DNA from: an uncultured Verrucomicrobiae bacterium
GTDB taxonomy: Bacteria > Verrucomicrobiota > Verrucomicrobiia > Chthoniobacterales > UBA10450
Reading direction: 5' to 3'
Length of the DNA: 64,000 nt
Assembly (NCBI GenBank): GCA_963726745.1
Contig: CAVSDR010000003.1
Location: 800,001-864,000 of the forward strand
Shown here: one piece after another, positions 1 through 64,000 of the stretch
Numbering within the stretch: the first letter of the stretch is position 1
Layout: the number at the start of each line of letters is the position of its first letter
The notes under the pieces: generated by a model
The model's database searches: none
What the model was told of the DNA's origin: nothing
The model's input: the letters and a program-made list of their open reading frames with translations, nothing else
Made by a program: the position numbers and the translations under genes

Positions 1-297
1 AGCTGGAACGCGTCGACGCGGAGCAATCGCCTCCGCTTCCTCGGCGACGCGGGCGAGATGCTCCTGGCCGATGGCGTGCTCCAATTAGCCGACGAGACGC
101 AAATTTACCCAGCGCTTTCCGCGGGCTCGCATCACCCGGAATGGTTCGCGGCGATGCTGCCGGAGGTGCTCGCGGCTTTTCGGGAGCCGGCGCTTGCACA
201 CGCGAGCTTCGAGGAAGCGGCTGCCTGCCTCTCGTTAGTCCAGCGGGCGTACGCGACCGCAGATTGGCGGAGCGAAGCGCTTGCGCTTACGCCGTAG
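1..297 (+). CDS. 3' end of a gene entering from the left edge; possibly the C-terminus of a Gfo/Idh/MocA-type oxidoreductase
   Basis: Frame 1 is open from base 1 (SWNASTRSNRLRFLGDAGEML...) to TAG at 295-297. The family guess rests on weak resemblance only. Confidence 0.45.
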   Translation, partial: SWNASTRSNRLRFLGDAGEMLLADGVLQLADETQIYPALSAGSHHPEWFAAMLPEVLAAFREPALAHASFEEAAACLSLVQRAYATADWRSEALALTP

Positions 298-1609
298 CCA
301 CGCGCGCGAGGCGCTGCTTCGGCAGGAAAGTGTCGGCAATGATGTTGAGCGCTTCGTCGAGGTCGGCGCGCGAATGGTTCGCGGTCACGCAGGCGCGGAA
401 GCAGATGCCTTCCTGCGGCACTGCGGGATAATCCACCGGCGCAACCCAGAGACCGCGGCGGCGCAGCTCGTGGCCGAGTTGATACATGCGCGCGCGGTCG
501 CCCACGATCAGCGGCATGATGTAAGTGGTCGAGGCGCCGGTGTTGATCCCCATGGCGTTGACCTGCGCACGGAAATAGTCGGCATTTTCCCAAAGGCGCT
601 GGCGCAGCTGCGGCTCGCGGTTGGCGATCTTGAGCGCGGTCAAAATGGCGGCAATGACCACCGGCGGGAGCGCGCAAGAGTAGACGTAGGAATGCGCGTA
701 GAGCCGGAGGTAATCGAGCGTCTCGCGCGGGCCGGCGACGAAACCGCCAAGCGCGCCGAAGGCTTTCGAAAAGGTGCCGTAGATCAGCGGAATGCGATCG
801 CCGAGGCCGAAGTGCTCGGCCGCGCCGCGACCGGTGGGGCCGCAGGCGAGCATCGAGTGCGCTTCGTCGATGAAGACGCTCGCGCCATGCGTGTCGGCCA
901 CGTCGAGCAGCTCCTGAAGATTTCCGAAATCGCCATCCATCGAGTAGATGCCCTCGACGATCACGAGCTGGCGCTTGCCTTTGCGGCGCTGGAGCGCGGC
1001 GTCGAGCGAAGCGGCGTCGTTGTGCTCGAAGCGCTCCATCCGGCAACGCGAAAGGACGGCGCCATCGCGCGAACTCAAGTGCGAGCGATTATCCATCACC
1101 GCGACGTCGGTCTTGCGGAGCAATCCGGAGATCGTGCCGAGCGCGCCGCCGAATCCGCTATTGAACAGAATCGCGTCGTCGCGTCCGAGAAATTGGGCGA
1201 TCGCGCTCTCGAGCTCGCGATGGAGATCGGTCATCCCGGAAAGCGTGGGCGAGCCGCAGGCGCCGACGCCATATTTAGCCAGCGCCTCGTTCGCCGCGGC
1301 GATGACCTCGGGGTGATTCGCAAGGCCGAGGTAATTGTAGGAGCAAAGGTTGATCACCGGCTGCTCTTCGCCCTCGTAACGGATGGTAGTGCGGGCGTCG
1401 GCGCTGCCGAGCATGGCCGGCTCGTAGAGGGCGGCTTCCCACGCGCCGGCCTGGCGCCATGCGGTGAAGCCGGCGGGCGGAATGAGCGGGTCGCTGCTCT
1501 CGCCGACGACGAAATCACCCAAGCTCAGGGAGGAATCAAATCCGTCTGGCGACGGTGAGTCCTCTCGTTTGCGCACGTGCACTGAGTCAGGATTGGGACA
1601 AATCTGCAT
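287..1609 (-). CDS. PLP-dependent alpha-oxoamine synthase family protein (BioF/Kbl/serine palmitoyltransferase-like)
   Basis: Motifs NLCSYNYLGL, VEGIYSMDGD, DEAHS and GTFSKAFG (PLP lysine). ATG at 1609 chosen as start. Confidence 0.9.
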   Translation of the reverse strand: MQICPNPDSVHVRKREDSPSPDGFDSSLSLGDFVVGESSDPLIPPAGFTAWRQAGAWEAALYEPAMLGSADARTTIRYEGEEQPVINLCSYNYLGLANHPEVIAAANEALAKYGVGACGSPTLSGMTDLHRELESAIAQFLGRDDAILFNSGFGGALGTISGLLRKTDVAVMDNRSHLSSRDGAVLSRCRMERFEHNDAASLDAALQRRKGKRQLVIVEGIYSMDGDFGNLQELLDVADTHGASVFIDEAHSMLACGPTGRGAAEHFGLGDRIPLIYGTFSKAFGALGGFVAGPRETLDYLRLYAHSYVYSCALPPVVIAAILTALKIANREPQLRQRLWENADYFRAQVNAMGINTGASTTYIMPLIVGDRARMYQLGHELRRRGLWVAPVDYPAVPQEGICFRACVTANHSRADLDEALNIIADTFLPKQRLARVATA

Positions 1610-1778
1610 GGGAATCAACGCAATATCTCAGGGAAGTTCTCCCGGACGCCCGATGCCTGGCGGGAGAGCGCGACCCTAAGGGACGCGTCTGGCTCGCGCA
1701 TGTCTTTTTTCCGGAAGCCGGCGAGGCGAGCGCCGGGAGCAATCCGTGTCTCCGAAGCGCGCAGACCGCGCGAGCGGC

Positions 1779-2378
1779 CTAGGCCGAGGGCGCCGCGCTG
1801 ATCTCGTAGCGAATCGGCTTGAAGCGATAGTTGTTCGACATTTCCGCCGAGCAAGCGGTGAGGCCGACGATCAAGTCCATCTCCGCGCGCAGAGTAATGC
1901 TGTCGCCAGCTTTGGATTTCGGCGGGAGAATCGAAAGCGTCCCAGTCGTCGGATCGACCTCGACGTTCATGAAAAGGTTTAACGTGGTCGGGATGGCGTC
2001 GGGCGCGATCCCGAAGGGCTCGAGGTTGCGCACGAGATTCTCGAAGCAACTCGGATGATAGGCGTCGTTCTGATAAATAATTTCGAAGGTCTCCGGGCTG
2101 CAAGGCGTGAGGAGAAAATCGTGCCGGCCGACGGTGTCGTCGAGGATGGTGAACATCGGCCGGCTGCGATTGGAATAAAGCAGGTGGCCTTTGGTCAGGT
2201 AAATCGTGTTCGCGTAGTCGATGCTGCGACCGGAAGAGAGCCATTCCGCGCGATCCGCCTGGTTAAACGCGGTCAAGTCGGCGACCTGCTCGCCCTCGGG
2301 ATCGATCACGCGCAGGATTTGGCCGCGAGCCAACGTGAACGCGCCGCCGGTTTGCGGCGCCAGGTGATGCGAGGTCAT
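1779..2378 (-). CDS. Urea carboxylase-associated family protein (DUF1989)
   Basis: LRVIDPEGEQVADL, HDFLLTPCS, HPSCFENL, LNLFMNV, LRAEMDLIVGLTACSA. ATG at 2378 lies just after the upstream stop. Confidence 0.88.
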   Translation of the reverse strand: MTSHHLAPQTGGAFTLARGQILRVIDPEGEQVADLTAFNQADRAEWLSSGRSIDYANTIYLTKGHLLYSNRSRPMFTILDDTVGRHDFLLTPCSPETFEIIYQNDAYHPSCFENLVRNLEPFGIAPDAIPTTLNLFMNVEVDPTTGTLSILPPKSKAGDSITLRAEMDLIVGLTACSAEMSNNYRFKPIRYEISAAPSA

Positions 2379-2382
2379 GAAG

Positions 2383-3105
2383 CTAGTGCGCGAATGGGCA
2401 GCGCGCCGGTGCAGAGTTGGCGCTGGCCGCCTCGACGTGGAATGGCGCCTGCCAATCCTCCGACACCTGCCGTCCGGAGTATTGCCGGGCCTCGGAGCGT
2501 TCGCCGAAGTTGCTGAGCATGGGGTTGAAGCTTCCCTGCAAGGCCACGTCGCGCGAGCGAATTGCCTTCTGCATCCGCTCCCATTTTCCTTCGCGCCGCA
2601 GCCGCTCGAATTGCTCATGCGGATTGAAGACCAGGGCCGGGAACGGGAACTGGCGCGCAAAGCGCGAGCTCCCTGGATGCAAGCCCACGATGTAAAGCGC
2701 AACGCCGGCAAAGCCGAAGGAGAAAAATGGATCGGCTGGATCGGTCGCCGCCGGCCAGGGATCGGTCGCCGCGTCGATGCGATGGAGCTCGCGCAGCTGC
2801 TTCCAGAGAAGCCCCTCAAATTCCTCCTCGGTGCTTTGTCGCGGTTCGCGAAACAGGGCCACGAAAGTGGCAAAGCTATCACCGCTCCGCTCCCCTTGCG
2901 CGAAGGCGGCGAGCGCCGGCGCGAGCTGCGCCGCGGCGACAGACGATCCCAGTTCCTCGCACACCGCCACGCTGACTGCGCCAGAGTTTAGCGCCGCGTG
3001 CGCGCCGAGGCAGGGGAAGCCGGCGTCGCCGATAAAGGCAAGGAATTCCTCCCGCAACGCTTCTTCGGAAAGCTCGTCATTTTCAGCCAAAATCTTCGCA
3101 CGCAT
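2383..3105 (-). CDS. YqcI/YcgG family protein (DcsA/GntA-like heme-dependent guanidino N-hydroxylase family)
   Basis: FPCLGA, FFSFGFAG, GLHPGSSRFAR, LVFNPHEQFERLR, SEARQYSGR. Confidence 0.85.
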   Translation of the reverse strand: MRAKILAENDELSEEALREEFLAFIGDAGFPCLGAHAALNSGAVSVAVCEELGSSVAAAQLAPALAAFAQGERSGDSFATFVALFREPRQSTEEEFEGLLWKQLRELHRIDAATDPWPAATDPADPFFSFGFAGVALYIVGLHPGSSRFARQFPFPALVFNPHEQFERLRREGKWERMQKAIRSRDVALQGSFNPMLSNFGERSEARQYSGRQVSEDWQAPFHVEAASANSAPARCPFAH

Positions 3106-3231
3106 TTCACTGATGAACGCCCTATGGCCGATTCCCGGATGCGCGCTGCATTCGGGATTAGGAAAAGTCCTAGCTGCGAATCCGCTTCGTCCCAGACCCG
3201 TTGCGCGGCGCGGTGAAGCGAATCGGAGACG

Positions 3232-4242
3232 ATGGCGCCCGGTTGCAGCTACCTCCTGCCGATTCGGCGGACGACTTACTCCGCGCCGGAGACGGAGGAG
3301 CTGCGCGCTTACTTTCTATCGCTCGCACCCACCGGTTGCGAACTTCTGGTGATCGATGGTTCGCCGGACGCCGTTTTTCAGCAACACGCGCAGGCATGGG
3401 GAAAAATTTGCCGGCATCTTCCGGTGGAGCGCCGCTTCGGTTTTCGGAATGACAAGGTCAACGGCGTGCACACCGGCGTGGCCGCGGCACAAGGCGACAA
3501 GATCATCCTGGCCGATGACGACATTCGCTACACGCCGGACGAGATCGCGGCGGTGCTGGCGTTGCTCGATCGATTCGAAGTCGTGCGCCCGCAAAATTTC
3601 CTCCAGCCGCTTCCGTGGTGGGGCAAAACGGAAGCCGCGCGCATGCTCGTGAATCGCGCCACGCTCCGCACCGCCGACTATCCTGGCACCTGCGCCTTCC
3701 GCCGCGCGACCATGCTCGCGCACGGCGAGTACGACGGCGATGTCCTTTTCGATAACGAAGAGATTCTGCGGAACTTCGCGGCGCAAGGTTGTCGGATAAC
3801 TTACGAGACCGACCTCTTCGTGCGGAAGCGCCCACCGCATTTCCGCAAATGGCTCGAGCAACGTCCGCGGCAGGCTTACGAAGACTTCGGCCTGCGCGGA
3901 AAAACGGCGCTGTTTCTGGCGCTTCCCTTTGCCGTGATCCTGCCGGCTATTTGCTTCGGCTGGGCAGGCGCCGGTCGTTCCGTGGCGCTGCTCGCGATCG
4001 TCGCAATCCTCGTCGCCGAAGTCGGACGCCGACGGGGCCGCGCGGCCGAGTTCTTCCCGTTCCGCGTCTCGTTCTTCGCGCCGCTTTGGATCACCGAGCG
4101 CAGCCTGAGCACTTATCTCGCGCTCTACTGGTTCTTCCGGCATGGAGGCTACCCCTTCGGCGATCGCTTCCTTTCGCGAGGCGTCGGGCGCGCCTGGAAA
4201 ATCGGTGGCCGCCTGGCCGCGGCACAGGTCCGGCCGCGCTAA
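3232..4242 (+). CDS. GT-A fold glycosyltransferase (family 2/21-like) with C-terminal membrane segments
   Basis: LLVIDGS, DKVNGV, ILADDDIRY (DxD), QRPRQAY, hydrophobic C-terminus. Confidence 0.8.
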   Translation: MAPGCSYLLPIRRTTYSAPETEELRAYFLSLAPTGCELLVIDGSPDAVFQQHAQAWGKICRHLPVERRFGFRNDKVNGVHTGVAAAQGDKIILADDDIRYTPDEIAAVLALLDRFEVVRPQNFLQPLPWWGKTEAARMLVNRATLRTADYPGTCAFRRATMLAHGEYDGDVLFDNEEILRNFAAQGCRITYETDLFVRKRPPHFRKWLEQRPRQAYEDFGLRGKTALFLALPFAVILPAICFGWAGAGRSVALLAIVAILVAEVGRRRGRAAEFFPFRVSFFAPLWITERSLSTYLALYWFFRHGGYPFGDRFLSRGVGRAWKIGGRLAAAQVRPR

Positions 4243-5541
4243 ACGAGGGCCGGGACCTTCTCGCTCACCGCTTCCGCTTCCCGGAGCCGGCACCACCAGC
4301 CGCTTTCGGCCAACGCCGGATGCTCAAAAGCTTCCCCGCGGCTTAGCGCCCGCAGCGCCTCGCCCAGGATCGTCGTCCGCACCTGACCGTCGCTCAGGTC
4401 AAAGACTCCGGCTTCATAGTGTTCGTTAGGCTGCGTCACCAGGCTGTCCCAATCGAAGGCGCCGAGAAGCGACCACGCTGTCAGCGCCCGCACTTCAATC
4501 CCCTCGGCCCGGGCCGTGGTTGCGGCTTCCCAGGCCGCCATCAACCAGCGCAGTTGTTCCTCCGGCGCCGCGGCCAAATGCACTTCTGTGAGCGCAATCG
4601 GCCGGCGATAACGCTCGTGCGCTTCGCGAATCGCCCGCTCGAATCCACAACCCACCTCCGCCGCTCGCACCGCCACTTCATCGGCGTAAACTTCAAAGCC
4701 ATTCCTGCCGTGCGTTCGCTCTTGGTAATTCTCGATCTGCTCGTCCAGAAACCGATCGCTGGTCACGTAGTGATTGATCCCGATGATGTCCGGCGGCGAC
4801 AGCTTGTCGGCTAACGAGTCCAACTCCGCCGCCGTGGCGCCGTGCGCGAGCAGATGCGCTCGCAGGGGATGGCCTGGCTGCACCCGGCCACTGAGTAAAT
4901 CCCATCCAAGCCAGCGGCGCTCGTTATTGAAATCCGCCTGGTAACGCAATCGCGGCGTGCTGAAGGTGCGCCCGAGATCGTCGGTCTGCACAAAGAATAG
5001 CCGACGAGTTCACCCGACGGATCGCCCTCATCGCCAGGTCGCTTCCGCGGGCTTGCTGGAGCAGGGCCCGCACGAAAGTCGCCTCGTCACGGCCGTGCGG
5101 AAACCAGTGTCCGTAAAGTCCGCAAAAGCGCGCGGTCGTTACAGGTTCGTTGATCGGCGTGTAGGCGTCGATCCATGGATAACGTTCCGCCACGCGCGCG
5201 GCAAAGGCGGCAAACTTTTCCGGAAACGCCGGGTCCACCAGGCTGGTGTAACGCGGCCCGCTTCCATGGTGCAGCAGGCCGGCAATCGGCCGCAGCCCAA
5301 GTTCCCGCAAGCGCGCGAGGCCAGCGTCCGTCCAGCGCCAGTCGCACTCCTCCGGGGAATCAGGAGCGATAGTTTCCCACAAGATGGGAAATCGCAGCCG
5401 CTGGAGCCCCAGCGCCGCAAAACGCCCGAGATCTTCCAGCGCGCGTTCCCAGTGGCCGGTGCGTTCCAGTTGGTTCGAGAAGCGGTTGCCGACCCGGTTG
5501 ATCGTGCACTCCGCTCCGCCCCAAATCTCCAGCGCGTCCAT
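4239..5541 (-). CDS. Glycoside hydrolase family 1-like protein, frameshifted near 4992
   Basis: IWGGAECTINR, GLLHHGSGP and TPINEP in ORF 4924-5541; GINHY, ALTEVH and WSLLGAFDW in ORF 4239-4991. Removing one T from ATTCTTTGTG joins them. Confidence 0.85.
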
Positions 5542-5571
5542 CGGGTTCTCCGCGTCTGCGCGGAAGCTTCG

Positions 5572-6783
5572 TTAGGCCGCAGTGATCTCGAGTGCGCGCT
5601 CATCCACGAGCACATCCTCAATGTGCTGCTCGAGCTGCTCGACGATCGATTCCCAGGAATTCTCCTCGGCCAGGGCGATCCCCCGCTCGATCCGCACGGC
5701 GTCGGGATGCGCCGCCGCCTGCGCGCACGCCCGGGTAAAGCTCGCATGATCCGGAGCCACCAGGACGACATCGCTAAATTGCCGCACCACGTCCTGCACC
5801 GGCGTGGAGACAATCGGACGGCCGGTGGCCATGTATTCCAGCGCCTTGGTCGGATTGATAAATCGGGTCGCTTCGTTCATCGCGAACGGCATCAGGCAGA
5901 CATCGAAGCCCCTGGCGTAGCTCGGCAGCTCGGCGTAATCGCGTCCGCCCAGCCAATGGAGATTGGCGCGTTGCGGGAAGCTTTGCGGGTCGACCTTGGT
6001 ATGCGGGCCCACCACGACCACGCTGCCCTTCGTCTCGTCGGCTAATTTGCCTAACAAGTCGTAATCCATCCGCTCATCGACCACCCCGATGTAGCCGAAA
6101 ACGGGCCCGGGGAGGCCTGCCAGGTCCGCCGGCAATTCCGTCAAGGGATCGCGCGCACGGCCGAAGTGATCGTGCTCCACCCCGCAACCGAAGGAATAGC
6201 AGTTTGGGTTCAGGACACGCTTGGCTTCCCAGATCTTCGGGCCGCCGGCAAAGACCACGTCCGCCAAAGCCAGCAACTCGCGTTCGCGGCGGACCAGTTC
6301 CGCCTGCGCGCCGCGGAAAAGCGAGAGCTCATCCATGCAATCGTAGACGATCGCGCGTTGCCCGAGGTGCCCGGCAAAAGCGGTCACCGCCATCGGATCG
6401 TAAAACCACTGCACCGGCGACCGGAAACTCTGCCCGAGCGGCCCAGCGAGCACTGCCTCGACCACGCGCCGGCGTTCGCTATCCACCCAGGCACCATCGC
6501 TCCAGCGCGCGGCCGGAATTTTTGTTTCCAGGACGACGACGTTTGGATAGTCGGCCACTTCACGGAGCACCGTCTCGGAATGCGTAACCTCAGTGGACGG
6601 CGTGGGACCCTCGACGAAAAGGACGCGATGCCGTTGCGATAAACGCGAATGAAACTGCTGCGGCCGCTGCCAGACCCAATCCCAACGCAGATGCGAGTGC
6701 ACGATGATTGGATAATCATTGAGCGCTTCCAGCTCCGTGCCCCATTGCTTCCCATCCCGCTGGCTAATTGATCCCGATATCAT
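5572..6783 (-). CDS. GT-B fold glycosyltransferase (GT4/TuaH-like)
   Basis: SHLRWDWVWQRPQQ, VYDCMDEL, GYIGVVDERMD, NPTKALEYMATGRPIVST. Confidence 0.88.
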   Translation of the reverse strand: MISGSISQRDGKQWGTELEALNDYPIIVHSHLRWDWVWQRPQQFHSRLSQRHRVLFVEGPTPSTEVTHSETVLREVADYPNVVVLETKIPAARWSDGAWVDSERRRVVEAVLAGPLGQSFRSPVQWFYDPMAVTAFAGHLGQRAIVYDCMDELSLFRGAQAELVRRERELLALADVVFAGGPKIWEAKRVLNPNCYSFGCGVEHDHFGRARDPLTELPADLAGLPGPVFGYIGVVDERMDYDLLGKLADETKGSVVVVGPHTKVDPQSFPQRANLHWLGGRDYAELPSYARGFDVCLMPFAMNEATRFINPTKALEYMATGRPIVSTPVQDVVRQFSDVVLVAPDHASFTRACAQAAAHPDAVRIERGIALAEENSWESIVEQLEQHIEDVLVDERALEITAA

Positions 6784-6910
6784 GTGCGGGATGATTCGTT
6801 GCGGCCTGCCGATTTGGTTTCCGATATTTCGGTAAAATCAGGCACTACGACTTTTCCTGACGAAGCGCGCGCCCTGCGGTGGAATCACGCCCGCGCAAGG
6901 CGGGAAAGAG

Positions 6911-6986
6911 TGGCGACCCTAACGGGATTCGAACCCGTGTTACCGCCGTGAAAGGGCGGTGTCCTAGGCCACTGGACGATAGGGTC
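6911..6986 (-). tRNA. tRNA-Glu (anticodon TTC), CCA end encoded
   Basis: Minus strand reads GACCCTATCGTCCAGTGGCCTAGGACACCGCCCTTTCACGGCGGTAACACGGGTTCGAATCCCGTTAGGGTCGCCA. Acceptor stem GACCCTA/TAGGGTC, T-loop GTTCGAATC, 76 nt. Confidence 0.98.
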
Positions 6987-7039
6987 AGGAAGCGGGCCAA
7001 TATCAGAAGCCCGGTCTGCGGGCGCAAGTTATTTGCGGC

Positions 7040-8351
7040 TCAAAGCGCGGTCCGCCTTGGCCGCGGCAACGCGAGCAATAACTCCGCGGTCCGCACGGTC
7101 GCGCCGTGATGCGCCGCCAGGACCGCCTTGGCCTCGTGCACGAGCCCGGCGCAGCGCGCGGGATCGAGTAATAACGCCTCCAAAATGCCGGCTAATTCCC
7201 CGGCGGCGGCGATCTGCACCGCGCCCCGGCGTTCCACCAGGGTGCGCGAAAGCACGGCAAAATTTTCCATGTGCGGGCCGAAGACCACCGGGCGCCCGGC
7301 GAGAATCGGCTCCACCGGATTCTGCCCGCCTGTGGTCGTTAGGCTCTTGCCCACGAAGACGACCGTAGCCACGCCATACCAAGCGCGCAGCTCACCCGTG
7401 GTATCGAGCAGGAGAGCGTCAAAGCCGGCCGCCGCTGCTTCCCCGGCCAGCTCGCTCCGGCGCACCCAGCGCAGGCCTAACGAGTCCAGCATCCGCGCGA
7501 TCTCGGTGGTGCGCTCGACGTGACGCGGGGCGATGATCAAGAAGGCGTCGGCTAAGCACGCGCGCAGCTCCAGGAAGGCGCGCGCGAGGATTTCCTCCTC
7601 GCCATCGTGCGTGCTCCCGCCGAGGACGATCGGGCGCGTGCGGGCGATGCCGGCCGTTTCCAGAAGCGCGCGCGGGCCGGCGGAATCAGGCGCGGCTTCG
7701 CTTGGGTCGTATTTAATGCTGCCGACTTCGTGAATCGTCTCCGGGCGCACGCCGATGGCTTGCCAGCGCTCCGGGTCGCCGCGCTCCTGTACGCAGACGA
7801 GGTCGAGCCGGCGAAAGATCGGGCGCACGAAAGCGCGGAACTTCCGGAAGCGGCGCTCGGAACGTGGCGAGAGCCGGGCGTTCACGAGTGCCAGTGGAAT
7901 CCCGCGCGCCTCGGCCAACGCGGCCAGGTTCGGCCAGACTTCCGCTTCCACGAGGACGATCCGCTCCGGACGCAGGACGGCGAACGCGCGGCGCATGATC
8001 GGCCAAAAATCGAGCGCGTTGTAGAGCACCAGCATCCACTCTGGCGCCTCACGCTTCGCGAAGGCGTAGCCGGTGGTCGTGGTCGTGGTCAGGGCGCAGC
8101 GGAAATCCGGATCGAGCTCGCGCAATTTAGCCGACAACTTGAGCGCGATCGCGACCTCGCCCACGCTGACCGCGTGCATCCAGGTGTGCGGACGCGCCGC
8201 CGAGCCGCGCCCGCACTTCCTCGGAGTAAACGCCGAAACGCTGCCCAAAATTTTCCCGGTAACCGCCCCGGCGCCGCATCTTCAGGAAGTAGCCCGGGAG
8301 AAAGAAGAGCAGCCCGAGCGGAAAGAGCAGGTTGTAAAGCAGCCGGATCAT
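7040..8351 (-). CDS. waaA: 3-deoxy-D-manno-octulosonic acid (Kdo) transferase, frameshifted near 8200
   Basis: N-terminal anchor MIRLLYNLLFPLG in ORF 8127-8351; WMHAVSVGE, EAEVWPN, GSTHDGEE, APRHVER, DTTGEL and GGQNPVEP in ORF 7040-8248. Confidence 0.93.
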
Positions 8352-8354
8352 TCG

Positions 8355-8909
8355 TTAGGCCGGGACGAGGAAGAGCACCTCGGTGGCGCCGTAGGTTTTT
8401 CGGCGAAGCACGCTCCAAAGCGCGGATTCGAACAGCTCTTCCTCCGGCCGTTTCTCGAGCACGAACAGGCCGTCGGGCGCGAGCAACTTCGGCAGCATTT
8501 CGTGCTCCAGAAGTTGCCGGGTAAATTCGCCGCCGGCCTTGGTCTTCTCATACGGAGGATCGGCGAAAATGAGGTCGAAGATTTCGCTCGCGGCCGGCCC
8601 GCGATTGAGAAAACCGAAGACTTCCTGCTGCGTGATCCGGCCGCGGAGTTTCGTGCGCACGAAGTTTTGCTCGATCGCCTGGACGGCGGCGCGGTTCTCC
8701 TCCACGAACAAGGCCGAGGCCGCGCCGCGGCTGAGCGCCTCGATCCCAAGCGCGCCGGTGCCGGCGAAGAGATCGAGCACGCGCGCGCCGAGCACGCGGT
8801 CGGCCAGGCTGGAAAAGATCGCGGCCTTCACGCGATCCATCGTCGGGCGCACGTCGGTCTCCGGCACGGCCAGGCGGAGGCCGCCGGCGCTTCCGGCGAT
8901 CACCCTCAT
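8355..8909 (-). CDS. rsmD: 16S rRNA m2G966 methyltransferase
   Basis: MRVIAG, RPTMDRVK, VLDLFAGTGALGIEALSRGA, IFADPPY. Confidence 0.95.
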   Translation of the reverse strand: MRVIAGSAGGLRLAVPETDVRPTMDRVKAAIFSSLADRVLGARVLDLFAGTGALGIEALSRGAASALFVEENRAAVQAIEQNFVRTKLRGRITQQEVFGFLNRGPAASEIFDLIFADPPYEKTKAGGEFTRQLLEHEMLPKLLAPDGLFVLEKRPEEELFESALWSVLRRKTYGATEVLFLVPA

Positions 8910-10414
8910 GGCTGCTCGCCCGCGGGGGTGGGAATCGCTTCCGGTTCCGCCGCGGGCGCGGAAGCTTCGGCAGGCTTGCGCTTTTCTTTCCGGCCGCCGC
9001 CGAAAAAGCCGCTGATGATCCCGCCGAGGTCGTTCAGGTCGCGGCCGACGAGTTTGCCGACGAGATCGGTCTTCGGCTTTTGCAGAGTACCGGTGATCTT
9101 GAAGTCGAGCGCGGCGAAGCCGGGCTCCTCCGTCGGCTGGAAACTTTCGCGCATCCCGCGCAGCAATTGCCCGCGCACCCGATCGTCCACCGCAAGCCGC
9201 GAATCGAGCCGGAGCCGGCCGTCAAAACCGAGCGTGCCGCGCGCGGTCACGCGCAGGTTGGTGGAGCTGAGCATGAGCTCATCGATCAAAACCACGCCGG
9301 GCGTGATGTGATATTTCACGTGCGCCTCCTCGAAGCGGAGCTGCGAAAGCTCATCGATCCGGAGCAATTGTCCCAAGGCCACGAGCAGGCTGTATTCCCG
9401 CACCTGGCCGTCGCGCAGGCGAATCTCGCCGGCGCCGGTGAGCGCGTTCGGATCGGCGGTTTTGCCAGCAGCTTCGAGCTCGCCCTCGATGCGTCCCTGG
9501 ATCATGCCCGCCGGGCCGCCAGCCTCGCGCACGAGACGGTTTGCCTGGACCTCGCGAAAATTTACCCGCGCGCGAAAAGGCGAGCCGGGATCGGCCGGGC
9601 GCATGCTGAAGTCGCCCGCAATTTCGCCGCCGGCGGCCTCCGCGCCGATGCGGGAAAACTCGAGCTGCCCCGGCGCGTAGGTGATGGGCGACTTGAGTTG
9701 CTTGAGGAAAAACCGATCGCGCAACGAGACCTCGGCCACGGAGACATCGCCACGCAGTTCCGCGGTGCGGCGGAAGGTGGAGCGAAAGCCAACCGCGCTG
9801 AAGGTGGCGACGGTGCGGCCCTGGGCGTCGAGGAAATGGAAGTTGCCGTTGGTCAGCTGGACGCGCTTGATCTCGGGGGTAAACGAGGGGGCGGAAGGGG
9901 CGGCGGGCGTGGGCTCGGGCGTCGCGGGCTGGCTCTCCTGCGCGGGGGCCGGCGGCGGGAACTTGATCCCTTCATCCGCAGGCTCGGCAGGCTCGGGGCT
10001 CGCCGTTCCTGGTTCGGGCGCGACCGTCGCCGGCAGGCGCCATTTCCCGGTCTCGTTCTGCGCCCAGTAGACCGTGGGATTAACCAGCGAGATCTCTTTG
10101 ATCACGAGCTCGCCGCTGAAGAGGGAGGAAAAACGCACGCGCAGCCGGAAGGTTTGCGCCTCGAGAAACTGCTCCGTGAGGGTGGTCGAAGCGTCCTGCG
10201 GAATGGTGATGCCGGTGAGCTTGAGGCCCCACCACGGGGTCACGCTGATGCGATCGATCCGCAGCCGCGCGCCGATGCGCCGGCTCAGTTCATCCTGAAT
10301 CCGCGCTTGTGTGCCCTGCGACTGGACATACAAGTTCACTGCCAGGAGCAGCCCCGCGAGCAGCACCAGGAGCGCGCCCAAAACGTAGAGCAGGGCGCGG
10401 CTGAGTTTTTTCAC
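8906..10414 (-). CDS. AsmA-like envelope protein
   Basis: N-terminal TM helix, beta-rich body, C-terminal LDFKITGTLQKPK. Confidence 0.8.
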   Translation of the reverse strand: MKKLSRALLYVLGALLVLLAGLLLAVNLYVQSQGTQARIQDELSRRIGARLRIDRISVTPWWGLKLTGITIPQDASTTLTEQFLEAQTFRLRVRFSSLFSGELVIKEISLVNPTVYWAQNETGKWRLPATVAPEPGTASPEPAEPADEGIKFPPPAPAQESQPATPEPTPAAPSAPSFTPEIKRVQLTNGNFHFLDAQGRTVATFSAVGFRSTFRRTAELRGDVSVAEVSLRDRFFLKQLKSPITYAPGQLEFSRIGAEAAGGEIAGDFSMRPADPGSPFRARVNFREVQANRLVREAGGPAGMIQGRIEGELEAAGKTADPNALTGAGEIRLRDGQVREYSLLVALGQLLRIDELSQLRFEEAHVKYHITPGVVLIDELMLSSTNLRVTARGTLGFDGRLRLDSRLAVDDRVRGQLLRGMRESFQPTEEPGFAALDFKITGTLQKPKTDLVGKLVGRDLNDLGGIISGFFGGGRKEKRKPAEASAPAAEPEAIPTPAGEQP

Positions 10415-10472
10415 GCGGCAAGGTTACGCAGCGGCTCCCCCATGAAAAGATGAAAGCCCGCCCGCGCCGCCC

Positions 10473-11387
10473 GTGAAGAGCACCGCCATTATCCTCAATC
10501 CCGCGGCCCGCGGCGAACGCGCCCGCCGCCTGGCTGCGCGCGTGGAAAAGATGACCCACGGCGCGGTCCTGCGCGCGACCGCCCGGAGCGGCGACGCCGA
10601 GACGCTGGCGCGCGCCGCGGTCAAGGAAGGCTACCGCAAGATCATCGCCGCCGGCGGCGACGGCACGATCAACGAAGTGGTCAACGGCATCGCGGGGAGC
10701 GAGGTCACGCTCGGTCTTTTGCCGATCGGCACGATGAACGTTTTTGCCACCGAGCTGGGCCTGCCGGTTTCCGACATCGAGGCCTGTTGGCAGGTGATCC
10801 GCGACGGGAAAACGCGCGCGATCGATCTCCCGAGCGCGAACGGGAAACACTTTGTGCAGCTCGCCGGCGTAGGCTTCGACGCGCAGGTGGTCAAGGAAAC
10901 CAGCCGGGCGCTTAAGCGCAGCTTCGGCCCGCTCAGTTACATGCTCTCGGCTGCGCAGATCGCCGCGCGCACCCCGCCGCGGCTGCGGATCGAATCGGAG
11001 CATGCGGTGGCCGAGGAAGGCTCCTTCGTCCTCATCGGAAATGGCCGGCTCTACGGCGGGCCGTTTCCGTTTTTCAAGAAGGCGGTGATCGATGACGGCC
11101 GCTTCGACGTCCTCGTCTTCAAGCGCTTCAACTACATCGAGATCATCCGCTACATGCAGGACGTGATCTTCAGCAAACAGATCACCTCGCCCGAGGTGGA
11201 GTATTTCCAGACCACCTTCCTGCGCGTGCAGAGCGAGGGCGATGTGCCGGTGGAAATAGACGGCGAGCTCATCGGGAATTGCCCGGTGGAATTCCAGATC
11301 CGTCGGCATGGGCTGCGGGTCTTCGCGCCCGCGAAAGCGACGCGGCGGCGCACGATTAAGCCAACCGCCGCAAGGGCCGGGAATTAA
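10473..11387 (+). CDS. Diacylglycerol kinase family lipid kinase (YegS/DAGK-like)
   Basis: IILNPAA, AAGGDGTINEV, LPIGTMNVFA, GVGFDA, EIDGE. Confidence 0.93.
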   Translation: MKSTAIILNPAARGERARRLAARVEKMTHGAVLRATARSGDAETLARAAVKEGYRKIIAAGGDGTINEVVNGIAGSEVTLGLLPIGTMNVFATELGLPVSDIEACWQVIRDGKTRAIDLPSANGKHFVQLAGVGFDAQVVKETSRALKRSFGPLSYMLSAAQIAARTPPRLRIESEHAVAEEGSFVLIGNGRLYGGPFPFFKKAVIDDGRFDVLVFKRFNYIEIIRYMQDVIFSKQITSPEVEYFQTTFLRVQSEGDVPVEIDGELIGNCPVEFQIRRHGLRVFAPAKATRRRTIKPTAARAGN

Positions 11388-12226
11388 ACCGCCGGCGCGT
11401 CGGTCACCGTCTCGCCGCCCGGCGCGGCGGAGTCGAGCTCCCAGAGAAGCCAATCGTCGTTGGTGACATATTTGCGGAGCTTGTTGTCCCAGCGTTGCGG
11501 AATTTCGCGCGAAAGTTTCTCGAGGAACGGGAGGAGCGGGTTCTGTGGCGGGTGGCGTTCTTCGCGCTCGTCCATCGGGATCGCTTTCCAGTCGAAACGC
11601 TCGCGATATTGCGCAAAGCCGAAGCCGTCGAAGAAATTGCCCGCGCCAATAAGCGGCATGTACCACAGGCTGGGGATGCCGCGCGGGTTTGGCTTTACCG
11701 GGACTTCGTTGGCTAATTTAGCCAGCAACTCGGCGCCCTTGGGATCGTCGCGCAAGTGTTCCTGCAAAGCGTCGAACGCCGGGAAACTCACCGGCGGACT
11801 AACGAACAGCACCGGCTTCATCTGCTGGCGCGAAAGGATGATCTCGTGCGCGGTCCCGACGCTGTAAATATTCGTCGGGCAATAGGCGATGGTGAAGTCG
11901 CTCGTATCGACCATCCGCAAGTCGATGTGGAGCGTTTCCCAAAAGTTCTCCGCGCAGCGTGCGCGGGTTTCGTCGCCCGCCTGCCCGGGCTCGAAGCTCC
12001 AGGTCTCGCGCACGTCGATCGTGTTGATGTCCTCGAGGCCGTATTGATGCAGCCCGCGCACGGCCGGCTTAAACCAGGGATCGAAGACGACTGAGCCTAA
12101 CGAGCGCAGGAAATCGCCCACGCGATTGCGCCAGCCGGCGGTTTTCTCCTCCACGCGTGAGGCCACGAAATCCATCGGCCCGGAGAGGTAGATGCGCGCG
12201 CCGCGCAGGTGATTGTTCGTGCTCAT
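11384..12226 (-). CDS. Hypothetical protein with a nucleoside 2-deoxyribosyltransferase-like N-terminal domain
   Basis: IYLSGPM, WR, VFDP, DLRMVDTSDF and GTAHEI match the NDT/DNPH1 pattern; long C-terminal extension. Confidence 0.6.
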   Translation of the reverse strand: MSTNNHLRGARIYLSGPMDFVASRVEEKTAGWRNRVGDFLRSLGSVVFDPWFKPAVRGLHQYGLEDINTIDVRETWSFEPGQAGDETRARCAENFWETLHIDLRMVDTSDFTIAYCPTNIYSVGTAHEIILSRQQMKPVLFVSPPVSFPAFDALQEHLRDDPKGAELLAKLANEVPVKPNPRGIPSLWYMPLIGAGNFFDGFGFAQYRERFDWKAIPMDEREERHPPQNPLLPFLEKLSREIPQRWDNKLRKYVTNDDWLLWELDSAAPGGETVTDAPAV

Positions 12227-12257
12227 GGGGCTGGAGGCGCGGGGGTGAAAGTGCCGG

Positions 12258-12647
12258 CTATTTCTTGGCCTCGTCCTCTTTTGGCTTCTCGGCGGCTTCT
12301 TTCACTTTGATCTGCGAGGCCGAGGTCACCACGATCTCGACCTTGTCCTTGAACTCGACAATCTTGCCACTGACTGCGAGCTCCTTGCCTTTGTATTGCT
12401 CGACGTCGCCGACGGCGGCCGCATCCTTGGTGCTGATGAAGACCGTGAAGCGCGCGCCGCCGCTGCTCAGTTCGATGAAGGTGTTGCCGCCACTGGCTTT
12501 ATTCACCCGCTCGGCTTTGCCGGTGACGGTGGCGGTTTCGCCGATGTGCTTGGCGGCTTCCTCGGCGGTGTATTCCGCGCCGCTCTCGGCGTGCGCTAAC
12601 GAAACCAAGGTCGCGGCCAGGATGCTGACTAATTTTATCGCTCGCAT
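12258..12647 (-). CDS. Small secreted OB-fold protein
   Basis: Signal peptide (MRAIKLVSILAATLVSLAHA), EAAKHIGETATVTGK, GKELAVSGKIVEFK. Confidence 0.7.
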   Translation of the reverse strand: MRAIKLVSILAATLVSLAHAESGAEYTAEEAAKHIGETATVTGKAERVNKASGGNTFIELSSGGARFTVFISTKDAAAVGDVEQYKGKELAVSGKIVEFKDKVEIVVTSASQIKVKEAAEKPKEDEAKK

Positions 12648-12678
12648 AAGTGCCGCAAAATCAGCGATGGGTATCGCG

Positions 12679-13721
12679 ATGTCGAGCCGGAAGCACCTTC
12701 TTCTTCTCCTTTGTTCGCTGCTCTCCGGCGCGGTCGTGCTCTCCGCGCCGCCGCCGATGCCGAATGATCCAGATTTGTTACCGCTCGACCTGAGCAATTG
12801 GCCCTGCCGCGACGAACCCGGCGGCTCCGCGAAAACGCCCGATGGCGTGGAGCGCAATCACGGGAAGAATCGCCCACCGGTATCGCTCGCCGGGTTGAAC
12901 ATCCCGAACTATGAGACCGCGAGCTTCCTGCAAAAAGTGAGCGCGTTTGAAGCGACCACGAAGGGGAAGCGGCGGACGGATTTAAACGCGGCCGAGCGCA
13001 AGCAGCTCGAGGCGTTGGAAAAGGAAATCGTCTCCTTCACCGGCTACCTGGTGATGGCCTACGCCAATGGCGCGGAGACGACGAACTGCAAGGACGCCGC
13101 GGTGCACGACTGGCATCTGGAAGTATTCGAGAAGCCGGCCGATCATCCGCCGCATCCCGGCGACCCCACGCCGATCGTCTGCGAGATCACGCCGCGCACG
13201 CAGGACCTGCTTTACAAGGCCGGCATCCGGATGCGCGACCTCGCGGCTTTCATTCGCCGGCCGGACATGACCGCAGAGCCGACCGGACACAAGGCGGCGC
13301 GAATCAAATTAACCGGCTACTTGCTCTGGGACGACGACCACAACGGGAAGGCCGACATCGGGCCGAAGATCGAGACGATCACCGCCGGCAACGGCTACCA
13401 TCATCCCTGGCGCTCGACCGCGTGGGAGGTCCATCCGGTGATGAAGATCGAGGTGCTCGATGGCGCCGCGCCTTCAGTTGCGACGCTCCGCCGCCCACGA
13501 CCACGCCGGCCGCGACCATGGCGCCGCTGCCGCCGGCGACGATCCAACCCGCAACCGTGACCTTGCTCGTGCCAACCAGAGTGAAAATCCCTTACGGCGA
13601 GACCGTGCTCCCGCGCGGGACAAAGTTGGAAGTGATCGCGCAGGACGCGCAAAGCGTGACCCTGCGCTACCTTGGGAATCCGGTGCGCGTCCCGCGCGCC
13701 TCGACCGACCTCAAACCATGA
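12679..13721 (+). CDS. Secreted hypothetical protein (WEVHPV-motif family), frameshifted near 13490
   Basis: Signal peptide, ETTNC, DWHLE, VCEITPR, RSTAWEVHPV. A Pro/Thr linker and small C-terminal domain continue in ORF 13422-13721. Confidence 0.65.
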
Positions 13722-14161
13722 GCAGCGATCCCTTTCTCCAGGCGGCCCTCGAAGAAGCCCGCACCGGCCTCGCCGCCGGCGGCATTCCCATCGGCAGCGT
13801 GCTCGTTTTAGACGGCAAGATCATTGGCCGCGGGCATAACCAGCGCGTGCAAAAAGGGAGCGTGATCCACCACGCGGAAATGAATTGCCTGGAAAATGCC
13901 GGCCGTTTGCCGGGCGAAGTTTACCGGCGCTGCACGATTTACTCGACGCTTTCACCCTGCCCGATGTGCAGCGGCGCGATCGTCCTTTACGGCATCCCGC
14001 AGGTAATCATCGGCGAGAACCAGACCTTCCTCGGCGCCGAGGAAACCCTGCGGTCGCACGGCGTGAGCGTGGAGGTGCGGCAGGACGCGGAGTGCATCGA
14101 GATGATGCGGCGTTTCATTGCCGAACAGCCGCAGCTCTGGAACGAAGATATCGGCGTCTAA
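13718..14161 (+). CDS. Zn-dependent cytosine/nucleoside deaminase
   Basis: GIPIGSVLV, HAE, PCPMC, C-terminal WNEDIG; ATGA overlap with the upstream gene. Confidence 0.92.
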   Translation: MSSDPFLQAALEEARTGLAAGGIPIGSVLVLDGKIIGRGHNQRVQKGSVIHHAEMNCLENAGRLPGEVYRRCTIYSTLSPCPMCSGAIVLYGIPQVIIGENQTFLGAEETLRSHGVSVEVRQDAECIEMMRRFIAEQPQLWNEDIGV

Positions 14162-14172
14162 CGAGTCGTCTC

Positions 14173-15697
14173 CTAGGCGACCCGGCTGAGCTGCGCGCGC
14201 AAGGCCGCGCTACCTTCGATCGTTTCCTGGAGCAGATGCTGCGCGTCGGGGAAAGCGCGCACCCGCAGGCAGACCTGGTAGGAGAAGAGGCTGCGCGAAA
14301 GTTTAAGCAGCAGACTGTTGAGCCCGAGGAGCGCGCGGCTCCAGCGATTCGTCCCGAGGGCGAGCGGGAACGGCGCGGGCACGCCGCGTTCCTCGAGCAC
14401 TTCGTAGCCGGCTTGCTCGAAGAGGGCGCGCAGCGACGCAAAGGTGAAGAGCCGGCGATGACCCAGGCCGAGAATGCCTTTGCGACTGTAATTAAATTGC
14501 CCGAGCAGGAGCATCGCGCGGGTGACAAAGAAAGCCACGTTGGCCGCGGTCACGATCACTTCCGGCTGCTGCCCCGCGCATCCGCCGGCGGAGGTCGTCG
14601 ACAAAAGTTTCCGGGTCGTGCAAATGCTCGACCAAGTCCATCAGGAGGATCTGGTCGAAATTGCCGACATCCTCTGGCAAGCGCGGCGCGGGCACATAGG
14701 GCACTGGCTGCGCGAGGTCGTTAGCCGCGAAATCAAGCGCGGTCACGCTGCAATCGCGCGCGCGCAATTCCGCGGCGACATTCTCGTGGCCGAGGCCAAG
14801 CTGGAGGACCGACTTTCCACGCGGGCAAGCCTCGAGCGCGAAAGTTTGCGAGGATTCGAAGCCGAGCTTGTCGCTGTGCCGGCCGAGCGCGGGGTTCACG
14901 TCGAACTTCCGGTCGTAAAACAAATGGATCCCGCAGAGGCGCGCCTTGATCGTCGCCTTGCAGACGTCCCAGGCATACTTCATCCCGTTCACGTGGCAGA
15001 TCTCGTCGCCGTAGAAAGTCGGGATCGGCAGCTCGGCGATGTGCAGTTTGCGCAGGACGAACTGGATGATGATCTCGGTGTCGAAATGGAAATCGTTGGT
15101 GTTTTTCTCGAACGGCACCTGGGCGAGCGCCGCGGTGGAGTAGAGTCGGTAGCCGCTGTGGAACTCCGAGAGCTGCGTGCCGAGCAGGCGGTTTTGAAAT
15201 TGTGTCAGCACCTGATTGCCGAGCCATTTGTAAGCCGGCATGCCGCCGGCGCGGGCCGCGGCCTTGTCGATCATGCGCGAGCCAAAAACCGCATCGGCTT
15301 GGCCCCGGACGAGCGGTTCCAAAAGAGCCGGCAACTTCTCGGGCGCGTATTGCCCGTCGCCATGGACCAGCGCGACGATGTCGAAGCCATGATCGATCGC
15401 GTAGCGGTAGCCGAGTTTTTGATTCCCGCCGTAGCCCTGGTTCCGCGGGGTGCGCAGGATGGTGATCTTGAACGCCGCGCTTCCCTGCTGAAAGCGCAGG
15501 CTGCTGGCAAAGGTGTTGTCCTTCGAGGAGTCGTCGATGATCAGGACCTCGACGTCGGGTGAATGCAGGCTCGCCGGGATGCGGGCGAGGACGCGTTCGA
15601 TCGTCGTCTCCGCATTATAGGCGACGATGAAAATGAGCAGACGCTTGCCGTTCAGGTCAAAAACAGCCGGCGTGCTGGGGGTTGAGTCCGCGCGCAT
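14173..15697 (-). CDS. Glycosyltransferase family 2 fused to a class I methyltransferase-like domain, frameshifted near 14575
   Basis: IVAYNAE, IIDDSS, NQGYGGNQK, HGDGQY, then DLVEHL and ANVAF...GIL. GGAGG precedes ATG 15697. Confidence 0.85.
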
Positions 15698-15782
15698 GCC
15701 TCCCAAGTTCAGCTAGAAGCAGGCCAAGTCCAATGCCGAGACCGCTTGCGCCCGCGGCAGAGCTCGTGCTTAAGGAGCGCGC

Positions 15783-16567
15783 ATGCCCTGCGCTCCGCTT
15801 CGTTATCTTGGCCTCGTTTTCCTCGCGCTCGCCGCGACGCCCGCCGGGGCGCAATCGAAAGCGGAGGCAACGCCGACCTTTTGGCAGCGCGATCCGGCAG
15901 CTGCTTTCGCGGATGAAGGCCGGATGCATTGCGCCCCGACCGCGGCCGCCGACGGCTTGATTTATTTAGCCAACGCTTTCGAACTTGAAGACCTGGTGCC
16001 GGGCGCCGGCCATGAGGAGCAGATCGAGCTGATCAAAGAATTAGCCGACGACTTCGAGACCGATCCGGCGATCGGCGGGACGAACCCGGACAAGATTCTC
16101 ACCGGCCTGCGCGCTTACGTGGAGAGCAAAGGCTACCAGCTCAGCCGGCTGGAATTGAAAAGCTGGCGCGGCGTCAGCGCGGCCAACCGGAAATGCTTGC
16201 TCGGCCTGCGGCCCGACCTGCCGTGGATGCAGAGCGCCGCGGAGGACGAGGAAACGGTCGTGCTCTTTAATTTCGGCTGGTACGAGGAGAACGATGCAGG
16301 CGGCTACACCCGCAACGGCGGCCACTGGGTCGCAGTCGTCGGACGGGGCGAGGAGCCGACGGAGTTTCTCGTGCACAATCCGCTGCTGCGCCCGGAATGC
16401 AGGAGGAGGAAAAATCCATCGAGCTCACCCTGATCGAGGAAGACTTCCCGGTCGGGAACGGGAACCTGCGCGGCTACTTCGAAGGCCGCGGCCCCGGCCT
16501 GCCGCACAGCGAGAAGTTTACCGCGATCCTCGACGCGGTGATCGTCTTCAGCCTCGAGCGGGAGTGA
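15783..16567 (+). CDS. Secreted papain-fold (C39-like) peptidase, frameshifted near 16400
   Basis: Signal peptide, HCAPTA (Cys), GGHWVAVVG (His), VHNP. The downstream frame EEKSIELTL...SLERE ends at TGA 16565-16567. Confidence 0.6.
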
Positions 16568-16583
16568 TTTTGCCCCACCTGCG

Positions 16584-16967
16584 CTACGTGAGGAAGCGGA
16601 TCGTGAGTGGGTAGCGGAAGAACTTCCCGTCGCTGGCCTTGATCGAGGCAATGATCACGAGCACGGCGTTAAGCACCCAGAGCGCGGCGAGGAAAACAAA
16701 GCCGATGAGGATGAGGCAGAAGACCGCCGCGATCACGTTATAGAGCAACATCGAGAGCTGGAAATTCAGCGACTCCTTGCCGTGGGCGTCGATCTCCGGG
16801 GAGTCGTCGCGCTTGGCTGCCCAGACGACCAGCGGCCCGAGGACATGACCGGGGAAGTGGAAGAAAACGCCGAGCAAGGCGCTGGCGTGGCAGAAGACAT
16901 TCCAGAGGCGCACGTTGCTGTCGGTGGCCGGGGGATTGACGGGGGCGGGTGGGTAGGTGGTTTCCAT
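16584..16967 (-). CDS. DUF4870 membrane protein
   Basis: LGPLVVW, HGKESLNFQL, FRYPLTIRFL. Confidence 0.9.
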   Translation of the reverse strand: METTYPPAPVNPPATDSNVRLWNVFCHASALLGVFFHFPGHVLGPLVVWAAKRDDSPEIDAHGKESLNFQLSMLLYNVIAAVFCLILIGFVFLAALWVLNAVLVIIASIKASDGKFFRYPLTIRFLT

Positions 16968-17090
16968 GGCTTCTCCCAATAGATGCAACCGGAGGCGGCT
17001 TTGGATTCAAAGATTTTTTTCGCGCGTGGTCGCGGTCTCGAGGCTTGCGGCTTGACCATCTCGCTGCCTAACGAATAGCGTGCGCCCTTA

Positions 17091-17555
17091 ATGGATCCGC
17101 TGCCTGCCTCGCCTGCACCCACGCCGATCCCCGCTCCTCGGCCTGGGTGGTGGTCGCGCAATTGGAAATGGTTTCTGCCCGTGGGCTGCCTGACGATGAT
17201 CGCCGGCTTCCTCGTTTTCATCGGCGCGATCGTGCTCCTGGTCTTTGGCGCGATGAAGTCGAGCGATGCCTATAAAGGCGCGCTGGCACAGGCGCGGGCG
17301 AACCCGGCGGTGACGGAAGCGCTCGGGTCGCCGATCAAGGACGGCTGGTTTGTTTCCGGGAAGACGAACGTGGACGGCAGCGGCGGCGACGCGAATTTAG
17401 CCATCCCGCTCTCCGGGCCGAAAGCTGCGGGCAAGCTCTACGTAGTCGCGACAAAGACTGCCGGCCGCTGGCATTACACGACTCTCGAGCTGGAAGTGGA
17501 AGGGCGCGCGGAGCGAGTGGAATTGCTTGGGGAAAGCACCGGCGAAGAACCGTAG
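17091..17555 (+). CDS. Coa1-family (cytochrome oxidase assembly-like) membrane protein
   Basis: WWSRNWKW, TM helix, ALGSPIK, IPLSGPK. Confidence 0.75.
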   Translation: MDPLPASPAPTPIPAPRPGWWSRNWKWFLPVGCLTMIAGFLVFIGAIVLLVFGAMKSSDAYKGALAQARANPAVTEALGSPIKDGWFVSGKTNVDGSGGDANLAIPLSGPKAAGKLYVVATKTAGRWHYTTLELEVEGRAERVELLGESTGEEP

Positions 17556-17636
17556 CCCATCTTGCTGGGAAAGATTTCTGAATCCGGATGCGCGGGCCGG
17601 CGCATCTCATCAGGGAACGACACAATCGCCCTTGCA

Positions 17637-18323
17637 ATGAACACTTCCTCCGTCCCCGTCCGTCCCTTCGCGCTGCTCAAGCTGATCGTCCTCAGTTTGC
17701 TTGCGCTCGCGCTCTTTTTCCTCAACGCCTGCGACTGGGTGGGCGTGATCGAGGGCAATGGCCACACCACCACCGAGGAGCGCCCGGTGACTGGCTTTTC
17801 GAAGATCGAGGCCGGCGGCGCCTTCACCATCACCTGGACGCCCGGACCGGTGAAGGTCGCGATCACGACCGACGAAAATTTGCTCAAACACATCACCACC
17901 CATGTGAATGGCGACACCTTGAAGATCGAATGGGAAGAGCCGGTCCACGGGACGGACGGGATCAAGGTAAACCTCTCCAGCCCGCAGCTCACCGGGGCGC
18001 AGCTCAACGGCGCCACCCGCACCACGGCCACGGGATTGAGCGGTTCGGAGTTCTACCTGGAGGCAAATGGTGCCAGCCGCATTGTCCTGAGCGGCGCGGT
18101 TAACGCCCTTTCCGGCGAGCTGAACGGCGCGAGCAAACTCGTCGCCACCGACCTGCAAACGCGCGCGATGGAACTCTCGATCAGCGGCGCCGGGCGCGCC
18201 GATGTAAATGCGAGCGAAGTCTTGAAGGTCGACATCTCCGGTGCCGGCAAGGTGACCTACGAGGGCAACCCCGCGATCTCAAAGCAGATCAGCGGCGCCG
18301 GCAGCGTGAAGCGGCGCGATTGA
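17637..18323 (+). CDS. Head GIN domain (DUF2807) lipoprotein
   Basis: Lipobox-like LNAC, GNGHTTTEERPV, repeated SGAG/NGAS units, YEGNP. Confidence 0.85.
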   Translation: MNTSSVPVRPFALLKLIVLSLLALALFFLNACDWVGVIEGNGHTTTEERPVTGFSKIEAGGAFTITWTPGPVKVAITTDENLLKHITTHVNGDTLKIEWEEPVHGTDGIKVNLSSPQLTGAQLNGATRTTATGLSGSEFYLEANGASRIVLSGAVNALSGELNGASKLVATDLQTRAMELSISGAGRADVNASEVLKVDISGAGKVTYEGNPAISKQISGAGSVKRRD

Positions 18324-18370
18324 TTTTTTCCCGCTTGCCGTCCGCGGACGCCGCGCGGAAGAGAAACGCC

Positions 18371-18772
18371 ATGAGCGAGCGACCTGCGGACACGTCCCCG
18401 AGCGGCTTTTCCTACAATACGCACCTCGATCTCCTGCACCGGCCGCTGGAGGTCATTGACATCGCCGGGCTGGTGGCCGCCTCACAGCATCAGTGGTGGA
18501 ACCAAACGCTTTGCCAGGTGGACGAGTCCGTCGTCCGCCTGGGCGTGGTTGAGGGTGAATACCATTGGCATCACCACGAAAACGAGGACGAGTTTTTCTA
18601 CGTCGTCAGCGGCCGTTTCCTGATCGATCTCGAAGAGCGCACCGTCGAGCTCGTCGGCGGGCAGGCTTTCGTGGTTCCGAAAGGCGTGCGGCATCGCCCG
18701 CGCGCGACCGAGCGCACGGTGATCTTGATGGTCGAGCGCGCCGGGATCGTTCCCACCGGACAGGCCGCCTGA
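18371..18772 (+). CDS. Cupin domain protein
   Basis: GEYHWHHHENEDEFFYV, VVPKGVRHRP. Confidence 0.9.
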   Translation: MSERPADTSPSGFSYNTHLDLLHRPLEVIDIAGLVAASQHQWWNQTLCQVDESVVRLGVVEGEYHWHHHENEDEFFYVVSGRFLIDLEERTVELVGGQAFVVPKGVRHRPRATERTVILMVERAGIVPTGQAA

Positions 18773-18773
18773 G

Positions 18774-19223
18774 CTACTCGTCGGCGTCTTTTTTACCCAG
18801 CGTTTTCAGCCGGGTCCGTAGCTCCTTGAGCCGGGCTTCGGTGTAGGTCAGCTCCGCATTATTCGCCTCGAGGGGCGCCAGCGAGCCGCCTTCGGAATCA
18901 ATTCCCTCCTTGGCCACTTTCGGCCGCTTTTTCAGCCACGCGGTCTGCTCCTGGAACAACTTCGTCCGCTCCTTTGTGGATAGTTTTTCGTAAAGGCGCA
19001 CGTAGGCGATGTAGAGCTGCGCGTCGGTCAGGTCGGCCACGTGGCGGCTCAAGCGGTTCATCTCCGCCTGCGTCTCGGCTTGGCGGAGATCTTGCAGGGA
19101 AGTTTTGATCGCCGGTGAAAGCGCCGGATACCAATCGTCCGGGGTGATCGCGCGGCTGCCCTGCGCGGAGGCGAACGTGCCTAACGAGAGGAAAAAGAGC
19201 GCGCCAAGAAAGAACTTTCGCAT
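18774..19223 (-). CDS. LprI (DUF1311) lysozyme-inhibitor-like secreted protein
   Basis: Signal peptide, TQAEMN, QTAWLKKR, GGSLAPL. Confidence 0.75.
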   Translation of the reverse strand: MRKFFLGALFFLSLGTFASAQGSRAITPDDWYPALSPAIKTSLQDLRQAETQAEMNRLSRHVADLTDAQLYIAYVRLYEKLSTKERTKLFQEQTAWLKKRPKVAKEGIDSEGGSLAPLEANNAELTYTEARLKELRTRLKTLGKKDADE

Positions 19224-19254
19224 TCCGTTGCAATGCGCGACCTCGCCCGCTTTT

Positions 19255-20454
19255 TCAAGCTTTACTCGGCTCCGCCGGGCGCTCCGTCCCCTGCTCCAGC
19301 AGGCGCACGCGCTGGTCGAGATATGGCAGGCGAATCGTGAGCGTGAGGCCTTTGCCCTCGTTGCTCTCGAGCGAGAGTTCGCCGCCGTGTTCGCGCACGA
19401 TCCGGCGCACGATCAAGAGGCCCAGGCCGGAGCCGTTTTCTTTCGTGGTGTGATACGGTTCGAAGACCCGGCTGAGGCTTTCGGCCGACATTCCCCCGCC
19501 GCTATCGGTAAAGCTCACGAGCACGTGCTTCTCCTCGCGGTCCGTGCGGATGCGCAGGAGACCGCGGCGCTTCATCGCCTCGAAGCTGTTCTTGATCACG
19601 TTGTAAAACGCCTGCTTCATCTGGTCGCGATCCAGCTGCACGGCGGGCAAATCCGAGCGCAATTCCTGTTCGACCACGATGTCGCGATCCTCGATCTCGG
19701 CGGCAAAAAAGCGCACCGCTTCCGCGAGAATGCTGTTTAAATCTTCCGGCTGCAGCTGCGGCTTCGAGGGCCGGATCGCTTTCAGGAATTGGGTCACGAT
19801 CGAGTCCAGCCGGTTGATTTCCGAACGCGCGATGTCGATCGATTCCTGCAAGGGCGCGCGCAGCTCGCTGTCTAATTGTCGCACCTTCCGCTCCATCAAT
19901 TGCAGGTGAATCGTGAGCGAGTTCAGTGGGTTGCCGATCTCGTGGGCCACGCCCGCGGCCAGGAGAGTCAGCGCATTGAATCGCTCCGACTCGATCGTTT
20001 TCTCGGTCGAGCGCCGGCTCTCGGTGATGTCGCGCAGGATCATCGCATGGCCGACCGGCTGTCCGATTTCGCCCGCGCCATCCGCTCGCTTCTCCATCAC
20101 CAGCGGGACGGTGTAGAAATTGATGAAGCGGTTCGCCGGGTAGAACACCTCCATGTCGCGGCTGACCGCGCCCTCGGAACGCGAAAGCGCATCCCAGTCG
20201 ATCCCGCGCATGCGCTCGTCAAGCCGCTTGCCTAACGAGTTTTCCGCCTCGATCCCAAGCAGCTCGCAGGCGGCATCGTTCACGTAGGTGATCCGGCCTT
20301 TGGCGTCGGTGACAATGATCCCTTCCTGGATGGCATTGAAGACCGTCTCGATCAGGCCTTTCTCCTGCGCCAGCCGGAGCAGGTAATTCTGCACCTCCTC
20401 CGGGCCCACCCGGCCCAGGCGCTCGATCAACTTGTCGAGAAAGCCGGATTTCAT
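19255..20454 (-). CDS. PAS-domain sensor histidine kinase (NtrB-like, cytoplasmic)
   Basis: PAS region, H-box AHEIGNPL, N-box NVIKNS, DSGGGM, GSGLGL. Confidence 0.93.
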
Positions 20455-20516
20455 GGGCCCAGTCTAAGACGGCCCCATGACTTCCGCCAAGGATCGGGCG
20501 GGATTACGGCCTTCAG

Positions 20517-21245
20517 TCAGCGAGCGCGCCGGACGATGCGCCCGGTCCCGAGCAAGCCCGCCAAGGCCAGCCCCAGAAGCGTCAAAGTGCCGCTTGTTTC
20601 CGGCACCGCCGCGGGTCCGCCAGTCGCGCGGATGAGCCAATTTCCAGCAAACCCGATGCTTTCTGTCGAGGTCACGGGAAGGCCGTTGCTGTTGAGATTA
20701 TTGATGTTGCCCGCGCCCGCAGTGCCGGCGGCAATGAAAGAGCGATTGGCAAAAGTAGGCGCGGTTTGGTCCAAAGCCGCGGGAAAAGCCCCCGCGGGGT
20801 GGGTAATGCGGAAGCCGACAAAAAAGTTTGCCGTCAGGACGGTCGTCGGCGCAATTGCAATGTTGACGAAGGTGTTCGTCCCGAAGCCGGAGATCACGCC
20901 CGCCGCGGTGGCCAGGACCATGGCGTCGCCGGGTAGGCCGTCCCCGTTCGGATCGCTCCAGAGAACCGCGGTGAAGGAAGTTCCGTTCAAATTCGTGCCG
21001 TTGCCCGCACGCCCGAAGGCGATCGAAATACTGGAGATGGTGTTGAATCCCGGCAGGGTGGAGAAGGAGTTCAGCGCGATGAGATCCCCACCGCTAGTGA
21101 GCCCAATAGCGTTGTCGGCCGTGCCGTTATCGATCAGATAATTCTGCGCTTGCAGCGAAACTCCCGCCCCGGCGAGCACAAGGGCGGCGGCGGCGAGACC
21201 GAGAATCCGAGAGAAAGGAGAAAAACGGCGGCCTGAAGTTTTCAT
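20517..21245 (-). CDS. PEP-CTERM (VPDSG-like) sorted surface protein
   Basis: Signal peptide, Gly/Asn/Thr-rich body, VPETSGTLTLLGLALAGLLG followed by RIVRRAR. Confidence 0.85.
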   Translation of the reverse strand: MKTSGRRFSPFSRILGLAAAALVLAGAGVSLQAQNYLIDNGTADNAIGLTSGGDLIALNSFSTLPGFNTISSISIAFGRAGNGTNLNGTSFTAVLWSDPNGDGLPGDAMVLATAAGVISGFGTNTFVNIAIAPTTVLTANFFVGFRITHPAGAFPAALDQTAPTFANRSFIAAGTAGAGNINNLNSNGLPVTSTESIGFAGNWLIRATGGPAAVPETSGTLTLLGLALAGLLGTGRIVRRAR

Positions 21246-21461
21246 ACCGAGGCGAATAGCAATAATGATTCCCAAGAGAAACAGATGGAATCCTGCAGCT
21301 CGCGAACTGCTAGATAACCCATTCATTTCCTTTTGGTTAGAACCTATAGTGAAATTTTTTGGCGGATTCCGGAGCCGTTCTCACATCTGCAAATCCGTAA
21401 AAATGGCCGACACTTTCTTGCGAAGACGCGTCTGCGGGGAGGTGGCTAACGAATCTTGCAC

Positions 21462-22844
21462 ATGAGCCTTGCCGGCATCGAATCGGAACGAGTCGCACCG
21501 CTGAATGAGCGCCTTGTCGCGCGCGGCGACTACGTGCTCTACTGGATGCAGCAAGCGCAGCGAGCGCGGTTCAATCACGCGCTCGAGTATGCGATTGCGC
21601 GGGCGAACAAGCTCGGGCAGCCGCTGCTCGTCGCCTTCGGCTTGATGGACGATTACCCGGAGGCAAACGCGCGGCATTACGCCTTTCTGCTCGATGGACT
21701 GCGCGACGTGGGCCTGGCGCTGGAGGCGCGCGGGATCGGCTTTGCGGTGCAACATGGCGCGCCGGCCACGGTGGCCATCTCGCTGGCTAAAAACGCTTCG
21801 CTTCTGGTTTGCGATCGCGGCTACCTGACGCCGCAGAAAGCCTGGCGCACTGAGGTAGCGCAAGCCGCCAAGTGCGCGGTGGTGCAAGTCGAGAGCGACG
21901 TCGTCGTCCCGGTAAATGCGGCCTCGGATAAACGCGAGTTTGCCGCCCGCACCCTGCGCCCAAAGCTCACCCGTCTCTGGCCAAAATATCTCCAGCCGGT
22001 CCGCGCCGTCCGGTTGGAAAAGCAGAGCGTGGAGCTGGCGCCGCGCGGGCTCGATTGGCGCAAGCCGGAGAAGTTGCTGGCTAAACTGAAACTCGACCGC
22101 TCAGTCCCACCGGTGCCGCAGCATTTCCGCGGTGGCACCCGGGAGGCAGAGCGCGTCTTCCGGCACTTTTGCCGCGCGCTTTTCGCGGACTACAAGGAGA
22201 CGCGCAATCAGCCGCAAACCGACAACGTCTCGCAGATGAGCAAGTATCTGCACTTCGGCCAGGTCTCGCCGATCTGGCTGGCGCTCGAAGCGCGCCGACA
22301 CGCCGAAGCTGCCGGCAAAACGAACGTCGACAGCTTCATCGATGAGCTCCTGGTCCGGCGCGAACTCTCGATGAATTGGTGCGAGTTCACCCCGGGCTAC
22401 GAAAGTTACCAAGTGCTGCCCGACTGGGCGCAGAAGACGCTGGCTAAACATGCACGCGACCCGCGCCCGCACGTCTACTCCCGTGCCGAGCTCGAACAGG
22501 CCGCAACGCATGATCCCTATTGGAACGCAGCCATGAACGAGATGGTCGCGACCGGTTACATGCACAATCACATGCGCATGTACTGGGGCAAAAAAATCCT
22601 CGAGTGGAGCGCGACGCCGGAGGAAGGACACGCGGCTGCGCTGGCCTTAAACAACAAGTTTTTCCTCGATGGCCGCGACGCTAATTCCTTCGCGAACATC
22701 GCCTGGGTCTTCGGGCAGCACGATCGCCCGTGGCCAGAGCGCCCGGTCTTTGGCAAGGTGCGCTATATGAACGCCGCCGGCCTCGAGCGGAAGTGCGATA
22801 TCGCCGGCTATGTCGCAAAGGTGAACGCGCTGGCTACGCGGTGA
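21462..22844 (+). CDS. phr: Class II CPD DNA photolyase
   Basis: YVLYWM, SKYLHFGQVS, VRRELS, THDPYWNAA, GYMHNHMRMYWGKKILEW, LDGRDAN, HDRPW, FGKVRYMN. Confidence 0.95.
   Translation: MSLAGIESERVAPLNERLVARGDYVLYWMQQAQRARFNHALEYAIARANKLGQPLLVAFGLMDDYPEANARHYAFLLDGLRDVGLALEARGIGFAVQHGAPATVAISLAKNASLLVCDRGYLTPQKAWRTEVAQAAKCAVVQVESDVVVPVNAASDKREFAARTLRPKLTRLWPKYLQPVRAVRLEKQSVELAPRGLDWRKPEKLLAKLKLDRSVPPVPQHFRGGTREAERVFRHFCRALFADYKETRNQPQTDNVSQMSKYLHFGQVSPIWLALEARRHAEAAGKTNVDSFIDELLVRRELSMNWCEFTPGYESYQVLPDWAQKTLAKHARDPRPHVYSRAELEQAATHDPYWNAAMNEMVATGYMHNHMRMYWGKKILEWSATPEEGHAAALALNNKFFLDGRDANSFANIAWVFGQHDRPWPERPVFGKVRYMNAAGLERKCDIAGYVAKVNALATR
22587..22831 (+). repeat. Copy 1 of a 245-bp direct repeat (3' end of the photolyase)
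   Basis: Aligns without gaps to 23902-24146 with 10 substitutions by manual comparison. Confidence 0.97.
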
Positions 22845-23580
22845 CGCTTCTGCGGAGCAAAGCGAGGCCGCTCAAGGCAAAGGCGAGGAGGGCAAGCGTG
22901 CTCCCGGTTTCCGGCACCGATGCCGGACCGGACGGGATCTGGCGCAACTGGAAACCGTTGATGTAGCCGACTTCCTCCCAAGAGAAAGAGATGTTCTGGG
23001 TCGCGGAATCGGCGGTAAAACTGCCGAGCACGTACTCGCCTAGCCCGCCGACCGCGTGGTCGTCGTTGCTGTAGAGCGTCACGCTCGTCGTGCCGGTGGT
23101 CAGCTTGTTGTCGTAGCTGAATTGGTCGGAAGATTGGTTCACCCAAAGTTGGAACTGATACTGCACACCGGCGATCAAGCCGGACATAATGAGGTTGAGC
23201 GTGCCGGAAACGCCTACGACGTGCGACATGAGCAGGGCCTGATACTGCGCGGTGAGCGTGCTGAAGGGTGCGCTCGAGGAGCCGGAATCCACGTTGCTGG
23301 CAAAAGTCCCGCCGCTCGAAGCGAGGGTGAAATTACCCACGGTGCCATTGCCGCCGGGGGCGGCGAAGCTTTGGAACGGGACGCCATTGACGGTCGTGCT
23401 CGGGACCCCGACACCACCGACGTTAAAGGCACCAACGAGGTTACCGTTTGTGCTCACATCGGCGTTGCCTGAGATCTGGGCGGGGACACCCCAGGCGATG
23501 TCGGCCGCGCCTGCGGAGTGGAGGAATAGCGCGGAGAGGCCGGCAACGGCCACAACAACGACAGCGAATCGCTTCTTCAT
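22834..23580 (-). CDS. PEP-CTERM (VPDSG-like) sorted surface protein
   Basis: Signal peptide MKKRFAVVVVAVAG, C-terminal VPETGSTLALLAFALSGLALLRR. Confidence 0.87.
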   Translation of the reverse strand: MKKRFAVVVVAVAGLSALFLHSAGAADIAWGVPAQISGNADVSTNGNLVGAFNVGGVGVPSTTVNGVPFQSFAAPGGNGTVGNFTLASSGGTFASNVDSGSSSAPFSTLTAQYQALLMSHVVGVSGTLNLIMSGLIAGVQYQFQLWVNQSSDQFSYDNKLTTGTTSVTLYSNDDHAVGGLGEYVLGSFTADSATQNISFSWEEVGYINGFQLRQIPSGPASVPETGSTLALLAFALSGLALLRRSVTA

Positions 23581-23632
23581 AGTTTCGGGGAAGGGAGGGG
23601 GTAGACCAGCTTCTCTGGACGCCTGCGCGTCG

Positions 23633-23675
23633 CTGGATTGCGGCTTTTGAAACAAAAGCCACAAGCCGTGTCCAG
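23633..23675. promoter_or_regulatory. Intergenic hairpin (terminator or operator) between the 53-aa gene and the PEP-CTERM gene
   Basis: TTGCGGCTTTTG-AAA-CAAAAGCCACAA (23638-23664; 12-bp arms, 1 mismatch) with outer CTGGA/TCCAG pairing. Confidence 0.5.
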
Positions 23676-23723
23676 TGGAAATTCCATACAGAATCCACGC
23701 CCCCGACGAGCCGGCGGAGCCCA

Positions 23724-23885
23724 TCACTGCGCCGGCGGGACCAAATCCCAGTCTTTCGGCACCGGGTCCACTTCGAGATGCCGGGAGGACTCGGTCTTGG
23801 CAAACTCGGCCGCACGCGCGAGGCCGACGACGACCACGAAGGTCACGATGACCCCAAGGATGAAGATGGCGATGAGGTATTCCAT
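23724..23885 (-). CDS. 53-aa single-TM protein, copy 1 (not in the ORF track)
   Basis: MEYLIAIFILGVIVTFVVVVGLARAAEFAKTESSRHLEVDPVPKDWDLVPPAQ; the paralog at 24199-24360 keeps the same frame and length. Confidence 0.85.
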   Translation of the reverse strand: MEYLIAIFILGVIVTFVVVVGLARAAEFAKTESSRHLEVDPVPKDWDLVPPAQ

Positions 23886-23901
23886 CGCCTTCTAGCCTTG
23901 T

Positions 23902-24171
23902 GGCAAAAAAATCCTCGAGTGGAGCGCGACCCCGCAGGAAGGACATGCGGCTGCGCTGGCCTTAAACAACAAGTTTTTCCTCGATGGCCGCGACGCTAAT
24001 TCCTTCGCGAACATCGCCTGGGTCTTCGGGCAGCACGACCGGCCGTGGCCCGAGCGCCCGGTCTTTGGCAAAGTGCGCTACATGAACGCCGCCGGCCTTG
24101 AGCGGAAGTGCGATATCGCCGGCTATGTCGCGAAGGTGAACGCGCTCATGGCGCGCTCCAGACAGAGCTAA
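23902..24171 (+). pseudogene. Start-less 3' fragment of the class II photolyase (repeat copy 2)
   Basis: GKKILEWSATPQEG...KVNALMARSRQS then TAA at 24169-24171; in-frame TAG at 23893-23895 and no start codon before the fragment. Confidence 0.93.
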
Positions 24172-24198
24172 CTCGGACGCGGAGAAAAGCGAGCGACT

Positions 24199-24360
24199 CT
24201 ATTCTGGCGGAGGCACCAAATCCCAATCCTTCGGAACGGGATCGATTTCCAGATGCGTGGCCGTTTCCGTCTTGGCAAACTCCGCGGCCCGCGCCAGCCC
24301 GACGATGACAATGAAGGTGACGATCACCCCAAGGAGGAAGATGGCGATGACGTAGTCCAT
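24199..24360 (-). CDS. 53-aa single-TM protein, copy 2 (not in the ORF track)
   Basis: MDYVIAIFLLGVIVTFIVIVGLARAAEFAKTETATHLEIDPVPKDWDLVPPPE; 42/53 identical to copy 1. Confidence 0.88.
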   Translation of the reverse strand: MDYVIAIFLLGVIVTFIVIVGLARAAEFAKTETATHLEIDPVPKDWDLVPPPE

Positions 24361-24366
24361 CGCGCC

Positions 24367-24561
24367 TCACCCTTTCCGAATACGACTGACGGTGCCGGCG
24401 AGGAGGACGACACGCACGCCCACCCAAAGGGCGAGAATGCTTGGGACCCAAAGGCCGACGAAAACGCCGTAGTCGCGGTTAACGAGAAACCAGAGGGCAA
24501 TGCTGGCCGCGAGACTTGCGACCGTCGCGATGAGAAAAGGATAGTCGATTTTTGTAAACAT
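24367..24561 (-). CDS. Small two-TM membrane protein (GVFVGLWVPSIL motif)
   Basis: 64 aa, hydrophobic; ends 6 nt before the 53-aa gene; divergent from the PhrB-like gene. Confidence 0.8.
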   Translation of the reverse strand: MFTKIDYPFLIATVASLAASIALWFLVNRDYGVFVGLWVPSILALWVGVRVVLLAGTVSRIRKG

Positions 24562-24653
24562 AGGCGTGGAAGGTTACCCAGGCTTACGGCTGTTCCGCCA
24601 GCGCGGACTCAATCACGCGCGTCCGCCCGCCGGGGGGTCGCGAAGTAATAACG

Positions 24654-26180
24654 GTGGAGACGATCTGGATATTAGGCGACCAGCTCTCGCCGGAGCATGC
24701 CGCGCTCGCGCGCGCCAGACCCACGGATGCGCGCGTGCTCATGGTGGAATCGAAGGCGCGCGGCTCGGCGCTGCGTTATCACAAGCTCAAGCTCGTGCTG
24801 GTTTACAGCGCGATGCGGCACTTCGCGGCGGAGCTGCGTGCGCAGGGCTGGACGGTGGATTATCAACCACTCGAGACGAACGCGACTTTTGCCGACGGGC
24901 TGCAGCGTCACCTGAAGAAATTTCGCCCAACCAAGTTGGTCCTGGCCGAGCCCAACTCGTTTGCCGAAACAGACGCGGTCACAAAACTGGCGGCGAAGTT
25001 TTGCATTCCACTTGAACTGCTGCCGACCACGCAGTTTCTCCTGCCGCGCGCGGATTTCCTCGACTGGGCCGGCGGTTCGAAGCGCCTCCTGATGGAGAAT
25101 CATTACCGACGAATGCGGAAACGCTTCGGCTGGCTGATGGACCAGAAGGGCGAGCCAGTTGGTGGTGCGTGGAATTTCGACGCAGAGAATCGCGCGACCT
25201 TCAACAGTTGGAAACGCGCGGACCGCCCGCGCCCGAAGAGCGCGCCGCAGGAAAAGCCGGATGAGGTCACCCGCGAGGTCATGGAAATGGTGACGCGTGA
25301 ATTTCCGGATCATCCGGGCAAGGTCGAGGAGTTTTGGCTGCCAGTGGATCGCGCGGGCGCGCGCCGTTGGCTGCGGCGGTTCATCCAGGAAGCGCTGCCT
25401 AACTTCGGCGCCTACGAAGATCTGATGGTGGCAGGCGAGCCGTTCCTTTTTCACTCCGTGCTTTCGCCGATGCTCAACCTCGGCCTGCTCACTCCGCGCG
25501 AGTGTATCGAGGCCGCGATCGTCGCCTACGAGAAGAAAGCTGCGCCGCTCAATTCGGTCGAAGGATTCGTTAGGCAGATCGCCGGCTGGCGGGAATTCAT
25601 CAACGGGGTCTACTGGCTGCGCGGACCGGACTACAAGAATTTGAACTCGTTAGGTGCCACGCGTCCGTTGCCGGTGTGGTTCAACAGCGGGGAGACGGAG
25701 ATGAATTGCCTCCACCAGGTCATCGGGCAAACCCGCACCCTCGGCTGGAATCATCACATCCAGCGGCTCATGATCCTGGGCAATTTTCTACTGCTGAGCG
25801 GAATCAATCCGCAAGAGGCGCTGCGCTGGTTCAACGAAATGTATATCGACGCCTACGACTGGGTGATGGCGGCGAATGTCATCGGCATGGCGCTGCACGC
25901 CGATGGCGGCTTCATGGCCACGAAGCCTTACGCCGCGAGCAGCACCTACATCAATCGCATGAGCGATTACTGCGCCGGTTGCCGCTTTCAGCCGGCGCTC
26001 AAAACCGGGCCCGACGCTTGCCCGTTCAATTATCTCTACTGGCACTTCATCGATGAGCACGCGGACCGCTTTGGGAAAAACCCGCGCATGAGCACAATCG
26101 TCGGTGGCTGGCTGCGGCGGACGGACGCGAGCAAGCAAGCGGTGCGCGATTCCGCGGGCGCTTTTTTGAAGCAGCTGTAA
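24654..26180 (+). CDS. FeS-cluster cryptochrome/(6-4) photolyase (PhrB/CryB family)
   Basis: ILGDQL, HKLKL, MENHYRRMRK, WNFDAENR, EGFVRQIAGWRE, HHIQRLM, YIDAYDWV, KPYAAS, and four Cys (MNCL, YCAGC, ACPF). Confidence 0.95.
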   Translation: METIWILGDQLSPEHAALARARPTDARVLMVESKARGSALRYHKLKLVLVYSAMRHFAAELRAQGWTVDYQPLETNATFADGLQRHLKKFRPTKLVLAEPNSFAETDAVTKLAAKFCIPLELLPTTQFLLPRADFLDWAGGSKRLLMENHYRRMRKRFGWLMDQKGEPVGGAWNFDAENRATFNSWKRADRPRPKSAPQEKPDEVTREVMEMVTREFPDHPGKVEEFWLPVDRAGARRWLRRFIQEALPNFGAYEDLMVAGEPFLFHSVLSPMLNLGLLTPRECIEAAIVAYEKKAAPLNSVEGFVRQIAGWREFINGVYWLRGPDYKNLNSLGATRPLPVWFNSGETEMNCLHQVIGQTRTLGWNHHIQRLMILGNFLLLSGINPQEALRWFNEMYIDAYDWVMAANVIGMALHADGGFMATKPYAASSTYINRMSDYCAGCRFQPALKTGPDACPFNYLYWHFIDEHADRFGKNPRMSTIVGGWLRRTDASKQAVRDSAGAFLKQL

Positions 26181-26270
26181 GCGCGCGGCCGGATGGCGCG
26201 AGTTGCCCGCAGCGACTGCCGACCTTAGCCTGCCCTCGCATCGCCGCTCAGCAGGCATGCACTCCACTCC

Positions 26271-26681
26271 ATGAAGGTCGAAATTTTTACGCTTTGCGAT
26301 GCCGCCACGGCCGATGCCGGCGGGAAACTAAACATCCTCGGCTCGTTCGATCGCCTGCATGCTGCCTCCGTGCCGGTGACCCATCCGCTCTGCGCCTTGG
26401 CAATGAAATTGCGCTTCGAGAAACTGGAGGAAGGACAGAAGCGGGTGCGCATTTCCTTCATGGATTCCGACGGCACGGCGGTGATGCCGACGCTCGACGC
26501 GGCCACGCAGGTTTCCTTCCCGCCGGAGGAACACAGCGTAACCGCCTGCCTGGTCCTGCAGATTCAACAACTCAAGCTGCCGAACTACGGAGAATATTCG
26601 ATCGATCTGGCGATCGACGGCCGGATCGAGGCGACCGTGCCACTGTTCGTTAGACCGGTGCCGGGCGCGCCGGCTGGTTAG
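26271..26681 (+). CDS. Hypothetical protein (DUF6941-like)
   Basis: LCDAA, GKLNILGSFD, GEYSIDL. Confidence 0.7.
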   Translation: MKVEIFTLCDAATADAGGKLNILGSFDRLHAASVPVTHPLCALAMKLRFEKLEEGQKRVRISFMDSDGTAVMPTLDAATQVSFPPEEHSVTACLVLQIQQLKLPNYGEYSIDLAIDGRIEATVPLFVRPVPGAPAG

Positions 26682-28441
26682 GTCTTCGGTTTCGCTTTCG
26701 TCGCGATCCAGGCGTCGACGTTGCGCTCGAGAAGATCGAGCGGAACCGCGCCGGAAAGCAGGACAACATCGTGAAACTCGCGCAGGTCGAACTTCTCGCC
26801 GAGCGCGCTCTGCGCACGCCCGCGCAGCTCCTTGATCTTCAGCTCGCCGATCTTGTAGGCCAGGGCCTGACCGGGCATGGAGATGTAGCGATCGATCTCG
26901 TTGACGATGTCCTGCTCGGTCTTGGCGGCGTTTTCCTTGAAGAAATCGATCGCCTGCTGCCGGCTCCAATGTTTCACGTGCATCCCGGTGTCGACCACCA
27001 GGCGCACCGCGCGCCACATCTCGTAGGTTAATTGCCCGAACTTCGAATACGGATCGTCATACAGGCCCATATCTTCGCCTAACGACTCCGCGTAGAGCCC
27101 CCAGCCCTCGGTGAACGCGGTGTAGCCGCCGAACCGGCGGAACTTTGGGATCTCGCCCAGCTCCTGCGCGAGTGCGATTTGCAGGTGATGCCCGGGCACG
27201 GCCTCGTGCAGGGAAAGCGCCATCATCTCCCACTTCGGCCGCGTCTCCGGCTTGTAGAGATTCACGTAGTAGCTCCCGGCGCGGGAGCCATCGGCCGCCG
27301 GGCCGTTGTAATAGGCGGTCGTGGTATCGGGCGCAGTTTTGTCCGGAATGGGCACGACGCCGTAAGGCGTGCGCGGCAAAGTCTTGAAGACCTTCACCAG
27401 GTTGGGATCGATCCGCTTGGCCAGGGCGCGGTAGCCTTGCAGGAGCTCGTCGGGCGTCTTGTAGAAGAACTGCTCGTCCGTCCGGAGCTTGGTGAAAAAC
27501 TCCTGCAGCGTCCCCTTGAACCCGACCTGGTCCATGATCGCCTGCATTTGCCCGCGGATGCGCGCGACCTCGCTCAATCCTTTCTGGTGAATCTCCTCGG
27601 GGGTCAGGTCGGTCGTGGTGTAGCGCCGGGCCAGCCAGGTATAAAGCGCGTCGCCCTGCGGCATCTGCCAGACGCCCACCTCGGGGAAGGCCGCCGGCAG
27701 ATACTCGCGATTGAAATACTCCTTCAGTTTCGCGAACGCCGGAACGATCCCGGTCTTGATCGCTTCCCGTGCGGCTTTCGTCAGGCGCTCGCGGTCGGCC
27801 GCGGAGATGTCGTTAGGCCATTTTTTGAAGGGCTTGAAAAACGGGGAGTCCTCCGGGTTCTCGACGATTTGTTTGTCGATCTGCGCCGGGACGCGCTCGA
27901 GCACGACCTTCGGCCACATGATCTTCGCCTTCACGCCCTCGCGCATCAGGGCGAGGTTTTGCTCCATCGATTGTGGGAATGTCTGGAGGCGCTTGAGCCA
28001 GTCCTCGTAGTCCTGCAACGTCTCGAAGCGCAGAAGCTCCGCGATCTCGTCGGCTGTCTGGATGCCGCCGCGCTGGTTGATCGGGAGGAGGAACATCCGG
28101 AAGGGATAACCGGCGATCTCGGTCTCGAGATTCTTCTGGAAGAGGTCGTAGTTCAGTTGGTCGGCCGGCGAGAGTTTGCTGCGGTCGAGCTTCTTCAATT
28201 CCTCGAGCGCAGCCTTCGTGTGCGCTTCCTGTTTCGCCTGCGCCTCCAGGCTGTCGTCGTCCCAGCGGTCGTTCCAACGGCGGTCGCCCAGGGTCGAGGC
28301 GCGGACCGGGTGTTGCTCCATGCGCCATTCCCACTCGCGGTCGAAAAACGCCTGCAAAGCTTTGCCGGCATCCTCCGGGGCCGCTTGGCCTAACGAGCGG
28401 AAAAGAGCAAGAGACAGCAGGATGAGCGCGGATTTTTTCAT
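26678..28441 (-). CDS. DUF885 family secreted metallopeptidase-like protein
   Basis: Signal peptide, HEAVPGHHLQ, EGWGLYAE, RAVRLVVDTGMH, PGQALAYKIG. Confidence 0.93.
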   Translation of the reverse strand: MKKSALILLSLALFRSLGQAAPEDAGKALQAFFDREWEWRMEQHPVRASTLGDRRWNDRWDDDSLEAQAKQEAHTKAALEELKKLDRSKLSPADQLNYDLFQKNLETEIAGYPFRMFLLPINQRGGIQTADEIAELLRFETLQDYEDWLKRLQTFPQSMEQNLALMREGVKAKIMWPKVVLERVPAQIDKQIVENPEDSPFFKPFKKWPNDISAADRERLTKAAREAIKTGIVPAFAKLKEYFNREYLPAAFPEVGVWQMPQGDALYTWLARRYTTTDLTPEEIHQKGLSEVARIRGQMQAIMDQVGFKGTLQEFFTKLRTDEQFFYKTPDELLQGYRALAKRIDPNLVKVFKTLPRTPYGVVPIPDKTAPDTTTAYYNGPAADGSRAGSYYVNLYKPETRPKWEMMALSLHEAVPGHHLQIALAQELGEIPKFRRFGGYTAFTEGWGLYAESLGEDMGLYDDPYSKFGQLTYEMWRAVRLVVDTGMHVKHWSRQQAIDFFKENAAKTEQDIVNEIDRYISMPGQALAYKIGELKIKELRGRAQSALGEKFDLREFHDVVLLSGAVPLDLLERNVDAWIATKAKPKT

Positions 28442-28601
28442 GGAGCGGGTCCCCGAGAGCTAGCCGCCCGCACTGGGCGCGGTCAACAAATAGAAGTTGC
28501 CGGGAGGGGGAGCTTCCACGATTTATTTCCGCCGGTCCCGACAGGCCCCACGCCCGTCCCGCGCAGCGCGCGGCTCACCTCGCCGGCGCCAGAGCTTCCC
28601 T

Positions 28602-30404
28602 ATGAACGACGTCGAACTTCAGCGGCAAAAGGAAATGCAGCAGGCCGAGGAGCTGCTCTTCAGCGGCCACCAGGAGCTTGGTTTTGCCAAGGGCCTTTTC
28701 CTTGGACGCTTCGTGGCCGATTGGGCCATGCCCTACCCGCGGCTTTCCCCAGCGCAGCAAAAGGATCTCGATGCCGCGCTCGCGGAAGTGATCCCATTTT
28801 TAGACAGCGAATTGAGCGCCGAGGAAGTGGATCGCGCCGCGGACATCCCGCGGAGCGTAATCGACGGGCTGGGCCGCGTGGGCGTGCTCGGCATGACCGC
28901 TCCCAAAGCAGTCGGTGGCCGCGGCTTTTCGCAGATGCAGTATTGCAAAGTGCTGGAGGAAATCGGCCGGCGCGATGCCTCGACCGCGGTCTTTACGAAC
29001 GCGCACCACTCCATCGGCGTGCGCGGTTTGCTCCTTTTCGGCACCGAGGAACAGAAAGCCACCTGGCTCCCGCGTTTGATGGATGGGAAGCAGCTCGCTG
29101 CTTTTGCCCTGACGGAACGCGAAGCCGGCTCTGATGCGGCCAACGTGCAGATGACCGCGACGCCTACGGACGATGGCGCGGCCTACATTTTGAATGGCGA
29201 AAAGCGTTACATCACCAACGCCTCCATCGCGCAGGTGCTCACGGTCATGGCGCGCACGCCCGACCCGAAAAAGCCGGGTAAGACGAGCATCACCGCGTTC
29301 CTGGTCACGCCGGACATGGAAGGCTTTGAGATGCTCGAGCCGCGCATGCCGAAGCTCGGGATTCGCGGGACCGCGACGGGACGCTTCGCCTGCAAGAACG
29401 TGCGCGTGCCGAAGGAAAACATCCTCGGCCCGGTGGGCAAAGGCCTGCGCGTCGCGCTCACCGTGCTCGACTTCGGGCGCACCACTTTTGGCGCTTGCTG
29501 CACCGGCGCGGCCAAGACCTGCCTCGATCTCGCGGTGAAACACGCGAACACGCGCCGGCAGTTCAACAAAACGCTGGGCGACTTCGAGCTGGTGAAAAAG
29601 AAAATCGGACGCATGGCGGCCGACATCTACGCGATGGAAGCGATGACCCAGGTGACCGCGTCGCTGATCGATCGCGGCCTCGAGGACTACATGATCGAGA
29701 CCGCGATGCTGAAGGTCTTCACCACCGAGCGGCTCTGGGAAGCGGTCAACGACTCCTTCCAGATCCAGGGAGGCGCGGCTTACTTCGACGATAACCCGAT
29801 GGGCCGGATGCTGCGCGACGCGCGCATTAACCAGATCGGCGAAGGCTCAAACGAAGTGCTCACCTCCTTCATCGCGCTCGTCGGCATGCGCGGGCCGGGC
29901 ATGGAGTTCAAGGAACTCTACGACACCATGCTCAAGCCGTGGCGGCAGGACGGGGTGAAGTCGGCCTTCGACGCGGGGATGAAACGCCTCAACGCGGCGG
30001 TCAAGGTGCCGCAGGTGCCGGTGCAAAACGCGAGCCTCAAAAATTTAGCCAGCCAGCTCGGCCGGCTCGTCTGGCGCTTCAATCTCACGGTCAACCGCGC
30101 GCTCATCCAATACCGCGAGCCGATTCTCGACATGCAACTGATCCAGGAACGCATCGCGGTTTGTGCGACCGAGATGTTCGCCAGCGCCTGCACCTTGAGC
30201 CGGCTGGACGCGGAATTAACCAGCCACTTGAACGGCGCCTCCGCGCCGGCGAATCGCCAGGCGGGCGAGCTTTTCCTCCGCCAGTCGTTCGCCCGTATTC
30301 GGCGCGCGCTCGCGGAGTTTGGCGAAAACGAAGACCGCCGTTTACTCGCGACCGCCGATGCCGTCCTCGGCAAGACTCCGGTCTCGGGCAAAAACGGCGC
30401 CTAG
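28602..30404 (+). CDS. Acyl-CoA dehydrogenase (VLCAD/ACAD9-like, long C-terminus)
   Basis: AFALTEREAGSDA, NGEKRYITN, KLGIRG, RRQF, RDARINQIGEGSNE. Confidence 0.93.
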   Translation: MNDVELQRQKEMQQAEELLFSGHQELGFAKGLFLGRFVADWAMPYPRLSPAQQKDLDAALAEVIPFLDSELSAEEVDRAADIPRSVIDGLGRVGVLGMTAPKAVGGRGFSQMQYCKVLEEIGRRDASTAVFTNAHHSIGVRGLLLFGTEEQKATWLPRLMDGKQLAAFALTEREAGSDAANVQMTATPTDDGAAYILNGEKRYITNASIAQVLTVMARTPDPKKPGKTSITAFLVTPDMEGFEMLEPRMPKLGIRGTATGRFACKNVRVPKENILGPVGKGLRVALTVLDFGRTTFGACCTGAAKTCLDLAVKHANTRRQFNKTLGDFELVKKKIGRMAADIYAMEAMTQVTASLIDRGLEDYMIETAMLKVFTTERLWEAVNDSFQIQGGAAYFDDNPMGRMLRDARINQIGEGSNEVLTSFIALVGMRGPGMEFKELYDTMLKPWRQDGVKSAFDAGMKRLNAAVKVPQVPVQNASLKNLASQLGRLVWRFNLTVNRALIQYREPILDMQLIQERIAVCATEMFASACTLSRLDAELTSHLNGASAPANRQAGELFLRQSFARIRRALAEFGENEDRRLLATADAVLGKTPVSGKNGA

Positions 30405-30820
30405 GTTCGGCGAAAGATGCGCAGCAGTTGGTGCGCACGCGACGGGTCGGAAGCGAATTCGAAGACGGAGAAATCCGCCTCGAGAAACGAGGAAAAGCCC
30501 GGGAGCTCGCGCACCGGCGCGTCGTCGAGGGCGTTGAAACCCATCGACCACTCGGCGAAATCGCGCTCGGCCGAGTCGCCTTCGAGCAGCTTGGTCGCCT
30601 CGCGATGGCGCGGATCCGCCGCGATCCTTTCGTAGGTCGCGAGCACCGCCTCCTTCGGTCCTTCGAGCAGCTGCATGAACCGGCGCTTCCGATAAAGCAG
30701 CATTCCGGTAATGCCATCTCGCTGGTTATTTCGGCGGCTGGTCTCGAGAATGTCGACCAGGTCCTTCTCGGAGAGGTCGCCATTGGCGAGGCTTAGGTAG
30801 ATCAGAAAATGCACGGGCAC
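30401..30820 (-). CDS. Stand-alone BLUF blue-light sensor
   Basis: LIYLS (Tyr), SRRNN, ITGMLLY, FMQLLEG (Gln), DPRH, WSM. The GTG start is approximate (30820 or 30814). Confidence 0.93.
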   Translation of the reverse strand: MPVHFLIYLSLANGDLSEKDLVDILETSRRNNQRDGITGMLLYRKRRFMQLLEGPKEAVLATYERIAADPRHREATKLLEGDSAERDFAEWSMGFNALDDAPVRELPGFSSFLEADFSVFEFASDPSRAHQLLRIFRRT

Positions 30821-30872
30821 CGCCCTATTTCGCAGCGCAGCACGTCCGCAGTTGCATGCTAGTTTCACGAAA

Positions 30873-31574
30873 ATGAGCCGCGCATTGGGAATCATCGGGG
30901 GCACCGGTCCGGAATCGACCGTGGAATATTATCGCCGCCTCATTGCGGCCTACCGCGCGCGAACGGTCGATGGCAGCGCGCCCGCGCTGGTGATCAACAG
31001 CGTCGACAACAAGCGCTTGATCGACTGGTTTACCCGCGGGGAAATGGAGCAGGCGACCGCTTATCTCGCGGTGGAATTGGAACGCCTGGCCGCGGCCGGG
31101 GTCGACTTTGCCATCATCTCGGCAAACACTCCGCATCTCGTCTTCGACGAGCTGCAACGGCGGGTCGCGTTGCCGCTGCTCAGCATCGTGGAAGCAACCG
31201 CGGATACGGCGAAACGCAGCGGCCTTCGGCGCTTTGCGCTCTTTGGCACCCGCTTCACCATGCAAGCGGCGCTTTTCCCGGAAGCCTTTGCGCTCCGCGG
31301 ACTCGAGATCGTGTCGCCTAACGAGTCCGAGCGGGAGTTCATCCACGGGAAATACATGGGCGAACTCTTCGTTGGGCAGGTTCTCGACCAGACGCGCGCG
31401 GCGCTGCTCGAGATCGTGGAGACGATGAAAGCGCGCGACGGCGTCGAGGCGCTGATTCTCGGCGGGACGGAGTTGTCGCTGCTTTTCCGCGAGCCGGTTG
31501 CCGCGGGCTTGCCGGTGCTCGACACCACGCAGATCCACGTCGAGGCGGCGATCGAGCGGCTACTGCGGCCCTGA
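30873..31574 (+). CDS. Aspartate/glutamate racemase family protein lacking the catalytic cysteines
   Basis: GIIGGTGPEST, ISANTPH, GTRFTM, ILGGTEL. Confidence 0.88.
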   Translation: MSRALGIIGGTGPESTVEYYRRLIAAYRARTVDGSAPALVINSVDNKRLIDWFTRGEMEQATAYLAVELERLAAAGVDFAIISANTPHLVFDELQRRVALPLLSIVEATADTAKRSGLRRFALFGTRFTMQAALFPEAFALRGLEIVSPNESEREFIHGKYMGELFVGQVLDQTRAALLEIVETMKARDGVEALILGGTELSLLFREPVAAGLPVLDTTQIHVEAAIERLLRP

Positions 31575-32126
31575 TTCCTCGATATCCTGCAAGCGCGGCC
31601 CGAAGCGCGCGCCGATCCGGTTAGCCGAGGTAAAGAGGAGCACGTAGAAGACGACCAAGGCGAGGCCGAGGATCGCGGCCGTGGTCCAGTGATGCGCCCG
31701 CATGCGCACCAGCGGCGGCATGAACGCGAGCCAGCCAAAGACGCTCAGGATCACGACGACCGCGTCAAAACTCCCGCGCTGCCAATAGCCGCCGCCCAGG
31801 TGAAACCACATCCCAAATTCATCGAAGGTAAGCGCCATCCCGAACCCGTAGAGCAGCGCGCAGGCTTTGCGCAGCCGGTCGGAAGGCGCAGGCACAAAGA
31901 CCAGCAGCGCCCCCACCGCCGCGAGGAGAAAAATCCCGTAGTTCAGGTGATGCACATGCGTCCCGCGGCTGTGCAGGAAGAGGCTCGGGATTTGCCGCGT
32001 CATGATCAGAATCACCAGCACCCGCGCGCTGATGAAGGTAAGCAGGAAGGCGAGGAAAACGCGGCGCGCGAGCTTGCGCACCGGCAAGGGCGAGGTCGCG
32101 GGCGCTGGGGAATTTGCGGAATGCAT
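31560..32126 (-). CDS. Integral membrane hypothetical protein
   Basis: About 5 hydrophobic segments, HVHHLNYG, TFDEFGMW. Confidence 0.75.
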   Translation of the reverse strand: MHSANSPAPATSPLPVRKLARRVFLAFLLTFISARVLVILIMTRQIPSLFLHSRGTHVHHLNYGIFLLAAVGALLVFVPAPSDRLRKACALLYGFGMALTFDEFGMWFHLGGGYWQRGSFDAVVVILSVFGWLAFMPPLVRMRAHHWTTAAILGLALVVFYVLLFTSANRIGARFGPRLQDIEESGPQ

Positions 32127-32217
32127 GATCTTGCTGCCTAACGAGTCGTCAAGCCGGCGTCCGGCATCGATTCGTTGGCTCGCCCAGAGAGGAGCGCGCC
32201 CCGGCGCTCTTGGCAAC

Positions 32218-33042
32218 TCAGAGACCGGCCGGATGGCGGGCAGCGAAGCCGCCGGGATCGCGTCCTTCCGCATGCCAGCGCGGGCCGACGTTGCCGCCGC
32301 GGCGGAAATCGGTCGTGTCCAACCGCAGCCCGGCAATGACCGCAAAAGTGTGGCCCGGGCGCGCGTAGATCGTGACCCAACGGCCGCGACCGCGCTCGCC
32401 ATAGCGCAGGAAATCGCTTGAGGGCAGCGGCGTGGGCAACACCCCGGCATGATGCAGCGCAAAGGAAACCGTGCCCGAGCAATCATAGCCGCGATCCTGG
32501 AAAGAGCCGTGGCCACCGCCCCAAACATACGGTTTCCCGCGCAAGCCATTCGCCGCCCAGATCGCGCGCTTGACGCTCTCTGGCGCGTTCGCGGGCGCGT
32601 AGGCCACGCCGCCGCGGAGCACCGCGCGATTGCCGGAAACCACTGGCCGGCCCCCGCGATTGCCGGCCTGGCGCGGCTGGTCCTCCTCGCTCTCGTCGAG
32701 CATTCCGCCGCGCTCCCGGTGCGGCCCCGCCGGATGCGGGACCCGGCCGGTAAAATAGGCGGCAGCTTCCGGTTCCTCGGGCTCGCGCTCCGCTTCGTCG
32801 ACGATCTCCGCGTCGTAGACCGGAGCGCGGCGCGCTGCGGATTGGAAAGCGACCCGCAAAGGCGCGGTCGCGACCGTGTGGACCACGGCGTGCGCCACGA
32901 GAAAAGGTTGCAAAACCACCCGCACCGGGTTGCGCGTCGCGCGCCGGCGCGAGCGCGCCTCGGCCCCCGCAGGCAGCATCACGAGGAGCGCGAGCGCCGC
33001 CACGACGCCCCATCTTGCTGGCTGTTTCCCTGGAAAGTTCAC
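32218..33042 (-). CDS. NlpC/P60-like secreted peptidoglycan endopeptidase
   Basis: PYVWGGGH, YDCSGTVS, GHTF; signal-like N-terminus. The GTG start is approximate. Confidence 0.85.
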   Translation of the reverse strand: MNFPGKQPARWGVVAALALLVMLPAGAEARSRRRATRNPVRVVLQPFLVAHAVVHTVATAPLRVAFQSAARRAPVYDAEIVDEAEREPEEPEAAAYFTGRVPHPAGPHRERGGMLDESEEDQPRQAGNRGGRPVVSGNRAVLRGGVAYAPANAPESVKRAIWAANGLRGKPYVWGGGHGSFQDRGYDCSGTVSFALHHAGVLPTPLPSSDFLRYGERGRGRWVTIYARPGHTFAVIAGLRLDTTDFRRGGNVGPRWHAEGRDPGGFAARHPAGL

Positions 33043-33121
33043 CCGCTTCGAGAAAGCGGGTCGCGGGCCAAGCGGAAAAATTTCCCGCGGCCCCGGCAAG
33101 GAAACTGCACCTCCCGCGGGC

Positions 33122-34732
33122 ATGTTCCGCCTCCTCCGCCGGCCTTTTCTCGCGGCGCTGGGCGCAGGGCTGCTCCTCGCGCTCGCCCAGTCGGCGCGCG
33201 CGGTCATCCTCCTCGGCAGCGGCGATCCCGCGGCGAATACCACCGCACCGGCGGGCGCTCTCGGCGATGGCGGCTGGAATTACGTCGGCCGCTTCGGCTG
33301 GAGTCTCGGCACCGCCATTGGCCCGCATCATTTCATCACCGCGAAGCATGTCGGCGTGCCCGCGAACGACTTCATCTACCAGGGAAAGGCGTACGCCATT
33401 CGCGGCGCGGTCGAGGATCCCGTGGGCGATCTGCGCATCTTTGAAATAGACGGCACTTTCCCAAGTTACGCCCCGCTCTACACCCGCGGGGAGGAGCTCG
33501 GGCGCGACCTCGTGCTCATCGGTCGCGGCTCGCAACGCGGCGCGCCGGTGTTTCTCGCGGGCATTTTGCGCGGCTGGCTGTGGGGGCCGGGCGACTCCGT
33601 CCTGCGCTGGGGCGAGAATCAGGTGAGCGCGGTCAATGGGACGACATTTCACTGCACCTTCGACGCCGGCCGCGGGCCGAACGAGTGCGCCCTTTCGCCC
33701 GGCGATTCCGGCGGCCCGGCTTTCGTGCGCGAGGAGGGCGTCTGGAAGCTGGCGGGAATCAACCACGCGATCGACAGCTCTTTTGCCGCGACCGCCAGCG
33801 GCCCCGGCCTGGAGGCGGCGCTCTTCGACGGCCGCGGATTTTTCGACGCCAGCGGGCGTTTGCTCACCGGGACCGCGCCCGCGCCCACCGGTTTTTATTC
33901 GATGCGGATCTCGAGCAAGCTCCCGTGGATCCAGAGTGTGATCGCGCCCGCGCTGGCGAACATCTCTGCGCGCGCTTTTGTCGGCGCCGGGGGCGAGGTG
34001 GCGATTGCCGGCTTCATCATCGAAGGCGATGCGACGCAGGAGAAAGCGGTGCTCCTGCGCGGGATCGGCGCTTCGCTGGCGGTCAACGGCGTCCCCGTAG
34101 CCAGCCGGCTGGCCGACCCGGCCTTGCGCCTGCACGACGACACCGGCGCGGTGCGCGCGCAAAACGATGATTGGCAGGAGGTCGACGCAGCGGCGATCGC
34201 GGCCACCGGACTGGCCCCGGGCGACGCCAAAGAGGCGGCGATTCTCGCGCGCCTGCGGCCCGGGCGTTACACCGTCATCCTCTCTGGCGCCGGCGGCCAA
34301 AGCGGCCTCGGGCTGGTGGAAGTCTACGACCTCGAGCCGACCGGCGCCTCGCGCCTAACGAATCTTTCCACCCGCGCGCGCACCGGCGCGGGCGACAACG
34401 TGCTCATCGGTGGGATCGCCTTTCACAGCAGCACCAATGCGCTTCTGCTCCGCGCGCTCGGGCCCAGCCTGGGCGCGCTCGGCGTGAGCGGCGCAATGGC
34501 TGATCCTTCGCTGGAGCTGCGCAACAGCGACGGCGCGCTCGTGGCCAGCAACGAAGCCTGGCAGCAAGATGACCACGCGGCCGAGCTGCAGTCGCGCGGC
34601 CTGGCCCCGGCCGACCCACGCGAAGCCGCGCTCCTCCTGCGGCCAGCGCCCGGGAGCTACACCGCGATCGTGCGCGCGGCCGGCGAGCTTTCCGGCGTCG
34701 TTTTGCTCGAGGCTTTTCTGGTCCAGCCCTAA
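33122..34732 (+). CDS. Secreted trypsin-like serine protease with two C-terminal repeat domains
   Basis: ITAKH, GDLRIF, GDSGG; repeats start LANISAR and LTNLSTR and contain DPxLxL and GxYTxI. Confidence 0.85.
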   Translation: MFRLLRRPFLAALGAGLLLALAQSARAVILLGSGDPAANTTAPAGALGDGGWNYVGRFGWSLGTAIGPHHFITAKHVGVPANDFIYQGKAYAIRGAVEDPVGDLRIFEIDGTFPSYAPLYTRGEELGRDLVLIGRGSQRGAPVFLAGILRGWLWGPGDSVLRWGENQVSAVNGTTFHCTFDAGRGPNECALSPGDSGGPAFVREEGVWKLAGINHAIDSSFAATASGPGLEAALFDGRGFFDASGRLLTGTAPAPTGFYSMRISSKLPWIQSVIAPALANISARAFVGAGGEVAIAGFIIEGDATQEKAVLLRGIGASLAVNGVPVASRLADPALRLHDDTGAVRAQNDDWQEVDAAAIAATGLAPGDAKEAAILARLRPGRYTVILSGAGGQSGLGLVEVYDLEPTGASRLTNLSTRARTGAGDNVLIGGIAFHSSTNALLLRALGPSLGALGVSGAMADPSLELRNSDGALVASNEAWQQDDHAAELQSRGLAPADPREAALLLRPAPGSYTAIVRAAGELSGVVLLEAFLVQP

Positions 34733-35409
34733 GCCGTCGCTCGCCGCCGCCGCATTCTCAAAGTGCCGGCTAAAAGGAGCGCGCCCGCCAGCAAAACCGA
34801 GACCGCCGGTTCCGGGACGGCGCGGACGTTATCGATCCCAACCTGGCCGACGAGGATGTCGCCATTGGAATTATTCGCTGCGATTTCGTTAATGAAACGC
34901 ACCTCCGCGAGCCCGGTGGAAAAAAGCGTGTTGTAAGCCGGCGGGCCGGCCACTGGGATGAGATTCGTCGGCAGAAGGGAGAAGGTGAAATGCTGCCAGC
35001 CGCTGCCCGGCGCGAGCACCGCCGCGGTCGTGAGGTAGGCCGGCGCCCCCATGCTGAGCGAGCCCTTGAAAGCCAGCCGGATGGAGAGCGACGTCGGGCC
35101 GAGATTTTGCAGGTCGACCTCGATCGCGGTCACGCCGGCGGCGAGATAATTGCCGAGCCATTGCGTGCGATTGAAAGCGGTTAACCTTCCGCCCGCGCCC
35201 CCGCCATCAGAGATGATCTGGAGGAAACGATCGCCTGCGCCCGCCGGTCCACCATCGGCCACATTCAAGACCGGCGGCGCGCCGCCGACCCCGCCATTGC
35301 CCCAGCCGGCGAGGGTGCCGCCTTGGAAATTGTCGACCTGCCCGAGAGTGATCGCCCGCGCCGATGAGACTGCGAGCAGGAGGAAAGACGCGACCGCGGA
35401 GCGAAGCAT
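34729..35409 (-). CDS. PEP-CTERM sorted surface protein
   Basis: Signal peptide; VPEPAVSVLLAGALLLAG followed by RMRRRR. Confidence 0.9.
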   Translation of the reverse strand: MLRSAVASFLLLAVSSARAITLGQVDNFQGGTLAGWGNGGVGGAPPVLNVADGGPAGAGDRFLQIISDGGGAGGRLTAFNRTQWLGNYLAAGVTAIEVDLQNLGPTSLSIRLAFKGSLSMGAPAYLTTAAVLAPGSGWQHFTFSLLPTNLIPVAGPPAYNTLFSTGLAEVRFINEIAANNSNGDILVGQVGIDNVRAVPEPAVSVLLAGALLLAGTLRMRRRRATA

Positions 35410-35442
35410 CCGCAGAGTCTAGGGAACGTCCCCGCCGGCACG

Positions 35443-36732
35443 CTAGCGCAAACCCGAGGGCAGTCGCGGCGAAGCCAGGAGCTCGGCAAATTCCCGCCAG
35501 CGTTTCTGCGGCTGATCGCTCGTGCCGCCGCGCGCCTCCAGGTAGTGGCGCACCAGGTCTTCGCCGAGGTTGTAGTTGATCACGTAGCTGCGATAGCGCT
35601 GGATAAATTTCACCCGCTGCTGCGCGCGCGCCGGGTCCATGAGCGCGTATTTTTCCAGCCAGGCGCGCGCTTCCGTTTCGCTCATCTTGCCGTCGACCAT
35701 TTGACGCGCGGCTTCGTTCGCAGCGTAGCCGAGCTGGTTTACCAATTCCTGGACGGCGTAATATTCATCGACTCGTTCTGGATCGAGCCCGGCCGCGGGC
35801 CAAAGGATTTCCTGCTCGAATTTCCGCCGTTCCGCCGGGGTGAAGACGACCTCTTTGCCGAAATTAGCCGACCCCTCGGCGATGAGCGATTGCGGGGAGA
35901 AAAGCGGGTAAACCGTGAACTCCCGCCAGCCGCGATCGCGCACGAGATTTTTCTCGAGCAGGACGTTGTAAACGTGGTGGCCGGGGTAGCCCTCGTGCGC
36001 CGCGAGATCGATCGCGCGGTCGATGTAGATCGGCAGGTCGGTGTTCACCTGGATGACGCTGCGGTAGCCGCCCTGATACCAGTTGTAGCCGCCCCACGGT
36101 TTCCCGGTGACGTATTCCACGGTGAAGCTCTCGTCCGGCGGGAGCGCGATCTGCGCGGCGGTGCGCGCACGCGTCTCCGCGATCGCGCGTTGGAAGACGC
36201 TGTCTAATTTTTCCTTCGGGATCACGAAGTCCCCGCGCCACTTCTCGTAGCGCGCGGCCAGCGTTCCCTCGCCCGGGATTTTACCGTCCAGCTGCGCGAG
36301 GATTTTCTCGAAGTGCTCCGCGGGATAAGTCGGCGCAACCGCGTCGTAAAGCGCGCGCGACTCTTCGTCGAAGGTCATCTTCGTGCCTCCGAGCAGGCGC
36401 ACCCGCGCCGCGAGCGCCGCTAGTTGGTGCTGCAAATAAACCTGCCGCAGCCGCTCCATCGGTTCCGCGGGCAGCGGCATTTCGCCCAAGGCGCCGGCCG
36501 CAGCTGTGGCCTCGCGGCCGATTTCCGCGAGCGGCTTCTTCTCAGCGGTCGCGGCCGCTTTCCACTCCGCCGGGCCATAGTAGGCATCGACGTAATCCGG
36601 GTCGTGCTCGCCGAGGGCGAGGACCAGTTTCGCGTAGTTTTCCGCGGTCTTGTCGAGGGTCACGGGAGCGGCCGCGCGCGCGCCCGAGGAAGTCCAAAGG
36701 GAAAGCAGCGCCAACAAAAAACCAAGTCGCAT
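35443..36732 (-). CDS. Secreted DUF885-like zinc metallopeptidase
   Basis: Signal peptide, YNWYQG, HEGYPGHH, EGSAN, YVINY. Confidence 0.8.
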   Translation of the reverse strand: MRLGFLLALLSLWTSSGARAAAPVTLDKTAENYAKLVLALGEHDPDYVDAYYGPAEWKAAATAEKKPLAEIGREATAAAGALGEMPLPAEPMERLRQVYLQHQLAALAARVRLLGGTKMTFDEESRALYDAVAPTYPAEHFEKILAQLDGKIPGEGTLAARYEKWRGDFVIPKEKLDSVFQRAIAETRARTAAQIALPPDESFTVEYVTGKPWGGYNWYQGGYRSVIQVNTDLPIYIDRAIDLAAHEGYPGHHVYNVLLEKNLVRDRGWREFTVYPLFSPQSLIAEGSANFGKEVVFTPAERRKFEQEILWPAAGLDPERVDEYYAVQELVNQLGYAANEAARQMVDGKMSETEARAWLEKYALMDPARAQQRVKFIQRYRSYVINYNLGEDLVRHYLEARGGTSDQPQKRWREFAELLASPRLPSGLR

Positions 36733-36814
36733 GCCGATGCCATAGATGTTCCGGCGCGAAAACGCCAGCGGGGCCAAAAGCGACGTCGCCTGCGATTCCT
36801 CTAGAGCACCGCTT

Positions 36815-37330
36815 ATGAAAATCCCCCTGTTTTGCCTGCTGGCGAGCGCATCCCTCCTCCTGGCTGCGCCGGAAGAAACCACCCACATGGCTGGACGCAC
36901 GCTCAAGGCGCCCGGGCCTCCGGGTTACATGGACGTGCAAGACAAGGACAAGGCGATGGACCGCGCGGTCGACGAGGCGCACAAGTCGCTCGGCTTTTTC
37001 GTGGCCGCGCTCCAGGCGAAGAAACCGGACACGCACGACTTCGAAATCAAGGCTGCCTTCATCGATGGCGAGAAAGCCGAGCATCTCTGGATCGATCAAG
37101 TGCGCTGGGACGGAAAGGTCTTCCATGGCCGGGTGAACAACCAGCCGCTCGATGTCCGGAGCGCGCGCCTCGGGCAGCGCGTGAAGATTGAGCCGAAGGA
37201 TGTCTCCGACTGGATGTTTGTGAAAGGCGACAAGCTCATGGGCGGCTTCACCACCCGCGTGCTCTACGCCCGTCTCTCGCCGGAAGAGAAGGCGCAATTT
37301 GTGAAAATGGCGGAATTCAAAATCGATTAA
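36815..37330 (+). CDS. DUF2314 (YegJ-like) secreted protein
   Basis: DKAMDRA, EHLWI, GRVNNQP, VSDWM, GGFT. Confidence 0.88.
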   Translation: MKIPLFCLLASASLLLAAPEETTHMAGRTLKAPGPPGYMDVQDKDKAMDRAVDEAHKSLGFFVAALQAKKPDTHDFEIKAAFIDGEKAEHLWIDQVRWDGKVFHGRVNNQPLDVRSARLGQRVKIEPKDVSDWMFVKGDKLMGGFTTRVLYARLSPEEKAQFVKMAEFKID

Positions 37331-37332
37331 AC

Positions 37333-37635
37333 ATGAACCTCCCAACGAAATATTTTCTCGTCACCACGCTCGCGCTTGCGGGACTTTTCCTTGGCGGCTG
37401 CACCTATGGACCCGGGGGCGGCGTGGGCGTTTACGCCTCTTCCTATCCGAGCTATCGGGGCTACTACCGCGACTACGGCTACAGCGGCGCCCCGTTCTAT
37501 GGCTACCCGCGGGCCTACGGCACGAGCATCGTCGTCTCTGGCCGGAACTACTCCCGCGGCTACGGCCGGCACCATTATCGCGGGCACCGTCGAAACTACG
37601 GGACTCGCTCCTGGCGCGGGCCGAGGTATCGTTAG
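37333..37635 (+). CDS. Small Gly/Tyr/Arg-rich lipoprotein
   Basis: Lipobox LGGC, low-complexity mature part, fits between its neighbours. Confidence 0.7.
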   Translation: MNLPTKYFLVTTLALAGLFLGGCTYGPGGGVGVYASSYPSYRGYYRDYGYSGAPFYGYPRAYGTSIVVSGRNYSRGYGRHHYRGHRRNYGTRSWRGPRYR

Positions 37636-37641
37636 GCCGCG

Positions 37642-38154
37642 ATGAAACTGTGGAATGAAGCCCCGGACCTGACCAAGGGTCTGGTTGCCGGCGCGGCGGC
37701 CGGTTTGCTCGCCTCCTTCATGATGGAGCAATTCCAGGCGCTCTGGTCGAGCGTGGGGAAAAGCTTCCAGGACCCGAAGGAAAAGACAAAGCGCCGGCAA
37801 AAACCGACCACGGTGAAAGCGGCGGATGCGGTCGCGGAGAAAATCGTGGGCACGAAAGTGCCGCGGAAACATCAGCAACTCGCCGGCGAAGCGATGCACT
37901 ACGCCATGGGCACCGGCTCTGCAGCGCTTTACGGCGTGGTCGCAGAGGTTTTCCCGCCGGCTACCGTGGGCGAAGGGACCGCCTTCGGCACCGCCGTCTG
38001 GCTGGCGGCTGACGAAGGGGCGCTCCCGGCGCTTGGGCTGACCAAGTCGCCGGCGCAGATTCCGGTGAGCACGCACGTTTACGCGCTCGCCTCCCACCTG
38101 GTCTACGGATTCGTGGTCGAAGTCGTCCGCCGCGGGATCCGCAGCGCGCTTTAG
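37642..38154 (+). CDS. DUF1440 membrane protein
   Basis: GLVAGAAAGL, TVKAAD, HYAMG, ALASHLVYG. Confidence 0.8.
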   Translation: MKLWNEAPDLTKGLVAGAAAGLLASFMMEQFQALWSSVGKSFQDPKEKTKRRQKPTTVKAADAVAEKIVGTKVPRKHQQLAGEAMHYAMGTGSAALYGVVAEVFPPATVGEGTAFGTAVWLAADEGALPALGLTKSPAQIPVSTHVYALASHLVYGFVVEVVRRGIRSAL

Positions 38155-38168
38155 CCAGCAAGATCGGG

Positions 38169-39221
38169 CTAGCGCATTTCGCCGGCCATGACGTCGCGCT
38201 CCTTGAGGATGAGCGCGAACGGCTCCAACGGCATCGGGTCGTCGTGCTCGAGGTATTCCGCGCAGACACCGAAGAAATCCGCCTCGGTCGTAACCCGGCG
38301 GATGCGATGAAGGAAGGTGCCGGTTCCCTCGACCCCCAGCCCGATGAAGTTGAGATACTTCTTCATGTTCTGGACCTGCGCGGCCTCACGCACTTCGCCG
38401 CGCACGCCGACGGCGGCATAGAGCGCGCGGATGTATTCGAGGACATCGCGGCCCCGCGGGACGAAGACCGGCAAGCCCGCGCGCCGCTCGCGAATTTGCC
38501 GGAAGAGCCAGGGATTACGGATCACGCCGCGGCCAATCATGAGTCCGCGCGCGCCGCTTTGCGCGAGCACTTCATCGGCTTTCGCCGCGGAATAGACGTT
38601 GCCATTCGCCAGCACCGGGCAGCCCAGCGTCTCGACCGCGCGGGCGACAAACTCGTAGCGTGGCGCGCTCCGATACATCTCCTTGACCGTGCGCGCGTGC
38701 ACCGTGACCAGGTCTAACGAGTGCCGCGCAAAAACAGCCAGCAACTTGTCGAAGTTCTCCGCATCCTCAAAACCGATCCGCGTCTTTACGGTGAACGGGA
38801 TCGCGATTGCCTCGCGAAGCGCGCCGAGGATGCGGTCGATCCTCTCGGGCTCGCGCAGCAAACCGCCGCCGGCGCACTTCCGGTAAACGATCGGCACCGG
38901 GCATCCGAGATTGAGATCGATCGCGGCCACCGGATGCTGCTCGAGCTCGCGCGCGGTGCGCACCAGCGCGGGAATGTCGTTGCCGATCATCTGCGCGATC
39001 ACCGGCCGGCCGGTGGGATTTTGCGTGATCGAGGAAAGGATCACCGGATCGAGGCGCGATTGCGGGAGCACGCGGAAGTATTCCGTGAAATAAACCTCGG
39101 CGTTCCCGTAGTGGCTAACGAGGCGCATGAACGGCAGGTCGGTCACGTCCTGCATGGGCGCGAGCGCGAGGACCGGCCCCGGCTGGGCGAACAAGCGGTC
39201 GAAGACAGCGCGCGCGTTCAC
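38169..39221 (-). CDS. tRNA-dihydrouridine synthase (Dus family)
   Basis: LAPMQDVTD, DLNLGCP, VKTRIG, VHART, ANGNV, MIGRG. Confidence 0.93.
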   Translation of the reverse strand: MNARAVFDRLFAQPGPVLALAPMQDVTDLPFMRLVSHYGNAEVYFTEYFRVLPQSRLDPVILSSITQNPTGRPVIAQMIGNDIPALVRTARELEQHPVAAIDLNLGCPVPIVYRKCAGGGLLREPERIDRILGALREAIAIPFTVKTRIGFEDAENFDKLLAVFARHSLDLVTVHARTVKEMYRSAPRYEFVARAVETLGCPVLANGNVYSAAKADEVLAQSGARGLMIGRGVIRNPWLFRQIRERRAGLPVFVPRGRDVLEYIRALYAAVGVRGEVREAAQVQNMKKYLNFIGLGVEGTGTFLHRIRRVTTEADFFGVCAEYLEHDDPMPLEPFALILKERDVMAGEMR

Positions 39222-39871
39222 TTCGCCGCGGAGGAATATTTCGGCTGCTTCACCTGCTTGCGGATCGCCTCGAAGATTTTCCGGATGCCGATGCGGCTGG
39301 CTTTCTCCGCCAGGAAAGGTGGGAGCCCGCCGCCGCTATCAGTGAAGATGGAGTAGGTCGCGCGCGTGGTCCCGTTCGCCCCGGGCTCGAGCAGCCAGCC
39401 GCCTTCGCACAGCGCCACCCGCTGCACGCCCTCGCGCAGCGGCGGCCCGAGTTCGTTTGCCGGTTCCCAGCGCACCCGGTAGATCGGGCCCTCGGGGCCG
39501 AGCCATTTTTCGTTGCGCGAGACGAGAGTGTAATCGCGATCGCTCACGATCGGGAAGGCCAGCCGTTGATAGGCGACCATGCGGTTCTTCTCGCGTTTCA
39601 AGACCCGCACCTCGGAGGTGTAAGGCATGAAATGCGGATATTCCTCGGAGTCGTCGATGACCGCGAAGACGACCGCCGGCGGCGCTTCGATCACGCCCGT
39701 GGCTTTGAACTCGCGTAGCTTCGATTCGCTGCGCGCCCGGCTATAGAGGGTCAAGCCCCCGCCGCTCATCTCCTCGGTCCACTCGCCGGTCTCGGCCGCG
39801 AAGGCCTGTGCACCGCACGCGAGCAAACAGACCACGACGACGCCGCGAAGATTTTGCCAGCGCCCTCTCAT
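39218..39871 (-). CDS. Secreted START-domain lipid-binding protein
   Basis: Signal peptide, EFKATGVI, SDRDY, GGWLLEP, DSGGGLP. Confidence 0.8.
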   Translation of the reverse strand: MRGRWQNLRGVVVVCLLACGAQAFAAETGEWTEEMSGGGLTLYSRARSESKLREFKATGVIEAPPAVVFAVIDDSEEYPHFMPYTSEVRVLKREKNRMVAYQRLAFPIVSDRDYTLVSRNEKWLGPEGPIYRVRWEPANELGPPLREGVQRVALCEGGWLLEPGANGTTRATYSIFTDSGGGLPPFLAEKASRIGIRKIFEAIRKQVKQPKYSSAAK

Positions 39872-40971
39872 TAACTCTCGCCAAAGCTAAAGCGCAGGGC
39901 CTTGTGCAGACGCTCCGGCAGCGCCGGCAGATTGCGCCGCTCGATCAGAAAAGTGATCACGCCGGCGAGCTCGCGAAAGACGTAATTTTTGTTCACCGCG
40001 CCCTGGAGATATTGCTCGCCGCTGCTCCCGCCGGTGCCCACGCGGGTGCCGATCATCCGCCGGACCATCTGCAGGTGGCGATAGCGGAAATTAGCCAGCT
40101 GCTCGTCGATTTCGATCAGCGCATTCAGGAGCGCGAAAGGCAGGCGGAAGAGCGGCTCATCGCGATAGAGCATGATGAACAGGGCCGAGCGCAGCGAGGG
40201 CGGGGACCACTCGCCGGAGCCGTCGCGGAAGAAGAGGCTGTCAAACTTGCCTAACAAGTCCTCACGATCATCGCGCTCGGAAAGGCTGGCCGCGAAGAGC
40301 TCGCGATAATGCTGCCAAAAATGCCCGCCATCCTCCGTCCCGGTGGAGCGCCCGTCGCTTTTTTCCTCGCGCCAGTCGTCCCAGAAATTGCCGTCAAAAA
40401 ACGGCGCACGCGCCAGCCAGCGCTCGACCATTTGCAGGATCGACGGGCGTTCCTCGACCGCGCCGATCTTGGCCGCGTCCCCGGCGTTGAACCCGCCCAG
40501 GTCGGTGCGCTTGTAATACTCCGGCCGGAAACGCTGCTCCATCCGCAGGCCGAGCGCGGCCTCGATCTCGCGGAATTGCACGCTCTGGAAACCGGAAGCG
40601 CCGTGGAGCAGCTCGCGGAACTCGAGGAAATCGAGCGGCGTCATCGTCTCGAGCACGTCGACCTGGTGATTGAGCAGCTTCCAGATTTCAACCACGCGCT
40701 TCAGACGATGGACCACGCGGTTCAAGTCGGGCCCGTCGTCGTCCGCGGCCGGTTTGCTCAGGACTTCGGCACAGGCCGTGAGCTCATGGAGGATCTGCTT
40801 GAACCAAAGCTCGTAGGCCTGGTGGACGATGATGAAGAGCATCTCGTCGTGCGCGATCAGCTTTCCTTCGCGCAGGCTGAGCGGTTTTTGCAATTCCAGC
40901 AGTCGCTCGATCCCGAGGTAGTCGCCGTAGTATTGCGGCGTGCGTTCGCCGGGGTGCATCGGGCATTCCAC
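39871..40971 (-). CDS. kynA: Tryptophan 2,3-dioxygenase (long form)
   Basis: YGDYL, HDEMLFIIVHQAYELWFKQ, ASGFQSVQFR, RMIGTRVGTGGSSG. Confidence 0.95.
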   Translation of the reverse strand: MECPMHPGERTPQYYGDYLGIERLLELQKPLSLREGKLIAHDEMLFIIVHQAYELWFKQILHELTACAEVLSKPAADDDGPDLNRVVHRLKRVVEIWKLLNHQVDVLETMTPLDFLEFRELLHGASGFQSVQFREIEAALGLRMEQRFRPEYYKRTDLGGFNAGDAAKIGAVEERPSILQMVERWLARAPFFDGNFWDDWREEKSDGRSTGTEDGGHFWQHYRELFAASLSERDDREDLLGKFDSLFFRDGSGEWSPPSLRSALFIMLYRDEPLFRLPFALLNALIEIDEQLANFRYRHLQMVRRMIGTRVGTGGSSGEQYLQGAVNKNYVFRELAGVITFLIERRNLPALPERLHKALRFSFGES

Positions 40972-41014
40972 GCGCGCAGTCTCGCGCAGGCCACCGCGCA
41001 GAGCAATGCACGCG

Positions 41015-44000
41015 CTAGGGCGCGGGCTCGACCCGGTAGAAGCCGCGCGGCTGCAGGACCGCGCCGAAATCAGTCAGCAAGATGTCGCCCCCGGTGCCGA
41101 TGAGTTGGTCCTCGAAGAGGCTCCAGGGCGCCCCCAGGAAATCCTCCCGCAAGTCGAGCCGATAGGTGCGCCCGGCCACGCTGCGAAAGGCGAGCACGAC
41201 GTCGTTCCCGTCGCGCAGGACCGCGGTGAAGGCCAGCCGGCTGACGGGATTTTTCGGGTCGGTCCCGGCGCGAAACTCGCGCCCATTGCTCTCACCATCG
41301 CCATCGAAATCATCCTGCGCGCGGGAGCGATCGCTCGCGAGGCCGGCGGCGTGGCCGAAATGCGCCAGCATGTAGCCATCGGGGAGGCCATCGCCATCGA
41401 CGTCGCCGCCGGCCACGGCCAGGGGAGCGGAGAAGCTGGAGGTGTTCCCCAGCGGATCGGTCGCGGTCGCAGTCGCCACCACGCCCGGGGAGAGCGCGGT
41501 GGCTAACGAGACGTTGAAGACCAGCTGGCCGCTGCCGTCGGTCGTGCGATTGATCGTGCCGAGGAAGGTGCGGCCCTGGCTGCCGCTGGCGCTCGCGAAA
41601 AACTCCAGCCGATAGCTCGTGCCGGCGGCGCTCGTGAGGCTGCCGGCAAGATCGCAGCCGTCGGGATTTCCCGGTGGGCTGGCCGTGGCCGCGCTCAGCA
41701 CCGGTGCCGCTTGCAGGTTGTTCCCGCCGCCGAAGAGTCCGATGCCGTTGAAGGCGTTGGCAAAAATGGAGTTGCCCGAGACCGTGTTCCGCACGGGGTT
41801 TAGATCGCCAATGGTGACGCCGTCGCCCTGGTTGCCAGCGATGAGATTGCTCGCGCCCGCGGTGCTCCCGCCGATGAGGTTCCCGCTGGCGCCCTGGTAA
41901 ATCCCCACGCCGGAGAAGGCGTTGCCTAACGAGACGGTGCCGGTGGCATCGAAGCCGATGGTGTTGCCCTGGACGACATTCCCATCGGACCCGGCGCCCA
42001 GGATAATGATCCCGCTGTTTAAATTCCCGGAGATGACGTTGCGGGCGCCGGCGCGGCCGCCGATCTGATTGCCGTGCGCGCCGCCGAAGATGCCGACGCC
42101 GGAGAAGTGGTTGCCTAACGAGCCCTGGCCGGTGGCATCGGTGCCGATGTAATTTCCCTGGACAGCGTTGTTCGAGGTCGCGCCATCGAAGAAGGCGAGG
42201 CCATCGCCGCCATTCCCGGAGATGAGGTTGCGCTGGGTGGGCGAGCTCCCGCCCACGAGGTTGAGCTGCGCGCCGTCGAAGAGGGAGACGCCGGCGTAGC
42301 CATTCCCGAGCGCGGCCTGGCCCGTTGAATTCGTGCCGATGAAGTTGCCCTGCACGAGGTTCGAGCTCGTGCCGGGGCCCGCCACGATCACGCCCTCGGC
42401 CGCGTTCCCCGAAAGGAGGTTCCCCGGGCCGATGAGGTTGTTTTTGGCGCCGTCGTAAACCGCCACGCCGGAGTAGCGATAATTATTTGGCACATCCGCG
42501 AAACCGTTTCCCAGCGAGGCACTGCCGCTCGCATCGGTGCCGATGAAATTACCCTGCACATTGTTGTGCTCGGTGCCGAAGCCGCTCACGGCGATGCCGC
42601 CGCCGGCGTTCCCCGAGATGAGGTTGCGCGCCGCCGCCGTCGCCCCGCCGATGAGGTTATCGTGGGCGCCGCCGTAAAGGCTCACGCCGGGATAGAAAAT
42701 GTGATTCACCGGATCGAGGAAACCGTTCCCGGCCGCGCTGGTGCCCGCGGCGTCGGTGCCGAGGTAATTTCCGGCCACGACATTGCCGGTGGCGCTACTC
42801 CCATAGAGGAGCACGCCAGCGAGGTTGAACCCGCGGATGACAAGATTGCGCAAGGCGCAGCCGCTCTCCCGCAGCACGAAACCCGCGGCGCTCACCAAGC
42901 CGTCGTTCTTCATCAGGGAACCATCGAGCACCACCTCCGGGCCGGCGGGATTCGTATTGCCGGAGAAACTGGTCTGCGTGGCGCCGTCGAGAGTGGTCCC
43001 GGCGCCGGGCGCGGTCAGGAGTGACGTCGGTTGAATCGTGAACACGCCGCCGGCAAAACCGGGATCGCTCGCAGGGATGTTGAAGACGAGGACGGTCGGC
43101 AAAGGCGAGAGCGCCATCGCGCGATCGACACTGAAATAGAGCGCGCTGCGCAAGCTGCCCGGGCCGCTATCGCGCGTGTTCGTGATCACCGCGCTCGGCA
43201 ATGGCGAGGGCGCGCCATAGACCGCGCCGAGCCCGGCGCGGTCGAGCGTGCTCAAGGTGCGGTCGAAGACGTTCCCCATGAGATCGGCAAACTGCGCGTA
43301 AGCCGGCAAGGGCGTGATCGTGTCCACCTTCGGATCGAGCGCGAGCGCGTTCCGCCGGTAGTGCATCACCGAGAGAAAGTCGTAGCTGCCCTGCGCCGTC
43401 GAGCCGGGGACGATGGTAAAGTTTGGCTGATCGGCCGGGGCGATATTGCTGAAATTGATTGTGACGTAGCTGTCGCGATCGGTCCGCTGCATCTCGTGCC
43501 ACAGCCCAAGCGCATGGCCGGCCTCGTGGCAAATGGTGCCGCGGTTCCACGCGTTCGGCCCGAACTCGAGGAACTGTTCCCCGCCAGCCATCCCGACAGC
43601 GCTGGAATAGCCGCCGCCTAACGAGTTGTTCTGCCGGACGGTGACGTAGTTTGCCTGCGCGCTGGTCGACTCGAGGAATTGCACCCCGGCCCAGGCCTCC
43701 CACTCGCGCACGCTGTCGCGGAATTGCCGCATCTTCGCCGCGGTGATGGTGCCGTTCGTGACCTGCGCGGGATCGAAGCGGAATGGAATCTTGCCCGCCG
43801 TCCATTTGAAGGCCGAGCCGCCGGGCGTGACCGCGTCGGTCTCGAGCTTGCGGCCGCGGCCGTCGCGCTGGGCGAGCAATTGCTCCCGCCAGGCGCGCAG
43901 CTGCGCCGGCCGCACACCCACATCGCCAAAGCGGAGCACGCGCGCGCCTTTTTCCTGCGTGGCCAGCAGGCGATCGTAGACCGCCAGGTCGTCGTCAAAA

Positions 44001-44080
44001 CCGGCGGCCCGGGTCGAGGAGAACGCTGCGAACGCGAGCCACGCGGTCGCACACCAGCACCGCAGTTGTGCATTTTTCAT
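41015..44080 (-). CDS. Secreted astacin (M12A) metalloprotease with parallel beta-helix repeats
   Basis: HEAGHALGLWHEMQRTDRD, Met-turn SVMHY, repeated GNxIGTDAxG/NLISGN, C-terminal DGDG motifs and FYRV. Confidence 0.9.
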   Translation of the reverse strand: MKNAQLRCWCATAWLAFAAFSSTRAAGFDDDLAVYDRLLATQEKGARVLRFGDVGVRPAQLRAWREQLLAQRDGRGRKLETDAVTPGGSAFKWTAGKIPFRFDPAQVTNGTITAAKMRQFRDSVREWEAWAGVQFLESTSAQANYVTVRQNNSLGGGYSSAVGMAGGEQFLEFGPNAWNRGTICHEAGHALGLWHEMQRTDRDSYVTINFSNIAPADQPNFTIVPGSTAQGSYDFLSVMHYRRNALALDPKVDTITPLPAYAQFADLMGNVFDRTLSTLDRAGLGAVYGAPSPLPSAVITNTRDSGPGSLRSALYFSVDRAMALSPLPTVLVFNIPASDPGFAGGVFTIQPTSLLTAPGAGTTLDGATQTSFSGNTNPAGPEVVLDGSLMKNDGLVSAAGFVLRESGCALRNLVIRGFNLAGVLLYGSSATGNVVAGNYLGTDAAGTSAAGNGFLDPVNHIFYPGVSLYGGAHDNLIGGATAAARNLISGNAGGGIAVSGFGTEHNNVQGNFIGTDASGSASLGNGFADVPNNYRYSGVAVYDGAKNNLIGPGNLLSGNAAEGVIVAGPGTSSNLVQGNFIGTNSTGQAALGNGYAGVSLFDGAQLNLVGGSSPTQRNLISGNGGDGLAFFDGATSNNAVQGNYIGTDATGQGSLGNHFSGVGIFGGAHGNQIGGRAGARNVISGNLNSGIIILGAGSDGNVVQGNTIGFDATGTVSLGNAFSGVGIYQGASGNLIGGSTAGASNLIAGNQGDGVTIGDLNPVRNTVSGNSIFANAFNGIGLFGGGNNLQAAPVLSAATASPPGNPDGCDLAGSLTSAAGTSYRLEFFASASGSQGRTFLGTINRTTDGSGQLVFNVSLATALSPGVVATATATDPLGNTSSFSAPLAVAGGDVDGDGLPDGYMLAHFGHAAGLASDRSRAQDDFDGDGESNGREFRAGTDPKNPVSRLAFTAVLRDGNDVVLAFRSVAGRTYRLDLREDFLGAPWSLFEDQLIGTGGDILLTDFGAVLQPRGFYRVEPAP

Positions 44081-44150
44081 GGGAGAATTTTCCTTTCGCC
44101 CGCGACCCGGCAGCATGCCGGAAAAGCCCCTCTCCTGGCAAGCTCGCTGA

Positions 44151-44447
44151 CTAAAACGCGAGCGCGCCGCGGAGGTAAAACGCGAGGAACGCCAGGAGGA
44201 GGCCGATCGCCGCCAGCCACCAGATCCAGCGCAGGCCGTGCGGCCGCGGCGATTTGCCGCCAAACTCGCGCGCAACGAACTCCTCGTAATCGAAATCGTC
44301 GTCGGCCTCGGGCAGGTCGAGCGCGTCCACGTGCGCTGCATCTTCGCGCCAGCCGGAGCGTTCATCCGCGCCGCACTCCGGGCAGGCGAGGGCGCGCGGC
44401 GGGACCTCTTCGCCGCAGACTGGACAAATTTCGGGCGCGCGGCTCAT
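44151..44447 (-). CDS. Small zinc-ribbon membrane protein
   Basis: CPVC...CPEC, acidic linker, C-terminal TM helix; overlaps the DUF3052 stop. Confidence 0.8.
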   Translation of the reverse strand: MSRAPEICPVCGEEVPPRALACPECGADERSGWREDAAHVDALDLPEADDDFDYEEFVAREFGGKSPRPHGLRWIWWLAAIGLLLAFLAFYLRGALAF

Positions 44448-44852
44448 CGCAATTCGCGCCGGACGACAAATTTCAAAGCCGACCAAGTGGCGTCGACCGC
44501 ACAGACTTTGATGTCGACCAACCCCAGCGGGAGAATGATCTCGCGCAGCAAATCCTCGGTGAGGTCGGTAGCCACGCCGGACGTTTTTTTCGGCCAGGAA
44601 ATCCAGAGCGCCGCGTCCGGCGCGATCTCTGGGCGCAAAGCCACGAGCCGCTTTTCGAGCGCCGCGCGCGAAGTCACGAAACAGGTGAACCAGCTGGCTA
44701 TTTTTCCCGGGGCGCGCCGACCAGGCGATCGTCTGCTCGGCCGGCAACTCGAGGAGCGCGCGGTAATTCTCCGGCGGATGCTCGACCGCGACGCGCAGGC
44801 CATCGCGGTAACCGAGTTTCTTCCAGAGCGGAGTCTGCGAGTAGCCGGCCAT
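44444..44852 (-). CDS. DUF3052 family protein, frameshifted near 44680
   Basis: MAGYSQTPLWKKLG, then after one extra T: WISWPKKTSGVATDL, GLVDIKVCAVD, WSALK. Confidence 0.85.
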
Positions 44853-44920
44853 AGGTGCGGGTTGCGAGGGTTGCCGAACGATTGGAGCATGACCTCGCCT
44901 ACGCCGGCCACTTCTATTTT

Positions 44921-47014
44921 ATGAACGCAAAACTTCTTCTCGTCCTCCTCGCCTTCGCCGCGCACGCCCACGCGCAAAGTCCGTCGCCCGCGCCCGCGGC
45001 CGGGAAGCGCGCTTTCACTTTCGAGGACATGATGAAGCTGAAACGCGTGGGCGCGGCGGCGCCGTCGCCCGATGGCAAATGGGTCGTCTTCGACGCGGTC
45101 GACGTCGACCTGGCGGAGAATTCCAAGAAGTCGCACCTCTGGATTGTGCCTGCGGCTGGCGGCGAGGCGCGGCGTTTGAACCGGACGGAAAACCAGGAAG
45201 AGCGGCCGCGTTTTTCCCCTGATGGGAAGCAGCTCATCTTCACTTCGAAAGCAACCGATCCGACGCAGATCTGGATGGCTGATTTCGACAACGCAGCCGG
45301 CGCGATCAAGGGCGCGCCGCATCAGGTGACGAATCTTTCCACCGGCGCTGATGGCGGGATTTGGTCGCCGGACGGGAAGCACATCGTTTTCCTCTCGAGC
45401 GTTTATCCGGAGTGCAAAGACGATGCCTGCAACAAACAGCGCGAGGAAGCGCAGGCGAAGAGCAAGGTGAAGGCGAAGATTTTCACCCGGCTCTTCACGC
45501 GCCACTGGAGCAGCTACAGCGATTTCAAGCGCAGCCATCTCTTTGTGATCAGCGAGCACTCGCGCGCGGAGCAACCGGAGAGCACGCCGGCGATGGATTT
45601 GACCCCGGGCGACCACGACGTCCCGCCGTTTAATCTTGGCGCGCCGGACATGTATGCGGTCTCGCCCGACGGCCAGGAAGTGGCCTACACGAGCAACGTC
45701 GACGCGCAGGAAGCCACGAGCACAAACAACGAGATTTTCCTGGTCCCGATCACCGGCGGCACACCGAAGAAAATTTCCACCAGCCCCGGGAATGATCACA
45801 CCCCGCGTTACTCGCCCGATGGAAAGTTGCTCGCCTGGCTCTCGATGGAACGCGCTGGCTTCGAGGCCGACCGGAACCGGTTGATGATTTACCAGCGAGA
45901 TGGCGGCGCGCTGCGCGAGGCGACGGCGGGCTGGGATCGCTCAGTCGGGAGCTACCTCTGGACGACCGATTCGGCCGGCTTTCTCCTCGCTGCCGAAGAT
46001 CACGGCGAGGCGCCGATTTACTCGCTCGCGCTTGAAGGCAAGCCGAAGGAGCTCGCACGCCTGCATGCGGATGACCTGGCGCTGCCGGCCGATGGCAAGA
46101 CGCTTTTCTTCAGCCGCGTTTCCGCGACCGCGCCGAGCGAAATCTGGCGGCTCGATCTCTCCTCCAACCAGCCGGCGGCGGTCACGAAAATCAACGACGC
46201 GCTGCTGGCCGGGATCGCGCTGCAACCGCTGGAGCCATTCACTTTCAAAGGCGCGAAAGGCGAGGAGGTCCAGGGGTTCCTGGTCAAGCCGCCGAACTTC
46301 CAGCCTAACGAGAAGTATCCCCTGAAGTTTTTGATCCACGGCGGGCCGCAAGGCGCCTGGGGCAATAGCTGGAGCTACCGCTGGAACCCGCAGCTCTTCG
46401 CCGCCAGCGGCAACTACGTCGTGGTCATGATCAACTTCCACGGCTCCACCGGCTACGGGCAGAAATTTACCGACGCGATCAGCGGCGACTGGGGCGGCGC
46501 GCCCTACGAGGATTTAATGAAAGGGCTCGACTACGCGGAGCAGACCTACCCATTCATCGACCAGACGCGCGAGGCTGCGCTCGGCGCGAGCTACGGCGGC
46601 TACATGGCGAACTGGATCATGGGCCACACCGATCGCTTCCGCTGCATCGTCTCGCACGATGGGATGTTCAATACCGAGGCCGCTTACGGGACCACCGAGG
46701 AGCTTTGGTTCCCGGAGTGGGAGTTTAAGGGCACCCCATGGGAGAACCGCGAAAACTACCGCAAATGGTCGCCGCATCTCCACGCCGACAAATTCAAGAC
46801 GCCCACGCTGGTGGTGCATGGTCAGCTCGATTACCGGCTCGATGTAAGCGAAGGCCTCCAGCTCTTCACCACGCTCCAACGCCGCGGCGTTCCCTCGAAG
46901 ATGCTCTACTTCCCGGACGAAGGGCATTGGGTGCTCAAGCCACAGAACGCACAGCTCTGGTATAAAACGGTCAATGACTGGGTCGACCAGTGGTGCGCAG
47001 TGAAGGGGAAATGA
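44921..47014 (+). CDS. S9 family (dipeptidyl-peptidase 5-like) secreted peptidase
   Basis: SPDG propeller repeats, IHGGPQ, GASYGG nucleophile, DYRL, DEGH. Confidence 0.95.
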   Translation: MNAKLLLVLLAFAAHAHAQSPSPAPAAGKRAFTFEDMMKLKRVGAAAPSPDGKWVVFDAVDVDLAENSKKSHLWIVPAAGGEARRLNRTENQEERPRFSPDGKQLIFTSKATDPTQIWMADFDNAAGAIKGAPHQVTNLSTGADGGIWSPDGKHIVFLSSVYPECKDDACNKQREEAQAKSKVKAKIFTRLFTRHWSSYSDFKRSHLFVISEHSRAEQPESTPAMDLTPGDHDVPPFNLGAPDMYAVSPDGQEVAYTSNVDAQEATSTNNEIFLVPITGGTPKKISTSPGNDHTPRYSPDGKLLAWLSMERAGFEADRNRLMIYQRDGGALREATAGWDRSVGSYLWTTDSAGFLLAAEDHGEAPIYSLALEGKPKELARLHADDLALPADGKTLFFSRVSATAPSEIWRLDLSSNQPAAVTKINDALLAGIALQPLEPFTFKGAKGEEVQGFLVKPPNFQPNEKYPLKFLIHGGPQGAWGNSWSYRWNPQLFAASGNYVVVMINFHGSTGYGQKFTDAISGDWGGAPYEDLMKGLDYAEQTYPFIDQTREAALGASYGGYMANWIMGHTDRFRCIVSHDGMFNTEAAYGTTEELWFPEWEFKGTPWENRENYRKWSPHLHADKFKTPTLVVHGQLDYRLDVSEGLQLFTTLQRRGVPSKMLYFPDEGHWVLKPQNAQLWYKTVNDWVDQWCAVKGK

Positions 47015-47056
47015 TTGCCCGGTCGCAAATGAGATGATATTTTGTCTCAAATGAAA
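47015..47056 (+). promoter_or_regulatory. Putative sigma70 promoter and tandem operators of the toxin-antitoxin operon
   Basis: TTGCCC-N17-TATTTT; near-palindromes GTCGCAAATGAGA (47022) and GTCTCAAATGAAA (47044). Confidence 0.6.
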
Positions 47057-47446
47057 GCCGGCAGCCGCAAGCTCCTCACGCCGCAGCAATTGGTTCAAGT
47101 GGTCCAGAAAGGTCTGGATTTGGGCGAATTGGAAAAACTGCGCGCCGAGCTCGGCTTGCCGCTCGATCAACTGGCGGAAAAACTCGGGATCGCCCGCGCC
47201 ACCTTGCATCGGCGGAAAGCAGCCGGCCGCCTCGGGCTTGATGAGTCGGACAAGGTGCTGCGTTTCGCGCGTCTGTTTCACCAGGCGGAGAAGGTCCTCG
47301 GCGGCGCGGAGGAAGCGCGGCAATGGCTGGCCGCTCCGCAGTATGGCCTCGGCGGCGCGGTCCCGCTGGATTACGCCCGCACCGAAGTGGGCGCGCGCGA
47401 AGTGGAGAACCTGCTCGGCGCGATCGAGCACAGCATCTATTACTAA
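47051..47446 (+). CDS. Xre/MbcA/ParS-type antitoxin
   Basis: HTH (LGIARATLHRRK), ESDKVLR, ARQWL, LGGAVPL, GAREVENLL. Confidence 0.92.
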   Translation: MKAGSRKLLTPQQLVQVVQKGLDLGELEKLRAELGLPLDQLAEKLGIARATLHRRKAAGRLGLDESDKVLRFARLFHQAEKVLGGAEEARQWLAAPQYGLGGAVPLDYARTEVGAREVENLLGAIEHSIYY

Positions 47447-47912
47447 ATGCCGGCCGGCTGGCGGATCGTGAAGGCGCCATACGCGGCCGTCGCTTTCAGC
47501 GGCGAAGGCGCACGCCGCTGGCGTGGACGCTGGCACTCGCGCGGGACCGCGGTGGTTTACCTGAGCGAGCACCAATCGCTCGCCGCGCTCGAGCTTTTCG
47601 TGCACCTCCGGCCGCTCCCGGTGCGGGGCGATTACGTGCTCGCGGGCGCGGAGTGGGACGAGGACTTCATGGAGAGCTTGAGCGCGCGGCAATTGCCAGC
47701 GGATTGGCGCCTGCTGCCGCCGGGACCGGCTACGGCTGCGATCGGCGATCGCTGGGTCCGCGAAGCCCGCTCCGCGGTGCTGCGCGTGCCGAGCGCGATC
47801 ATCCCGACGGAGTCGAACTTCCTCTTCAATCCCGCGCACCCCGACTTTCGCCGCATTCGCCTGCGCAAGCCGGCACCGTTCGCCTTCGATCCCGCGGCTG
47901 CTGCCGGCGTGA
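47447..47912 (+). CDS. RES-domain toxin (NAD+-targeting family); true stop probably at 47910-47912 after removing one extra C
   Basis: WRIV, GRWH, VYLSE..LAALE, VPSAI, NFLFNPAH. Deleting one C at 47891-47893 restores FDPRLL and a TGA. Confidence 0.9.
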
Positions 47913-47966
47913 ACCGCGGCGGAGATTGTCTCGCGCCGCGTGAACGGATAGAACGCGCACAGCCCA

Positions 47967-50071
47967 ATGAATTGCTCGCTCCGGATCGTTGGTCTGCTCG
48001 CGCTCATCTCGCTGGCTGTTTCCGCAAACGCCGCGCCGGAGGCGACGCTTGTCCCTTTCCGGTTAGAGGCGCCGCAGGCACAGGCGGTTTTCCTCGCGGG
48101 CGAATTCAATCATTGGAGCACGAGCGCCACCCCGATGCAGCGCGACGGCCAGGGCCGCTGGAGCGTGAGCGTGCCCCTGCTTGAGGGGCAGCACAGCTAC
48201 AAGTTTCTGATCGACGGAAAGTGGGAGATCGATCCGATGAATCCCGAGGTCACGACCGATGGCTTCGGCGGGAAAAACTCGGTCGTGAAGGTGATCGACG
48301 ATCGGATCGATCCGGTAGTCGAGGAGAAGGACGCGGTCGGCGCAGAAGCGGCGCGGCTGCTCGGGCAAGGCGAATTCGCAGCGCTCGAAAAACGCGCGCA
48401 GGAATATCGCGAAACCAAGGCGTGCTATTCCGATGGCCTCTGGATGTTGACCAATTTCTACGACGGCTTGGGCGCGGAAAACGAAATGCGCGACCATGCG
48501 GATTGGCAGCCTTGGTTTGAAAAAATCGAGCGCTGGGGCCGCGAGTTTCCCGAATCGATCACGCAGCCGGTGGTATTGGCAAACGGCTGGCGCAAGTATG
48601 CCGAAGAGGCGCGGAGCGTGGCGCCGCCGGGCGATGAAAAGGCGCGCGCCACTGGCCAGGGAACGCCTCGCAAAAGCGCGCACCATCCTTAAGGCGGCCG
48701 AGAATTTGCCAGCGCGTTGTCCGGTCTGGTATTCGGCCATGCAACAGCTCGCGCTCGCGCAGGGCTGGGAGCGCGAGGAATTCGAAAAGCTGCTGGCCGC
48801 GGCTGCGGGCGCGGAGCCGACCTACTATTCCTATTACGCGAATGCGGCGCTCTATTTTCAGGGCCAGGGGCGCGGCGCGTGGGAGAAAGTGGCGGAAGAG
48901 GCAGCCGAGAAATACGATCCCGCGGAAGGCATGGCCGCGTATGCGCGCACCGTTTGGTTCATGGAGCCGCGCTTCGGGAACCTCTTCGCGGAATCGGTCG
49001 TCGCCTGGCCGAAGCTGCGCCAGGGCTTTCTCGAGATCGAGAAGCGCTACCCGAATTCGCGTTGGAATTTAAATGCCTTTTGCCGCTTTGCGGTCCGCGC
49101 GGGCGACCGGCAAACAGCCAGCGAGCTCTTCGCTCGCATCGGCGCGAAGGGCGACCCGGATTGGGGCGGCTACGCGAGCTATGAGATGGCGCGGCTCTGG
49201 GCCGACCCGGCGACGCCTTCCTGGCGGATCGCTCCCATCCGCACGCTCAAGCCGAAATCGATCGTGCACGCCCTCGCCTTCTCGCCGGATGGCGGTGGTG
49301 TTTTCCGCCGATGGCAAGATGCTCGCGGCTGGGGCCGGTCAAACCTGGCGACCGACGGAGCCGGGCGTGGCCAAGGTCTGGGAAGTCTCGAGCAAACAAG
49401 AGATCGCCGCGGGCAAACCCACCGGCGTGGTCTGGAAAGTCGCCTTCACCCCGGATGGCAAAACCCTCGCGCTCTCCGGCGGGCAATGGGAAAGCCAGGC
49501 CGAGTCGAGCCTGCTCGACCTGGCGACGAAACAACTCCGCGCGCTTCCCTGGACTACGGGGCACGATCACGTGCTCAAGGGCGTGGCCATCTCGCCGGAT
49601 GGGGAGTCGCTGGTGACGGATTGTTATCAATCGATCACGGTCTGGAGTTTGACCGAGAACCGCGTTGTCTTCGAGCAGCGGAAGGTGCTGAAGGATTTCG
49701 TCCTAAAGCTCGCCTTCGCGCCCGACGGCAAAACGCTCGTGACCTGCGGCGCACCGATGCGCGGGCACAATGATGCCGAGCCGGGCGAGCTCACGCTCTG
49801 GGACACGACAACATGGAAACCGCGCAGCCCGCGCGCGCAAACCGATGCCGGCGGTCTGGTGGCGGTGGCTTATTCCGCTGATGGAAAGTGGATCGCGGGC
49901 GGCGGCTACGATCGTGCGGTCCACGTCTGGGACGCAGCGACCTTGGAGTCGAAAGTGATCTACCTCGGACACGAGGACATGATTGATGCGGTCGCCTTCT
50001 CGCCCGATGGCGCCATCCTGGCCTCCGGCGGCTACGACGGCACGATCAAGCTCTGGCGTTTCCCTCGTTAG
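47967..50071 (+). CDS. Secreted multidomain protein: CBM48/AMPK-beta-like domain, DUF4034-like helical domain and WD40 repeats; two frame breaks (about 48655 and about 49295)
   Basis: VFLAGEFNHW...YKFLIDGKWEIDP (CBM48); helical region in ORF 48496; FSPDG/GGYDG WD40 repeats in ORF 49073. Confidence 0.7.
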
Positions 50072-50183
50072 GCCGAAATTTAGCCTACTCGTTGTCCGCC
50101 GGGGGAGGAAGTGCTTGGCCGGCACGCCTGTTGACCAATCAAGCGTTGAGAGATTGGGCGATTGCGCCAAAATTACCCTCCCG

Positions 50184-51638
50184 ATGCAGCCCACCATCCT
50201 GATCGTCGATGACGAGAAGCACACCCGCGATGGCATGCGGCGTTTGCTCGAGGATGAATATGACGTCTATGTCGCGGGCGACATCGCCGGGGCGATGGAT
50301 GTGCTCGAGCGCGACCCAGTCGATGTGCTCATTACCGACCTGCGCCTCGCGGGCGACGACGGGATGAACTTGATCGAGCGCGCGCTGAAGATGGGCCGCC
50401 CGCCGATTTGCATCATGATGACGGCCTACGGCTCGGTCGACACCGCAGTCGAGGCGATGAAGCGCGGGGCCTACGATTTCGTGACCAAGCCGTTGAACCT
50501 CGACAAGCTCGAGATTCTGATCGCGCGCGCGCTCGCTGGACGGAAGATGGAGCAGGAAAATCGCTCCCTCCGCCAGCAGGTGGACGAGCGGTTCGGCCTG
50601 GAAAACATCATCGGCGAATCGCCCGCGCTGCACGAAGTGCTTACCACCATCCGGCAGGTCGCGCCCTCGAATGCAAACGTGCTGCTCGATGGCGAGAGCG
50701 GCACCGGCAAGGAACTGGCGGCGCACGCGATCCACAATCTCAGCCGGCGAAGCAAGGCCAAGTTCGTCGCGGTGCACTGCGCCGCGCTCTCGCCGACGCT
50801 GCTGGAGAGCGAGCTTTTCGGGCACGAGCGCGGCGCTTTCACCGGGGCGCACGAGCGCCGCCTGGGCCGCTTCGAGCAGGCCAACGGCGGCACCATTTTC
50901 CTCGATGAGATCGGCGAGATCGACCCGAGCACGCAGGTGAAATTGCTCCGCGTGATCAGCGAAGAGCGCTCCTTCGAACGCGTGGGCGGGAACCAATTAT
51001 TGAAAGCCGATGTGCGCCTGGTCGCGGCCACCAACAAGGATCTCGCGAAGCTCGTGAGCGAGGGAAAATTCCGCGAGGACCTCTTCTTTCGGCTGAACGT
51101 GGTCCACATCACGATGCCGCCGTTGCGCGACCGGAAAGAGGACATCCCGCTGCTGGTGCGCGGCTTCCTGAAACACTTTTGCCGGGTGAACGATAAGCCG
51201 CTGCTCGACCTGACGAGCGACGCCATGAGCTTGCTGCTGAACCACAATTGGCCCGGAAATGTGCGTGAGCTCCGGACCGCGATCGAGCACGGCGTGGTCA
51301 TGGCCAACGGCCCCAAGATCACCGTGCGCGAGCTGCCCATGAGCGTGCGCCAGAACGCGACCGCGAACTTGCCCGCCGGGATCACGCCGGCGCGCGCCTG
51401 GAGCGAGCGCCCGAGCCCGCTCGACCTCCACGAGACCGAGCGCCGCCTGATCATGCAGGCCCTGGCCACGACCAAGGGGAACATCACCGCCGCGGCAAAA
51501 AAGCTCGGGATTAGCCGGCGCACTCTGCACCGAAAGATCAATGAAATGAACGCCGAAAAGGACGCGGCCACGGCCGCGGAAAATCCCGCAGCGACGGGCG
51601 CCGCGGACGAAGAGATTGCTCGACTTCCCGGGGAATGA
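50184..51638 (+). CDS. Sigma-54-dependent response regulator (NtrC/AtoC family)
   Basis: Receiver (VDDE, TDL, TAYG, KP), GESGTGKE, ESELFGHERGAFTGA, C-terminal Fis-type HTH. Confidence 0.96.
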   Translation: MQPTILIVDDEKHTRDGMRRLLEDEYDVYVAGDIAGAMDVLERDPVDVLITDLRLAGDDGMNLIERALKMGRPPICIMMTAYGSVDTAVEAMKRGAYDFVTKPLNLDKLEILIARALAGRKMEQENRSLRQQVDERFGLENIIGESPALHEVLTTIRQVAPSNANVLLDGESGTGKELAAHAIHNLSRRSKAKFVAVHCAALSPTLLESELFGHERGAFTGAHERRLGRFEQANGGTIFLDEIGEIDPSTQVKLLRVISEERSFERVGGNQLLKADVRLVAATNKDLAKLVSEGKFREDLFFRLNVVHITMPPLRDRKEDIPLLVRGFLKHFCRVNDKPLLDLTSDAMSLLLNHNWPGNVRELRTAIEHGVVMANGPKITVRELPMSVRQNATANLPAGITPARAWSERPSPLDLHETERRLIMQALATTKGNITAAAKKLGISRRTLHRKINEMNAEKDAATAAENPAATGAADEEIARLPGE

Positions 51639-51682
51639 CATCGACAAATCCCGCGTGCTCATCCTGCCGTTAATCTCTCGTC

Positions 51683-53419
51683 ATGCCTGGTCCCGCTGAC
51701 TTCATCCAACGTTCGGTGCACGCCCTCGAGGCGGGTGGTCTTGCGGTCTGGGTGCGACGCGGCCTGGCCTTCCTCGTGATCGTCTTGCTGGCTCTTTTTT
51801 ATCTGATCCACGAGTTCCGCGGCCTGGCCACTTCGCAGGCGATGGACCAGGCGCAGATCGCGCGCAATCTTGCCAACGGCGAAGGCTTCCACACCGATCT
51901 CATCCGCCCGCTGGCCATCGGCCAGTTGCAGCGCGCCAACAAGGATGTCGCCCGGCGCATCTGGTCGGATACCTACAACGCGCCGCTCCCGCCGCTGGTC
52001 AACGCGGTCGCGCTTCGCCCGCTCAAGAGCCATTGGAAAATGTCGCCCGCGGAGGTGGTTTACTCCGGCGACAAGATCATCGCATTTTTCTCGATCTGCT
52101 TCTTCCTCGCCTCGGTCGCGGTCCTCTTTTTCGTCGCCCGCCGGCTCTTCGACGACCGGCTCGCGATCCTCGCCTGCGCGCTCATTCTCCTCTGCGATAT
52201 GATGTGGCAATACTCGCTCTCGGGTTTGCCGCAGATGCTGCTCCTCTTCCTTTTTAACAGCACGCTCTACGTGCTCGTGCGCGCGGTCCAGGCGCAGGCC
52301 GCCGGCGGCCGTGTGGGCCTTTGGCTGGCCGCGGTCGGCGCTGGTTTCGGGCTGCTGGCGCTCGCGCACGCGCTCACCATCTGGATCTTTTTCGCAGCGC
52401 TGGTCTACGCAGTGTTCTACTTCAAGCCCCGCGGCTGGGCGGCGCTGATCATCCTCGGAGTGTTCCTGCTTTTCTATGCGCCTTGGCTCTTGCGCAATTT
52501 CATCCTCACCGGCAATCCCGCGGGCGTGGCCTGGTATTCCGTCCTCGATGGAATCAACCAATCCGAGGCCGGCTACATGCGGCATCTCTCGATTGATTTC
52601 TCCACGATCACGCCCGGCCTGTTTAAGAATAAATGGACCGGCAATCTGCGCACGCAGCTCGGCGGTGTCTTTGGCTACCTCGGCTGGAGCGTGGCCGCGC
52701 TTTCCTTCTTCATTAGCCTGCTCCATCTCTTCAAGCGCCGGGAGACGGCGGCCATGCGCTGGCTGGTCCTGGCGATGTGGGCCGGGGCTGCTCTCGGGAT
52801 GGTGGTCTACGGCGTACACGAGGAACAAGGCGTGGCCGCGAACCAGCTTTACCTGCTTTTTGTCCCGATCATGACCTGCTACGGCCTGGCTTATCTCCTG
52901 GTGCAATGGAACCGCCTGGAGATTTCGATGAAGCTCGCGCGCATCGGCTTCATTACCCTGCTCTTTCTCCTCTGCGCGCTGCCGATGTTGCTGAACATGT
53001 TCCTGCCGCAGACGAACCGGCCTGGGGTGCATTGGCCGCCTTACATCCCGCCGTTTATTTCCGTGCTGAACGACTGGATGCGCCCCGAGGAAGTGATCGC
53101 TTCCGACATGCCGTGGGCGGTCTCGTGGTATGCCGATCGCCGCTCGATCTGGCTTCCGGAAACCGTTCCCGCATTCACTGAGCTGCACGATTACGGCGTC
53201 GTCGGTGCGCCGCTTAACGGCCTCTACCTTACGCCCGTCAGCGGCAGCCAGAATACCCTCAGCGACATCCTCAAGGGCGAGTATCGCGACTGGGCTGCGG
53301 TCATTTTGCGGAGTATCGATATCTCGAAGTTCCCGCTGAAGTGGGCTACGCTCCTCGGGCTGGAAGGCGAGTGCGTTTTCTTCGCCGATGTCGACCGCCA
53401 GCGCCTGCCTGCGCCCTAA
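51683..53419 (+). CDS. Multi-pass GT-C (PMT/ArnT-like) glycosyltransferase
   Basis: MDQAQIARNL, PLPP, many TM helices, PWLLRN. Confidence 0.7.
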   Translation: MPGPADFIQRSVHALEAGGLAVWVRRGLAFLVIVLLALFYLIHEFRGLATSQAMDQAQIARNLANGEGFHTDLIRPLAIGQLQRANKDVARRIWSDTYNAPLPPLVNAVALRPLKSHWKMSPAEVVYSGDKIIAFFSICFFLASVAVLFFVARRLFDDRLAILACALILLCDMMWQYSLSGLPQMLLLFLFNSTLYVLVRAVQAQAAGGRVGLWLAAVGAGFGLLALAHALTIWIFFAALVYAVFYFKPRGWAALIILGVFLLFYAPWLLRNFILTGNPAGVAWYSVLDGINQSEAGYMRHLSIDFSTITPGLFKNKWTGNLRTQLGGVFGYLGWSVAALSFFISLLHLFKRRETAAMRWLVLAMWAGAALGMVVYGVHEEQGVAANQLYLLFVPIMTCYGLAYLLVQWNRLEISMKLARIGFITLLFLLCALPMLLNMFLPQTNRPGVHWPPYIPPFISVLNDWMRPEEVIASDMPWAVSWYADRRSIWLPETVPAFTELHDYGVVGAPLNGLYLTPVSGSQNTLSDILKGEYRDWAAVILRSIDISKFPLKWATLLGLEGECVFFADVDRQRLPAP

Positions 53420-53444
53420 CGACCGCTCTCCCCTTCCCTTTGCG

Positions 53445-54833
53445 GTGACCACTCAAGCGAACAAACTTTTCGGGACCGATGGCGTGCGCGGCGTGGCCAA
53501 CGTCGAGCCGGTCACCGCCGAAACCGCGCTCAAGCTCGGACGCGCCGCCGCGCACGTTTTTACCCAGCTCAATCCGCGCACCCGGCCGGCCGATGCGCGG
53601 CCGAAGATCGTCCTCGGGAAAGACACGCGCCTCTCCGGCTACATGCTGGAGAACGCGCTCGTGGCCGGGATCACTTCGCTGGGCGTGGACGTGCTCGTGA
53701 TCGGGCCGCTGCCTACGCCGGGCGTGGCCTACATCACTCGTTCGTTGCGCGCCGACGCCGGCATTGTCCTCTCGGCCTCGCACAATTCCTATGAGGACAA
53801 CGGGATCAAATTCTTCCGGCACGACGGCTACAAATTAGACGACAAGATCGAGCACGAGATCGAGCGGCTGGTCTTCACCGGCGAGATCGACAACGTCCGC
53901 CCGACCGCGGGCAACATTGGCCGCGCCACCCGGATCGACGACGCGCTCGGACGTTACGTGGAATTCGCCAAGGCCAGCTTCCCGCGCGGGATGTCGCTCG
54001 AGAAAATGCGGATCGCGGTCGATGTGGCCAATGGCGCCGGCTACAAATCGACCCCGTGCATTCTGCGCGAACTCGGCGCGGACGTGCTCGTCTTTCATAA
54101 CGCGCCGAACGGGACGAACATCAACGCCCATTGCGGCAGCACCCACCCGGAGGAAATCCAGCGGCTGGTGCGCGAGACCGGGGCGCACGTTGGCCTAACG
54201 AATGATGGCGATGCCGACCGCGTGCTCCTGTGCGACGAGAACGGCGAGACCGTGGATGGCGACGAAATCCTGGCGATTGCCGCGATCGATCTCCTGCGCT
54301 CCGGGCAACTGCGCGAAAACACCCTCGTGGCCACGGTCATGAGCAACTTCGGCCTGGATGAGGCGCTCGAATCCGCCGGCGGCAAAGTTTTGCGCACGAA
54401 AGTGGGCGATCGCTACGTGATCGAGGAAATGGTCCGGCGCGACCTCAACCTCGGCGGCGAACAAAGCGGCCACATGATCTTCCGCGACTACAGCACGACC
54501 GGCGACGGCATTGTCAGCGGGCTGCAAATCCTGCGGATCATGAAGGCGACCGGGAAACCTTTGAGCGAACTCAAGCGCTGCCTGCAAAAGTATCCGCAGG
54601 CGCAGCGCAATCTTCGCGTCAAAGCGAAGCCTCCATTGGAGGAAATGCCCGCGGTCTTGCAGCTGGTGAGCGCGGCCGAACGCGAGCTGAACGGCAAAGG
54701 CCGCGTGCTCCTGCGCTACTCCGGCACGGAGCCGAAGATCCGTTTGCTGATCGAGGGCCGCGAGCGGACGCAAATCGACCAGCAGGCCGACCGGATCGCG
54801 GAAGCGATCGAGCGCGCGATCGGCGCGTCCTAA
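53445..54833 (+). CDS. glmM: Phosphoglucosamine mutase
   Basis: FGTDGVRG, GKDTRLSGYM, SASHN, DGDADR, GGEQSGH, RYSGTEP. Confidence 0.96.
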   Translation: MTTQANKLFGTDGVRGVANVEPVTAETALKLGRAAAHVFTQLNPRTRPADARPKIVLGKDTRLSGYMLENALVAGITSLGVDVLVIGPLPTPGVAYITRSLRADAGIVLSASHNSYEDNGIKFFRHDGYKLDDKIEHEIERLVFTGEIDNVRPTAGNIGRATRIDDALGRYVEFAKASFPRGMSLEKMRIAVDVANGAGYKSTPCILRELGADVLVFHNAPNGTNINAHCGSTHPEEIQRLVRETGAHVGLTNDGDADRVLLCDENGETVDGDEILAIAAIDLLRSGQLRENTLVATVMSNFGLDEALESAGGKVLRTKVGDRYVIEEMVRRDLNLGGEQSGHMIFRDYSTTGDGIVSGLQILRIMKATGKPLSELKRCLQKYPQAQRNLRVKAKPPLEEMPAVLQLVSAAERELNGKGRVLLRYSGTEPKIRLLIEGRERTQIDQQADRIAEAIERAIGAS

Positions 54834-54841
54834 ATTTTTCC

Positions 54842-55546
54842 ATGACTCTCCATCGCATCATCGAGGCGTTGCTCTTTAGCGCTCAAAAACCGCTGACCAC
54901 GCGGGAATTAGTCAGCGCGATCAAAGGCGCGGGCGACGAGGAGGAACTCGTGCCGAACGAGTTTGGGAAGGTGAAGGAAGCGGAGGTCGCCGCGGCGCTC
55001 GAGGAGCTCAAGGTGGAGTTGATCGAGCAGGGCCGCGCGTTCCAATTGCTCGAGCGCGCCGAGGGCTGGCAACTCGCGAGCGACCCGGCCTACGCGCGCT
55101 GGGTGCGACAACTTTTTCCGGCGGTCAAGCCCGCGCGCCTGACCCCGCCGGCCTTGGAGACGCTCGCGATCGTGGCCTACCGCCAGCCGATCACGCGCGC
55201 GGACATCGAGGCGGTGCGCGGTGTCGCGGTCGATAGCGTGCTCCAGAGTTTGATGGAGCGCGGGTTGGTGAAAATCGCCGGGCGCGCCGAGGTCCCCGGG
55301 CGGCCGTTGCTCTACGAGACGACGCAGTTTTTCCTGGATCACTTCGGCTTGAAGAATCTCGACGAACTCCCGAACGCGCAGGAACTCCGCAAGCGCTACC
55401 TGCCGACGGCCGCCCCGGCGGCGCCGCCTGCAGAAGAACCGGTGCAGGCGGAGTTGCCCACCGCGGAGGGGACGGCGGAATCGCCCAGCGAGGCGCCGGC
55501 GGAAGAACCCAAGCCGCCGAGCGAAGAAGAAGCGCCCGCTTCCTAA
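54842..55546 (+). CDS. scpB: SMC-Scp complex subunit ScpB
   Basis: IEALLF, LETLAIVAYRQPITRADIEAVRGV, GRPLLYETT. Confidence 0.96.
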   Translation: MTLHRIIEALLFSAQKPLTTRELVSAIKGAGDEEELVPNEFGKVKEAEVAAALEELKVELIEQGRAFQLLERAEGWQLASDPAYARWVRQLFPAVKPARLTPPALETLAIVAYRQPITRADIEAVRGVAVDSVLQSLMERGLVKIAGRAEVPGRPLLYETTQFFLDHFGLKNLDELPNAQELRKRYLPTAAPAAPPAEEPVQAELPTAEGTAESPSEAPAEEPKPPSEEEAPAS

Positions 55547-56569
55547 ATCCGCGACCACCTCGGGTTCGCGCAGACGCGGCGGCGTTGGATTTTCGCCCTC
55601 GTCGCGCCCGCCGCCCACGCGGACTTTTTTCATCTCCACCTTGATGAAGCTGAGGACGACCGGCGCCAGGATGATGCCGGCAATGCCCATGAGCCGGTCG
55701 CCAATCAGGAGCGCGAGCAAGGTGAGCCACATCGGGTGATGAATCCGGCCGCCGATGATGTTGCTGTTTAAAAAATACTCGAGCTTGTGGATGACCACGA
55801 GGAAGACAAAGGCCCACGCGGCCAGCTTTGGCGAGATGGTGAAGGCGATCCCGATGATGACGGTGTTGCTGATGATGTTGCCGATGATCGGCAAAAGCCC
55901 GCAGAAGAAAGTCAGGATAATGACCACGGTGGCGTAGCGCAGGCCGCAGGCGAGGACGAAGACCGCGGTCAGGGTGGTGTTGATCGCGGAGATGATCAGC
56001 TGCGCGCCGATGACGATTTCGAAGCTGCGGTAGAAGGAGCGAAACCGCTCCCGGATGAGCGTGGTGTAGTAGGAGTAAAGATCGTTCGGCTTTCGCTGGC
56101 GCTCGCGTTCCGGCTCGAAGTGGGGATTGAGGAAAACGCCCACGGCCACGACCACGCCGATGACCAGGAAGAGGAATTCCTTGGTCGCGATCTTGACGTA
56201 GAGACCCAGGTTCCCGAGGACATCGCGCACGCTGTCGAGCGCCACTGCGCGCAGGCCTTCCATGTCGGTGAAGGGCAACTCCACGCCCCGCGCCTCGGCG
56301 TATTTCACGACTACGGGCACCGCCGTTTCCACGATCTCGGGCAGGACCACGAGGGCGCGCTTAAGGAAGAAGACGAACCCGGAAAAGCCGACCGCGAGCA
56401 GGACGATGAAGAGTGTGACCGCGATCCATTTCCGGCCGAAGAAGGTGAGCTTGCTGAGCGCGAAATAGCAGAAGAGCGCGGCCAGGAACGGCGTGGCCAA
56501 CTGCAGGGCGGCCGCGAAAATGAGCAGCAGCGCAAAGACGAGGTAGGAGATGGCGACAGGGCGTTGCAC
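55543..56569 (-). CDS. AI-2E family transporter (3' end uncertain)
   Basis: LLPIIGN, HKLEYFLN, GIILAP. The ORF track reads on through scpB; an out-of-frame TAG at 55543-55545 is the likely true stop. Confidence 0.8.
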
Positions 56570-56657
56570 AGAGTTTCCGCGGGCAGACTATTCTCGAAAG
56601 CACGCGTCGGCTACGGACGAATTCTCGCCCGACATCGCCGTCCGAGGCGCGGAGAAA

Positions 56658-57209
56658 TTAGGCGGCAAGACGCGCGGCGTCTTTATGCCCGAGGATGCGC
56701 ACGGTTTGCTGGAGCTGCTCGACCTCGAGCGGCTTCTTCAAGACGGTCACCGGGCCATGGGCAAGGATGCGGTCGAGCATTTCACTGTCCGGATAACCCG
56801 TGATGATCACGATCGGGAGTTCCGGGTCGATCTTCTTGGCCGCGGCGTAGACGTCGTCCGCAGGGCCATCGGGCAATTTGAGATCGAGAAAGAGCAGGTC
56901 AAAGCGCTGCTTGTCGAGCGCGGCCAGGGCTTCCTTGACGGTGCCCACGACCACACGGCTAAAGCCGATCTTCTTGAGGAAGAGCTTGAAGAGGCTCTGG
57001 AGGCTTTCGTCGTCATCGACCACGAGCACGGTCGGCTGACCGGCCTTGTCCTCCTTGAGGATGTCCTTGTCGAGCGAGGCCTTTTTGATCCGCCACCGGC
57101 CGCCGATCTGAATCGCCGGGAGCTGCCCGCGTTGCACAAGATAGTAGACGGTCGGCAAAGGGATCCGCAGGTATTTCGCGGTTTCCTTAACCGTTAAGAG
57201 GTTGTGCAT
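56658..57209 (-). CDS. Excisionase-like HTH fused to a response-regulator receiver domain
   Basis: LLTVKETAKYL...GQLPAIQIGGRWRI; VVDDD, LDLKLP, ITGY, KKP. Confidence 0.9.
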   Translation of the reverse strand: MHNLLTVKETAKYLRIPLPTVYYLVQRGQLPAIQIGGRWRIKKASLDKDILKEDKAGQPTVLVVDDDESLQSLFKLFLKKIGFSRVVVGTVKEALAALDKQRFDLLFLDLKLPDGPADDVYAAAKKIDPELPIVIITGYPDSEMLDRILAHGPVTVLKKPLEVEQLQQTVRILGHKDAARLAA

Positions 57210-57431
57210 GGGCGAGGTTTCAGCAGAGCGAAACTCGGCGAGCAAGCCTTTTTCGTCTTCGGTTTTGAGAATTTCGGGTTTGCGCTTGATTGTCAATGTC
57301 CCTTTCTGAAACCCGGATTCTAGGAGCGAATTCGACTCCTGCGGGCGGAGCGAAAGCTGCACGCGTGATTCCGGTAGCCCCAGATATGCTGCTGGACAAG
57401 GGGAGTCGCAGAGATAACCGTTTTGACTTCC

Positions 57432-58055
57432 ATGAGCGTCCTGTTCTTTAAGCGTTTCCTCCAGCGGCCCTTTCAGGTCGCCTCGATCATTCCCAGTTCC
57501 AAGGCGATGGTCGAGCGCGTGGCCAGCAAAATGGATTTTTCGCAGCCGCGCGTGATCGCGGAATACGGACCGGGCGAAGGCGTCCACTCCCGGGAGATCG
57601 CCCGCCGGATGGGCCCGGGCTCGACCTTGATCCTTTTCGAACTGGACCCGGATCTCTCGCGCGATCTCGAGCGCCAGTTTGCCCACGACCCCCGGGTGCA
57701 CGTGATCCACGGCAACGCCGCGCAGCTCCCGCAAGAACTCGAACGTCTCGGCGTGCCGCACTGCGATTACATCGTCTCCGGCATTCCCTTTAGCATTCTC
57801 GACCTGGAGAAGAAGCGCGCGCTCCTGCAGAAGACCTACGACGCGATCGTCCCCGGCGGCAGCTTCATCATCTACCAGGTGACGAACGAACTGCGGCAGC
57901 ATGCGACCCACTTCGAGCACGCGAAATCGGAGTATTTCCTGCAAAACATTCCGCCGATGTTCATCACCGTCTTCACCAAGGCCGTGGCGCGGAATGGCGC
58001 GAGCCATTCGGCCATGCCAGCTCCGACACAGGTTCCGCTCAAGCAAACGGCATGA
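57432..58055 (+). CDS. Class I SAM methyltransferase (PmtA-like phospholipid N-methyltransferase family)
   Basis: IIPSS, EYGPGEG, IVSGIPF. Confidence 0.8.
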
Positions 58056-59474
58056 GTTCTTCCGGCGCGGTTCGCACGGAAAAGGACTCGATGGGGGAAA
58101 TGTCCGTCCCGGAGGCGGCGCTCTACGGCGCCTCCACCCAGCGCGCGGTCCTGAATTTTCCGGTCAGCGGTTACCGTTTCCCGCGGCCCTTCATCCGTGC
58201 GCTCGGCCTGCTCAAATGGGCCGCCGCGCAGGCAAATCACGATCTCGGCCTGCTCGAGGCGCATCGCTCGGCGCTGATCGTGCAGGCAGCGGAGGAAGTG
58301 ATCGAGGGGAAATGGGACGACCACTTCCCGCTCGACATCTTCCAGACCGGCTCGGGCACGAGCACGAACACCAACGCCAACGAGGTGATCTCGAACCGTT
58401 GCTGCCAGCTCGCAGGCCAGCCGATCGGCGCGCGCGACCCGGTGCACCCGAACGACCATGTGAACATGGGGCAGTCGAGCAACGACGTGATCCCCTCGGC
58501 GATTCACCTGAGCGCAGCCGAGGAACTGAAGAACAGCCTGCAACCTGCGCTCGAGAAATTAGCGCGCGCGTTCACCGCGAAGGCGGAGGAATTCCACGAC
58601 GTCATCAAGATTGGCCGGACGCACTTGATGGATGCGACCCCGGTGCGGCTGGGCCAGGAATTCGGCGGCTACGCGCAGCAGATATCCTACGGCGCGGAGC
58701 GCGCGCGCAAGGCGATCGCCGCACTCGAGGAGCTGCCGCTCGGCGGGACCGCGGTCGGCACCGGGCTTGAATCGCCACCAGGATTTCCCGGCGAAAGTGA
58801 TGCGCCATCTCGAGCAGCGCACCGGCATTGCTTTTCGCGAAGCGACAAACCATTTCGAAGCGCAAGGCGCCAAGGACGGGATCGTGGAAGCGAGCGGCCT
58901 GCTGAAGACGATCGCAGTCAGCCTTTTCAAAATCGCCAACGACTTGCGTTGGCTGAGCAGTGGCCCGCGCTGCGGCCTCGGCGAGATTCAATTGCCCGCG
59001 ACGCAACCCGGGAGCTCGATCATGCCAGGGAAAGTAAACCCGGTGATCTGCGAGTCCGTGATGATGGTCTGTTCGCAGGTGATCGGCAACGATGCCTGCG
59101 TGACCTGGGCCGGCGCCAACGGCAACCTTGAGCTGAATGTGATGATGCCGGTGATGGCGCACGATCTTCTCGAGAGCATTCGCCTCTTGAGCAACGCCTC
59201 CGAAATGTTTGCCGAGAAATGCGTGCGCGGAATCGAGGCGAACCGCGAACGTTGCGCGGAGCTGGTCGAGCTGTCCATGGCCATGGTCACGAGCCTGGCG
59301 CCGAAGATTGGCTACGATCGCGCAGCCGAGATCGCCAAGGAAAGCGCCAAGACTGGACGAACCGTCCGCGAAATTTGCCGGGAACGCGCGGTTTTGCCGG
59401 AGGCGGAACTGGAAGCGGCGCTGGATCCGGTAGGCATGACGGAGCCGGGCGGCAGCGGATCGGCCGGCGGTTAG
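58052..59474 (+). CDS. fumC: Class II fumarate hydratase, frameshifted near 58765
   Basis: [43 protein letters not shown]; one extra G in ACCGGGCTTG. Confidence 0.94.
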
Positions 59475-59507
59475 ACAGCGACTTGTCCTGGCGGCAAAAG
59501 TTTCCCC

Positions 59508-59882
59508 ATGGTTGCCAATTTTCACGGCCCGCAATTCTCCGGCGGCGCCAACATCGCGATCAAGTGCCCCGCGCATACTTACGAGGCCACGGTCGCATTT
59601 TACCGCGACACCCTCGCGTTGCCGGTGATCGAGGAGGAGACCGACGGCGTTATTTTCCAGTTCGGCCCGATGCGCCTGTGGATCGACCGCGTCCCGAACC
59701 TGAGCCACCCCGACATTTGGCTGGAGCTGGAAACGAACGACACCGAGGCCGCTGCCTCTTACTTGAAGATCAACGGCGTGCCCCGTCGCGACGAAGTCGA
59801 GCAATTGCGGGAAGATTTCGACGGCTTCTGGATCAGCGATCCGGCGGGCGTGATCCATCTCGTCGTGGGCGACGAGGATTAG
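59508..59882 (+). CDS. VOC/glyoxalase-like protein
   Basis: NIAIK, FYRDTL, FWISDPAG. Confidence 0.75.
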   Translation: MVANFHGPQFSGGANIAIKCPAHTYEATVAFYRDTLALPVIEEETDGVIFQFGPMRLWIDRVPNLSHPDIWLELETNDTEAAASYLKINGVPRRDEVEQLREDFDGFWISDPAGVIHLVVGDED

Positions 59883-59897
59883 CCAGCGCTTTCGGCG

Positions 59898-60765
59898 CTA
59901 GGAAAGCGCTTCCGCGACCCGGGGCGTATTGAAGAAGAGATCCTCGAAGGTCGGCTGGAAAGCGCCGCCCGGGCTTTCGCCAATGACAAAACGCGGGCTG
60001 GGCTCGCGTTGTTCGGCGCAGAAGATTTCCATCCCGCGCCGGTCGAGTTTAGCCAGCAAGCTCTCGACCGCGCCGCGCGCCAGCTCGGGCGTGTTACAAT
60101 CGCGGCTCAGGTGGCCCATGACCACGCGCTCGATCTTGTTCCCGGGCAGCAACTGCTCGATCACCGCCGCGGCCGCAGTGTTCGAGAGATGCCCGTGACG
60201 CGACATGATCCGCTGCTTCACCGGCCAAGGGCGGAATTGGCAGGCCTGGAGAAGTTTCTCGTCGTGGTTCGTTTCGATCACGAGGGTGTGCACTTCGCGC
60301 AAGCCGCTCGACCAGCATCTTGGTCGCATGGCCGAGGTCGGTGATGAATCCGAGACCGCAACGTCCCGCATGGAAAGCGTAGCCGACCGGTTCGACTGCA
60401 TCATGCGGCACAGGAAAGGTCTGCACATGGATGTCGCAGATATCGAACTCGGCTCCGGTGCGAAAGATCCGCCAATTCCGGTGCCCGCCGAGCGCACCGC
60501 AACGGATCGCCTCGGCGGTTAGCGCGTTGCAATAGATCGGCACCTGCCATTTCCGGCAGAGCACTTCCAGGCCGCAAACATGATCGCCATGCTCATGCGT
60601 CAGAAGCACGCCATCGAGTTGTTCTGGGCGCACCCCGCAAACTTCCAGGCGTCGCACCAGCTGGCGCGCGCTCAAGCCGCCATCCACCAGCAGCCGGCAA
60701 TGCTCGGTCGCGATCAGGGCCGCATTCCCCGCGCTGCCGCTGCCGAGAATGGTGAGGCTGAACAC
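59898..60765 (-). CDS. MBL-fold metallo-hydrolase (YycJ/WalJ-like), frameshifted near 60298
   Basis: LGSGSAGN, THEHGDH, HDAVEP, TDLG, ETNHD, GHLSN, GHLSRDCN. Confidence 0.9.
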
Positions 60766-60908
60766 GCAGCGATGTTTACCGAATTGCCCGGAGGACACAA
60801 ACGGAAAGGAATTTCGCCGCGCGCCTTTTTCCCGAAAAACCGCGCGCGCCTCGGCTCGGCCGACTTCGCCGCTTGCACTCCGCGAGCGCACGAGGCAGCA
60901 TCGGCGCG

Positions 60909-61448
60909 ATGAAAAAAATCTTTTCCCTGCTCGTCGGCGCCGTTGTCCTTTTCCACGTTCACACCGGGTTCGCCGATGAGGCCAGCCATCGGCAAAGCGC
61001 AGAAGCGCTCCTCGGCTCCATGGGGATGGAAAAACTCCTGGCCCAATCAGTCGACCAGATGCTGCAGATGCAGGTGAAACAGAACCCGGCGATCGCCCCG
61101 TTCCAGACGGAGATGCGCGGCTTTCTCGATAAATACATGAGCTGGGAGAGCATGAAGGCGGACATGATCAAGGCCTACACCGAGGAGTTCACCGAGCAGG
61201 AACTCAAGGACCTGACCGCGTTTTACCAGACCCCGCTGGGCCAGAAGACCGTGCAGAAAATGCCTTCGCTCATGAGCAAGGGCGCCGAGCTCGGCCAACG
61301 CCGCATCCAGGAGCATCTCCCGGAATTGCAGGCTGCGATCGCTGCGAAAGGCGCCGCCGCCGCGGGAGCTGGTGCCGCCGCGGCCCCGCAAACCGCCGCC
61401 TCGCCCAAGGCGAGCGCGAGCGCTTCCGCTTCACCCGCCAAGAAGTAA
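60909..61448 (+). CDS. DUF2059 secreted protein
   Basis: Signal peptide, YTEEFTEQELKDLTAFYQTPLGQK. Confidence 0.88.
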   Translation: MKKIFSLLVGAVVLFHVHTGFADEASHRQSAEALLGSMGMEKLLAQSVDQMLQMQVKQNPAIAPFQTEMRGFLDKYMSWESMKADMIKAYTEEFTEQELKDLTAFYQTPLGQKTVQKMPSLMSKGAELGQRRIQEHLPELQAAIAAKGAAAAGAGAAAAPQTAASPKASASASASPAKK

Positions 61449-62147
61449 CGGGCCCGAGCGGCGAGCGGTGAGCGCGAGAATGCGCGCTTTTTTGCCGGCA
61501 TAATCCAGCGCACGAAAAGTCCGGATCTCCTCGAGGCGGCGCAGGCCGTTGAGGGTATCGAGGAATTTCGTGTAGCTCCCGGCCAGCTCCCCGGTCTCGG
61601 CATAACGTCCGCGCAAATCCCGGCAGCGATACGCTCCGGGATTTTTCGCGGCGAAAAGGTGGAAGCGCAGCCAGCGCCGATCGGTCCGCGAGACCTTTTG
61701 CGTCTTCCGAAAGAAGGCCACGAAAAGCAGGAGCACGAGATAGGTATCGACCTGCGCCTGCAGCTCGAGATTGCGCGCATACTCCTCCGCGTGGATCTCG
61801 CGCGCGCCTTGCTGGAATTGCAGGGCCGCGTGCAGCGCATGGTTGATCTCCTCCACAAAGGCGATCAGCGAGCGGATGTTCGCGTCGCTTAACCCATTCC
61901 GCGGGTCGTGCCGCTCGAGCTGCTCGATCAGCCAGCGCGAGTAATAAATGCCGACGTAAAGCTGGTCGTCCGCGCGCCGGAGAAAAGTGCGCGCGAGTTC
62001 GCTGAGCTCGCGCGCGGAAGCGCCAGCGGCTTTTGTCAGTTGCGCGCAGCGCGGCCCATCGATCAGGCAATCCTCAAGGTTGATCCCGACCTGCGCATAG
62101 GTCCGCTCAAAGAGTTTTTGGATCTGGCTGAAGAGCGTCTCGTTCAT
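61431..62147 (-). CDS. Hypothetical protein (possible zincin-like fold)
   Basis: Clean 238-aa ORF coupled to the upstream gene; EEINH and LELQAQVD motifs. Confidence 0.75.
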   Translation of the reverse strand: MNETLFSQIQKLFERTYAQVGINLEDCLIDGPRCAQLTKAAGASARELSELARTFLRRADDQLYVGIYYSRWLIEQLERHDPRNGLSDANIRSLIAFVEEINHALHAALQFQQGAREIHAEEYARNLELQAQVDTYLVLLLFVAFFRKTQKVSRTDRRWLRFHLFAAKNPGAYRCRDLRGRYAETGELAGSYTKFLDTLNGLRRLEEIRTFRALDYAGKKARILALTARRSGPLLLGG

Positions 62148-62836
62148 CCCAGAAGAGAGGATGCGCTCGCACTGTCGAGATTGAGCAGGCGATCGGTCAG
62201 GTCATTCAGCGCCAGGCGCACTTCGCGGAAGCGGTCGGCTAATTCTTCGAAGACATCGCTCAACTCGCAGCGGCGCGCGGTCGCGTGGGACGAGACGAGC
62301 TGGTAATTACTCCGCCCCACCTGCTCGTAAAACTTCAGGTCGGGCGCGCCCCGCAGGCTGCGGCGCTGCGTATTTTCGTGGAAGATTCCGCTGAGGAATA
62401 ACGAGTAGTTCCCCACGTGCGCCCGCAGGAGGAAAGCCTGCTCGGAAGAGGCGCGGGTGAGCGCGATCAACATGTCGGAAATATATTGCCGGCCGCGTTC
62501 CGGCGGCAGGTGCGGACTTTGCAGGCCGTTCATGCGCGAGAACGTTTCCAGGAGCGAGGCGACGTAATCGCAGAGCTTGCGGTCGTTAATCCCGGCCTGC
62601 TGGAGCACGTAACGCGCGAGCACGTAAAAGTAGAACTGCGAGGAAATCGCCAGCTGCCCGGCGTTTTCCAGGATCGCCCGGATGAGCCGTGGGCTGTCGA
62701 GCACGGCGTCGCGCGTCTCGGCGTCGCCCAGCAGATCTGCCAGCGAGACCGACTCGGTTTGCGAGCGCGCCAGGGTGCGCACCACAAAGTCAAAATCCGC
62801 CGCGGTAAACCGCTCCCGACAATTCGCTCGAATCAT
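62144..62836 (-). CDS. Hypothetical protein
   Basis: GNYSLFLSGIF, FYEQVGRSNY, LADRF; ATGA overlap with the downstream gene. Confidence 0.8.
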   Translation of the reverse strand: MIRANCRERFTAADFDFVVRTLARSQTESVSLADLLGDAETRDAVLDSPRLIRAILENAGQLAISSQFYFYVLARYVLQQAGINDRKLCDYVASLLETFSRMNGLQSPHLPPERGRQYISDMLIALTRASSEQAFLLRAHVGNYSLFLSGIFHENTQRRSLRGAPDLKFYEQVGRSNYQLVSSHATARRCELSDVFEELADRFREVRLALNDLTDRLLNLDSASASSLLG

Positions 62837-62939
62837 CGAGATCGGAGTATGAGCAGGCGCCGGGCCGTTGGCAAGAAAGCCTGCCGCCGGTGAAGTTGCC
62901 GGCTCTTTTTCGCCTAACGAGTCGTGGGCCCGGCGGCCG

Positions 62940-63458
62940 CTAGAGACCGGCGGGGTGGCGCGCCTCAAAACCGCGCGGCGTGCGCGGCGTGGCCTGCCAG
63001 CGCGGCGCCCAATGCCGGTCGCGCCGCATCGTGTTCCAAGCGGTCGTGTCCAGCCGCAGCCCGGCGATGACCGCGAAGGTGTGGCCATTGCGCGCGTAGA
63101 CCGTGATCCACTTGCCCTGCCCGCGATTCCCGAAGCGCCGGAAATCGGACGAGCTCATGGGCGACTTCACGATCCCGGCGGCTCCGAGCGCATACGAGAT
63201 CGTGCCCGAGCAATCGTAGCCGGAATCGCTGAAAGAACGGTGCCCGCCGCCGTAGCGATACGGTTTCGAGCGAAGCTGATTAGCCGCCCAGATGGCGCGC
63301 TTCACTTCCAGCGGGGCCTGCGCCGGGGCGAGCGCGAGATTGCCGCGCAACGTCGCGCGCGTGCCGGGCACGGTAGGGCCGTTTTCTGGAAAAGGGGACG
63401 CCTGCGCGAGCGTGGCCAGGCCCAGAAAGCCGAAGGCGAGAAAATGGGGGATTTTCAC
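62940..63458 (-). CDS. NlpC/P60-like secreted peptidoglycan endopeptidase (paralog of 32218-33042)
   Basis: PYRYGGGH, YDCSGTIS, GHTF; the same C-terminal ARHPAGL. Confidence 0.87.
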   Translation of the reverse strand: MKIPHFLAFGFLGLATLAQASPFPENGPTVPGTRATLRGNLALAPAQAPLEVKRAIWAANQLRSKPYRYGGGHRSFSDSGYDCSGTISYALGAAGIVKSPMSSSDFRRFGNRGQGKWITVYARNGHTFAVIAGLRLDTTAWNTMRRDRHWAPRWQATPRTPRGFEARHPAGL

Positions 63459-63514
63459 GGGCTGTTCTTTAGCCGGGAAGGCGGCAAAAGCCAGCGATTT
63501 CCCCCAGCGCCGGC

Positions 63515-64000
63515 TCACAGGGTTTTCAGGAATTCCACCAGCGCTTCCTTCTCTTCGGGCGTGAGCTCAGTGCCGTAGAGATGCCCCCCATTTCCCTCGC
63601 CCCGCCGGCGGGTGTCGAAGAGAAAGAAAGTGTCGGCTAATTCCCCGCGCGGCCCGAGGCGGCGCGGCTCCGGTTCCTTCCAACCGACTTTCACCGGATC
63701 GAAAACGTCGTAGCCGCGGTGAAAGGTGACCGGGCGTTCCGCCGGCGGATTGAGCAAATCGCGCAAAGTCGGCACGGAACCGTTGTGGAGATAAGGCGCG
63801 CGCAGCCAGAGGCCGTCGAGCGGCGGCGAGATGTAGCCATACGGATCGAGCTCGGTCATCGGCGGCCGGTCGATGCCCATCTCCTTCACTTTCCGGTTCG
63901 CTTCTTCCGCAGCTGCTTTCGACCAGGAATGCATCCGCTCCTCGTCCGTGCCGACCTCGGCGATGGGGATGACTTTGTTCGTGCGGTCGCCGCGCGGCTC
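63515..64000 (-). CDS. C-terminal part of a RoxA-like/di-heme cytochrome c family protein (truncated by the window edge)
   Basis: PPLDGLWLRAPYLHNGSVPTLRDLL, GNGGHLYG, LVEFLKTL. Confidence 0.8.
   Translation of the reverse strand, partial: EPRGDRTNKVIPIAEVGTDEERMHSWSKAAAEEANRKVKEMGIDRPPMTELDPYGYISPPLDGLWLRAPYLHNGSVPTLRDLLNPPAERPVTFHRGYDVFDPVKVGWKEPEPRRLGPRGELADTFFLFDTRRRGEGNGGHLYGTELTPEEKEALVEFLKTL

What the first reader, a model, noticed from the sequence alone, without database searches (positions are those of the whole stretch)
231..62921. Highly iterated non-palindromic word GCCTAACGAG: candidate undescribed genome-wide DNA signal (uptake-sequence/Chi/HIP1-like)
Seen: the core CTAACGA occurs at least 37 times (manual count, about 1 per 1.7 kb). 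Starts of the 10-mer on +: 4809, 7475, 11797, 12095, 12594, 14156, 17066, 19179, 20230, 21444, 27077, 28388, 31316, 32136, 34353, 38712, 39113, 41501, 41924, 42113, 43616, 46303, 53414, 54193, 62912. As reverse complement (NTCGTTAGNN): 231, 4422, 5568, 7335, 8351, 14717, 25566, 25646, 26646, 27809, 37628, 50064. Of these, 24 match GCCTAACGA and 13 are exact GCCTAACGAG. One-mismatch GCCTAACAAG occurs at 6049 and 40249. Assuming about 65% GC and independent bases, about 4 heptamers and about 0.4 nonamers are expected over both strands, so enrichment is roughly 9x and 50x, even though TA-containing words are otherwise scarce here. Established: dispersed words of this kind are known as DNA uptake sequences (Neisseria, Pasteurellaceae), Chi sites, KOPS and cyanobacterial HIP1, and none of those has this sequence. 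Inference: this lineage has a sequence-specific DNA uptake, recombination, repair or chromosome-organising system that recognises this word.
Basis: partly seen in the sequence, partly recalled or inferred. Interest (0 to 1): 0.92.

Follow-up and report, generated by a model that had tools for sequence, protein, structure and literature searches.

The report
Genome-wide DNA word matching integron core
One family of soil Verrucomicrobia has written the ten-letter DNA word GCCTAACGAG hundreds to thousands of times through its ordinary genes, and this word is the very sequence at which the family's integrons cut and join gene cassettes, which points to a still unknown system that reads and tags the cell's own DNA.

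Summary
The genome has 2025, 1312 and 820. This is its most over-represented word and it far exceeds a synonymous-codon null (599 vs 8.7 in genes).

It is a DNA-level signal. It occurs in both orientations, in all open frames and between genes, has no replichore skew, is spaced more evenly than chance, and is sparse in lower-GC gaps.

The word arises by point substitutions that also change amino acids. It is enriched in one Chthoniobacterales family, in 139 of 151 genomes at 1.5x control or more, and in none of 261 genomes from 15 sister families.

New here: the word equals the recombination core shared by attI and attC of this family's integrons.

Chi/KOPS, Vsr, Ssn/NTS and HIP1 are rejected. 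My best reading (0.4) is an uptake-sequence-like self tag kept by biased DNA exchange and derived from the integron core.

Earlier unchecked notes of this scan report the same core, CGTTAGGC, in Gemmatimonadaceae.

The parts
232..238 (-). word core CTAACGA
4423..4429 (-). word, 9-mer GCCTAACGA
4811..4817 (+). word core CTAACGA
5569..5575 (-). word, 9-mer GCCTAACGA
6049..6058 (+). tolerated variant GCCTAACAAG (93 genome-wide)
7336..7342 (-). word, 9-mer GCCTAACGA
7475..7484 (+). exact 10-mer GCCTAACGAG
8352..8358 (-). word, 9-mer GCCTAACGA
11799..11805 (+). word core CTAACGA
12095..12104 (+). exact 10-mer
12596..12602 (+). word core CTAACGA
14158..14164 (+). word core CTAACGA
14718..14724 (-). 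word core CTAACGA
17066..17074 (+). word, 9-mer GCCTAACGA
19179..19188 (+). exact 10-mer
20230..20239 (+). exact 10-mer
21446..21452 (+). word core CTAACGA
25567..25573 (-). word, 9-mer GCCTAACGA
25647..25653 (-). word core CTAACGA
26647..26653 (-). word core CTAACGA
27077..27085 (+). word, 9-mer GCCTAACGA
27810..27816 (-). word, 9-mer GCCTAACGA
28388..28397 (+). exact 10-mer
31316..31325 (+). exact 10-mer
32136..32145 (+). exact 10-mer
34353..34361 (+). word, 9-mer GCCTAACGA
37629..37635 (-). word, 9-mer GCCTAACGA
38714..38720 (+). word core CTAACGA
39115..39121 (+). word core CTAACGA
40249..40258 (+). tolerated variant GCCTAACAAG
41503..41509 (+). word core CTAACGA
41924..41933 (+). exact 10-mer
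42113..42122 (+). exact 10-mer
43616..43625 (+). exact 10-mer
46303..46312 (+). exact 10-mer inside the 719-aa gene 44855-47011. In the orthologue alignment only one of the relatives has a near copy (GCCTAACAAG); the others show unrelated codons
50064..50073 (-). exact 10-mer
53416..53422 (+). word core CTAACGA
54193..54201 (+). word, 9-mer GCCTAACGA
62912..62921 (+). exact 10-mer

Best explanation
GCCTAACGAG (strict core CTAAC-A; G preferred over A at position 8; GC before and G/A/C after preferred) is a duplex-DNA 'self' word of one Chthoniobacterales family. It is written into ordinary genes by point substitutions and kept far above mutation-selection expectation. The most likely mechanism is sequence-biased DNA exchange. 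Homologous DNA that carries the word is preferentially taken up, or preferentially survives and recombines. Word-bearing alleles therefore spread by molecular drive, as with the DUS of Neisseriaceae and the USS of Pasteurellaceae. The tag is not arbitrary: it is the recombination core (R box GCCTAAC plus GAG) shared by the attI and attC sites of the family's integrons. The same tag therefore marks cassette DNA. It may have been recruited from the arrays, which would have been the most abundant lineage-specific word in an ancestor. SHOWN: the enrichment, its DNA-level nature, origin by substitution, positional conservation between word-rich species, family-wide distribution, and identity with the attI/attC core.
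For: (1) Abundance and density match uptake sequences: 2025 cores, one per 1.7 kb, and the top word of the genome. (2) The two orientations are equal genome-wide (1034/991), neighbouring sites have random relative orientation (535/496/494/493), and there is no replichore pattern. (3) The word sits in every frame that lacks a stop, on both gene strands and between genes. It is 69-fold above a synonymous-shuffle null. It holds 22% of all TTA codons and 20% of all CTA codons in genes. Words per gene follow a Poisson distribution by gene length. (4) Spacing is more even than chance: 108 gaps under 200 bp vs 228 expected, and 1026 gaps of 400-1600 bp vs 815 expected. (5) There are 7 gaps over 12.8 kb vs 0.9 expected, mostly of lower GC, for example C7:49300-85007 at GC 0.58. 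(6) Words arise by substitutions without indels and also change residues. (7) Between two word-rich species whose coding DNA is 71% identical, 46 of 105 words are kept in place vs 16.1 expected for phase-matched 7-mers. Against a word-poor congener only 8 of 92 are kept vs 18.3 expected. (8) The distribution is family-wide. All 24 other genus genomes drawn are at or above control for the 10-mer (two of them only about 1.2-1.5 times control). For the 9-mer, 139 of 151 family genomes are at 1.5x control or more, with a range of 4 to 1355 per Mb. None of 261 genomes from 15 other families of the order is enriched, and nothing outside the family exceeds about 1.1x control among 398 other genomes of the phylum. 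(9) ComEC, DprA and secretins are present. (10) attC sites are 87-100% identical between species whose genes are 65-83% identical, so DNA does move between these species. (11) Natural transformation feeds cassettes to a chromosomal integron in Vibrio cholerae (abstract and passages of PMC12614218).
Against: No uptake, competence or binding has been shown for this phylum, and I found no paper on it. The competence genes found are just as present in word-free relatives. The only ComEA-type HHH_3 protein of the group is a nuclease fusion that lacks its HHH_3 end in this genome. Its presence does not track word density: genus-level rho is 0.07, and it is absent from 13 of 13 genomes of genus g22, which still carries the word at 4.7x control. 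Unlike what I recall for USS and DUS, single-mismatch variants at the strict positions are not enriched: 94 observed vs 116 expected. Orthologous comparisons are all-or-none, with mismatch classes 0/1/2/3/4 holding 46/7/9/19/15 sites. A second abundant word family in this genome shows no cross-repulsion with the first, which a shared 'one tag per fragment' logic would predict.
Confidence: 0.4

Rival explanations
1. The reader is the integron integrase (IntI) or a protein derived from it. The dispersed words are duplex R-box half-sites of the attI type. They serve as genome-wide landing pads (attG-like) or docking sites, or they are produced by abortive strand exchange with attC DNA.
For: The word matches the recombination core 10 of 10. 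All attC sites of this genome's own array begin (R/Y)YCTAACGAGAA. In 5 of 5 relatives' integrons with enough upstream sequence, the junction about 145 bp upstream of intI reads YCTAACGAGAA(G/T)T (a sixth locus had too little upstream DNA). The same attC type, GCCTAACGA(C/G), occurs in arrays of sister families. The strict core contains the conserved AAC triplet and the cleavage point (passages of PMC3518468 and PMC12614218). The other attC end, GCCTAACCATG, is not enriched: 23 copies vs 1312. The family is integron-rich, with IntI over the curated cut-off in 88 of 151 genomes. IntI matches (E <= 1e-30) occur in 27 of 35 of the richest genomes vs 3 of 12 word-free ones (relatives are not independent). 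attI is bound as duplex DNA, and cassettes can enter genomes at attG sites (PMC12614218 introduction). Earlier notes of this scan say the Gemmatimonadaceae word also equals their cassette core (not checked here).
Against: IntI is neither necessary nor sufficient today. G000, G024 and G353 are word-rich and no IntI was found in them. G346 has an intact IntI and only 13 copies, and G002 has a large array and few words. Sister families carry the same attC type without genome-wide words. 72% of the words lie inside genes, where a cassette insertion would be harmful. I could not show any cassette inserted at a word. No known integrase reaction writes its half-site by substitution. Dispersed words have no L box or hairpin partner.
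Confidence: 0.25
2. A mobile modification or repair specificity, such as a methyltransferase with a mismatch-specific nuclease doing very-short-patch-like repair, converts near-cognate sites to the cognate word and protects existing ones.
For: One-off variants are at or below expectation, and orthologous states are all-or-none. Density differs up to 16-fold between congeneric species. A second word family sharing the CTAA centre is enriched in only 3 of 34 genus genomes, as expected for rapidly exchanged specificity genes.
Against: No Vsr (PF03852) match was found in G000, G002 or G227, and it is present in both the richest genome (G316) and a word-free one (G050). Known VSP repair acts on one transition and gives small biases, not 100-fold (recalled). 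It does not explain the short-range repulsion or the identity with the integron core. Methyltransferases were not surveyed.
Confidence: 0.12
3. The word is the binding site of a chromosome-organising or nucleoid protein, selected for regular genome-wide spacing.
For: Density is uniform (about 22 CCTAACGA per 50 kb), spacing is even, and orientation does not matter.
Against: Known architectural sites number tens, not thousands, or are strand-skewed (recalled). A housekeeping function fits poorly with a 300-fold range of density inside one family and with word-free members. No candidate protein was found.
Confidence: 0.1
4. The word is a Chi-, KOPS- or AIMS-like polar signal read by RecBCD/AddAB or FtsK.
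For: In this window the 10-mer is 12:1 on the + strand.
Against: Genome-wide the split is 445:375, 50-kb bins show no switch with GC skew, and the local excess follows gene orientation.
Confidence: 0.02
5. The word is a by-product of composition, codon usage or a repeated peptide.
For: The flanks show 3-base periodicity, because most copies lie in genes.
Against: It is 69-fold over synonymous shuffles and several hundred-fold over codon permutation. It occurs in five codon phases and in non-genic DNA.
Confidence: 0.01

Closest known systems
DNA uptake sequences: DUS of Neisseriaceae (read by the minor pilin ComP) and USS of Pasteurellaceae (details recalled, not from a call)
   Same: A short non-palindromic word at about one per 1-2 kb. 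Both orientations, inside genes in all open frames, arising by substitution. Spaced more evenly than chance, sparse in atypical DNA, and shared by a whole family at varying density.
   Different: No uptake or receptor is shown. One-off variants are not enriched. There are no inverted terminator pairs. The ComEA-type domain was not found in this genome. The word equals an integron core. The phylum has no known competence.
Integron recombination sites: attC core and inverse core GTTRRRY/RYYYAAC, duplex attI, and genomic attG sites (PMC3518468 passages; PMC12614218 abstract and passages)
   Same: GCCTAAC fits RYYYAAC. The further bases GAG are those of this family's own attI and attC sites.
   Different: Dispersed copies have no hairpin partner, L box, cassette or integrase nearby. 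They lie in housekeeping genes and number in the thousands.
HIP1 of cyanobacteria (GCGATCGC; recalled)
   Same: A hyper-abundant word written into genes, lineage-specific, with an unknown reader.
   Different: HIP1 is a palindrome linked to methyltransferases. This word is asymmetric, and modification was not tested.
NTS/SRM repeats read by Ssn single-strand nucleases (PMC11893778, sections 6, 7 and 10 read)
   Same: Hundreds of copies, tied to transformation in Neisseria.
   Different: SRMs are hairpins of about 30 bp that cluster around genes. This word is 10 bp, has no hairpin and is spread evenly inside genes.
Same-core word CGTTAGGC in Gemmatimonadaceae
   Same: The reverse complement of GCCTAACG, also said to match that group's cassette core.
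   Different: Another phylum. There the strict part is GTTAGGC, here it is TCGTTAG. I could not examine those genomes.

Membership tests
DNA uptake sequences (DUS/USS) | Preferential uptake of DNA carrying the word by competent cells | not testable with these tools
   Needs a bench assay. No paper on this was found.
DNA uptake sequences (DUS/USS) | Hundreds to thousands of copies of one 9-12 bp non-palindromic word, far above composition and codon nulls | tested here: met
DNA uptake sequences (DUS/USS) | Both orientations equal, no replication skew, in genes and between them | tested here: met
DNA uptake sequences (DUS/USS) | Shared by a family, sparse in atypical or acquired DNA, spacing more even than random | tested here: met
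   That the gaps are foreign DNA rests only on their lower GC.
DNA uptake sequences (DUS/USS) | Many singly mismatched copies beside the perfect ones (recalled for USS/DUS) | tested here: not met
   Strict-position one-offs: 94 observed vs 116 expected.
DNA uptake sequences (DUS/USS) | Complete competence machinery and a specific receptor | tested here: inconclusive
   ComEC, DprA and secretins are present. HHH_3/ComEA was not found in G000 and is uncorrelated with density. Pilins were not examined.
Integron attC site | RYYYAAC ... GTTRRRY bounding an imperfect hairpin of about 60-140 bp | tested here: not met
   Dispersed words have no partner or conserved flank. The feature is met only for the array C6:736293-745290 and four small clusters.
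Integron attI / attG site | Duplex site with an R box at which the integrase inserts cassettes | tested here: inconclusive
   R-box identity is met. There is no L box, no IntI in G000, and no cassette seen inserted at a word.
Chi / KOPS / AIMS | Orientation skewed with the direction of replication | tested here: not met
HIP1-type palindromes | Palindromic word | tested here: not met
   The word differs from its reverse complement (sequence).
Ssn-related motifs (NTS/SRM) | Hairpin repeat of about 30 bp clustered around genes, with an ssn gene | tested here: not met
   No hairpin and an even spread. The ssn gene itself was not searched.
VSP-repair-driven word bias | Vsr endonuclease with a cognate cytosine methylase | tested here: not met
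   No Vsr match in G000 and no correlation. Methylases were not surveyed.

The most novel reading that the evidence does not exclude
A self-recognition word has been recruited from the integron recombination core. In this family, and by earlier unchecked notes independently in Gemmatimonadaceae, one protein specificity for (C)TCGTTAGGC both marks cassette DNA and tags the whole chromosome. This would couple DNA exchange between relatives to cassette capture. Alternatively, an integrase-type reader writes its own half-site genome-wide. Either would be a kind of integron-genome relationship not described before.
Probability: 0.3. Interest if true: 0.9.

Novelty: new variant of a known kind. Interest (0 to 1): 0.78.

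Why it matters
Uptake-type 'self' words are experimentally known from only two proteobacterial families (recalled). Here the same genomic signature appears across a family of abundant, mostly uncultured soil Verrucomicrobia. Records carrying the same attC end are titled Chthoniobacterales, Candidatus Udaeobacter and Spartobacteria.

The word turns out to be the cut-and-join core of the family's own integrons. That gives a concrete and testable handle: purified integrase, or cell extract, can be tried against a 10-bp duplex. The tests bear on two open questions. What reads hyper-abundant genomic words? How do soil integrons exchange cassettes between species?

Tried and rejected
- **Chi/KOPS polarity:** rejected.
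- **Codon or peptide artefact:** rejected.
- **attC-like or terminator-like inverted pairing of dispersed words:** none.
- **dif-like double site built from two words:** only 14 close inverted pairs and no unique site.
- **Vsr:** no correlation with the word.
- **IntI as the present-day reader:** neither necessary nor sufficient.
- **ComEA-type HHH_3:** a raw association (30 of 35 richest genomes) vanishes at genus level (rho 0.07) and in within-genus contrasts.
- **Alternative dialects in word-poor relatives:** none found in 400 kb of G002, 200 kb of G174 or 200 kb of G364. The G364 signal looks like both attC ends, which suggests an array in the sampled stretch, though I did not map the sites.
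- **Empty-site test for the cassette array:** the flanks are syntenic in G049, G014 and G019, but the intervening DNA cannot be aligned, so there is no verdict.
- **Ssn/NTS:** different anatomy.
- **Literature:** the exact words were not found in the library. Nothing was found on uptake sequences in Verrucomicrobia, on GTTAGGC as an over-represented word, or on Udaeobacter with integron, transformation, competence or oligonucleotide among the listed results.
- **Sequencing runs:** no RNA holder is listed, and only small shares (0.13, 0.05) were found in one soil study.
- **Earlier-findings look-ups:** the look-up by look-alike stretches found nothing. The look-up by integron words gave nothing relevant.

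Full report
**1. Observation.** The window holds 37 CTAACGA against 3.0 expected from dinucleotide shuffles, with a maximum of 8. It holds 13 GCCTAACGAG against 0.10 expected. It also holds 24 GCCTAACGA and two GCCTAACAAG at 6049 and 40249, and both position lists match. The window is G000:C3:800001-864000 of a 3.41-Mb, 7-contig, 64% GC assembly.

Genome-wide there are 2025 CTAACGA (1034/991), 1312 GCCTAACGA and 820 GCCTAACGAG. Under an order-3 Markov model this is the most over-represented word at every k from 7 to 11: the 10-mer is 820 vs 6.1 expected and GCCTAACGAGT is 321 vs 0.6.

**2. Anatomy.** The logo is G(87%) C(75%) CTAACGA G(64%) T(44%), with nothing conserved beyond about +11. The flanks show only codon periodicity. 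Single-change counts show which positions are strict:

| Position | Preference |
|---|---|
| 1 | G preferred, then C |
| 2 | C preferred, then G, then A |
| 3-7 and 9 | strict |
| 8 | G, with A tolerated (93 copies) |
| 10 | G, A or C, but not T |

One-off variants at the strict positions are not enriched: 94 observed vs 116 expected with the word masked.

**3. It is a DNA-level signal.** I used my own crude gene calls (2541 genes covering 81% of the genome). Of the 2025 cores, 575 are non-genic. The rest lie in both sense frames that lack the TAA stop (288 and 279) and in all three antisense phases (614, 176 and 93). In the third antisense phase the word's TAG is the gene's own stop.

Synonymous shuffling within genes gives a mean of 8.7 10-mers against 599 observed. 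Codon permutation gives 2.2. The word holds 22% of all TTA codons and 20% of all CTA codons in genes. In 257 of 2541 gene calls the stop codon is the TAA or TAG of a word. Words per gene follow a Poisson distribution by gene length.

**4. Distribution along the chromosome.** There is no replichore skew, and density is steady at about 22 CCTAACGA per 50 kb. Neighbouring sites have random relative orientation.

Gaps shorter than 200 bp are half as frequent as expected (108 vs 228), and gaps of 400-1600 bp are in excess (1026 vs 815). Seven gaps exceed 12.8 kb against 0.9 expected. The long gaps mostly have lower GC, for example C7:49300-85007 at 0.58.

**5. How words arise.** I aligned the window gene 44855-47011 with orthologues from congeners. 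My pick of the longest open frame failed for about half of the 22 loci, so I read only the 11 rows that aligned well. Words appear by substitutions without indels: TCGGTCGGC becomes TCGTTAGGC, and GCCGAGCGAG becomes GCCTAACGAG. Some of these changes alter residues, and different species carry words at different columns.

I then compared about 200 orthologue pairs.

| Comparison | Coding DNA identity | G000 words kept in place | Expected for phase-matched 7-mers | Mismatch classes 0/1/2/3/4 |
|---|---|---|---|---|
| vs word-rich G048 | 71% | 46 of 105 | 16.1 | 46/7/9/19/15 (9 further sites with 5-7 mismatches) |
| vs word-poor G002 | 74% | 8 of 92 | 18.3 | 8/5/24/24/21 (10 further sites with 5 mismatches) |

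Conversely, 8 of the 13 words in G002 are shared with G000. So words are maintained in place between rich species, they turn over, and intermediate states are rare.

**6. Who has it.**
- The 10-mer is at or above its reversed-word control in all 24 other genus genomes drawn, clearly so in most (51-1549 copies vs controls of 8-57; the two poorest are only about 1.2-1.5 times control). It is at 0-14 copies in 16 genomes of other families.
- The 9-mer is at 2.3x control or more in 36 of 39 further family genomes. It does not exceed control in any of 261 genomes from 15 other families of the order.
- In an even draw of 151 family genomes, the ratio to control is under 1.5 in 12, 1.5-4 in 55, 4-12 in 49 and 12 or more in 35. 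Density runs from 4 to 1355 per Mb. Genus medians run from 626 (g23) and 569 (g21) down to 30 (g29) and 18 (g17).
- In 398 genomes of the phylum outside the family, CGTTAGGC never exceeds about 1.1x control. G000 and G062 stand at 5.1x and 6.4x.
- Word-poor relatives have no replacement dialect.
- These tallies include the unpublished genomes G001, G008, G042, G191, G206, G334, G340 and G419. No conclusion rests on them alone. The counts quoted for G001 and G206 are from unpublished genomes.

**7. The integron link.** Earlier notes of this scan report the reverse complement core CGTTAGGC as hyper-abundant in Gemmatimonadaceae and equate it with the integron core. Those are unchecked AI notes. 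I took them as a lead and tested the idea here.

G000 carries a cassette array at C6:736293-745290 with at least 16 attC sites of about 123 bp. Each begins (R/Y)YCTAACGAGAACAAGAT and ends CATCGC(A/C)TGGTTAG(R)(Y). Small open reading frames with no Pfam match lie on the opposite strand. Four further small attC clusters exist elsewhere. No integron integrase is present in G000; the best match scores 80 bits against a cut-off of 265.

In relatives that do have IntI, 5 of 5 loci with enough upstream DNA carry YCTAACGAGAA(G/T)T 141-151 bp upstream of the integrase match. By its position this is the attI junction. A sixth locus had only 96 bp upstream.

Sister families without the genome-wide word have arrays of the same attC type, GCCTAACGA(C/G)...CATGGTTAGGC. 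The word therefore equals the R box (RYYYAAC, with the crossover within the complementary GTTRRRY; passages of PMC3518468) plus the three bases that attI and attC share in this lineage. The other attC end, GCCTAACCATG, is not enriched: 23 copies vs 1312.

attC copies are 87-100% identical between species whose flanking genes are 65-83% identical. IntI exceeds its cut-off in 88 of 151 family genomes.

**8.
- **IntI.** Matches (E <= 1e-30) occur in 27 of 35 of the richest genomes and in 3 of 12 word-free ones. However, G000, G024 and G353 are word-rich with no IntI found, and G346 has an intact IntI with 13 words.
- **Vsr.** No match was found in G000, and it is uncorrelated with the word.
- **Competence genes.** ComEC, DprA and secretins are present in rich and word-free genomes alike.
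- **HHH_3 (ComEA-type).** The group's only protein with this domain is a secreted nuclease fusion. In G000 it stops before the HHH_3 domain. Its distribution does not follow word density once genera are considered (rho 0.07).
- **Ssn/NTS.** This system has a different anatomy.

**9. Reading.** The phenomenology is that of uptake sequences, and biased DNA exchange is the only process I know that writes a short word through genes by substitution. I commit to it at 0.4, with the tag derived from the integron core. Transformation is known to feed cassettes to a chromosomal integron in Vibrio cholerae (PMC12614218, abstract and passages). An integrase-type reader (0.25) is the main rival because of the 10-of-10 match. 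A mobile repair or modification specificity (0.12) would fit the all-or-none pattern and the second word. None of the three is shown.

**10. Second word.** G000 also carries 1139 copies of GYYGGCTAA, with an extended logo S-A-W-n-K-Y-GYYGGCTAA-W-T-T. This word is mostly in genes and is spread evenly with roughly exponential spacing. It shows no repulsion from or attraction to the first word once 80 overlapping hybrids (TCGTTAGCC...) are set aside. It is enriched only in G000 (6x control), G011 (2.9x) and G015 (1.7x) among 34 genus genomes.

**11. Novelty.** The exact words are not in the searched library, and I found no paper on such words in this phylum. The scan has seen the same core before on other DNA, in Gemmatimonadaceae.

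Noticed in passing
window 85, 1275, 4806, 6037, 6759, 7187, 7547, 8127, 11708, 11718, 15966, 16041, 21782, 22076, 22439, 30045, 34765, 35864, 38151, 40091, 51511, 59879, 60049, 62234, 63632: A second hyper-abundant word family, GYYGGCTAA (reverse complement TTAGCCRRC). There are 25 copies in the window and 1139 in the genome, with a longer degenerate logo (A at 81% five bases upstream, an A/T-rich tail). It shares the CTAA centre with the main word. It is enriched in only 3 of 34 genus genomes: G000, G011 and G015.
   Followed up: partly
G000:C6:736293-745290 (outside the window; L060:6293-15290): An integron-type cassette array with at least 16 attC sites and no integrase, so a CALIN. It has an attI-like end at C6:745282 and lies downstream of tRNA-Leu(CAA) at C6:734100-734183. 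Smaller attC clusters lie at C4:24532-25438, C4:150072-151067, C3:633136-634739 and C2:58979-59086.
   Followed up: yes
L060:7444-14910 vs G002:C3:235697-247097, G005:C2, G018:C9 and others: attC sites are 87-100% identical between species whose neighbouring genes are 65-83% identical. Cassette ends are either exchanged or homogenised across the genus.
   Followed up: partly
G000:C4:17254-17847: The orthologue of a secreted nuclease-like protein that in 13 of 14 other genus genomes searched carries a C-terminal ComEA-type HHH_3 domain. In this genome it ends before that domain.
   Followed up: partly
whole genome (my gene calls): TAG is the commonest stop (908, vs TGA 850 and TAA 783), which I recall as unusual at 64% GC. 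In 257 of 2541 gene calls the stop codon is the TAA or TAG of a word.
   Followed up: no
G000:C7:49300-85007: A 35-kb stretch at GC 0.58 with a single word, holding a gene of 1871 aa. It is probably acquired DNA.
   Followed up: no
G002:C10:1-400000 (L036-L055): The word-poor congener has its own moderately enriched word, GCTCGGGATGAC/GTCATCCCGAG (34 vs 2.6 expected in 400 kb), and a TAGGAGTA-type tandem repeat.
   Followed up: no
G764, G776, G791 (genus g149, another family of the same class): CGTTAGGC occurs 145-251 times, about equal to control, where most genomes of the phylum have 5-40. This could be large cassette arrays or a weak genome-wide signal.
   Followed up: no
family f1, table: Integron integrases are unusually common (88 of 151 genomes over the cut-off, up to 5 matches per genome). 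Many copies carry in-frame stops or are split, so they look like pseudogenes.
   Followed up: no

Follow-up and report, generated by a model that had tools for sequence, protein, structure and literature searches.

Chi and KOPS are skewed between the strands along each replichore, and inverted pairs of DNA uptake sequences (DUS) serve as terminators. The reason why a single word should fill the genes of a genome is open for HIP1 (GCGATCGC) of cyanobacteria and debated for uptake sequences. The word TCGTTAG, the subject of this study, is like Chi and KOPS short, asymmetric and over-represented, but lacks their strand bias. As far as the cited accounts extend, DUS (Neisseriaceae) and USS (Pasteurellaceae) share with it some 2000 non-palindromic copies, on both strands and in all permissive frames (PMC2817400, PMC2397512, PMC7811141), together with enriched tripeptides, fewer copies in foreign DNA, conserved sites, a strict inner core and lineage dialects. 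TCGTTAG differs from the systems as described there in that the word is unrelated, uses rare codons, has no inverted pairs and keeps the same core in two phyla; moreover, its candidate reader would, from its sequence, be cytoplasmic, and has a copy of the word at its own promoter. HIP1, within the scope of its cited sources, is likewise highly iterated inside and outside coding DNA, arises by substitution, is spaced more evenly than random and is open in function (PMC13756078, 10.1101/2024.09.10.611283); unlike HIP1, TCGTTAG is not a palindrome, sits in a graded 16-bp motif and is tied to an AP2-like protein instead of known methylases. For this word there is a named candidate reader with a likely operator on its own gene, and a second phylum supplies a parallel case.

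The window, the whole 64,000-nucleotide stretch of DNA that was analysed, contains 37 copies of TCGTTAG or its complement CTAACGA; shuffled sequences average 2.92 with a maximum of 8, and 0 of 100 reach 37. An earlier note had placed 33 copies in or overlapping coding sequence and sorted them by frame; genes called anew for frame assignment bear out the count and reproduce the classes exactly. Fifteen copies read TCG-TTA-GNN: SLV at 232..238 (plus strand); SLA at 4811..4817, 12596..12602 and 41503..41509 (all minus); SLD at 38714..38720 (minus); and SLG at 25647..25653 (plus) and, on the minus strand, 7477..7483, 12097..12103, 19181..19187, 20232..20238, 27079..27085, 28390..28396, 41926..41932, 42115..42121 and 43618..43624. 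Four read GTT-AGN: TTC-GTT-AGT (FVS, 11799..11805, minus), TTC-GTT-AGG (FVR, 25567..25573, plus), TTC-GTT-AGA (FVR, 26647..26653, plus) and CTC-GTT-AGC (LVS, 39115..39121, minus). Antisense to their genes are five P/A-N-E/D copies, namely CCT-AAC-GAA (PNE, 4423..4429, plus), GCT-AAC-GAC (AND, 14718..14724, plus), PND (27810..27816, plus) and PNE (31318..31324 and 46305..46311, both minus), and three CTA-ACG copies, CTA-ACG-ACC (LTT, 7336..7342, plus), CTA-ACG-AAT (LTN, 34355..34361, minus) and LTN (54195..54201, minus). The word lies on TAA stops at 5569..5575 and 8352..8358 (plus) and 14158..14164 and 53416..53422 (minus), and on CGT-TAG stops at 37629..37635 and 50065..50071 (both plus). Three copies fall outside called genes (17068..17074, 21446..21452 and 32138..32144, all minus). 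The range first given, 231 to 54202, holds for 36 copies; the 37th, intergenic at 62914..62920 (minus), lies beyond it. The family assignments agree with Pfam, which returns DPRP for the PhrB-like gene (copies at 25567 and 25647), Glycos_transf_N for WaaA (7336 and 7477) and DUF885 (27079, 27810 and 28390), and the individual sites that had been quoted (25567 FVR, 7336 LTT, 27079 SLG and 34355 LTN) are correct to within 1-2 bases.

The source genome (G000) carries 2025 copies against 136-194 expected from Markov models, and TCGTTAGGC occurs 631 and 681 times on its two strands. Strand bias is absent in 100-kb bins, as it is in genome G420; a 1-Mb contig of the source genome has 305 and 316 copies per strand, with a negative GC skew in 10 of 11 bins. 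The longest word-free gap is 25 kb, at 58% GC. The view that the pressure is on the DNA is upheld: density is the same inside and between genes, flank preferences are identical in every reading frame and in non-coding DNA, and codon bias is overridden. Genome-wide, the word is used in 487 of 755 Ser-Leu-Gly peptides (0.85% expected), 183 of 247 PNE peptides (4.6% expected) and 131 of 398 LTS peptides (0.2% expected), all far above expectation, and the main frame holds 667 words against 27 in per-gene synonymous shuffles. Restricting the effect to codons, as the earlier note did, understates it, as amino acids are also altered. PNE (247 against 96) and SLG (755 against 458) are enriched whilst the reversed control peptides are flat (ENP 134/134, GLS 415/398), and in a comparison of orthologs SLG occurs 49 times in the source genome against 20 times in word-poor G003.

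The full motif is W-S-S-A-C-TCGTTAG-G-C-R-R, a strict core with graded flanks, and CGTTAGG is the core common to the Chthoniobacterales family and Gemmatimonadaceae. TTGTTAG is a tolerated variant. Neighbouring copies exclude each other at short range (20 gaps below 50 bp against about 60 expected), with saturation within about 200 bp regardless of orientation; inverted pairs show no orientation excess in this genome. The exclusion is weaker in genome G147 (52 against 72 gaps below 200 bp). At orthologous sites encoding identical tripeptides, 48 words are shared against 33.8 expected (z 6), although flank context could yield part of this through independent gain; synonymous identity is 0.80 in the core and 0.60 in the flanks, for part of which flank context could again account. 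Conserved word sites sit in slightly more variable surroundings. Public sequencing runs contained at most 0.14 of the sequence words of the window and gave no information on the TCGTTAG sites.

Within one Chthoniobacterales family, 18 of 18 congeners and the majority of 200 family genomes show an excess of the word, at densities spanning two orders of magnitude, and it is near background in 12 other families. In the second phylum, some Gemmatimonadaceae are enriched in it as CGTTAGGC. An artefact of basecalling or assembly might draw on the apparent indel errors in this assembly (WaaA and the ComEC tail). Since the word recurs in independent assemblies across one family and in some Gemmatimonadaceae, and is present at orthologous sites of relatives, that reading is refuted, as had been argued from the window, and we give it practically no credence.

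Integron sites offer another conceivable source. Their attC/attI core consensus is GTTRRRY, which GTTAGGC fits, and attC-like sites in this order have the word at their 3′ terminus (TCGTTAG-RY, in word-poor G022 too); TTCTCG-TTAGG terminates two attI-like sites. The integrase IntI is present in 121 of 201 family genomes, and the word could have spread as the attC/attI core through integrase activity or selection for cassette capture. However, the source genome has no IntI above the cut-off and, by pattern search, one attC-like match; copies across the genome form no hairpins or arrays. The base after GTTAG is narrower in choice, with A in 16 of 32 attC-like ends as opposed to 4% and 8% of genome-wide copies, and CGTTAGAC numbers 0 in G420. 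Density is unrelated to IntI: in genus g1 it runs from 14 to 433 per Mb with the integrase and from 19 to 479 without (479 belonging to the unpublished G001; the next is 456). Integrons as the driver are thus largely refuted, and we regard this origin as very improbable, although the preference for the word and the integron core may share an origin.

The remaining evidence centres on a gene outside the window (L562; contig C6 of the source genome, 137354-137719, minus strand), which encodes the candidate reader. Its product was picked by eye among small basic proteins once ComEC, IntI, HU and SWIB had proved unsuitable. Among 16 family and 17 other-family genomes chosen by word density, the gene occurs in 11 of the 16, is missing from the five that are near zero, and was found in none of the 17. 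Across the family it is present in 171 of 201 genomes, in 0 of 22 of genus g19, and was found in none of the three genera that are most consistently poor in the word. The median of CTCGTTAGGC per Mb is 40 with the gene and 12 without, and more than 30 copies per Mb are reached in 107 of 171 genomes with it against 3 of 30 without. Because kin are not independent, p-values for presence and density overstate this association. Gene presence alone is insufficient for word richness: 64 of the 171 stay at or below 30 copies per Mb, and density varies about 30-fold inside one genus at constant gene presence. The gene was not found in word-rich G325, nor in G057, G150 and G183 (70-91% complete).

TCGTTAG stands 10-32 nt before the ATG of this gene in 10 of 11 genomes, where about 0.12 of 11 would be expected, and is kept even in two genomes that have the word about once per 8 kb or less; 56 of 2918 genes in the source genome have it at that distance. 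Immediately upstream of the promoter copy is an aligned TTGC / TAnnnT pair spaced as in a promoter, and a plain sigma-70 scan detected no promoter at the gene. Another copy lies at or just past the stop in 6 of 11 genomes.

Amongst 151 Gemmatimonadota, a tailed single-domain relative is found in all nine genomes with 170 or more CGTTAGGC, four of which (G355, G376, G452, G473) are rich relative to the phylum only and not to the reversed-word control. None of the 135 without a tailed relative reaches 170, and 7 of the 16 with one are word-poor. The tailed proteins of the two phyla align with an hhalign probability of 90% (E 1.7e-6). GTTAGG lies upstream of 9 of 17 tailed Gemmatimonadota genes (14 copies, with 0.9 expected); the additional genes in genomes G322 and G323 both have it upstream as well. 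A weak 80-column tree places the proteins of the two phyla in separate groups (p-AU 0.07 for one clade). Two-domain AP2-like proteins were rejected as the reader, as they occur in word-poor G429, G436, G470 and two g19 genomes and do not track the word.

The earlier note had likened the accumulation to uptake sequences, and as a population pattern the likeness stands; uptake is not supported as the best mechanism. For a true uptake sequence, a surface receptor would prefer DNA with the word, biased uptake and recombination would spread it, and the AP2-like protein would be a bystander or co-opter. Enriched tripeptides (PMC2817400), conserved sites in slightly more variable surroundings (PMC2397512) and a strict inner core (PMC7811141) recall DUS and USS as reported in the parts of those papers concerned, and orientation-blind saturation fits. 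Copies are also fewer in genes of low GC3, a proxy for foreign origin, with 0.38 per kb in the lowest eighth and 0.52-0.61 elsewhere. ComEC and DprA are present in the source genome, the former in 190 of 201 family genomes and the latter in 5 of 5, and 16 prepilin-type motifs were found in the source genome. However, 12 of 12 word-poor families also have ComEC, and the two phyla do not share it; present at any density and inherited vertically, it was rejected as the determinant. The ComEA-type helix-hairpin-helix domain is missing from the nuclease fusion of the source genome (elsewhere only a remnant exists) and present in three relatives, and ComEA-like proteins differ in architecture between the phyla. 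About 1.5 Mb of Gemmatimonadaceae DNA yielded no shared receptor candidate, and BLAST of the source genome against it no convincing shared DNA-binding protein. The sole protein whose distribution follows the word lacks a hydrophobic leader and bears the word as a likely operator, and uptake would not explain why the AP2-like gene has the word at its promoter in two phyla. An uptake origin therefore seems unlikely to us.

The AP2-like protein itself has 121 residues, a net charge of +25 and, after a 78-residue domain, a 43-residue tail with 11 Lys and 12 Ala; as a cytoplasmic protein, judged from its sequence, it is the best candidate. The predicted model (pLDDT 82) has a three-stranded sheet and a helix (E13-17, E27-35, E38-45, H52-69), as in AP2 proteins such as Plasmodium SIP2 (6sy0). 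The top structural matches, at Z 5.2-7.5, include 9hqv_Yn (Z 7.5, rmsd 3.5, 64 aligned), 6sy0_A, an AP2-DNA complex (Z 6.4, rmsd 4.6, 64 aligned), and two chains named AP2; others score 4.8 or less. Four of the top five come from mitoribosomes, which makes RNA binding possible, and a Z below 8 may reflect a common arrangement. The protein gave no Pfam match, no Foldseek match at E 0.001 and no significant match in a PDB sequence search; Pfam AP2 (PF00847) is matched by 16 of 60 aligned relatives at E 0.01, and in its Atlas cluster AP2 is assigned to 10% of members (score 0.91). It differs from AP2 proteins as covered by the sources: its one domain stands alone but for the Lys/Ala tail, it is family-wide with one copy per genome, it lacks the Pfam match, and its putative sites number in the thousands where those proteins have 4 to about 100. 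Phage CasPR repressors are reported to bind a motif inside coding DNA with the help of a bacterial-type AP2 domain (10.64898/2026.02.23.707548). Compared with nucleoid-associated proteins, the candidate is small and basic with its Lys/Ala tail, and its codon score is low (8th percentile), atypical for a very abundant protein.

Some other factor (a methylase, a repair protein or a different nucleoid protein) might instead read the word and create or protect it, as proposed for HIP1, with the AP2-like gene a regulated target only. At SLG the one-step neighbours are emptied in ratchet-like fashion (TCG-TTG 0 and TCG-CTA 0 against TCG-TTA 487; the remaining Ser-Leu pairs use these three 75, 8 and 24 times), and the 30-fold density range at constant gene presence also favours such a factor. 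A second word, TTAGCCRRC, is independent of TCGTTAG and has 25 copies in the window (span 85..63640, 1.31 expected), one of which (4806-4814) overlaps the TCGTTAG copy at 4811..4817; its spacing may be IHF-like. No AP2-like paralog for it was found in the source genome, so at least one other reader exists. Against this, the graded 16-bp motif fits a methylase poorly, and the known nucleoid candidates fail: there is a single HU/IHF gene per genome in 5 of 5, and SWIB, present in 18 of 18 genomes that belong either to family f1 (four of these near zero) or to the word-rich Gemmatimonadota, turns up in 12 of 26 word-poor genomes as well. We hold this explanation to be improbable. The XerD arm of dif was also rejected: no clear dif site was found in the source genome, and the word is missing from the dif sites predicted for Gemmatimonas and three Verrucomicrobia, as far as the source lists them (PMC3025954).

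We propose, with somewhat better than even confidence, that the word is the binding site of the small cytoplasmic AP2-like protein with the Lys/Ala tail. The protein is probably a sequence-guided nucleoid protein, and its own gene is likely repressed via the copy at the transcription start. Direct binding, autorepression, the nucleoid role and accumulation driven by binding are all four steps that we infer. One AP2-like domain with a basic tail would bind the word; a bound site every kilobase or so would be favoured, or protected from loss, where protein sequence tolerates it, and near-matches would therefore be converted to the word and kept, despite the rare codons and occasional amino-acid changes that this entails. 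Little would be gained from a second site within about 200 bp. The graded flanks and the compensation are consistent with a protein footprint. It is conceivable, at a little under even chances, that an AP2-like domain with a histone-like tail was domesticated as a sequence-guided chromatin protein in each of two dominant soil lineages from different phyla, and that selection for its sites rewrote thousands of codons and some amino acids. If so, this would be an iterated genome word with a cytoplasmic reader, apart from uptake sequences, HIP1 and Chi; abundant soil bacteria would have a chromosome protein of an undescribed, sequence-guided kind, and it would be worth looking again at other 'uptake-like' words for cytoplasmic readers.

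An Rfam scan returned a tRNA as its sole match. A TCGTTAGT dialect in Acidobacteria was looked for and not found, with 80 metagenome loci giving tandem repeats and chance pairs. Scans of viral contigs gave no clearly word-rich contig beyond L205. TCGTTAG is usable as a lineage marker for binning contigs and proviruses.

The word TCGTTAG (CTAACGA on the other strand) occurs 37 times in the window, against 2.92 in shuffled sequence. The earlier note placed 33 of these copies in or on coding sequences, in six frame classes; our own gene calls reproduced that count and gave identical class numbers. The genome as a whole (G000; 3.41 Mb, 7 contigs) holds 2025 copies where Markov models expect 136–194, with 1576 within genes, 305 outside and 144 on gene edges in a genome that is 86% coding. 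Chi is a strand-skewed word; TCGTTAG has no strand bias in G000. The claim that pressure falls on the DNA, to be checked through codon usage, held for SLG and PNE: SLG is written with the word in 487 of 755 cases (0.85% expected) and PNE in 183 of 247 (4.6% expected). LTS follows (131/398; 0.2% expected), SLG codon pairs one step from the word (TCG-TTG, TCG-CTA) do not occur at all, and His-SLG contexts carry the word in 33 of 34 instances. In the ranking of over-represented tripeptides PNE comes third and SLG fourth, after two Pro/Thr repeats. When orthologs are compared, 54 of 116 G000 word sites lie opposite a peptide unable to encode the word in the compared genome G147, and 51 of 78 in G003; since many ortholog peptides cannot encode it, amino acids as well as codons have changed. 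G000 and G147 differ at 53% of four-fold sites and have 48 word sites in common against 33.8 expected after stratification by tripeptide, an excess for part of which flank context may account.

The extended motif is W-S-S-A-C-TCGTTAG-G-C-R-R, with the same flank preferences in all frames and in non-coding DNA. Most single-base variants of the core occur no more often than expected. The sole tolerated variant, TTGTTAG (23-fold), sits in better flanks than TCGTTAG does (preceding C in 93/121 against 820/1312). Close pairs are rare, with 57 gaps under 200 bp where re-dealing words among permissive sites predicts 120, and occupancy of permissive sites falls from about 0.6 to 0.26–0.49 when another copy lies within 200 bp. 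Inverted DUS pairs serve as terminators; avoidance of close pairs of the present word is seen for all orientations, and is weaker in G147.

The word is real, family-wide and present in two phyla. Counts of TCGTTAGGC run from 138 to 2291 per genome in 18 of 18 congeners and from 1 to 19 in 12 genomes from other families. The density of CTCGTTAGGC in 201 family genomes spans 2 to 479 per Mb, the upper value being that of the unpublished genome G001 and the sole figure resting on such a genome; the tallies include the unpublished G001, G008, G032, G036, G043, G162, G196, G383, G423 and G479. An all-genome scan for a spaced word pair returned at least 80 loci; among the matches listed, 67 were from Chthoniobacterales or Verrucomicrobia, 12 from Gemmatimonadota and one from Proteobacteria, whose genome has just 10 copies. 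The Gemmatimonadaceae dialect, CGTTAGGC, is likewise strict and free of strand skew; G322 has 3882 copies of TCGTTAGGC, and 9 of 151 Gemmatimonadota genomes drawn have at least 170. Two proviruses, the densest picks among 80 loci, have 25 word copies over 25.5 kb and 22 over 42.7 kb, head and packaging genes included.

Proviruses L080 (genome G317) and L082 (G318) have a host-like word density. In the G317 provirus the base before TCGTTAG is mostly G, not C, and its host may use another dialect. Four TCGTTAGGC copies at a contig end of G022, a word-poor genome of another family (L051; G022:C2:639000-644206), lack attC-like context and are possibly DNA transferred or misbinned from the word-rich family. 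CGTTAGT occurs in the internal inverted repeats of a 42-bp tandem array on a metagenome contig (L380:2939-3490).

Our best lead for a reader of the word is a cytoplasmic AP2-like protein of 121 aa (G000 C6:137354-137719, minus strand), with a net charge of +25, a Lys/Ala tail and no hydrophobic leader. It was picked post hoc, by eye, from a list of small basic G000 proteins after ComEC, IntI, HU and SWIB had failed, none of which follows the word distribution. We first took it to be AP2-like from its sequence pattern, and its predicted structure has an AP2-type fold. Neither the word nor the protein turned up in the literature searched, in which subscription journals were thinly covered. In a chosen set of 16 family genomes the gene is present in 11 and absent from the five almost word-free ones; none of 17 genomes from other families yielded it. 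By profile search, 171 of 201 family genomes have it, and ten of the 30 without a hit were scored as such from tallies; none of the 22 genomes of genus g19 gave a hit, nor did any of g36 or g46. Median word density is 40 per Mb with the gene and 12 without, co-occurrence figures that come from genomes that are kin, not independent. The word lies 10–32 nt upstream of the start codon at 10 of 11 loci, downstream of a promoter-like TTGC / TAnnnT pair; the eleventh (G137) has a degenerate form, and six of the 11 have a further copy at or after the stop codon.

AP2-like matches occur in 20 of 151 Gemmatimonadota genomes, 16 with a single domain and basic tail and three with two domains (G470 being assigned on coverage alone, and G380 left unparsed). 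All nine word-richest Gemmatimonadota are among the 16 with the tailed protein. Among 17 Gemmatimonadota genes for the tailed protein, 9 have GTTAGG upstream (14 copies against 0.9 expected), and the G322 and G323 genes add 4 and 2 upstream copies. The proteins of the two phyla are homologous, yet form separate groups in a weak tree. Against an AP2-like reader, carrying the gene does not guarantee a high word density, seven of the 16 Gemmatimonadota with the tailed protein being word-poor; three incomplete family genomes and G325, where the search gave no AP2-like match, are word-rich without it. Two-domain proteins of about 140 aa (L575, L576, L593, L602) occur in Gemmatimonadota and word-poor g19, and are a possible source of the tailed single-domain form.

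We infer binding and every step that follows it. By analogy with AP2 proteins, among them the CasPR phage AP2-type proteins (10.64898/2026.02.23.707548), the protein would bind the word through its beta-sheet. The Lys/Ala tail would grip adjacent DNA and the protein would repress its own gene. Word sites would be favoured or protected chromosome-wide until local saturation, at about one per 200–300 bp, with chromosome organisation, marking of resident DNA and protection as putative benefits to the cell.

Another reader is possible because a second word, TTAGCCRRC, neither excludes the first nor has an AP2-like paralog, none being found in G000. Independent of the first word, it is abundant in only three of 34 congeners (1139 copies in G000, 485 in G011, 354 in G015; at most 213 in the other 31) and reaches at most 299 in 120 genomes of the order. 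The window has 25 copies (85-63640). Its flanks are AT-rich (A-W-T-TAGCC-RR-C-R-M-N-W-T-S), and its spacing may be IHF-like.

Sequence-biased DNA uptake could also have spread the first word, and its population pattern matches such a drive as described in PMC2817400, PMC7811141 and PMC2397512. Competence genes, however, do not follow the word distribution and G000 is without the ComEA-type domain that relatives carry; we consider uptake an unlikely explanation. At the level of genome evolution the word resembles an uptake sequence or HIP1 (PMC13756078, 10.1101/2024.09.10.611283). The dif sites predicted for Gemmatimonas and three Verrucomicrobia (PMC3025954) lack the word. In three family genomes (L466, L467, L468) a secreted SNase-like nuclease carries a fused ComEA-type helix-hairpin-helix domain, which the G000 counterpart (C4:17230-17874) lacks.

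The attC core has the consensus GTTRRRY, and the match of the word to attC ends is real. Nevertheless, IntI presence does not follow word density and attC ends differ in base preference from genome-wide copies, and integrase activity or cassette capture appears highly improbable as the driver of the word. The attI-like sites upstream of two integron arrays (L044, L046) end TTCTCG-TTAGG and match their clade's attC spacer.

In the window, a frameshift near 8200 splits WaaA (8127-8351 and 7040-8248, minus strand), leaving its first residues in another frame, and the C-terminal tail of ComEC (L001) exceeds that of relatives by about 80 aa; both are probably assembly indels. Two G000 contig ends (C1:500-12200 and C6:1022900-1034600) hold gene sets 97–100% identical, which probably reflects overlap in the assembly or a duplicate from another strain. 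GTAC and CTAG are strongly depleted in G000 (1322 against 8476 expected and 1922 against 6755), which hints at a restriction or methylation site. Tandem near-duplicate membrane peptides of 53 aa lie at window 23724-23885 and 24199-24360 (minus strand).
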